Shown piece after piece: positions 1-31,910 of a DNA stretch of 31,910 nt (positions are counted from its first letter, which is position 1; every line of letters starts with the position of its first letter). Position numbers and translations under genes: made by a program. This DNA is from a virus. Lineage: Duplodnaviria; Caudoviricetes. The stretch covers positions 1 through 31,910 of the IMG/VR virus record IMGVR_UViG_3300012663_000601; one strand, given 5' to 3'. A model generated the notes under the pieces. It was not told where the DNA came from. It ran no database searches and worked only from the letters and a program-made list of their open reading frames with translations.

Positions 1-106
1 GCTGGTAGGTTTCGAACCTACAAAGGCTGCGAACTACGTTCATCGCCCCATCCCCATTCTCAACTATGAGTTGAGCGGGAGGTCTGCCTATTCCACTCAC
101 AGCCAC
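1..106 (-). tRNA. Atypical oversized tRNA-like RNA (Leu-type body, extended anticodon arm); 3' end cut off by the window edge
   Basis: Reverse complement shows acceptor 5' strand GTGGCTG pairing with CAGC at the edge, D-loop GGAATAGGCAGA and T-arm GTAGG-TTCGAAA-CCTAC. The variable arm is long and the anticodon region carries an extra hairpin CTCAA-CTCATAG-TTGAG. Confidence 0.75.
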
Positions 107-112
107 AACTAT

Positions 113-141
113 ATTATATAACCTTAAATGCACTAATGCAA
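113..141 (-). promoter_or_regulatory. sigma70-type promoter for the tRNA-like RNA
   Basis: Minus strand TTGCAT (141-136), 17 nt spacer, TATAAT (118-113). The predicted start falls at about 106, the 5' end of the RNA. Confidence 0.7.
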
Positions 142-153
142 GTTTTTCTTGAG

Positions 154-159
154 TAAATA
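154..159 (+). promoter_or_regulatory. Putative T4-like late promoter (TAAATA)
   Basis: TAAATA 10 nt upstream of the ATG at 170; the same motif heads other operons in the window. Confidence 0.45.
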
Positions 160-169
160 ACTTCATATT

Positions 170-1147
170 ATGCACGAAGACTTTCAAAAGATACCATTCC
201 AAAATATTGTACGTTTTGGACAAAGAACAATGTTGAACCAGCCCCTGTTCTCCACAAGTTGGATACTGGGACGGTTCTGTAATTATTCCTGTTCATATTG
301 TTGGCCCTATGCACGTAGTGACAAGTTAGATCATCAGTCATTAGATGTATACAAGCATACAGTAGACGAGATTAAAAGTCAAGCTCGAGCTAATGGATTT
401 AACCAATTCCATTGGAGCTTCAGTGGCGGCGAACCTACTGCATACAAGCAGTTAAATGATTTAGTAAAACATTTAGATGAAACAGAAAGTACGTACCAAA
501 GTATCCACATGACTACTAACTTGAGTCCAGGATCTAAATGGTGGAACACTTGGTGTAGGAATACTGAGTTGTTACAACGCAGAAGTATAACAGCCAGCTT
601 TCATGATGAGTTTGCCAAAGAGCAAGAGTTTGGCGACAAGTGTTTGCAGTTGATGCACGAGCTTGTTCACGTTACCGTAAACCAAGTTATGGTTCCAGAA
701 AAGTTCAATGATCTCTATGATAGAATGGAACGATTACATAAGCGTGGAATCAATGTAACACTGAAACCAATGAGCGATCCTACCGCCAGCCGTATTGTAG
801 ATGGATATACTGAGGACATGATACATAAAATGCAGACAGGATTTCCTCAACGTGCCTTTGGTGAAGAAGTTTACCAAATTGCTCTATACGATGCAGACGA
901 TAAAGAATATCTATTTGATCAAGCAGAACGGTTCAATGCTTTTAGCTTTAACAAATTTAAAGATTGGACTTGCAATGCAGGATATCAAAGTGTTATAATA
1001 AGAGGTAACGAAGTGAAACGCAGCTACAGTTGTCACGACCAATCATTAGGAACACTGGACCACTTTGAATTATTTAAAAAACCACAACTATGTATTACTC
1101 CAAGCTGTGTGAGTTCAGCAGACAGCAAAATACCTAAATGCAAATAG
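170..1147 (+). CDS. Radical SAM protein with C-terminal Cys-rich (Twitch/SPASM-like) region
   Basis: CNYSCSYC motif, SGGEPT, TTN, C-terminal CNAG...YSC...C...C; paralogue of 6621..7517. Confidence 0.9.
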   Translation: MHEDFQKIPFQNIVRFGQRTMLNQPLFSTSWILGRFCNYSCSYCWPYARSDKLDHQSLDVYKHTVDEIKSQARANGFNQFHWSFSGGEPTAYKQLNDLVKHLDETESTYQSIHMTTNLSPGSKWWNTWCRNTELLQRRSITASFHDEFAKEQEFGDKCLQLMHELVHVTVNQVMVPEKFNDLYDRMERLHKRGINVTLKPMSDPTASRIVDGYTEDMIHKMQTGFPQRAFGEEVYQIALYDADDKEYLFDQAERFNAFSFNKFKDWTCNAGYQSVIIRGNEVKRSYSCHDQSLGTLDHFELFKKPQLCITPSCVSSADSKIPKCK

Positions 1148-1728
1148 ATACAGAACATTTACATCATTGGATGCAGGCTATCCGTCAAAGTCCAGATCCT
1201 ATGCGCACAATGGATGCCTTCTGGAGCGGCCAAATAAAAAGCAAAGAATGGCTGATTACAAATTTACATAATAATGTAAGCAAATTTGTCAGCATAGATA
1301 TTCATGGCGGCTGGGTTGGAGTATTAGCCAGTATGTTATTCCAAAGCGATGTACCTGTTACAACTATCCGTAGTGTTGACATTGATCCTACTTGCGAACC
1401 TATTGCCGTTAACATGAATAAAATTGAAGAAATGGTTGGTAAGTTTCGTGCTGTTACCGCAGACATGTGCAATCTTCGTAGTGACGCTGACGTTATCATT
1501 AATACCAGTTGCGAACATATTACTCAGGATCAATTTGATTTATGGAAAAGCGGGATGCCCGCTAACAGTTTACTAGTGTTACAAAGTAATAATTATGATA
1601 TCCCCGAGCACGTTCGTACTGCGGCCTCTTTAGAAGAATTTAAAACTCAATGCGGTATCAATGTTATATGGGCCGGCGAGTTAGAATTACCATTGTATAA
1701 AAGATTTATGATAATAGGTAAACAATAA
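1138..1728 (+). CDS. Putative class I SAM-dependent methyltransferase
   Basis: Rossmann-type IHGGWVG motif I, SVDID acidic motif, TADM, INTSCEH. Confidence 0.65.
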   Translation: MQIDTEHLHHWMQAIRQSPDPMRTMDAFWSGQIKSKEWLITNLHNNVSKFVSIDIHGGWVGVLASMLFQSDVPVTTIRSVDIDPTCEPIAVNMNKIEEMVGKFRAVTADMCNLRSDADVIINTSCEHITQDQFDLWKSGMPANSLLVLQSNNYDIPEHVRTAASLEEFKTQCGINVIWAGELELPLYKRFMIIGKQ

Positions 1729-2819
1729 TGTTTAAGTTTAACGATCTAAAACAAATACATTTAGAAATTTCCAATAACTGCCAAGCATCCTGTCCTATGT
1801 GTACACGGAATATTCATGGCGGTCTTGATAATCCGTTGATAACAATCAGTAATTGGTCACTGGATCGTTATAAAACTATCATCAATGAAGAAGTTTTAAC
1901 TCAAGTTAGTTTAATATATTTTTGCGGAAACTATGGCGACCCACTATTAAACTCTGAGCTGATCGACATGATTAGATACTCTGTAAAAATTAATCCTAAT
2001 CTAGAAATACGTATTCATACAAATGGTAGCCTTCGAAGTACAGAGTGGTGGAAGGAGTTATATCATGCTCTGCCCGCAAAACATCACGTGGTATTTGCTA
2101 TTGATGGATTAGAGGATACACATTCACTGTATCGTATTGGTACAGACTTTAACAAAATTATAGAGAATGCTACAGCATTTATACGAGAGGGTGGAAAAGC
2201 AGAATGGGCTTATATACGATTTAAACATAACGAACACCAGGTAGATGTTGCTAGACACATGGCTACTGATCTTAAATTTAAAGAATTTGTGATGAAGGAC
2301 AGTTCTAGATGGTTATTGGATACAAAATTTCCTGTGTTTGATAAACAAGGCGACACTATCTATCATTTAGAGCCGAGTCAATATTCACAGTTAAAATTCA
2401 TTGACAAGAAAATCTTAGATAATTATAAATCTATTTTAGCAAAGACAGAAATTAATTGTCATGCATTAAATTTAAAAGAAATTTATATCAATGCTCAAGG
2501 TCACGTGTTTCCGTGTTGTTGGTTGGCCCAAATTCCTTATCAATCAGAAGATCAAGAAAAAGCAGTACTACCTGTTAGAAGAGAAATATTGCAACAATAT
2601 TATCAATTGGTAGAATCCTTAGGTGGTATTTCTGCGCTAGACGGGGAACAACGATCAGTTAAAGAAATTATTAATTCTGAACCCTATCAAACAGTATGGG
2701 ATGATTATTGGCACGATAACAAACTGATTACCTGCGCAAGGTCCTGCGGAGTAATGCCAGAATTATTTTCTACTCCTGCGGATCAATTTATTTCGAGAGA
2801 AAATTTAAAAGATGAATAA
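1728..2819 (+). CDS. Radical SAM protein with C-terminal Twitch/SPASM-like domain
   Basis: CQASCPMC, FCGNYGDP, HTNG, IDG, GHVFPCCW and CARSC; paralogue of 14338..15429. Confidence 0.9.
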   Translation: MFKFNDLKQIHLEISNNCQASCPMCTRNIHGGLDNPLITISNWSLDRYKTIINEEVLTQVSLIYFCGNYGDPLLNSELIDMIRYSVKINPNLEIRIHTNGSLRSTEWWKELYHALPAKHHVVFAIDGLEDTHSLYRIGTDFNKIIENATAFIREGGKAEWAYIRFKHNEHQVDVARHMATDLKFKEFVMKDSSRWLLDTKFPVFDKQGDTIYHLEPSQYSQLKFIDKKILDNYKSILAKTEINCHALNLKEIYINAQGHVFPCCWLAQIPYQSEDQEKAVLPVRREILQQYYQLVESLGGISALDGEQRSVKEIINSEPYQTVWDDYWHDNKLITCARSCGVMPELFSTPADQFISRENLKDE

Positions 2820-4233
2820 AGTATTTTGGATGCAGCCTACCGATACCCAAATAGGAAAATGGCAGGACCAAATTAAAGATGTATCTGGTAGTCCTAGTTT
2901 TTGTATACTACCTTGGATACATCTAGCGACCCGCCCTAATGGTGACATGCGTATATGCTGTGTAGCTAATGCCAGTGGAGCAGACACTGGGGATTATACC
3001 GTTGGGTTAGTTAAAAAAGAAGATGGTCAGCCAGCAAACTTTGCTAACGATCTTCCCACAAGTGCATTTAATAATGATTATATGAAGTCAGTACGTAAGA
3101 CTATGTTAGAGGGAGCAGTCCCTGCTAGTTGCACTAAATGCTTTGAAGAAGAAGCAGAGGGGATTGCTAGTAAGCGTATTTGGGAAACTGGCACCTGGCA
3201 CCTAAATGAAAAGATTGACATTAAAGAATTGATTGCTGAAACAGAACTGGACGGTTCAATTCCATATAAACTACAGTACTTAGATTTAAGGTTAGGACAT
3301 ACTTGTAATTTAAAATGTATCATGTGCAGTCCACATGATAGCAGTATGTGGGTTGCCGATCATAAAAAGGTATTTCCTATATTCACTAGTTCTTTGATCA
3401 AGAAACAAATGAGTTGGGAAGGGTTAGACTTTAACAACCAGTGGTATGAAAACCCTGCGTTCTGGGCAGAAATTTATGATCAGATACCTAACATTAAACA
3501 GTTGTACTTTGCAGGTGGCGAACCTTTATTAATTAAAGAGCATAAAGTATTTTTATTAGAAATCATTGCTCGCGGATATGCTGGCCAGATTAGTCTACGA
3601 TATAATACAAATGGCATTCTAGTCAATGATGAAATCATAGAGATATGGAGTCAGTTCCGCAAAGTAAAAGTAGGAGTTAGTCTAGACGGCATCGGACCAC
3701 GAGGGGAATATATACGTTATCCATTAGACTGGAAAGAAGTAGAATCCAACCTAGTTAAGTTAGATAATGCACCAGACAATATACAAACCAACATTGCTAT
3801 GGCAGTGCAAATACTAAACATCAAACATGTTCCAGATTTTATTAAGTGGAAGGTGCGTATGAAATTTAACAAAGTAAACTTTGACCTAAATGCAGCAGGC
3901 CAAGTGATGGGCGGTGGACTGGTAGGCGTACACTTATTATGGATACCAACTTGGTTGAGTCTACGTGTACTGCCTAAAGAAGATAAACTCGAAGTACGAA
4001 ACTTATTTGCAGAACTACAGCAATGGTTGTGGGACAATTATACACAGGATACAGAATTTTGGGAAGTTAACCCGTACGGTTGGAAACGTTGGGAAGGCAT
4101 ACTAGACTGGATGGACAAAGAAGATCATACTAATTTAATACCAGACTTTAAAGATTATATTACTACAATGGACGCACAGCGAGGAACTGATTTTTCTCAG
4201 ACTTTTCCAGAATTGAGTCATTTAATAAAATGA
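2812..4233 (+). CDS. Radical SAM protein with N-terminal Twitch/SPASM-like domain
   Basis: N-terminal CILPW...RICC...CTKC, core CNLKCIMC, FAGGEP, YNTNG, SLDG; paralogue of 7510..8769. Confidence 0.9.
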   Translation: MNKVFWMQPTDTQIGKWQDQIKDVSGSPSFCILPWIHLATRPNGDMRICCVANASGADTGDYTVGLVKKEDGQPANFANDLPTSAFNNDYMKSVRKTMLEGAVPASCTKCFEEEAEGIASKRIWETGTWHLNEKIDIKELIAETELDGSIPYKLQYLDLRLGHTCNLKCIMCSPHDSSMWVADHKKVFPIFTSSLIKKQMSWEGLDFNNQWYENPAFWAEIYDQIPNIKQLYFAGGEPLLIKEHKVFLLEIIARGYAGQISLRYNTNGILVNDEIIEIWSQFRKVKVGVSLDGIGPRGEYIRYPLDWKEVESNLVKLDNAPDNIQTNIAMAVQILNIKHVPDFIKWKVRMKFNKVNFDLNAAGQVMGGGLVGVHLLWIPTWLSLRVLPKEDKLEVRNLFAELQQWLWDNYTQDTEFWEVNPYGWKRWEGILDWMDKEDHTNLIPDFKDYITTMDAQRGTDFSQTFPELSHLIK

Positions 4234-4664
4234 AATTTTGTCGTATTAATTTAAGTAAAACTAATTACGAGACAATGGTTCAAGAACACCAATGGCAATA
4301 TGTCAGCGATCGTCAGTTCTCTAAACTCAACGATATCTACGAAAAATATTGCAGATACAAAAAGTTTGACAGCGTCATGCCTATATTTCCAAATCAATAT
4401 ACCGATGACTCAGTTGACATTGTAGGATATTTTGATAATGGGCAACTGGTAGCCTGGGATATGATTAAAATACATAATGCTAAAAACGCAGAAGCATTAC
4501 AGTTTGCGTGGGACTATAAAAATCCGGATCTACGATTAGGTATGGAAAGTCTAAAGAATGCCTGTGCTATCTATAAACACAGAGGCTTCGAATATCTATA
4601 CCTAGGTACCGCAGCAAATTATAAAAAAGAAATTGACGGATATGAAGAATTAGGTCCTGTCTGA
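4230..4664 (+). CDS. GNAT-fold protein resembling the C-terminal domain of arginyl-tRNA-protein transferase (ATE/Bpt)
   Basis: FAWDY...LRLG...GFEYLYLG...YK resembles the ATE_C ending (SLG...YxYLGY...YK). Confidence 0.5.
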   Translation: MKFCRINLSKTNYETMVQEHQWQYVSDRQFSKLNDIYEKYCRYKKFDSVMPIFPNQYTDDSVDIVGYFDNGQLVAWDMIKIHNAKNAEALQFAWDYKNPDLRLGMESLKNACAIYKHRGFEYLYLGTAANYKKEIDGYEELGPV

Positions 4665-5126
4665 TCTCCAAGATACCACATCATTATACAGATCGTCTGG
4701 CCAATTTTTATAATATCCTGCATCCGTTAGTTGTTTGCTAGCTGCGTTTAGTTTTTCTTTCTGCTGTACTAATATAATATTATATCGGCCGTTGCTGAAA
4801 TTTAAGTGATGGAATATTTCCGGTATATCTTTATGATCCTCTAAACATACAAATCCCCTAGACAACCAATGGTCATTTAGACGTCTAACATCTAATACAA
4901 AATTAGTCGGCTCTACATCTCCACATACGAATCCCACAACGTCATATTCCGTAGACCAATTTTCTAAACACTGTGTAATGTCAACAATATAGTTGTCGGT
5001 CTCTATAAATTTTATCCTAGCCTTTCTAGCATAAGGGCACGGGGGCAAGCCGTTGAGTAGAGCCTCTGGTTTACTTAGAAATCCTTCTATCCATGATCTA
5101 AGATACGGTTCAAATTCCGTAGTCAT
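4650..5126 (-). CDS. Hypothetical protein, DUF1415-like N-terminus
   Basis: W...LNGLPPCPYA motif and LEDH. Start moved to the ATG at 5126 (MTTEF), which overlaps the end of the upstream gene. Confidence 0.55.
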   Translation of the reverse strand: MTTEFEPYLRSWIEGFLSKPEALLNGLPPCPYARKARIKFIETDNYIVDITQCLENWSTEYDVVGFVCGDVEPTNFVLDVRRLNDHWLSRGFVCLEDHKDIPEIFHHLNFSNGRYNIILVQQKEKLNAASKQLTDAGYYKNWPDDLYNDVVSWRSDRT

Positions 5127-6294
5127 TTTGTCCACCACTACGTCTAACATCTAATGTAAGACAATGCCATCCACCGTCCCAAAAAAATCTATGTCGCAAT
5201 GGACAGTATATTGGTTCGAGGTTATGCTTTTTCAAAACAGAAAATAATTCTTTGCTATTACTGTTTACAACAACGTGTCGATCATCAACTACTAAACAGT
5301 TCAAATCAAAAATAGTTTCTTCAACGAAACCGGTCCAATTAGGCAATACTGATTCTACAAATTTAGTAAATTCGTAGTTCTCCTCCTCGCCCGGAACCCA
5401 CCACTTTCCTCTATTCTGTTCTTTTAAGTCATGAAATTTCCCCACATCTTCCCATCGTGTATCATTGAAATAAATTACTTCCCAGCCTTTAAAATTATGC
5501 TCTCGACCTTTGAACCACGGCCCGGCAATAACCACTCCTGGTTTTAACACACTAAAAATACCATCGTTGTGGCCGCCAAGCATTAATTTACTATAATTAA
5601 ATTGGGGATATCGTTCCATGAGATAGGTTATTGCTTCTTCAGTTTGGTGCAAATCAACTAGACATTTTTTTCCTATCCTGGTTATATTTGGACTACAAAA
5701 TCCAGACAGTGGAGTATCTAAAAGTAGTTTATTTTTTTCGTCTTGAGATAGTAGATCGTAGTTTATATCCAGCCCTTTAATTTCTATGTATTCTTTAAAA
5801 TTGTCTTCAGTACGTCGGAATTGTTTTTCTCCGTTATACAAAGTTAAATCTATTTGTTCGGACCCAAACCATTCCTGAAATTTCTTAACGTATCCGTCTA
5901 CCTCAAACGTTTTATCTGTGATTAAGATCTTATTTCCCATTACAACAGAGTCGTCGCGAACCTGTAACGGGTGAATTGGAATTAATGCATCCCTTACTAT
6001 GTGTGAACTTTCGCTAGCGTGACCAATCCTGCCATTAACATCTGCATAATCCAATATGCTGTTATGGTATCCCAATTCCGTAGGAGATGCTTGAAATACT
6101 TCTATGTTATGAGATTTCATCTGTTCTTTAAAATATTCGATATCCTCGGTAGTTTCATCGCATATTTTTTTAAGAACATCGCATATTTTCTTATTTTTCA
6201 CACCGTCAAAGAAACTGCTGTCGTAGGTGCTTCCTACAACCACGGCTTCTAAAGGTTGAAACTCATCCCAACTATTAATTTTAATTTTTTTCAT
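5110..6294 (-). CDS. Amidinotransferase (glycine/inosamine-phosphate amidinotransferase, pentein superfamily)
   Basis: NSWDEFQPLEAVVVG, VRD, HNDG and catalytic-Cys motif DGGWHCLTLDVRR. Start taken at ATG 6294 (MKKIK). Confidence 0.85.
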   Translation of the reverse strand: MKKIKINSWDEFQPLEAVVVGSTYDSSFFDGVKNKKICDVLKKICDETTEDIEYFKEQMKSHNIEVFQASPTELGYHNSILDYADVNGRIGHASESSHIVRDALIPIHPLQVRDDSVVMGNKILITDKTFEVDGYVKKFQEWFGSEQIDLTLYNGEKQFRRTEDNFKEYIEIKGLDINYDLLSQDEKNKLLLDTPLSGFCSPNITRIGKKCLVDLHQTEEAITYLMERYPQFNYSKLMLGGHNDGIFSVLKPGVVIAGPWFKGREHNFKGWEVIYFNDTRWEDVGKFHDLKEQNRGKWWVPGEEENYEFTKFVESVLPNWTGFVEETIFDLNCLVVDDRHVVVNSNSKELFSVLKKHNLEPIYCPLRHRFFWDGGWHCLTLDVRRSGGQNDYGI

Positions 6295-6613
6295 CTGGCC
6301 AATCTCTATAATATGCATGTTGGATGTTGCCCCCAACAAATTGATTAAAGCTACGGTGCTTATCTTCTAGCTCACCTTCTAATGGAGCCACACGCTGGAA
6401 CGCTGTTTCTAACTGTGCCATATTATTAAACTCCATCATAATATGCCACTCTGGAATATCCATACTACGGAATCCCATTTTGCATCTAGTAATTCGATAC
6501 CGTACCATCTTATCTTCATTTACTAAGTGATCGAGAAACGACTTCATATTAGTAACCCATTCTGAATCGCTAATGTCGCCTTCTTTATCTGCCCATACGT
6601 GATATATATCCAT
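6281..6613 (-). CDS. Small protein, DUF6614-like
   Basis: MDIYHVW...FLDHL...YRITRCKMGF...HIMMEFNNMAQLETAF matches the family as recalled. Confidence 0.6.
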   Translation of the reverse strand: MDIYHVWADKEGDISDSEWVTNMKSFLDHLVNEDKMVRYRITRCKMGFRSMDIPEWHIMMEFNNMAQLETAFQRVAPLEGELEDKHRSFNQFVGGNIQHAYYRDWPDEKN

Positions 6614-6620
6614 CAGATAT

Positions 6621-7517
6621 TTAATCTCCTTTAATTTTTGTTAGAGGAATATCGGCAGCACAGGTACACCAGTCTCTAGTACATACAATTGGGTTTGTAG
6701 GTACTACAAAACTCCCTGTGTAAATATTACCTAAACTGCCGCCTACTCGACAAGTAGCACGATGCACCTCGCCGTCCCAGTTAATCATTAAACTCTCAAT
6801 GCCTGCATTACAGGTCCAATTTTTAAATTGATTTTGATGTAATTTAATAACATCGTTGCTATGCATAACTTCACCGTCGTCGATTCGACAGTTTGGTTTA
6901 ACAGTAGCATCGTGATCTAATATCCATTGTAAGTCTTTTCCTTCATATCTTAAATCGTCAAAAACGTTATGATCACCTTCGGTCCAACGTATTCTACGTA
7001 CAGCATATTTGATTCCGATCTCTTGAAACTTTTTAACTACAGTTCTTACATGATCCATTTTATCGTGATGCGCCATAACATTAACAAAAAAATCTCGTTC
7101 TGTGCTGTCATAAAATTTTAAAATAGTATCAACTACTCTGGTCCAGTCGTGTTCGAAGTGTAGACTAAACACAAGATGATTAAAAAATATTTCATTATCT
7201 AAATACCAGCGATACCCTCGGGTACCATTAGTTGTTAGATTGACCCAAAATATATCCTTGCGTTTAAAGTATTCAAGGAGATCTTCAATGTCCGGATGTA
7301 CACATGGTTCTCCGCCAGTTAAACTAATGCGTAACGGCTTACCTATTTCACATAGTTTATCAACAGTTGCTTCTAGTGCGGCAATATCCGTGTGCGGACT
7401 AAAGTTATCGTGTATGCTACTAGGACAGTATGTACAATCGTAGTTACACCGTTTACCAAGATTCCATTCTATTTTAATTTGATCTTGATGTGGCCAAGCA
7501 GAAGTTACTTTATACAT
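6621..7517 (-). CDS. Radical SAM protein with C-terminal Cys-rich region
   Basis: CNYDCTYC, TGGEP, TTNG, CNAG...ATC...CTRDWCTC. Confidence 0.9.
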   Translation of the reverse strand: MYKVTSAWPHQDQIKIEWNLGKRCNYDCTYCPSSIHDNFSPHTDIAALEATVDKLCEIGKPLRISLTGGEPCVHPDIEDLLEYFKRKDIFWVNLTTNGTRGYRWYLDNEIFFNHLVFSLHFEHDWTRVVDTILKFYDSTERDFFVNVMAHHDKMDHVRTVVKKFQEIGIKYAVRRIRWTEGDHNVFDDLRYEGKDLQWILDHDATVKPNCRIDDGEVMHSNDVIKLHQNQFKNWTCNAGIESLMINWDGEVHRATCRVGGSLGNIYTGSFVVPTNPIVCTRDWCTCAADIPLTKIKGD

Positions 7518-8769
7518 AATTTTTAAACTCAGGAGTTACTTCTAAAAAACTTTGACTGCGTGATTTATCTAATCTACGATTAAACTCTACACAGTCTGAC
7601 CACTTCTCGCTTTGATCCCGTGCTTGCAAATAGTTAATGTTATCTTGTATTTGCCCAAGTGTGTACTCTAAAAGTTGTGGATGTTGTTTAACTAATTTAA
7701 AATCCTTAACTCTCTTATGTACAGCAATTAGTTTGTCTATTGCTAACATTCTTAGATCACTAGGCAATACCTGTGCTGATAACAGTTTTGGGTATTCAAC
7801 GCGATGTGTATGGAACACAATGCCTAGGTCGTCTAGAAAGTATTCGATTATCTTATCTAGAATAAGAACATTACTAACTTGCACCGTAACAGCGCCAACT
7901 ATACGACTAATATTTGGAATGGTCTGTATCTGTTTAATATTATTAATTAGTTCTGCCCAGCTGGCATTGCCTCGAATATATTCATAACTATCGCCAATAC
8001 CATCTATGCTCACGTTAACCGCCACTGACTTGAACTTAGGCCAGTATTCCCAAACAGTTCGATCGCTTTTACCCAGCATGGTCAAATTGGTAGCATACTT
8101 AATTTCAATCTGATCACCGTAAGGCGCAAGCATGTCTAATATGCGATAGTGCTGTGGATCCATTAACGGTTCACCACCAGCAAACTCTACACGACGGAAG
8201 TGTGGTAATAGCTTTTCTAAACTAGCCCACCATTCCGGATTGTCTTGAAACTTGTCAAGATGCGGCTTAGTTTCTAAGTTGTGTTCTTCTACAATAGCAT
8301 ACATGATATTGCCTTCTGCTTTGTAAAAGTCTTTTACTTCACTCCAGTCATTCCAACTCGTACTATCCATCGGATGGCACATACGACATTTTAAATTGCA
8401 TAAATTGTTTAGTTTGAGCTCCATTGTGGGAATCTCAAAAGGCATAGTAAAGTCGTGACGCATTTTTTTCAATGCATCTGGATACAAATTTATTCTTGCT
8501 TCTGGAATTTTTCCTGCAATATGTCGCTGGCGCAGACTTTCAACACCTTGATCTTCTAGACTAAAACAAGGTTCGCATTCAACGGGGCGTTCACCTATTA
8601 ATACCTGTCGACGAATCCGCTGCATTACCTCACTATTCCAATGATACTCTAATGGTGCATCTTGTATAAAACCGATAGGATGGCTTCGACAACAAGCACA
8701 GATAGCACCGTCTTCTCTAGTTGCTAGTCCTGTAAAAGGATGCATACAAAATGTTTTACTTTGGTGCAT
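7510..8769 (-). CDS. Radical SAM protein with N-terminal Twitch/SPASM-like domain
   Basis: FCMHPF...CACC...CEPC, CNLKCRMC, FAGGEP, SIDG. Confidence 0.9.
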   Translation of the reverse strand: MHQSKTFCMHPFTGLATREDGAICACCRSHPIGFIQDAPLEYHWNSEVMQRIRRQVLIGERPVECEPCFSLEDQGVESLRQRHIAGKIPEARINLYPDALKKMRHDFTMPFEIPTMELKLNNLCNLKCRMCHPMDSTSWNDWSEVKDFYKAEGNIMYAIVEEHNLETKPHLDKFQDNPEWWASLEKLLPHFRRVEFAGGEPLMDPQHYRILDMLAPYGDQIEIKYATNLTMLGKSDRTVWEYWPKFKSVAVNVSIDGIGDSYEYIRGNASWAELINNIKQIQTIPNISRIVGAVTVQVSNVLILDKIIEYFLDDLGIVFHTHRVEYPKLLSAQVLPSDLRMLAIDKLIAVHKRVKDFKLVKQHPQLLEYTLGQIQDNINYLQARDQSEKWSDCVEFNRRLDKSRSQSFLEVTPEFKNYV

Positions 8770-9358
8770 TGATTATCTCGTATAATTTTTTAGCCGCGTT
8801 GCTGTGACTTACGTGGCCAGGGTGACTATTGTCTAGTGCTTTGTCAACCATTGTTAAAATGTCTTCATTTATATAAGTTGTAGGAGTCAATATAAAATTT
8901 GGCATCACTTCATACCAAGCCCACGAAGTAGAAAAATGATGTTGTTGAATATTTTTTGTTTTTAAAAAACATTCAGCATGGTGTATATGAAGTCCTGTTC
9001 TTACAGATAGATCATAGTTATTATGAACATCTGCCCATTTTTCAATAAATTTTGTATCTTTGTGCCAAGCATTTACTTGTATAGAAGTATCCATGCCTAA
9101 CAGATTTTTTCTAAAAATATAGTCTCTTTGAGGATAGGTCCATCCGACAATTACTATGTCAGTTTGCTGAAATTCAAAGTTTAAAATATCTTTTAATATT
9201 TGTATATTGCTGTGTCCCGGAACAGCAGTATTAACGACACGGTATCCTAGCATATCTCCCAGTACTTTGGGCCATGCACGATCACTGGGATAGGTATCAG
9301 TTGGATCTAACCAATGTCCAAAGGTTAAGCTATCTCCAAAAGCTATTAATCTAGTCAT
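8756..9358 (-). CDS. SGNH/GDSL hydrolase-family protein
   Basis: FGDSLTFG block I, NTAVPGHSN block II, DNSHPG block V. Start taken at ATG 9358 (MTRLIAF). Confidence 0.8.
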   Translation of the reverse strand: MTRLIAFGDSLTFGHWLDPTDTYPSDRAWPKVLGDMLGYRVVNTAVPGHSNIQILKDILNFEFQQTDIVIVGWTYPQRDYIFRKNLLGMDTSIQVNAWHKDTKFIEKWADVHNNYDLSVRTGLHIHHAECFLKTKNIQQHHFSTSWAWYEVMPNFILTPTTYINEDILTMVDKALDNSHPGHVSHSNAAKKLYEIINAPK

Positions 9359-10079
9359 TTTTATCGATTGCCCATTTTCTTTCTTTGCACCAGAAACACA
9401 CGCCACACGTTGGAACTACCTGTCCTTTTACGTATGTTTTATAATTAATAGTTTCGAATTCGCCTTCACAACTGCGTGTAGTATTTAGAAGGTCTTTGAT
9501 TTCTAATCGATTGTACTGTTTAATAATCCAATCCTTTTCAACAAATCTAAAAGGATGTATAGCATATCTACCCATGTGTATCATTAGCGTTAAATGCTGA
9601 TTTGCTTCTGTGGGTTCTATGTTCCTCTCAGTCATGCCGCCCAAGTCTATTCCCCTAGGGTTTCGAGTAACAGCATTATAATATGCTTCACAATCTTCAT
9701 GGTAACAAATGTATTCTGCATAAGACCGTTGCTGAATATTATCACCACTTACGTTTTTGTCATACTCGTCTACAATGCTAGGGCCAATGTTTCCGTACTC
9801 GATGTCGGGTGCAATAAAATTAGTATGTCTTTTAAATTTAATTTTAGGAAATTTATTTGTTAACCAGTTGTATACATTTAAACTATCTTGTTGTTGCCAC
9901 GGACGAGTTTTCCACATACGGGTATGACTAATAATATGTACCGTAGCATCATTTGTAATTAACCCGCATATTAAATATGCTAACAACGCAGAGTCTGCCC
10001 CTCCACTGATACTAATAGCAATATTTTCCCAATGTTTTTCAAAGGGTATATCGACGCCATCTACATTATGTAATTTCAT
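9351..10079 (-). CDS. QueC-like PP-loop ATP pyrophosphatase
   Basis: SGGADS PP-loop; TRSC...CGVCFWCKER Zn-binding motif. Confidence 0.8.
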   Translation of the reverse strand: MKLHNVDGVDIPFEKHWENIAISISGGADSALLAYLICGLITNDATVHIISHTRMWKTRPWQQQDSLNVYNWLTNKFPKIKFKRHTNFIAPDIEYGNIGPSIVDEYDKNVSGDNIQQRSYAEYICYHEDCEAYYNAVTRNPRGIDLGGMTERNIEPTEANQHLTLMIHMGRYAIHPFRFVEKDWIIKQYNRLEIKDLLNTTRSCEGEFETINYKTYVKGQVVPTCGVCFWCKERKWAIDKND

Positions 10080-10923
10080 TTTCTAAATACCTTATCAACG
10101 GACTTACACCCACAGGCTGATCATTTCGCAATGCCAAGTAAATGCTCTTAGTGGGCGTAAGGTTAAAGTCCTTACACACTTTGTAATATCGGTCGCCGTG
10201 TGTATTCCACAGATAGTCGGGTTCTAAATTACGAATAAAATGTAGTCCAATCATAACTAACGCACGATTGTTCATACGGAAGTCATTCATTATTGTAACA
10301 CTATCTGCCTTAGGTTGTCTAGTCCAGCGTAAGCCTATCCTATTCCAGCCAAGACCAAGACCTTTACTTAAACTTATCCCAACAGACTTAATAGATAAAT
10401 GACTAACGTCAAATGTAATATCCCGGCAACAACTAATCCAAGCACCGTCAATATGTACTGCAATGTTTTTAATTTTACATTCATGCAAAATCTCCTCCAT
10501 ATCTTGATGTGGAGCACCAATGCTAGGGAACGGCATTGCTATAATTAAAGGAATATCCGGAATCAGTGAGCCCACATCTTTAACATACGCTAATCCTAAT
10601 CTTTCGTGGTATCTATAATCGTTACGTAATACTTGTACAGGACCTTGCATATAAAGATCATCGATGAATTGCGTACATCCGTTTATAATATCTATACGGT
10701 CAAACTGATCAAAACCTGTCAGACGATTCAACTTAGAGTTAAAAATCCAATTTGTTGTTTCGTGTTTAAAATTAGTATAAACACTATCAGTAATGTCAGA
10801 ATCCAATTTACCAGTTAATACATCTTGTATTAATTGTTCAATTTTTAAATCCGACAGCGGACTAGGACGTTCTACTTCGAGGTAGTCGATTGAATATTCC
10901 TGTGCAATTCGTATGCGGTTCAT
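10066..10923 (-). CDS. PLP-dependent fold-type I enzyme (aminotransferase-like)
   Basis: HIDGAW (PLP Asp) and SLSKGLGLGWNRIG (Schiff-base Lys followed by RxG). Confidence 0.75.
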   Translation of the reverse strand: MNRIRIAQEYSIDYLEVERPSPLSDLKIEQLIQDVLTGKLDSDITDSVYTNFKHETTNWIFNSKLNRLTGFDQFDRIDIINGCTQFIDDLYMQGPVQVLRNDYRYHERLGLAYVKDVGSLIPDIPLIIAMPFPSIGAPHQDMEEILHECKIKNIAVHIDGAWISCCRDITFDVSHLSIKSVGISLSKGLGLGWNRIGLRWTRQPKADSVTIMNDFRMNNRALVMIGLHFIRNLEPDYLWNTHGDRYYKVCKDFNLTPTKSIYLALRNDQPVGVSPLIRYLENEIT

Positions 10924-10962
10924 GAAATATTTACCCTTTTAAGTGCGCACATAAATATTTCT
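10924..10962. promoter_or_regulatory. Divergent late-promoter pair in a 10 bp inverted repeat
   Basis: TAAATA-N4-ATG on minus (10933-10928) and ATAAATA-N5-ATG on plus (10951-10957); arms GAAATATTTA / TAAATATTTC. Confidence 0.65.
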
Positions 10963-11628
10963 ATGCTATCCCCAACTAACTATACAGTCAATACATCTTT
11001 GTTTCAAGAGGCATGTAATCAATTGCCCAAAGGTAATATGAAAACAATTATTAATCAACCAACTGGTAATTTTTTCTATGATCCGTGGATTATCAAAGAC
11101 GAATATAAAGGTACCGTTTGGGAAAAATTATATGACTCATTGCCGGTGAGTAGAGGTGAGGCTAGAATAATAATTCTAGACCCGGCGCATTGTTATCAAA
11201 CTCATGCAGACATCGACGATCGGTACCATCTTAACATACTAGGTGAAGCATGTTATCTTATAGATTTAGTTAGAGAACAAATGTTTCTCTTAGAACAAGA
11301 CGGAGTGTGGTACGATATGGATGCCAGCTTTTTACATACTGCTACTAACTTTGGTAGACGAGCTAGAGTACAACTGGTAGTTAGAAAATTATTAAAAAAT
11401 AACAAGTTAAAAAACCCAATAGAGGTATCGTTGTCTACAACGATAGAAAATACCGACGATGCTAGATTTGTGTTTGATAATACATTAAGCCCCTGGTTTA
11501 ACGAAGCGAACAAATTAGGCTTTATAAACAATTTTGATCATTCTCCTACTTCAATAAAATTTAGTATTGAACAAGACAAAATAGATTCATTTAAACGTAT
11601 GCTGCCATCGGAATTTAAGGTTATATGA
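10963..11628 (+). CDS. Asp/Asn beta-hydroxylase-like Fe(II)/2OG oxygenase
   Basis: ARIIIL.P...HADIDDRYH, distal HTATNFG...R.QLV. Confidence 0.7.
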   Translation: MLSPTNYTVNTSLFQEACNQLPKGNMKTIINQPTGNFFYDPWIIKDEYKGTVWEKLYDSLPVSRGEARIIILDPAHCYQTHADIDDRYHLNILGEACYLIDLVREQMFLLEQDGVWYDMDASFLHTATNFGRRARVQLVVRKLLKNNKLKNPIEVSLSTTIENTDDARFVFDNTLSPWFNEANKLGFINNFDHSPTSIKFSIEQDKIDSFKRMLPSEFKVI

Positions 11629-13166
11629 ATCACGTATTATTCTTTTCATTAACAGGTAAGCGTTGGGAGAGAGCATTATGGTCGCATCGTGTGGCAACAT
11701 TTTTACGAATGAACGATTGGGACGCAGAAGTTGTAGACTTTACAGCATTCTGGAAACTAGAAGAACTACAAGAGTTTGTACGTAGTAGGGCAACAGATAA
11801 AACAGTTATGTTTTGCTTTGGCACAGCATTTTTAAATCCATGGAGTCCGTACTTAAACGAATTCATCACATGGCTTAAACAAGCATATCCTACTATTCCA
11901 GTTGTGGTAGGCGGGAATAATGCTATGGTTACTCCAGCAGAAGGAGTAGACTATTGGGTAGATAGCTACGGTGAGAACGCAGTCCTAGCTCTATGCCAGC
12001 ATCTCATCGGTACATTAGGCGCACCATTGTTAACCGACTCTGCATTCTTTGGCAGTAAAAAAGTTATACGAGGATTACATCACTATCCCAGTGCGCCATT
12101 AGACAGCTATCTAGTAGATTACGAAGTAAGAGATTTTATGATGTCATATGAATGTCCACAGATCGAAACAGCACGTGGCTGTATGTTCAGTTGCAGTTAT
12201 TGTAACTTTCCTATCATAGGGCAAGCAAAGGATGTAAGTGTAAGTAAAGAAGAATTTAAACGTCAAATGCAAACAGGTTATGAGAAATGGGGCATTAAGA
12301 ACTGGCGTGTAATGGACGAAACATTTAATGACCGTCCTGAGAAGTTACAGAAGTATGCAGATGCTGTAGATGAACTAGACTATAATCCCTGGATATGTGG
12401 GTTTGCTCGTGGTGACTTAGTAGTCAAACATCGAGAGTATTGGGACACTTATATTAGATTAGGCTTCCTCGGTCATAGTATGGGCATTGAAACGTTTAAT
12501 CATGCCGCTGGTAAACTTGTACGTAAGGGAATGGATCCTGAAAAACTACAAGAAGGCCTGTTAGACTTTCAAGCATATACAGATATTCATGCTCCCAATC
12601 TCTATAGAGCAAATATACAGTTAATATGCGGTATACCCGGTGAAACTAAAACATCGTGGCACGAATCTTTAGATTGGTTAAACACTAAATGGAATAGACA
12701 AAGCGCCAGCGCACACATTTTAGAAATAGGAGACTATGACGATAGTCTTACAAACCAAAGTCGATTTACTAAAGAACTTAAAGATAACGGGTTAATTAAA
12801 TTAGAAGCTAGACAAAATCCAGGCTATGTAGTAACTAAAGATACTACAGGCAATGTGGTATTTCAATCTACAACTCCACGTGGCGGCGGCGTAGGCAGTA
12901 CCAGGAATGATATTGTCATATGGAAACATGATAATATGGATTGGTATCAAGCGGAAACTCTTGTACAGGAATTTTACAGCAATAACGGATTTATTGGACT
13001 GAGAGGGTGTAACCCGTTCCTCTCAGATAGATTATTTGTTTATTATGAAACAAACAGCTATCAAGACATATACGATAAAAAAGTGTCTGATTTAGATACA
13101 GACGATTTAAAATTTAAACAGTTTGTACAGAAATATATTGATAAAAAATTAAGTTGGGAAAAATAA
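11625..13166 (+). CDS. Cobalamin-dependent (class B) radical SAM protein
   Basis: N-terminal B12-binding-like domain (VVVGG, YGE), ETARGCMFSCSYC, DETF, GIETF, GIPGET. Confidence 0.85.
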   Translation: MNHVLFFSLTGKRWERALWSHRVATFLRMNDWDAEVVDFTAFWKLEELQEFVRSRATDKTVMFCFGTAFLNPWSPYLNEFITWLKQAYPTIPVVVGGNNAMVTPAEGVDYWVDSYGENAVLALCQHLIGTLGAPLLTDSAFFGSKKVIRGLHHYPSAPLDSYLVDYEVRDFMMSYECPQIETARGCMFSCSYCNFPIIGQAKDVSVSKEEFKRQMQTGYEKWGIKNWRVMDETFNDRPEKLQKYADAVDELDYNPWICGFARGDLVVKHREYWDTYIRLGFLGHSMGIETFNHAAGKLVRKGMDPEKLQEGLLDFQAYTDIHAPNLYRANIQLICGIPGETKTSWHESLDWLNTKWNRQSASAHILEIGDYDDSLTNQSRFTKELKDNGLIKLEARQNPGYVVTKDTTGNVVFQSTTPRGGGVGSTRNDIVIWKHDNMDWYQAETLVQEFYSNNGFIGLRGCNPFLSDRLFVYYETNSYQDIYDKKVSDLDTDDLKFKQFVQKYIDKKLSWEK

Positions 13167-13853
13167 ATGGATACTACAAATTGGAAGTGTTATTATAAAA
13201 TGTCTATGACTGGTGAGCTGACAGAATCTAATCTACTCTATACTCCCACAGTCAACCCAGAGGGTACTGTAATGTGTATGCACTACGGTAACGATGCTGT
13301 ATACAGAAAAAATGTACCAATACTGTCAGAGGAGTTAATTGATTGGTTTTTTGAACGAGAAGTAAAATTCTTAAAAGAATTATCTTACTTGGATTCGACG
13401 CCTGAAATTTATGAAATAGATTACACGAACCGTAAAATTTTTATCGAATGGAATACCGAAACATTATCTCAAATAGTAAACGACTCTAATAGAAGTTTAG
13501 ATAATGAACTGCCTAACTGGCGAGAACAGATTAAAAATATGTTGGTTAATTTTAAAAAACACGAATGTTACAAGATGTCTTTATACCCTCATTGTTTTTA
13601 TATTTCCAAAGACGGTACATTAAAAACTATTGATTATTATTCAGTTGTTCCTTACAGCGAACGTTTTATAGAAAGAAAAATCATCGAAGGTATTATTGGA
13701 ACTGAAGGAGCATATAGATTTGATCACTCTACAGATTCTGGCCAAATTGATTTTAAAAAGTTTTTTGAAATTACATTAAATCAGCATCTTACTTTATACT
13801 GGCCTGACTCGCCATTTGCTAACCTATTTAAAGAGATACACTCACATGATTAA
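13167..13853 (+). CDS. Protein-kinase-like fold protein with degenerate catalytic loop
   Basis: FEREVKFLKEL (alphaC-like), PEIYEI, KMSLYPHCF...GTLKTIDYY. Confidence 0.55.
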   Translation: MDTTNWKCYYKMSMTGELTESNLLYTPTVNPEGTVMCMHYGNDAVYRKNVPILSEELIDWFFEREVKFLKELSYLDSTPEIYEIDYTNRKIFIEWNTETLSQIVNDSNRSLDNELPNWREQIKNMLVNFKKHECYKMSLYPHCFYISKDGTLKTIDYYSVVPYSERFIERKIIEGIIGTEGAYRFDHSTDSGQIDFKKFFEITLNQHLTLYWPDSPFANLFKEIHSHD

Positions 13854-14337
13854 TTGGTTAGAAATTGTTAACAATCTTAAAGACGGCCAAGTAGTCACAG
13901 TGAATCCCGAACGATGGAATATGGACAATCCAAAGTATAAAGAAATGGTCGAACTGTGGGAGTCTAATAATTTTAATACAGCCAGTGTTAGATGGATAAA
14001 CTATTACGATACCAAAGAGATAGAAACAAAAATTGCAGAAGAAGTAAGTATTACACCTTTGCGCAGTTGGATCAGCTGCGTCGAGCCGGGATACATGACT
14101 GGGTATCATTATGACATCGACGATAACGAACAAGAATATTTAAAACACGGTTTATTAAAACGTTATACTGTGTTTATCAGTGAACCAGCTATCGGCCATG
14201 TTTTTATATTAGGCAAAGAATATTTTGTTAACAATCCCGTAGGTACTATAATTAAATGGGGTAACTATAAAGAATGGCATTGCGGAATGAACGGTGGACT
14301 ATCTAACAAGTATATGTTTCACGTTATAGGATATTAA
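13846..14337 (+). CDS. Fe(II)/2OG-type (cupin) oxygenase
   Basis: EPG...HYD, distal WH.G.N. Start taken at ATG 13846; paralogue of 15413..15937. Confidence 0.6.
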   Translation: MINWLEIVNNLKDGQVVTVNPERWNMDNPKYKEMVELWESNNFNTASVRWINYYDTKEIETKIAEEVSITPLRSWISCVEPGYMTGYHYDIDDNEQEYLKHGLLKRYTVFISEPAIGHVFILGKEYFVNNPVGTIIKWGNYKEWHCGMNGGLSNKYMFHVIGY

Positions 14338-15429
14338 ATGTTTTCATTTGAACAGTTAAGTACTATACAAGTTGAAATAACAAATAGATGCCAGGCTAGT
14401 TGCCCTATGTGCCTTAGGAATATACACGGCGGGATTGATAATCCTAATTTAATATCAGCAGATTGGACCCTAGAACAATTTCAAAACATATTCACTGACG
14501 AAGTTCTAGCGCAGATAAGTTGTGTTAACTTTTGCGGTGACTTTGGGGATCCTATTATTAACGCAAACTTAATAGATATGTGTCAGTATGTATGTGATAA
14601 AAAATCCAACATGATAATAATACTGAATACTAATGGTTCGGCCCATAATGAACAGTGGTGGGTATCGCTTGCAACAGCGTTACCTAAAAATCATAAAGTA
14701 ATATTTGCATTGGACGGTTTACAAGATACGCATAGTCTCTACAGAATTGGAACTAATTATGATATGATTATTAGAAATGCCAAGGCATTTATTGATGCCG
14801 GTGGCGTTGCTGAGTGGATGTTTATACGCTTTAAACATAACGAACACGAAGTTGAAATAGCAAGAACTCTTTCTAAAGAGTTAGGGTTTGCAGCTTTTAA
14901 TACAAAGGATAGTAAACGATTTGGCAAGAAGTATCCTGTGCTTAACAAACAAGGAGTAATTGATTATTATCTAGAACCACCCAGTCAAAGTAGAATTAAA
15001 CCGGTAGAATTTTTAGATCTTAAAGATTATAAAGAATGGCAAAATGATGTTAGTTGTTTTGCTGTAGAATCTAAAGAGCTATATATAGATGCTAACGGGT
15101 ATCTCATGCCGTGCTGTTTAATTGGCTCATTCTTATATGCTAATTACGATGTTGATTTATATCGAAAATACGGAGTTATAGATGAAACTAGTATCACTGG
15201 TATTGCTAGAGAAGTACAACTAGAGGTATTTTCTATTATTCAAGAATTTGGTGGACTGGAATCCTTAGATTCCAATGTATATTCCATCAAGGATATTATG
15301 AGTACAGAAGTTTGGCAAACGCTAATTCATAAAAAATGGGATAACAACTCTTCATCCACGTGCAAAATACTTTGCGGTAATGCAGGACCGTTCATCTCAA
15401 TTGACGAACAAATTAATCGTACATCGTAA
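14338..15429 (+). CDS. Radical SAM protein with C-terminal Twitch/SPASM-like domain
   Basis: CQASCPMC, FCGDFGDP, NTNG, LMPCC, CKILC. Confidence 0.9.
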   Translation: MFSFEQLSTIQVEITNRCQASCPMCLRNIHGGIDNPNLISADWTLEQFQNIFTDEVLAQISCVNFCGDFGDPIINANLIDMCQYVCDKKSNMIIILNTNGSAHNEQWWVSLATALPKNHKVIFALDGLQDTHSLYRIGTNYDMIIRNAKAFIDAGGVAEWMFIRFKHNEHEVEIARTLSKELGFAAFNTKDSKRFGKKYPVLNKQGVIDYYLEPPSQSRIKPVEFLDLKDYKEWQNDVSCFAVESKELYIDANGYLMPCCLIGSFLYANYDVDLYRKYGVIDETSITGIAREVQLEVFSIIQEFGGLESLDSNVYSIKDIMSTEVWQTLIHKKWDNNSSSTCKILCGNAGPFISIDEQINRTS

Positions 15430-15937
15430 TTTGTAAAGTATATCTAGTATTATATCCAATATTAGCAGGACCATGTACGGTCATCGGATTATTCCATTCA
15501 AATACATCACCCGCTTTATAATTTGCAGCAACCTTATCATCATATACAAAGATGTGTCCGGGTTCCCAATCTTGTAAGAACATTGTATAACGTACAGGAT
15601 CGCTGACTTCAGTTAATTGGGGATCAATATGCATAGCCTGGAACTCACCAGGATACAACATTACAAACCACCAATTTACATTAGTTCGTTTTTCAGGTAA
15701 GTCCGGTAGACTAAATTTGAAATCTTGCATTTCTTTTGAAGAAGGATTCATTTGATGAAAGAAATGTTTATTACTTGAATATCCCGGTCTTGCCATTTCT
15801 TTAAATTTTTCCAAGGTAGGATTACCTGACCATCGATCGGGTTGCCACACCGGAGTCTTATCTCCCTGACAAGATGTTAGATGTTCTAATATTTTTTCTG
15901 ATTTAATCCAATCGCTACAATTTCTAATGTATTTCAT
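15413..15937 (-). CDS. Fe(II)/2OG-type (cupin) oxygenase
   Basis: YPG...MHID, distal HGPANIG...RYTLQIT. Confidence 0.65.
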   Translation of the reverse strand: MKYIRNCSDWIKSEKILEHLTSCQGDKTPVWQPDRWSGNPTLEKFKEMARPGYSSNKHFFHQMNPSSKEMQDFKFSLPDLPEKRTNVNWWFVMLYPGEFQAMHIDPQLTEVSDPVRYTMFLQDWEPGHIFVYDDKVAANYKAGDVFEWNNPMTVHGPANIGYNTRYTLQITMYD

Positions 15938-15950
15938 TAATAATATCCCG

Positions 15951-16784
15951 TTAGTCTTTTTGTAAAACCCAGTTTAAGTCATCTAATCTTTGAATAATGT
16001 AGTCAGCATAAATTTTATGACACACACTACTAGGATGCATGTTATCTCTTGCACCAGTATCGTTCACTGGAAATAGCGGTAGCAACTGTTCGTTGCCTAC
16101 AAGATTTTTTAAAATTTCATGCATATAGGGGCACCAAGAAGAGTACAATATTTTTTTACCTCTCAGTTCGGCTTTCATCCATTGGATAGCATCACAAGCA
16201 TACATATCAAAATCGTCTTGCGTTAGAATATTATATAGAGATTTATATTCGGGAAGATTTTGCTGGTCTGGCAAGAGATCAGTTAACATACCTACATCGT
16301 GTTCAATGAACGCAAATCTAGTAGACGGTGGAAGTGTGATAACAATAATGTCAAAATCTATTAAATTTGACGACGCTGAAATTATCTTTGCTACACGTTG
16401 AATACTGGCTCCGGTTGTTCCAAAATTTAACGACGTTATCTTATCAGTATAATGCTGTTCTACTACCGATGAAAAAATGTCATGTTCAACCACTCCTTGC
16501 CCTAAGGTTATACTACATCCAAAGAATCCTAGTTTTATAACATCCGAATTCAAATCCCATTTTCCTCTAAATCCAGAAGTGTTTATTTCATAATTCCAGT
16601 CATGTAATGTTGGGTTTAATTTTATATTAGCTTCAGAAGAATACTTTTCGTCTTCGTCCATAAATTTTACACTTACACTGTCAGTTAATTCAACGTTAGG
16701 ATAATACGTATTAAGATTGCCGAACCAACTTAAATCTTTGAGATGTGTTGAACTACTGGGGTATAAAATTTTAGGATGTTTCAT
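15951..16784 (-). CDS. SGNH hydrolase-like protein
   Basis: N.SGFRG, FFGCSITLGQG, NFGTTGAS, RDNMHP. Confidence 0.7.
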   Translation of the reverse strand: MKHPKILYPSSSTHLKDLSWFGNLNTYYPNVELTDSVSVKFMDEDEKYSSEANIKLNPTLHDWNYEINTSGFRGKWDLNSDVIKLGFFGCSITLGQGVVEHDIFSSVVEQHYTDKITSLNFGTTGASIQRVAKIISASSNLIDFDIIVITLPPSTRFAFIEHDVGMLTDLLPDQQNLPEYKSLYNILTQDDFDMYACDAIQWMKAELRGKKILYSSWCPYMHEILKNLVGNEQLLPLFPVNDTGARDNMHPSSVCHKIYADYIIQRLDDLNWVLQKD

Positions 16785-17533
16785 ATATCTTCTAGACTAT
16801 ACCATTCCTGCCATGTTAATGGTTTAGGAGTATTGTTAACTTTTTTAAATTTTAATATGGATCTTTTCATATGTTGCTCAACGTCGCGGCTTACGCCATA
16901 TCCGTACTCATCTGGGTATTTTTGTTTTACTGATTCATAAGTATCAAGTGATAACTCAAATCCTAGTGTAGAAAATATTTCTTTAAAAAATCCAGTGCTA
17001 GGAACCGGACTAGGCCAACGGTCGTCTAGAATATATTCCACAAATGGTTGTTCATATTCAATATAATTTGTAATACGTTGAATCTCTAATTTTTGTTCCT
17101 CGGTTAAATCAACTGTTCTTAAAAGTTCTAGCAACTTGTATGCTGATTTATTAATAGGTACTCCTGATTCTATTACAACATTATTTGTAATTTTAGATAT
17201 ATTTTGCAAAAGAGTAGCTTGATCTTGAATACCTTGGATTGTCCTACTAATAATTACAATATCAAATATTCTTTGTTCCTTTACACAATCTTTTACATAA
17301 TCTTCTAAGTCCATAGTAACAATTGTAAAGTCTGGATAACAGAGTCTTGCATGATTATTATCGTACTTGTCAATGTCAACTCCTGTATATTCAGCTGCTC
17401 CATGTAACATACAGTATTCACCAAGCCATGCTGTCTGACTTCCAAGATCTAATACTTTTGCATTTTTAAGTTCATCCGAATGTACCCATTCTTGATACAC
17501 TAGATTGTGATTTTCTTCAAAAAAATTGTTCAC
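16781..17533 (-). CDS. Class I SAM-dependent methyltransferase
   Basis: VLDLGSQTAWLG, TGVDID, FDIVI. Confidence 0.7.
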   Translation of the reverse strand: MNNFFEENHNLVYQEWVHSDELKNAKVLDLGSQTAWLGEYCMLHGAAEYTGVDIDKYDNNHARLCYPDFTIVTMDLEDYVKDCVKEQRIFDIVIISRTIQGIQDQATLLQNISKITNNVVIESGVPINKSAYKLLELLRTVDLTEEQKLEIQRITNYIEYEQPFVEYILDDRWPSPVPSTGFFKEIFSTLGFELSLDTYESVKQKYPDEYGYGVSRDVEQHMKRSILKFKKVNNTPKPLTWQEWYSLEDI

Positions 17534-17534
17534 G

Positions 17535-18338
17535 TTAATAATTCTCTATGTGGTCAATACCTAGTTTCTTACGAAACTCTTCGGTAAACTTGCCATCGAT
17601 ACGCAGGCTGTAACTCTGTTCCATGATACGTTCACCACCATGCCAGTCTACATCGTTCCACCATGCAGCTCTAGTGTTAAGATATGTTTTATCTTTAGTT
17701 TCTGGATCCCACAAGTACATGGCTTTCTTAGTGTTAGGACGAACATGTATAAACTCGTTGCGATGTGGTTTGACTACATTAATACCGTTGTTAGCATCTA
17801 AGTCACGATGTTCGAACGGAATTCCATCTGCTTCGCAGTGAAAGAATATAACACGGCCAACATCTTCAAACACTGTACCTACTAGACTTTCAACCCACTT
17901 AACTACTGTGGGGAAGTATTCTGCTTCAGGTGTTAGACTACGTTTAGCAGTTCTATCATCCCACGATCCTTCTTCCCACAAATAATAGTAAATGTATGGA
18001 TCATATGCACCCATAGCCATTTTTAAGAAACGTGTAAACACATTACGTTCTTGGAAATTTTTAAAATCTTTTGGCATTAATTTCATACCGTTTTGTTTAA
18101 TAGGATCACTGTCGGGCAATGCCATAAACTCTTCCATTGCTTGATATATAGGTTTCCAACTGACTTTGTAGCTCATGTTATCAAACGTAAATCCCGGTGA
18201 CATCCATGTTCCTTCTTTAGCATGCTCACGTGCTAGAGCAAAGCCTGTTAGGATTTCTGGCTGCATTTTTTCAAATGATTCCATATCCACATATTGTTCC
18301 ATGTCGTAATATGTTTTATTGTTTATTCCGTGCATCAT
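17535..18338 (-). CDS. Putative Fe(II)/2OG-type oxygenase
   Basis: EHRD, distal WHGG, SLRIDG. Start taken at ATG 18338; paralogue of 26221..26940 and 26940..27671. Confidence 0.55.
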   Translation of the reverse strand: MMHGINNKTYYDMEQYVDMESFEKMQPEILTGFALAREHAKEGTWMSPGFTFDNMSYKVSWKPIYQAMEEFMALPDSDPIKQNGMKLMPKDFKNFQERNVFTRFLKMAMGAYDPYIYYYLWEEGSWDDRTAKRSLTPEAEYFPTVVKWVESLVGTVFEDVGRVIFFHCEADGIPFEHRDLDANNGINVVKPHRNEFIHVRPNTKKAMYLWDPETKDKTYLNTRAAWWNDVDWHGGERIMEQSYSLRIDGKFTEEFRKKLGIDHIENY

Positions 18339-19380
18339 ATTTTCTCTGATATTTTTCAGGTACATTATCGTATAAAGGTAAGTTTTTATTTATTGCGCCA
18401 TCTCTCAAAATAACTTGATGTACTAAGGAGCTTATTGGTTTGCCTGGTAACATATCAGCCCATGATTCAGTTTGATCTTCTTCGAGGTCTATTGTGCGTA
18501 CATCAGGCCACTGAATAATTTTAACTAATATGCCGTTGATACGCAACGGATAATGTACCCTAATCCCCCAATCTGGATCATATTCGTGTGTCCATCCTTT
18601 TTTGTTACATATTGCAATAACTTTTTCTAATAGCTCTGACAAGTATACCTTTTCTTCTCCGGGATGTCGACCGATATCTGTACCAACACGTATTCGATAC
18701 TGTTGACAAATTCTTTCACCAAACTCTTGTATTTCTTCTAAACAATATTCAAGCTGTGCTATAGTTTCAAGGGTATAACTAACATTTTTAATTTTCATAC
18801 CTAGCTTTAAACAATTTTCGATACCTTCAATTTGTTTCTTTCTAACAGTTGCACCTTGGTAGTCAGGGTGATTTAATCCGATAGTCCACATCACATTTTT
18901 CATATCTGCAAACTGTTTAGCATAATCGTAGTCTGATAGATAAACGCCATTAGTTAGAACCATAATTGCACGTGGCTTGCCAGGCAATGATTGTATGGCA
19001 TTGCATAGTTCCGGAAGGTCTTTTCTCACAGTGGGCTCTGCGCCCATCAACGCAACATTGTATCCGTCATCATCCCATGATTTAACTATTTCAAGAATAT
19101 GGTCCATCGACGGATCTTTACTCATGTTATCTGGAATTTGATAACAATGGGGGCAACTTAAATTACATTTGTTAGTAATATCTAAACAGTATGTTGTATT
19201 GCTAGGTCTTGGATATTTATAGTTAATATAGAAATCAGCGTTAGGCTCTACAAGATGCTCTGAATAGCCATGCCATTTACAAGTCTTTCCTAGCCATATT
19301 GATCCGGTTCGTTCAAAGCGAACAGCCGGAACGTGTCTATAGCAATGTTCGCATATTGAAACAGTGTCTACTTTATACAC
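18316..19380 (-). CDS. Radical SAM protein with Tes/MJ0619-type N-terminal metal-binding motif
   Basis: TVSICEHC...A...KTCKWHG, CNLSCPHC, MGAEPT, LTNG. Start taken at GTG 19380, an 8 nt overlap with the upstream gene. Confidence 0.85.
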   Translation of the reverse strand: MYKVDTVSICEHCYRHVPAVRFERTGSIWLGKTCKWHGYSEHLVEPNADFYINYKYPRPSNTTYCLDITNKCNLSCPHCYQIPDNMSKDPSMDHILEIVKSWDDDGYNVALMGAEPTVRKDLPELCNAIQSLPGKPRAIMVLTNGVYLSDYDYAKQFADMKNVMWTIGLNHPDYQGATVRKKQIEGIENCLKLGMKIKNVSYTLETIAQLEYCLEEIQEFGERICQQYRIRVGTDIGRHPGEEKVYLSELLEKVIAICNKKGWTHEYDPDWGIRVHYPLRINGILVKIIQWPDVRTIDLEEDQTESWADMLPGKPISSLVHQVILRDGAINKNLPLYDNVPEKYQRKYDARNKQ

Positions 19381-20227
19381 TATAATCTTGTTCCGGATAA
19401 TAAAGGGCCGCACGATGTAGAACTCTAGTTTCTAAGTCAACAAACTTCCAACGTTTATGTATGCCATGCCATTGATCACCTAGTACAATATCGCCATCTT
19501 CCCAGTGGTGATGATAGATATATTTTTCTTGGGTAGTATATTCTCCAAGCCATTTAATTAGTTCTTCTGCTTCATCTTGTGGGACGTCTACAAATCCTCT
19601 AACTTGCAAGTATGGAAAATACAAACCTTCAACTCCTGTTAATGGGCTTGTATACACTAGCGGGTGATTGAATTTCTCATTGCGATTCTCGTCGTCCCTA
19701 GCAAAAATAGGAGTACCGTCATGACGTACACCACCAGTGATAATCAACTGATAATCTCTAATCTTATCTCTAAATATTTTAGGCAGTTCTTTCCAAGTTA
19801 AAACATTGTTGTTATAACTAGTGGTAGATCCTTTGGTTCCTTTAATGCCGTGTAACCAGATAATCGGTTCACGAATCTTACGCCAAGTAACATTAGCATG
19901 CCAATCAAAATCTTCAGGGTTTGCTCCAATTCCAGTTTTACCGTTTTCATTCTTTTCTGCTGTTACTCTACAGATCAAGCCGTCGGGGTCAACCGCAGTA
20001 TCTACAAAATTTTGATCTGCTGGGTTGAATAACGGGGATGGATCCTTGAACATGTGTAGAATTTCAAGTTGTCTCTCTACACTTAATTGTTTTTGATTTT
20101 TGAGCACAACTAGCGTATGTCTACTGATTAATTTACAAATAAAATTTATATTTTCCTGAGTAGCATACTCCATATCAAAATCATCAATAATTACTGTCCA
20201 CCCATTTTCAGCTAATTTGTAGTTCAT
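19373..20227 (-). CDS. TauD/TfdA-family dioxygenase-like protein
   Basis: LVVLKNQ, WHAN, HPLV...P.TG, YHHHWEDGDIVL.D...HKR...R.LHR. Confidence 0.8.
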   Translation of the reverse strand: MNYKLAENGWTVIIDDFDMEYATQENINFICKLISRHTLVVLKNQKQLSVERQLEILHMFKDPSPLFNPADQNFVDTAVDPDGLICRVTAEKNENGKTGIGANPEDFDWHANVTWRKIREPIIWLHGIKGTKGSTTSYNNNVLTWKELPKIFRDKIRDYQLIITGGVRHDGTPIFARDDENRNEKFNHPLVYTSPLTGVEGLYFPYLQVRGFVDVPQDEAEELIKWLGEYTTQEKYIYHHHWEDGDIVLGDQWHGIHKRWKFVDLETRVLHRAALYYPEQDYSV

Positions 20228-20257
20228 TCTATTACTCCATATTCGTTAACGTCCAAC

Positions 20258-20265
20258 TATTTATA
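20258..20265 (-). promoter_or_regulatory. T4-like late promoter TATAAATA
   Basis: Exact TATAAATA on minus upstream of the start at 20227, followed by a GGAG ribosome-binding site (20239-20236). Confidence 0.65.
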
Positions 20266-20275
20266 GCATAAATTA

Positions 20276-20986
20276 ATGTATAGAGGGGAATTTAGAGTGA
20301 CAGATTTTGATTACTATTACAATAATGTTCCAGGGCACGGGCCGTGCAGGAATAATTTAATATATACTAGCCTCATATCAGTTGATAAAAAAACTTTTGT
20401 TCAGTGGTATCATAATGATACTGAATATCACAAGGGCCAAAATCAAGTTGTAGATCCTATCAAAATGGAAGAAAAGTGGCTGAGAGAAATTAATTATATT
20501 ACTCAGATGCGCAATGTATACCCTGATCTAGTTCCTATCATTCAAAACATTGATCTTGCTGCACGTAAGATATATTTGAAAATAGATGGACCGGACTTCT
20601 GGGAACAGGCAAAATGTGATCAGGCAAACTATGATAGTGTACTGCCCGATTGGCAAGATCAGATGATCAATATTATTAAAGCGCACAAGAGTTTGGGATT
20701 TCACAAGTATAGTATGCACCCTAGCAGCTATTTTGTTGTAGACGGCAAGCTAAAAAGTATTAATTATTTTTTTACATACAAAGACCACGAACCACAAATT
20801 AGTATTGCTGATGTTGAAAGTCACATATACTCTACAAGACAAGACGAGATGCGCAAAAATATAGAACAACTAGGCATCAAATGGGACGAGCCGCAACCTT
20901 GGGAATTGTTTGATATGTTATGTTGGGAAAGTTTTAAAACCAACTATCCAGCAGAATTTATCGAGAAGGCTAAATGTACAAAATAG
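20276..20986 (+). CDS. Protein-kinase-like fold protein with degenerate catalytic loop
   Basis: NLIYTS, WLREINYI, KYSMHPSSYF..DGKLKSINYF; paralogue of 13167..13853. The true start may be GTG 20297 (GAGGGG upstream). Confidence 0.55.
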   Translation: MYRGEFRVTDFDYYYNNVPGHGPCRNNLIYTSLISVDKKTFVQWYHNDTEYHKGQNQVVDPIKMEEKWLREINYITQMRNVYPDLVPIIQNIDLAARKIYLKIDGPDFWEQAKCDQANYDSVLPDWQDQMINIIKAHKSLGFHKYSMHPSSYFVVDGKLKSINYFFTYKDHEPQISIADVESHIYSTRQDEMRKNIEQLGIKWDEPQPWELFDMLCWESFKTNYPAEFIEKAKCTK

Positions 20987-21525
20987 TGCCCTGGACAGAA
21001 TCATTAGACCTATCAGATTTTTATAGGCTGGCACAGGCCAAGGGATTCGTAAATAACTCTAGTCAAAAAATGCTTGTTGATTGTTTTCGTAAAGAACAAG
21101 AGTGGCAAGTTTGGATTCTATATTATAACAATGTAGCTGTTGGTAGTGTAGCCGCACATAGCTTTCCTGAAATGGGTGATGATGCATATCGTGTCGCTGC
21201 TCGTACATGTGTGTTTACCGACTTATTACCTACTAATAGCCTTAGGACAAAAAATCAAATTGTAACACATCAACATGTTACCAGTCAATTTTTAATACCG
21301 GCGTGTATTGAATGGGCACCTAAAGGTAGTAGATTGTACATCACTAGCAATGAAAATGATGCCGGAACTCAGAGACTAGTACACAGAATTTTTGGGCCAG
21401 CAATGGAAGCTACTGGTCAAATGAAGAAGATTAAAGATATCTTTTACAGAGGCACTGATCAAACAGTGTGGGAAATATTTCCTGTCAGATTTTATGAGGA
21501 ATTAAATAAGCACTCAAGATGGTAA
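20974..21525 (+). CDS. Putative GNAT-fold acyltransferase
   Basis: Pattern WILYYNNVAVGSVAAH...YRVAARTC...CIEWA...LYITSN suggests GNAT topology. Confidence 0.45.
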   Translation: MYKIVPWTESLDLSDFYRLAQAKGFVNNSSQKMLVDCFRKEQEWQVWILYYNNVAVGSVAAHSFPEMGDDAYRVAARTCVFTDLLPTNSLRTKNQIVTHQHVTSQFLIPACIEWAPKGSRLYITSNENDAGTQRLVHRIFGPAMEATGQMKKIKDIFYRGTDQTVWEIFPVRFYEELNKHSRW

Positions 21526-22250
21526 ATTTAGATTATATTAATATTGATGGAATACCTATTGGCATATACAAAGCTGGCCCTATTGGTGTAGGTATAAGCG
21601 GCGGCGCTGATAGCGCAATTCTTTTATACATTTTAATGTCTAACGTAAAGAAGCCTATACACATTTATAATATGTGGACGACTTACAGACAGAATGTATT
21701 TGGAAAATATGTAGATGCTGTTATTGAAACTTGTTCAAAGTTAACCGGTAACACTAATTATATTGTTCACAAAATTCAATCAGAACCCGATGAGTCTGTT
21801 GAATTTTATTTCAATATGCTTACTGATGCATTAGACAGAAAAGAAATCGATATAGTATACTTGGGTATAACGGTATTCCCTCCTAGAGAAGTTTACTTAA
21901 CATTCACTAGTCAACAACCGGAATGGCATAACGATTTTAGAAGTGGGGAAACAAATCACCCGTTGTTTGGTTTAAATGTACCTGTTGATAAAGCAGAGAA
22001 TTTTAGTCAAGTGCCATTAACAATCAATGGCGAGCCTATAGATGAGTTAACGCTAGATACTCGTGCATACATACCGTTGTTTAATCATAATAAAAAAGAC
22101 ATAGCTAAATTGTATAGACATTTTGGCTTAGAGCAAACACTATTACCTGTTACTCGTAGTTGCGAAAATGATAGTCATCCAGATAGTCATTGTGGCACAT
22201 GTTGGTGGTGTCATGAACGGGTCTGGGCATTTGGTACCCTTGGAGAATAA
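21519..22250 (+). CDS. QueC-like PP-loop ATP pyrophosphatase
   Basis: SGGADS; TRSC...CGTCWWCHER. Confidence 0.8.
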   Translation: MVNLDYINIDGIPIGIYKAGPIGVGISGGADSAILLYILMSNVKKPIHIYNMWTTYRQNVFGKYVDAVIETCSKLTGNTNYIVHKIQSEPDESVEFYFNMLTDALDRKEIDIVYLGITVFPPREVYLTFTSQQPEWHNDFRSGETNHPLFGLNVPVDKAENFSQVPLTINGEPIDELTLDTRAYIPLFNHNKKDIAKLYRHFGLEQTLLPVTRSCENDSHPDSHCGTCWWCHERVWAFGTLGE

Positions 22251-23699
22251 ATGGATTACATTGTTAAAAAACAAAAGAAAATTGCTTACTGTATTCTAGA
22301 TAACATTAGCAACCAAGCTAGCACAACATCACAGGAAATAGCAAGAAATCTAAGTGATTTCTTAATATCTTCTATTATTGAAAATAGCAATGATATTTTT
22401 ATTGATGGATCTTCGGATGCACTGTTGCAAAGAGTAGCTATCGATGAATATTATACTCATGCAGTTATACTAATTACAGGAACCCATTTAGGGTTATCAA
22501 CAAGATTGTTTGATGCTATAGAAACTAAATGCCAAGAACATTTTTCTATTGCTGGACATATATTAGACCGCAGTAAATTCAATGGATACTACGAAATACA
22601 TGATCAGTTTTTTATCGTTAATATGGCAGAGTATCGTAGACTAGACATGCCTGACATGGGGCAGACCGAATGGAAAACTGAACACACTAAATTAGAACCA
22701 ATTAGAAGTATGGAAGTTGTAGCGGAAGATGATGAGATTCCAGTATGGATAAAGAAAGGCAATACTAAAAAGATATATCAACATAAGATGCATGGTTGGA
22801 ACTTTATTGACTATGGGTTAGAACACGGTGCAGTATTCTGCGATGTAGGCGACACTATACGCAATAATAAGAAGTACTTATATTTTGAACATGATCATGT
22901 ATTCTATAGACACTTACCAGAATTGTTTAACTATTCATTAATTTGTAACAACATGGTAACTCCGTGGAACAGCGATGTTCTTCCAAAATCTTTAGATATT
23001 GGAGCACCGGTTGATCATTATATTTCTACAGGCACAGGCCTCAATTGGATTCATAATTTATTAAAACTAAAGTATCATAAAAATACTAAAGTAACGTTTA
23101 TGGATATAAGCTATGCCGTATTAAGTTTCATGCAGATAATGATCAATGAATGGGACGGAGTAGATTATGCAACTTTTTATATGAAGCATTTAAAGTTTGT
23201 TCCGGATAGTTACGAATACGATCTAGTCAATCACGAAAAACGTATTAGAGATTGGTGGGAAGAATTTGAAAAAACATTTGAAGACTTTCAACAGATTTGG
23301 AAAGATATTAAACAACTAAAATACGACTTTAAACTAGTTGATTTCTTTGTTAATAACAAATACAAGTTCATAACTCCCGGAGAAGTTACATTTGTCAACG
23401 TAAGTGATGCATTTAATCATGTACCATATGTACATTATGCTAATGTTAAGTTTAGAGTTTCTAGAGAAAATAACTTAATTGTAACGCTTCAAAATATTGA
23501 CAAAAATATTATATTGCATATTCCCACACGTATCGGTCATCTTTATAAACTGAATTTGTCCGATGGCGACGATTTAATTGTTGGAGCTGTTAAAGATTTC
23601 AACTTATGGGATATAAACCAATTTAATGCACCGCCGTGGCAGAAAGAAAACTGGAAAAGTCTATGTCCGTTAACACATCAAGTTAGGATATTGCAATGA
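22251..23699 (+). CDS. Hypothetical protein (482 aa)
   Basis: Long ORF coupled to both neighbours. The C-terminal half has Rossmann-like STGTG...FMDIS; function not assignable. Confidence 0.6.
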   Translation: MDYIVKKQKKIAYCILDNISNQASTTSQEIARNLSDFLISSIIENSNDIFIDGSSDALLQRVAIDEYYTHAVILITGTHLGLSTRLFDAIETKCQEHFSIAGHILDRSKFNGYYEIHDQFFIVNMAEYRRLDMPDMGQTEWKTEHTKLEPIRSMEVVAEDDEIPVWIKKGNTKKIYQHKMHGWNFIDYGLEHGAVFCDVGDTIRNNKKYLYFEHDHVFYRHLPELFNYSLICNNMVTPWNSDVLPKSLDIGAPVDHYISTGTGLNWIHNLLKLKYHKNTKVTFMDISYAVLSFMQIMINEWDGVDYATFYMKHLKFVPDSYEYDLVNHEKRIRDWWEEFEKTFEDFQQIWKDIKQLKYDFKLVDFFVNNKYKFITPGEVTFVNVSDAFNHVPYVHYANVKFRVSRENNLIVTLQNIDKNIILHIPTRIGHLYKLNLSDGDDLIVGAVKDFNLWDINQFNAPPWQKENWKSLCPLTHQVRILQ

Positions 23700-24349
23700 G
23701 AGAGTATTTTCAATCAGAAGGCCGATATTTAAAATTAGATATAGAATTGCCTTACAAAGAAATGTGCAAAGAAGCATTTAGTTTGCTTGATAAGTTTTCT
23801 CCGCATCGAGGAGACGAATACTCACATAATGGTTGGGAGAGTTTAACTATTCACGGATTAGGATGGGATAAACACGAGAACTACGATACGTATGGTTATA
23901 AGCGTGGCAAGGATGCTAGTAATGATATGAAGTGGACAGAAATAGCAGACCTATGCCCTATAACAACTAAATGGCTTAAAGAAGTGTTTCCTTGTAAAAA
24001 ATACGGGCGTGTTAGATTTATGTTATTACGAGCCGGCGGAGAAATTGCAATGCATAATGATTCCCCTAGCGGTATGAGATTAATAGAAAATATCAATGTT
24101 GCACTTAATAATCCCCAAGGGTGTAAATGGATATGGGGCGACGGCGAAGAACTAATTATGGAACCCGGTGGTGTGTATGCGATGAATTTAAGCTATGATC
24201 ACAGCGTGATTAATAAAAGTAATGAAGATCGTATGCATATAATTATTGCTAGACACGACGGATTAGACGAATGGAAGTCATTAGTAAACAAAGCAGCTAG
24301 TAATCAAGGTATTACTGGCAGTTACATCGAGATTGACGAACTGCCTTAG
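23696..24349 (+). CDS. Asp/Asn beta-hydroxylase-like Fe(II)/2OG oxygenase
   Basis: RVRFMLLRAGGEIAMHND, HSVINKSNEDRMHIII. Confidence 0.8.
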   Translation: MREYFQSEGRYLKLDIELPYKEMCKEAFSLLDKFSPHRGDEYSHNGWESLTIHGLGWDKHENYDTYGYKRGKDASNDMKWTEIADLCPITTKWLKEVFPCKKYGRVRFMLLRAGGEIAMHNDSPSGMRLIENINVALNNPQGCKWIWGDGEELIMEPGGVYAMNLSYDHSVINKSNEDRMHIIIARHDGLDEWKSLVNKAASNQGITGSYIEIDELP

Positions 24350-25197
24350 TTGGTATAATCTTGATCTGGAAAATCGAACGCTCCCCTATGTAACAGACGT
24401 TGCTCTATGTTTTCAAAACGATGTCTCTTATGTATTCCTAAATTTTGTTCAGACATAACAACATCACCGTCGTTCCAGTTGTGATGGTAACAATATTTGT
24501 CCTGAATAGTGTGTAGCGATAACCAGGCTATCATCTCTTTACTTTGATCATCTGGTAGCTCTTTAATTTTTATAATTTGTAAAAATGGAAAAAATAAACC
24601 TTTTTGTCCTGCTATATTTTTTCTAACCATAACTGGATAATAATCAGACACTACAAGATCCTCCTCTTCGTCAGGATTTTCTGCATCGAACCCTGCTTCA
24701 AGCAGCACCTGTAAATGATAGTTTTCTATTTGATCTTTAACACTACTATCTAAGTCTTGATAAGATAGTATATTATTGTTCCAAGTTGTACAAGACCCGC
24801 TGGTTCCCCTAACACCGTATAACCAAACAATTGGCTTTCGATATTCTGCACCTGGTTCATTACAATGCCAAATCATTTCACTTGTGTGAGCTGCTATACC
24901 AGTAAGGCCGTGTTCATTTTTCTCGCCCGTTACTCTTAGGAATAGTCCTTCAGATTCAGGAATCTCACTACCAGTCATTTCACTTATAAAGTCTTGTGTG
25001 AATAGTTGTGGCTCTTTAAACATTCTAGCGATTCTGATTTCGTCTTGTATTGTTAACTGTTGGTTTTTAGCAACAACTAGTGTATTGCTAGCAATCAATT
25101 TAGAAATTTGATTTATGTCTTCCTGTGTAGCATTTTTAAAATCGAAATCTTTAAGTATAACAGTCCACCCGTTATTATGTAGTTCATAGTTTATCAT
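24346..25197 (-). CDS. TauD/TfdA-family dioxygenase-like protein
   Basis: WHCN, YHHNWNDGDVV...HKR...RLLHR; close paralogue of 19373..20227. Confidence 0.8.
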   Translation of the reverse strand: MINYELHNNGWTVILKDFDFKNATQEDINQISKLIASNTLVVAKNQQLTIQDEIRIARMFKEPQLFTQDFISEMTGSEIPESEGLFLRVTGEKNEHGLTGIAAHTSEMIWHCNEPGAEYRKPIVWLYGVRGTSGSCTTWNNNILSYQDLDSSVKDQIENYHLQVLLEAGFDAENPDEEEDLVVSDYYPVMVRKNIAGQKGLFFPFLQIIKIKELPDDQSKEMIAWLSLHTIQDKYCYHHNWNDGDVVMSEQNLGIHKRHRFENIEQRLLHRGAFDFPDQDYTN

Positions 25198-25762
25198 TTG
25201 GTCCTTTTTCTAAAAGATCGTTCATCTCAACGTTAATTATTTTTTCAATACCCACTATAGGGATATTTATGGGAGATGCAAGTATGTATTGTATCATCTT
25301 GACAATTTCTACTGGATCCATACGATCTCGGCAGGCATTTTCATAGTCTTGAAAACCGCCAACAACTATGTGTGTTGTTTTAAAAAATTCTGTGCATAGA
25401 TTTAAACTTGCTTCTCGAAGTTGTCGTTTTTCATCAGTATAATCGATGTCATGCCACTCCCATCTTTTATATTCTGCTATACTGCCTATGTTAAAGACGT
25501 GTCCTTGCATACCGGAGGCATGTGCTATTCTAAGAAGTTTTTCCTGTGTTCTATTTGCTATACGAGAAATATTTATAAAAACATCGTAGTTTAATATAAT
25601 AGATTTAAAATAATCCAATCCTTCCTGTGTAAGAAGATCTACACCCATTGACTGTGATATACAAGTAGTATTTGGAAAATTTGCTACTACTTGTTTAGCA
25701 ATGCCTTCATTATTAGGATTCCCAGTACATAATATTCGAAGATTATTTAATGACATCTGCAA
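25184..25762 (-). CDS. Short-chain dehydrogenase/reductase-like protein
   Basis: ILCTG....GIA, DVFIN, NIGS, YTDEK (YxxxK). The start may be ATG 25756. Confidence 0.7.
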   Translation of the reverse strand: MQMSLNNLRILCTGNPNNEGIAKQVVANFPNTTCISQSMGVDLLTQEGLDYFKSIILNYDVFINISRIANRTQEKLLRIAHASGMQGHVFNIGSIAEYKRWEWHDIDYTDEKRQLREASLNLCTEFFKTTHIVVGGFQDYENACRDRMDPVEIVKMIQYILASPINIPIVGIEKIINVEMNDLLEKGPNDKL

Positions 25763-26234
25763 GATCTTTTCCTGTAAATCTAAAGGATATAACTAATCTA
25801 TTTTTATCACCTAGGTTAACAATTTGATGATAGTTTTCTATATTTAAAAAGTATGGAGAGTCTAGAGTTATTCTTCCTACCTCATTCTTATCATCATCAT
25901 AAAACGCAGTGTATGTTGTTTTGCAATTTAATATAGGAATGTTTAATGCCCATGGAGATTTATCTTCATCTTTATGTAGATCCGAACCACCTTTACCTAA
26001 GTGATTAATTAAATGATAATGTGTAATATATTCTATATGTACTACAGAATTTAAAAATTCTTTTAATTTAGGCAATTCCGGAATGTCGTAAAAACAGGCT
26101 CCTGAATTTCTCGTACTTTCTAATGGAGAGTCGTCACTCCATTCATCGGGTGTCCTACTAAAGAAATTGTATTCAATTAGTTCATCTTGTATTTCTTTTA
26201 AATTATCAATTTCTATTCTTTTATACATTTTCAT
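25743..26234 (-). CDS. Fe(II)/2OG-type (cupin) oxygenase
   Basis: LHKD, ALNIPI, YHQIVN...RLVISFRF. Confidence 0.65.
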   Translation of the reverse strand: MKMYKRIEIDNLKEIQDELIEYNFFSRTPDEWSDDSPLESTRNSGACFYDIPELPKLKEFLNSVVHIEYITHYHLINHLGKGGSDLHKDEDKSPWALNIPILNCKTTYTAFYDDDKNEVGRITLDSPYFLNIENYHQIVNLGDKNRLVISFRFTGKDLADVIK

Positions 26235-26940
26235 TTCTCAATTGCTGTCTAAATTCTTCAGTGAACTCTCCGTCCACTCTTAACATGTAAGTAGTTTGTG
26301 GACACGGATCGCTTCCATGATAATCGTGATCGTTGAAGTACACCGCTCTTGTTTTAAGGTAAGATCTTTCGGTAGTTCCCGCACTTCTTATATAAAATGG
26401 TCTGTTAAGATCGGATCGTATGTACACAAATTCATGAATTGCTTTATCTCCCGGCCACTCAGGATCACTGTGTTCTATTGATGTTCCCCCACCTTCAACA
26501 ATGAGAAAATATGCACTTTTAATTTTTGTAAATATTGTTAGGTTGTTAATCCATTCAATGGTGGATAAAAAGTTAATAGATTGAAAGTCATCTTCTTGAC
26601 TTATTACTTGATATACTTTGTAAGGATTATGTGCGCCAAGTGCATAAGTTATGTAAAGGATAAGATCATTTTCATTCTCAAACTTAGACCCTGCAACTTT
26701 AATAGGATGGTCAACTGGAAATAGCTTATACTGATCATACAAATACCAAACCGGCTTCAATCCGTTTTTATAAAGATCTAAGTTAACAAATGGCTTATTA
26801 GGTTCGTACAAATCTAGGTACCCTAAACTAACGACATCTTTTGCAATTACAAATCCGCTACATATATCCGGATGTATAGCATCAAATTTATCCATATCTA
26901 CATATTTCTCTACATCGATATAATGTCTATTGTATATCAT
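26221..26940 (-). CDS. Putative Fe(II)/2OG-type oxygenase
   Basis: EHSD, YHG, MLRVDG; paralogue of 17535..18338. Confidence 0.55.
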   Translation of the reverse strand: MIYNRHYIDVEKYVDMDKFDAIHPDICSGFVIAKDVVSLGYLDLYEPNKPFVNLDLYKNGLKPVWYLYDQYKLFPVDHPIKVAGSKFENENDLILYITYALGAHNPYKVYQVISQEDDFQSINFLSTIEWINNLTIFTKIKSAYFLIVEGGGTSIEHSDPEWPGDKAIHEFVYIRSDLNRPFYIRSAGTTERSYLKTRAVYFNDHDYHGSDPCPQTTYMLRVDGEFTEEFRQQLRNENV

Positions 26941-27671
26941 TATTCGAGTATCCTTCGTTTGAAATCATCAGAGAATCTGCCATTTATTCTCAACGTATAT
27001 GTAGGACGATTAATAGGGTCTCCGCCGTGCCATTCTCTTTCATCCCACCAGGCCACTCGTGTGGTTATATACGTGCGAATATTTGTCAACGGATCAAGTA
27101 CATAGAACGGCCTATCTAAATCAGTTTTTATATGAATAAATTCCGGCCTCCATTCTTCCTCGTCTTCTTCATCTGTTTCAGGATCAAAGTGTTCCCAAGG
27201 GACCCCGCCAGCTTCTAAAGTCATTAGTGTTGCACTGTGTAAACTTTTGAATATTCCAGACGTTTCAAAATTAAGAATCCAGTTTACTAGATTAGGGAAA
27301 TGCTCGTTGAGTTCACCTACGCCGTTGTTTTGAAAATCAACGTCGAGTATTTTATATATGGAATATAAATCATATCCGCCAAATGCAAATTTTAAATAGG
27401 CAGTTAGTTGATTGTAGTTTAGATCTTTGCCAGATATTTTTAATGGGTCAGTATCCGGTAGGCTATTCCACAAGGAATATATTTCGTACAATGGATTAAC
27501 TTTGTACCCCTGACTACAAGGATTGATAGAACCTGGATTGATTATCTGGTTTCCGTCGATACTGAGAGATTTAGCAGTAGCAATTCCTTTACATATTTCT
27601 GGGTGCAGAGAATCAAATTCTGTTAGGTCTACGTGCTTTGCTAAGTCTATGTAAAGGCGATTATTGATCAT
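26940..27671 (-). CDS. Putative Fe(II)/2OG-type oxygenase
   Basis: EHFD, WHGG, TLRING; tandem paralogue of 26221..26940. Confidence 0.55.
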   Translation of the reverse strand: MINNRLYIDLAKHVDLTEFDSLHPEICKGIATAKSLSIDGNQIINPGSINPCSQGYKVNPLYEIYSLWNSLPDTDPLKISGKDLNYNQLTAYLKFAFGGYDLYSIYKILDVDFQNNGVGELNEHFPNLVNWILNFETSGIFKSLHSATLMTLEAGGVPWEHFDPETDEEDEEEWRPEFIHIKTDLDRPFYVLDPLTNIRTYITTRVAWWDEREWHGGDPINRPTYTLRINGRFSDDFKRRILE

Positions 27672-27700
27672 GACTATATTTATGAATATATAGTCATGAT
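27667..27700 (-). promoter_or_regulatory. 13 bp perfect inverted repeat covering a start codon and containing an ATAAATA late-promoter motif
   Basis: ATCATGACTATAT-N8-ATATAGTCATGAT; minus-strand ATAAATA at 27683-27677, 5 nt before the ATG at 27671. Confidence 0.7.
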
Positions 27701-27715
27701 TAAAATTTAATTGCG

Positions 27716-29323
27716 TTAGCTTAGATTAACCCATTGCGGTGTTGTTCCGCTTGTGTTTTGATAACCCTGGAACGTATTAGTTGTAGTGTTATAAATCATC
27801 ATTCCAAACGCTGGAGTTAATAGATCTCTCGCGACTGAAGTATACGAACCAGTTTGAACAATTGGAGCAATGAACGCACCGGTTTTGTTGAAACTAAATT
27901 GTCCTGATCCTGTTGCTAAATCATCGGTCCCGTTTCCTAACACTACTCTCATAGTTGTTGGTATTGATGTAGCACCGTTAGTTATTGTACCTTCTGTGGT
28001 AAATGCAAGTGCAGCAGCCTCAACAAATCCAACGCCGTTATGAGCTTGAACGGAATGTATATATAGTGGTCCATTTTCTAAGACTTTTAAGTTACTGTCA
28101 TTAGCTGATGAAATAAGTACTTCAACTACCGCCGAAGTCTCAATGCCGTCCCCAAGGTCAGCTACTTTTCCATCGAATATAAGGTGATCTTCTACAGTGA
28201 TGTTATTTCGAACTGCTATAGAACTAGCAATGTTTATTGTACTAGAGTCTGCAGAGGCAATTGACGAAGTAAAAACGTCACCGGATACAGTACCGCTTAG
28301 ATTTCCAATAACATTACCAGTAACATTACCAGTAACATTACCAGTAACATTACCAACTAACGTACTTTGTAGAATAGGTAATGTTACTGTAACATCTGTT
28401 AAATCTAAAGTAGTTCCACCAGCCATTGTTAAGTTACTGTATATGTTAATGCCATCACCAGGAATAACATCTAACACAACAGTATTACCAGCCGTAGCTC
28501 TTGCAGTAATGGTAAATGCACCGTTTAGGTTAGTAGAGATATTAGTGAGGAATCCATTACCGGTTATATCACCAGTTACATTACCTATTACATCACCTGT
28601 TAAATCTCCAAATAAACCACCAGCAGCTCTTACCTCATAAGTTGACGAATTAACAATTAAACCACCGGCTATTGTACTATCAGCGCCAGCAATATTAATA
28701 GCGTAGTTTAATCCTTCAATAACACCGTCACCTGTGCCTGTACCTGTTCCTGTACCGATAGCGACTCCGCCAACTGTACTTCCTGCTGGAAGTTGTACAG
28801 CACTGCCCGAAGCTGTAATAACTGCATTGCCTAGATGTAGACTAGTACCACTTAGGTACAAATCTCTAAATTTTAATCCGGACGAGCCAATATCATATGC
28901 TGAATCAGTATCTGGTATAATATTACCCTTAACTGTTCCGTTTAAGTTAATGCTAGCACGGATAGCGTCAACTAACGGTTCTCCGCCTAAACTAGAATCA
29001 TCTGGAAATACTGAACCTTCAAAAGCATCGGCTCTAATAGTTCCTGCATAATTTGAAAGTTCGATGTCTACTGTGGCATTAATATTGTTTCCGTCGTAAA
29101 CAAAGGATATTCCGCCGGTGTGTGTACCGCCGGTAAACATTGCTCCGGCAATATTTTTTACACCAGGTTCTGTGAGATTTGCTACGGCGGTTCCGCCGAG
29201 AGTAGTACCGTTACCAATATACAGTGTTCCTGTATTGGTTACGTAAAGTAGCTCCCCGCTTGCTAAGGGCTCCACCATTGCTGTACGTTGCGTTTCAGTT
29301 CCGCGTCTAACCTGCAAAGGCAT
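27716..29323 (-). CDS. Virion structural protein, tail fibre/adhesin-like
   Basis: N-terminal LQVRRGT...LASGELLYVTNTGTLYIGNG (Mtd/hyaluronidase-type N-domain), Gly/Thr-rich body, GNVT repeats, C-terminal GMMIYNTTTNTFQGY...W; AGGAG ribosome-binding site. Confidence 0.75.
   Translation of the reverse strand: MPLQVRRGTETQRTAMVEPLASGELLYVTNTGTLYIGNGTTLGGTAVANLTEPGVKNIAGAMFTGGTHTGGISFVYDGNNINATVDIELSNYAGTIRADAFEGSVFPDDSSLGGEPLVDAIRASINLNGTVKGNIIPDTDSAYDIGSSGLKFRDLYLSGTSLHLGNAVITASGSAVQLPAGSTVGGVAIGTGTGTGTGDGVIEGLNYAINIAGADSTIAGGLIVNSSTYEVRAAGGLFGDLTGDVIGNVTGDITGNGFLTNISTNLNGAFTITARATAGNTVVLDVIPGDGINIYSNLTMAGGTTLDLTDVTVTLPILQSTLVGNVTGNVTGNVTGNVIGNLSGTVSGDVFTSSIASADSSTINIASSIAVRNNITVEDHLIFDGKVADLGDGIETSAVVEVLISSANDSNLKVLENGPLYIHSVQAHNGVGFVEAAALAFTTEGTITNGATSIPTTMRVVLGNGTDDLATGSGQFSFNKTGAFIAPIVQTGSYTSVARDLLTPAFGMMIYNTTTNTFQGYQNTSGTTPQWVNLS
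28309..28356. repeat. Four 12 bp tandem repeats (TAACATTACCAG) encoding G-N-V-T
   Basis: Three exact copies plus one with a single mismatch, in frame within the virion gene. Confidence 0.9.
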
Positions 29324-29353
29324 AAAATATTCTCCTACGATCTTTTTATCGTG

Positions 29354-29360
29354 TATTTAT
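29354..29360 (-). promoter_or_regulatory. Putative late promoter ATAAATA for the virion gene
   Basis: ATAAATA about 30 nt upstream of ATG 29323. Confidence 0.6.
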
Positions 29361-29382
29361 GCCAACTGCAGATAACTGTATT

Positions 29383-29958
29383 TTATTGATATTCGATATC
29401 AGCAGCTAATATATATCTATATTTTTCGCTTTGTACAATTCCCGGACGGTGCCATTGATTAGACGGATACATCAACCATGTAAAATCGCTGGGTTTTACA
29501 AAGAATTTTCCGGGCTGATCGATGCCGTTTGGAGCCATTTCTGTACCGCAATAGTCGCGATCTTTTACATCTTCAGGTATGTGCAAATAGAAGATTCCGC
29601 TCATCATTTTGCTGTTAGGGTTTTGCGGATGCCAATGATTGTGCCACAGCGTTTCTCGATCTTCGGCACCCTGGAGATTTGTCATAAAACTCCAGGCCAT
29701 CATGTTGCTGACCTTTACTTCGCGGCCTAAGTACATGAACAGAGAAAATAAGAAGCTCATACGATACTTTAACCATACGGGCTCGGGTCTAGCAAAAATG
29801 TTTTCTTTGGTTTGGAATTTGGGAGAATTTTCGAAGTAATTTCCCGATGATACAATATCCTTTACTATTGATATTGCTTGTTGATTGTCGGCTTGCGTTA
29901 TTGTAGAACTAAAATCAAATTTTCTAAATGTGTCGTTGCTATCTATAACTGTCATCAT
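29383..29958 (-). CDS. Putative 2OG-Fe(II) oxygenase
   Basis: WHNH, SGIFYL, YPS..WH.P, RY.LAAD. Confidence 0.7.
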   Translation of the reverse strand: MMTVIDSNDTFRKFDFSSTITQADNQQAISIVKDIVSSGNYFENSPKFQTKENIFARPEPVWLKYRMSFLFSLFMYLGREVKVSNMMAWSFMTNLQGAEDRETLWHNHWHPQNPNSKMMSGIFYLHIPEDVKDRDYCGTEMAPNGIDQPGKFFVKPSDFTWLMYPSNQWHRPGIVQSEKYRYILAADIEYQ

Positions 29959-29959
29959 A

Positions 29960-30517
29960 TTATATAAAATTAAATGCTATCGATATTCTAGACTCGTTGG
30001 TTTGACTCATTTCTACTTGATGCCTAATATAACTAGGAAAAGTTACCATTAGTCCTTTTCTAGGCTCTTGTATTATTCTTCCTATATTATTTTCGTTCGG
30101 AGAATATTCATAGATGTGTTTATGAAAATCATCGGGTCTTTCAAGTACTAAAGCACCCGAATTTGTTGGCGCAGTAATGTATAATACTGAAGAAATTAAA
30201 CAGCCAGGATGAGTATGACTTGTATTGTAGCTGTATTTGTTGTTTACATTAAACCAGTAATTGCCCAATTTGGGTGTAGTTGTAATTCCTAAATCGTCAT
30301 AGACCTGCTGGATTTCTTGTAGTACTTCTTTTGTTAACTCATTCATAAAAAGTTTACTTTGAGTAAACGGTTTACTTTGCCATCCATACCTATTACTGCG
30401 TTGCTCGGTAGAGGGATTATGGTCTTTAAAATCTAAAATAGATCGTTCTATTTGATCAAGCGGAGTAGTTAAATCTGAAAAGTAAATGGAGGTAAAAAAA
30501 GGTGTAGACTTTTGCAT
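29960..30517 (-). CDS. TIGR02466-like 2OG-Fe(II) oxygenase
   Basis: SN.YGWQS, WFNVN, HTHPG, SSVLY, FPSYIRHQV, RISIAFN. Confidence 0.85.
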   Translation of the reverse strand: MQKSTPFFTSIYFSDLTTPLDQIERSILDFKDHNPSTEQRSNRYGWQSKPFTQSKLFMNELTKEVLQEIQQVYDDLGITTTPKLGNYWFNVNNKYSYNTSHTHPGCLISSVLYITAPTNSGALVLERPDDFHKHIYEYSPNENNIGRIIQEPRKGLMVTFPSYIRHQVEMSQTNESRISIAFNFI

Positions 30518-30533
30518 ACTGCCTTGACTATTA

Positions 30534-30607
30534 TGGAGCGGAGTGAGAGAATCGAACTCTCGACCGAAGATTGGAAATCTGCTGTTTTGCCATTAAACTA
30601 ACCCCGC
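30534..30607 (-). tRNA. tRNA-Gly(TCC)
   Basis: Cloverleaf with acceptor GCGGGGT/ACTCCGC, anticodon loop TTTCCAA, T-arm GAGAG-TTCGATT-CTCTC and encoded TCCA end. Confidence 0.95.
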
Positions 30608-30613
30608 ACTAAC

Positions 30614-31186
30614 TTAAATCAATCCTTCCGATTGCAATGTATTTACAACATCGTCACTTAGGGGAATCTCAGTTTTGATATTTGCTTCAAGAACTTCGTC
30701 GTTAAGTGATTGCTTTTGCTTCTTGAGGTTTTGAATCTCAGCCTTAGCCTGTTTGATCTGCTCTTGATCAACTACGCTAGTAGACACACTATCTTCACGA
30801 CCATAAAGGCTTGCTCGACTGTCTTCTTTACGTTCACGAATTTTTGACAGCTTGCCCATAATTACAGGCATGTCTAGTACCTCTTTGGCACTAGCAATTT
30901 GTTCCAACTGAACAATACGCTTGTCTACAAATGCTGCCTTTGCCAAAGCTAGATCAATACCCGAGGCATTATTAGCAGTACCTACCAACCCTCGGATATT
31001 ATAAAGGGCCAATAGCAATCGTTGACGCCGGCTGTCATTCTCAAACAATTTTGAGTTTGCGGCAGCTAGGGTAGTTAACGGTTCTTGAAACTCATTGATC
31101 TCAATAGAAGTGCTAATGTCAATGTTTCGGATAGCTTCATTGATAGCGTTTTGAATAGCGTTAGCTTTACGTAACGAAATTTTCAT
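30614..31186 (-). CDS. Helical coiled-coil protein, DIP1984/DUF6847-like
   Basis: All-helical heptad pattern. STSVVD...LNDEVLEANIKTEI resembles the DIP1984-family C-terminus as recalled. Confidence 0.5.
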   Translation of the reverse strand: MKISLRKANAIQNAINEAIRNIDISTSIEINEFQEPLTTLAAANSKLFENDSRRQRLLLALYNIRGLVGTANNASGIDLALAKAAFVDKRIVQLEQIASAKEVLDMPVIMGKLSKIRERKEDSRASLYGREDSVSTSVVDQEQIKQAKAEIQNLKKQKQSLNDEVLEANIKTEIPLSDDVVNTLQSEGLI

Positions 31187-31187
31187 A

Positions 31188-31418
31188 TTACATGCGTCCT
31201 TTTAAATTCTTCTTTGTCATCTTTTCTAAAAATTCTTTTTTTGTGTACAACCCTGCTTCGATTTCTCTTAGGGCTGTTACAATGGTTGTAGCATCAGTGT
31301 GCTCGAGTCGAGCCTTGGAGCCATTTTTTAACTCTCTTGCTCTCTGGCTAGCAATAAGTACTAGATCAAATCTACCACCAACCATCTCAGCTGCAAGTTC
31401 CGATGTAAATCGTGCCAT
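31188..31418 (-). CDS. rpoZ: DNA-directed RNA polymerase subunit omega
   Basis: MAR.T, GGRFDLVLIASQRAREL, ALREIEAG; AAGGA ribosome-binding site. Confidence 0.9.
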   Translation of the reverse strand: MARFTSELAAEMVGGRFDLVLIASQRARELKNGSKARLEHTDATTIVTALREIEAGLYTKKEFLEKMTKKNLKGRM

Positions 31419-31444
31419 TTATTTTCCTTTTATTTTTAACATAA

Positions 31445-31680
31445 CGGGTCAACGAAAGGTCAAGTAATAGACCGGACAATAGACAATGAAGAGTTGTAGT
31501 CTTCGTTGACAATGTGCAAAGTACAATACACAGAGGTCTATATATTTCCGATTAACAAATGACATTCTATTAGGGTCGGATCACATAAACACGGTCCAGT
31601 TTCAAGTTGGATTGTAAGTTCGGAGTAAGCATGAAGCTCACACCTTTGTGTCTATCCTCATCTACCTTTCATCTCACCGG
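31445..31680 (-). ncRNA. Candidate structured ncRNA (~236 nt, multibranched)
   Basis: Closing helix GAAAGGT/ACCTTTC with internal helices ATAGACAC/GTGTTTAT, TCCGA/TCGGA and ATAGACC/GGTCTAT plus nested hairpins; no credible ORF; promoter directly upstream. Confidence 0.7.
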
Positions 31681-31707
31681 TTAAGTTATTTCTAACCTAA
31701 CAAACTT

Positions 31708-31736
31708 ATTATACAACACTTATCTCGCAAAGTCAA
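31708..31736 (-). promoter_or_regulatory. sigma70-type promoter
   Basis: Minus strand TTGACT (31736-31731), 17 nt spacer, TATAAT (31713-31708). Confidence 0.8.
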
Positions 31737-31769
31737 CCTTTATTTGCAAATATAAATTAACTTGTTATA

Positions 31770-31859
31770 TGGCGGAATGACTGGGACTCGAACCCAGAAA
31801 GCGGCTTTCACCACTCGACGGATTAGCAATCCGCTCCAATACCATTATGGGACCATTCC
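31770..31859 (-). tRNA. tRNA-Ser(GCT)
   Basis: Acceptor GGAATGG/TCATTCC, anticodon arm GCGGA-TTGCTAA-TCCGT, long variable arm, encoded GCCA end. Confidence 0.95.
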
Positions 31860-31867
31860 AATTATTC

Positions 31868-31910
31868 TGGTGCGCAAGGAGAGACTCGAACTCTCAATCC
31901 TTTCGGCAGT
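31868..31910 (-). tRNA. 3' part of a class II tRNA, probably Leu (anticodon outside the window)
   Basis: Variable arm CCGAAAGG, T-arm GAGAG-TTCGAGT-CTCTC, CTTGCGC-ACCA with discriminator A. Confidence 0.8.

Follow-up and report, generated by a model that had tools for sequence, protein, structure and literature searches.

Smaller versions of the enzyme island described here are already in print, with no pathway assigned to them. The module of Campylobacter phages CP220 and CPt10 likewise combines radical SAM genes with an amidinotransferase (Timms et al. 2010, PMC2853527); its authors proposed, as a guess about host fitness and with no further pathway, that it aids host metabolism (PMC2853527). 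The CP220 radical SAM proteins are 21 to 26% identical to o1, o3, o9 and o18 of our locus, and the module includes two annotated NDP-sugar transferases. It has 10 to 12 genes, five of them for radical SAM enzymes, whereas the island here has 34 genes, eight radical SAM enzymes and about 10 oxygenases, and the module gave no match to o28, o13, o2 or the kinase-fold genes.

The second is the host-recognition cluster (HRC) of pelagimyophages and cyanomyophages, presented by Zaragoza-Solas et al. (2020, PMC7029224) as a variable island by tail-fibre genes, with glycosyltransferases and radical SAM cassettes. Our island shares this variability and company; it is the larger of the two, is built around a fixed radical SAM core and is found in another jumbo lineage. 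By position it is not an HRC, which lies between VrlC and gp14: the flanks here are tRNA, rpoZ-like and phosphatase genes, both in our sequence and in the related genome G001, and thyX-region genes in other relatives. A third comparison is the cyanophage cluster of 8 to 12 genes for sugar or amino acid modification described by Iyer et al. (2021, PMC7824862), with jumbo-phage 2OG oxygenases, a halogenase, carbamoyltransferases and methyltransferases; it differs in having no radical SAM core, and the term "radical" is absent from that paper's main text.

Cultured phages also carry related genes. Pelagibacter phage Mosig (MT647606), whose HRC spans genes 72-96, encodes homologues of o2, o3, o9, o13, o22 and o24; its island lies between VrlC and the tail fibres, and TAAATA stands 5 nt ahead of one divergent head. 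An operon of RsoM2USA combines glycosyltransferase homologues, an N-twitch radical SAM gene and an o2 homologue. Given also the NDP-sugar transferases of CP220, the sugar link is thus repeated in cultured phages.

Gene content of the island

The window, the whole 31,910-nt stretch analyzed, comes from an uncultured, giant freshwater phage, and the island fills positions 170-27671 (Table 1). An earlier note, made from the sequence, had described a contiguous cluster of modifying enzymes of about 27.5 kb and more than 30 genes without NRPS/PKS, precursor peptide, transporter or regulator, and both statements hold. The 34 back-to-back ORFs are 99.6% coding with a largest gap of 48 nt, which leaves no space for a separate precursor-peptide gene. 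Profile searches of the 34 ORFs gave no match to NRPS/PKS, transporters or regulators, and the window contains no RiPP, NRPS or PKS hallmark (precursor peptide, scaffold synthase, exporter), a result for the window in which a precursor encoded elsewhere would not be seen. No 19-residue hydrophobic window exceeds 1.7 (membrane-protein control, 2.75), and all 34 proteins look soluble from their sequences. No NDP-sugar synthesis gene lies in the window's island. The island is a block kept across many related phages, and its genes are under purifying selection, with dN/dS of 0-0.25 in 18 of 18 measurable genes.

Table 1. Features of the window ("core" counts give presence among 17 relatives with full flanks)
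Feature	Position	Strand	Remarks
TAAATA late-promoter-like motif	154..159	+	10 nt upstream of first gene, o1
o1 radical SAM enzyme	170..1147	+	core, 17/17
o2 predicted class I methyltransferase	1138..1728	+	Atlas lead; core, 16/17; homologues in phages Mosig, RsoM2USA
o3 radical SAM, SPASM/twitch-like C-terminus	1728..2819	+	core; homologues in CP220, Mosig
o4 N-terminal-twitch radical SAM	2812..4233	+	NF033640 above cut-off; core
o5 arginyltransferase (ATE)/GNAT-like	4230..4664	+	weak match, E 6e-5; accessory
o6 phrog_28122/10325 protein	4650..5150	-	travels with amidinotransferase
o7 amidinotransferase, HsvA/SxtG/StrB1-like	5110..6339	-	PDB E 4e-9; real start probably later than mechanical call
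o8 DUF6614 protein	6281..6613	-	TAAATA 4 nt upstream of its ATG
o9 radical SAM	6621..7517	-	core; often duplicated in relatives
o10 N-terminal-twitch radical SAM	7510..8769	-	NF033640 above cut-off; core
o11 SGNH/GDSL esterase or acyltransferase fold	8756..9406	-	Pfam E 5e-6
o12 QueC-like PP-loop ATPase with Zn motif	9351..10079	-	weak profile match; 13/17
o13 PLP enzyme, threonine-aldolase-like	10066..10923	-	weak, E 0.25; core, 16/17; unit head, TAAATA 4 nt before ATG
o14 AspH-like Fe/2OG oxygenase	10963..11628	+	core; unit head, TAAATA 5 nt before ATG
o15 B12-type (class B-like) radical SAM	11625..13166	+	weak B12-binding match
o16 protein-kinase-like fold without catalytic-loop Asp	13167..13853	+	predicted structure
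o17 probable Fe/2OG oxygenase	13816..14337	+	motif and BLAST link to o19 only
o18 radical SAM	14338..15429	+	paralogue of o3
o19 probable Fe/2OG oxygenase	15413..15937	-	hhalign to o29 family
o20 second SGNH-fold protein	15951..16784	-	aligns to o11, E 2e-11
o21 class I methyltransferase	16781..17533	-	passes Pfam cut-off
o22 AspH-related oxygenase, family common to o33 and o34	17535..18365	-	hhalign to o29 family
o23 radical SAM with N-terminal Zn ribbon	18316..19413	-	PF23545
o24 TauD-family oxygenase, H-x-N replacing H-x-D	19373..20227	-	Pfam; unit head, TAAATA 30 nt upstream
o25 kinase-fold paralogue without either catalytic Asp	20276..20986	+	homology to o16; unit head, TAAATT variant
o26 probable GNAT-fold acyltransferase	20974..21525	+	weak; adjoins o25 in 47/50 relatives
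o27 QueC-like PP-loop ATPase	21519..22250	+	Pfam; fused to o28 homologue in P0081
o28 predicted GT-A-fold domain (~6-228, no DxD) and class I SAM methyltransferase (~224-458)	22251..23699	+	model
o29 AspH-like Fe/2OG oxygenase	23696..24349	+	Pfam; adjoins o28 in 46/55 relatives
o30 TauD-family oxygenase (H-x-N)	24346..25197	-	Pfam
o31 SDR-like	25184..25762	-	motif only, no profile confirmation
o32 probable Fe/2OG oxygenase	25743..26234	-	hhalign to o29 family
o33 o22-family oxygenase	26221..26940	-	BLAST to o22/o34
o34 o22-family oxygenase	26940..27671	-	unit head, TAAATA 5 nt before ATG
o35 Mtd_N fibre-like protein, GNVT repeats	27716..29323	-	own TAAATA 30 nt upstream; closes island in 28/57 relatives

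The enzyme families named in the earlier note are of varying firmness. Its eight radical SAM proteins all carry CxxxCxxC and seven pass the Pfam cut-off, and its two SGNH proteins and amidinotransferase are also supported (Table 1). Proteins o4 and o10 score 389 and 326 bits with NF033640 (N_Twi_rSAM; cut-off 170), to our knowledge a single-gene family without known function, which covers each of them singly and does not describe the whole island. Ten Fe/2OG-type oxygenases had been proposed. Three exceed a Pfam cut-off, namely the TauD-type o24 and o30 (88 and 64 bits against 27) and the AspH-like o29, and the other seven have weaker links: o14 reaches a Pfam E of 0.008; o14, o19, o22, o32 and o34 align to the o29 family by pairwise hhalign (E 5e-5 to 0.01; controls 0.08-0.5); o33 is tied in through o22 and o34, and o17 through o19. 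The H-x-D/E...H facial triad is not kept in o24 and o30, both of which have H-x-N, as do 36 of 51 TauD-type homologues (D/E in 15), while both histidines are invariant. Of the two proposed QueC-like proteins, o27 passes the Pfam cut-off and o12 matches weakly, with the PP-loop and Zn motif kept in both and across the family (25 sequences); assignment of either as a full QueC preQ0 synthase was rejected, as TIGR00364 gave 27 bits against 150 and the match is limited to these two motifs. One of the two methyltransferases, o21, is confirmed by Pfam, and o2 is a lead from the Atlas. The PLP enzyme, the SDR and the GNAT/ATE-like proteins are tentative calls, with FeeM reached by o26 at E ~0.01 in two of seven homologues.

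The first reading had missed the kinase-fold genes o16 and o25 and the fusion gene o28. The o16 model (pLDDT 94.1) is predicted to adopt a PKL fold (Foldseek E 5.5e-7; VIA Z 13.8, rmsd 4.0, 181 aligned), which is assigned to o25 by homology. With catalytic and DFG positions assigned by eye, the catalytic-loop Asp is replaced by S/A/T/N in 43/43 o16 homologues and by S in 49/49 o25 homologues, and the DFG position holds Asp in 34/43 and Asn in 49/49, respectively.

Accessory enzyme content varies around the fixed core across relatives, which add a halogenase, a class III aminotransferase, an AdoMet decarboxylase and an AMP-binding ligase. It is conceivable that these additions, together with an amidinotransferase whose nearest relatives are HsvA, SxtG and an inosamine-phosphate enzyme, point to a diffusible small molecule derived from an aminocyclitol, nucleoside or polyamine and freed at lysis or active in the cell, as Iyer et al. 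leave open for the cyanophage cluster (PMC7824862). However, no scaffold synthase or exporter was found in the window, and a single-product pathway is not expected to vary so much in its accessories around a fixed core, so that we consider such a product quite improbable.

A predicted GT-A-fold fusion and a probable link to sugars

The o28 protein is predicted to join a GT-A-fold domain to a methyltransferase. In its AF2 model (pLDDT 93.6), the N-domain fits GT-A folds and residues 224-458 fit class I methyltransferases. Viral glycosyltransferases are among the top rows for the N-domain, with STIV A197 at VIA Z 10.0 (rmsd 3.8, 154 aligned) and the PBCV-1 capsid enzyme at Z 9.5 (rmsd 3.9, 171 aligned). 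Nucleotidyltransferases, GlmU among them, score equally well (Z 8-10), and the DxD metal-binding motif is missing, its expected position being T-G-T in most of 73 sequences; sugar transfer is therefore a putative role of o28. Residues H103, R107, E115, H117 and Q119 are invariant in these 73 sequences, and profile comparison with two glycosyltransferase families gave nothing (E 0.2-0.6). A close parallel is PBCV-1 A064R, which consists of two glycosyltransferase domains and a methyltransferase and builds the capsid glycan (PMC9614988). In both proteins a viral GT-A domain, predicted in the case of o28, is fused to a class I SAM methyltransferase, and the alignment at Z 9.5 is to A064R D1, at 6% identity over the aligned part; A064R has DxD, a second glycosyltransferase domain and shown activity, whereas o28 lacks the motif and comes from a bacteriophage.

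Genomic context gives additional insight. In five relatives (L204-L207 and L209) the island comes after DxD glycosyltransferase genes, which in L204, L205 and L207 themselves follow tail-fibre-like genes, and in five others (L152, L153, L155, L162 and L187) it ends in carbamoyltransferase and glycosyltransferase-like genes. Two further proteins of G001 that pass NF033640 are encoded next to glycosyltransferase or carbamoyltransferase genes. The fusion and the DxD operons shift the reading from nucleic acid toward a glycan. They also weaken the earlier description of a cluster with no visible scaffold.

AspH-like, ATE-like, SPASM/twitch radical SAM and kinase-fold families act on proteins; for all but the radical SAM enzymes, frequent substrates are proteins or small molecules. 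Their presence, and the Asn/Asp-rich repeats of the o35 fibre, could speak for direct, RiPP-like editing of virion protein side chains by hydroxylation, methylation, aminoacylation and radical cross-links, with no sugar. The GT-A-fold fusion and the recurring glycosyltransferase, carbamoyltransferase and SGNH neighbours indicate sugar instead, and no peptide-maturase model passed its cut-off in the profile search of the island ORFs, which makes sugar-free editing rather unlikely.

G001 also encodes GT8, GT9, GT25, heptose and UDP-glucose dehydrogenase genes. These, with a weak LpxO match of o29, would suit synthesis or editing of cytoplasmic precursors (nucleotide-sugar or lipid-linked) by which the infected host's surface (O-chain, capsule) is altered and competing phages are shut out. 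HRC glycosyltransferases are read in this way, as altering the host O-chain, in the published view (PMC7029224). An island without membrane or export proteins that stays linked to fibre genes argues against this, and the late promoter class that it has in common with structural genes fits early exclusion poorly; we regard it as unlikely.

Late-type promoters and the fibre gene

The late-type promoters and fibre link seen in the earlier note are upheld, as is viral origin, through a relative. At 80 o4 loci, TAAATA precedes 162/177 divergent heads vs 33/651 internal genes, and at 57 dereplicated o28 loci 110/189 heads vs 48/652 internal genes. The motif lies 4-6 nt from the ATG at 134 of the 162 heads. 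T4 TATAAATA spans -13 to -6 (PMC1524935), so that this spacing would put the ATG at about +1, and operon heads appear mostly spaced for leaderless mRNA. G001 (269.7 kb), which has the window's flank and about 20 of its island genes, encodes gp23 capsid, gp20 portal, T4-type terminase, tail sheath and a gp55-type late sigma factor (phrog_12791, E 4e-80), none of them seen in our 31.9 kb; by gene content it is a T4-like jumbo myophage. In G001, 16/19 structural heads carry TAAATA, as do 3/12 replication/preQ0 heads; within this one genome, cluster heads (6/9) are not clearly separated from replication heads (3/12; p 0.09). The island is likely expressed late.

The preQ0 genes bear on hypermodification of packaged DNA, for example by an elaborated 7-deazaguanine, or of phage tRNAs. 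G001 has FolE, QueE and QueD-like genes, with the o12 orthologue as its only QueC-like match, tRNA genes adjoin the island, and deazaguanine insertion is described as post-replicative (bioRxiv 2023.04.13.536721). However, TAAATA is missing at preQ0 gene heads and present at island heads, and the QueC-like matches cover the Zn motif only (E 0.005 in G001). C5 methyltransferase/TET and hmU kinase/ADDT genes were found in 0/5 incomplete records per family, with a positive control for the C5 methyltransferase search only (positive in 9/14 genomes). We regard a nucleic acid target as very unlikely.

The island ends at an Mtd_N fibre gene in 28 of 57 distinct relatives, against two different outer flanks, and in the other 29 no full fibre gene was seen within 10 kb of o28. 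G001 keeps the island with no fibre gene next to it, and in other relatives the island comes after tail-fibre and glycosyltransferase operons. The o35 fibre contains 19 N-x-S/T sites against 8.5 expected, an excess due to its structural GNVT repeats.

A proposed pathway for virion decoration

The earlier note had proposed viral hypermodification of virion proteins, their glycans or nucleic acid; the fusion and glycosyltransferase operons favour the glycan side and disfavour nucleic acid. We infer that the island enzymes decorate the virion, and give a probability of about 0.5 to the reading that a heavily tailored decoration of the glycan type is made for the virion fibres, in the cytoplasm and late in infection; it would probably be attached to fibre or tail proteins. 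Transcription by a gp55-type sigma factor would proceed in six short units, several of them giving leaderless mRNA. Twitch/SPASM radical SAM, SDR-like and PLP enzymes may then remodel a sugar or aminocyclitol core. Amide, amidino and acyl groups would be attached to it by PP-loop ligases (AMP-binding ones in relatives), by the amidinotransferase and by GNAT/ATE-like and SGNH enzymes, with oxygenases hydroxylating and methyltransferases methylating the product. Transfer to structural proteins and capping before lysis could fall to o28 and to glycosyltransferases elsewhere in the genome, and swaps of accessory enzymes would vary the particle surface.

It is possible, if doubtful, that the jumbo phages abundant in aquatic habitats have a late pathway of their own on the scale of natural-product synthesis, which coats virion fibres with a glycan rewritten radically and oxidatively by enzyme classes not yet described. 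These classes would be a GT-A/methyltransferase that lacks DxD and is coupled to an adenylating ligase, kinase folds that lack the catalytic Asp, and TauD oxygenases of the His-Asn-His type, and the accessory swaps would then amount to a phage "serotype" variation.

Gene content and conservation of the enzyme island

The enzyme island consists of 34 ORFs (o1 to o34, with mechanically called starts) in six units of alternating strand, is 99.6% coding, and has no gap wider than 48 nt, in agreement with the earlier note's description of more than 30 contiguous modifying-enzyme genes. The eight radical SAM proteins counted there all carry CxxxCxxC and match Radical_SAM, seven of them clearing the Pfam cut-off; o4 and o10 pass the N-twitch model NF033640, o15 is of the B12 type, and a zinc ribbon is found in o23. 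Of ten oxygenases proposed as Fe/2OG type, three pass the Pfam cut-off and the other seven are linked through a weaker profile, Atlas, or BLAST; the iron site reads H-x-N in both TauD copies (o24 and o30) and in 36 of 51 homologues. The QueC-like pair, the SGNH pair, the amidinotransferase, and one methyltransferase are likewise supported. The PLP enzyme o13 (threonine-aldolase-like, E 0.25), the GNAT, the ATE-like protein, and the predicted methyltransferase o2 are weak assignments, and the SDR was assigned by motif alone. No island protein contains a membrane-like stretch, and PDB sequence searches with o26 and with alignments of o22, o2, and g112440 returned no useful match.

That gene list had overlooked the GT-A and methyltransferase folds of o28 and two kinase folds. 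The predicted structure of o16 resembles a kinase (Z 13.8), with the catalytic-loop Asp missing in all 43 homologues; in kinase-fold o25, both Asp positions are missing in 49/49 homologues and an invariant replacement motif is kept. The probable GNAT o26 adjoins o25 in 47/50 loci, and no o25-o26 or o16-o17 fusion occurs in the loci searched.

The window is an entire 31.9-kb virus record. Four freshwater runs, drawn from three studies, contain near-identical pieces of the island, and one contig spans the island-fibre junction. With o4 as the query, 102 viral loci came up and 80 were retained. One falls in the related jumbo-phage genome G001 (269.7 kb; completeness, 76%), where the tRNA/omega flank of the window and about 20 of its island genes recur. 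The earlier note had pointed to capsid, terminase, and gp55-like genes as a check on viral origin; G001, in which one scan covered 131 of the 296 called ORFs, encodes a gp55-type sigma and a family B polymerase along with gp23, portal, terminase, and sheath. An o13-alignment scan of 185,579 cellular species genomes gave two loci, each on a contig of <5 kb, one of which (L098) resembles the same phage island. A cellular origin is ruled out by this near-silence and by the myophage identity of G001.

Across the 17 full-flank loci left after dereplication, o1, o3, o9, o10, and o14 are always present (17/17) and o2 and o13 nearly so (16/17), in 12 different arrangements with o5 to o8 accessory. As a single-sequence query, o28 found no viral locus, versus 263 with an alignment; 79 were retained, and among the 57 left after 90% dereplication, o29 is present in 55, o22, o25, and o26 in 50 each, and o17 in 49. 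On the basis of these counts and the o13 scan, the island pairs a fixed core with exchangeable accessory genes and is seen here almost only in phages. Dead or decaying genes are ruled out by dN/dS of 0 to 0.25 in 18/34 genes, those with an unsaturated orthologue, the orthologues of the others being saturated or too distant. The island is a genuine system, conserved and under strong selection.

Features in and around the island and in related loci
Sequence	Coordinates	Strand	Feature	Observation
Window	170-27671		Enzyme island, o1 to o34
Window	27716-29323		Mtd_N fibre gene, o35	Adjoins island
Window	29383-30517	-	Two more 2OG-Fe(II) oxygenases (phrog_81 type)	Outside island; without TAAATA
Window	30534-30607	-	tRNA-Gly(TCC)	Same place in G001
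Window	30614-31186	-	Conserved 190-aa helical protein	Directly after omega gene; 67% identical in G001; no known family matched
Window	31188-31418	-	Phage RNA polymerase omega subunit	TIGR00690 above cut-off; kept next to island in G001, L100, L101
Window	31770-31859	-	tRNA-Ser(GCT)	Same place in G001
G001 (L084)	2980-3198		Translation initiation factor IF-1	TIGR00008 above cut-off; adjoins island
G001 (L086, L088)	50134-50833; 85384-85710		IscU, two IscA-like Fe-S assembly proteins, SOD
G001 (L086, L088, L089)	93429-105494; 45672		FolE, QueE, QueD-like, 508-aa, and 373-aa genes	Near DNA polymerase
L144; L156 (L147, L148 too)	8449-9897; 8443-9900		AMP-binding (ANL) ligase	In the QueC-like ligase's place by o28 homologue
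L166, L178, L180, L181, L183	About 8700-9280		182-189-aa gene inside enzyme island	Resembles part of o35

The Fe-S assembly proteins and SOD of G001 could plausibly form the supply route for its 13 radical-SAM enzymes.

Late-type promoters and their spacing

The late-type promoters described in the earlier note are borne out by a TAAATA motif at five of the six unit heads of the window (TAAATT at the sixth) and by its enrichment at heads in relatives. In the o4 loci, which were not dereplicated, TAAATA lies 3 to 35 nt upstream of 162/177 divergent heads versus 33/651 internal genes, and for the o28 loci after dereplication the counts are 110/189 versus 48/652, with any ATG within the first 35 codons accepted for heads and internal genes alike. 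With gene classes assigned by hand, the motif in G001 precedes 16/19 structural, 6/9 island, and 3/12 replication/preQ0 heads (structural versus replication, p 0.002; island versus replication, p 0.09). A sigma-70 scan of window bases 1 to 20000 was uninformative (102 sites versus 80.5 +/- 8.5). We infer that the island is expressed late; the phrog_81-type oxygenases beyond the fibre gene probably belong to a different expression class.

The available text of PMC1524935 places the T4 late-promoter TATAAATA at -13 to -6. Taken with a TAAATA-to-ATG spacing of 4 to 6 nt at 134/162 heads, this position predicts that mRNAs from the enzyme heads would be leaderless. Across island loci there are two promoter spacings, mostly 4 to 6 nt at enzyme heads and 20 to 34 nt at fibre genes (19/19 of those with the motif, which is present in 19/26), suggesting that late genes may be tuned at the level of translation.

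Sugar genes, fibres, and a possible pathway

The 482-aa protein o28 matches no family, and its fold is predicted at pLDDT 93.6. Residues of about 6-228 match GT-A folds (STIV A197, Z 10.0; PBCV-1 capsid glycosyltransferase, Z 9.5), with nucleotidyltransferases tying at 8-9, and those of about 224-458 match class I methyltransferases and retain both the glycine motif and the acidic residue. We take STIV A197 to have a role in virion glycosylation. The capsid glycan of PBCV-1 is built by A064R, which joins glycosyltransferase and methyltransferase domains (PMC9614988, in its available text). As DxD is absent from o28, it may at best work like an A064R-type enzyme. A QueC-like ligase adjoins o28 in 11/14 loci carrying both, P0081 is a natural fusion of the two, and an AMP-binding ligase stands next to the o28 homologue in four other loci.

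Co-occurrence with fibre genes, a check raised in the earlier note, is also found in related phages. With either of two outer flanks beyond it, the Mtd_N fibre gene, variable in length, ends the island in 28/57 relatives, a count from which three of 31 o35 matches were dropped as a roughly 185-aa fibre-tip-like gene only. It is absent from the island-closing position in G001, and the view from G001 alone, that fibre adjacency is unconserved, was dropped given the 28/57. The 182-189-aa gene inside some islands probably corresponds to the o35 fibre tip. GT-like genes stand immediately before the island in five loci (L204-L207 and L209) and are themselves preceded by tail-fibre-like genes in L204, L205, and L207. 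One upstream family is a GT8-like pair (glycogenin match, E 7e-5); a second has DxD and found no match in a PDB search. Of two non-island N-twitch radical SAM genes in G001, one lies in this GT operon and the other beside a carbamoyltransferase. The excess of sequons in fibres is confounded by structural repeats, and most G001 structural proteins show no such excess.

At about even odds (roughly 0.5), we propose that a late, soluble pathway makes an edited sugar or aminocyclitol product that is attached and capped on fibre or tail proteins. The late sigma would switch on the pathway; radical-SAM, PLP, and SDR-like enzymes would remodel the sugar or aminocyclitol core, to which amide, amidino, acyl, hydroxyl, and methyl groups would be added; and o28, with glycosyltransferases encoded elsewhere in the genome, would then join the product to its acceptor and cap it. 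What is observed directly is the gene content, its conservation, the promoter motif, and the neighbourhood; the folds are predictions, and we infer every reaction, the product, and the acceptor. The same enzymes might edit host surface precursors, which is unlikely; they might modify proteins directly, with no sugar involved, which ranks after it; or they might make a free small molecule, which ranks lower again.

Hypermodification of DNA or tRNA is the least probable alternative; DNA-glycan hypermodification is reportedly the topic of a preprint (bioRxiv 2023.12.21.572611). What keeps this alternative in play is that FolE, QueE, and QueD-like genes are present in G001, whose sole QueC-like match lies in the island. 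However, the late motif is missing from those three genes, and five records searched for a C5 methyltransferase yielded none. Searches for TET, ADDT, and hmU-kinase gave no match in the records, nor in controls. The FolE/QueE/QueD-like group is possibly a separate deazaguanine DNA-modification module, with no DpdA identified in G001, where the 508-aa gene is at most a candidate for one.

Related phage systems and implications

The sugar-gene company of the island is repeated in cultured phages. In CP220, five radical SAM genes accompany an amidinotransferase gene and two genes annotated as NDP-sugar transferases; RsoM2USA genes 347-354 include GT homologues, an N-twitch radical SAM gene, and an o2 homologue; and Mosig genes 72-96, between VrlC and the tail fibres, include homologues of o2, o3, o9, o13, o22, and o24 with a carbamoyltransferase and a sugar aminotransferase. 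A tblastn search in cultured phages gave no match for o28 or o9. The radical SAM module of CP220/CPt10 (PMC2853527), radical SAM cassettes of pelagimyophage HRC (PMC7029224), and a cyanophage modification cluster (PMC7824862) are already published, with no pathway given in the available text of each, and the available part of the Mosig genome announcement does not mention its island. A literature search, mostly of open-access main texts, found no paper characterising such an island or its pathway. This type of phage island is on record in print yet unexplained, and the present example is a large, new variant. As Mosig, a cultured phage of the harmless host Pelagibacter, carries a homologous island, the question is directly testable.

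To our knowledge, tailed phages are not known to build their own elaborate surface chemistry at such a scale, and virion glyco-decoration with new enzyme chemistry is a tentative, rather doubtful reading. If these islands decorate virions, host recognition and particle survival would gain an extra chemical layer in aquatic phages that are very common. The islands also offer dozens of conserved enzymes that have no assigned reaction, namely radical-SAM proteins, oxygenases, and proteins with odd active sites.
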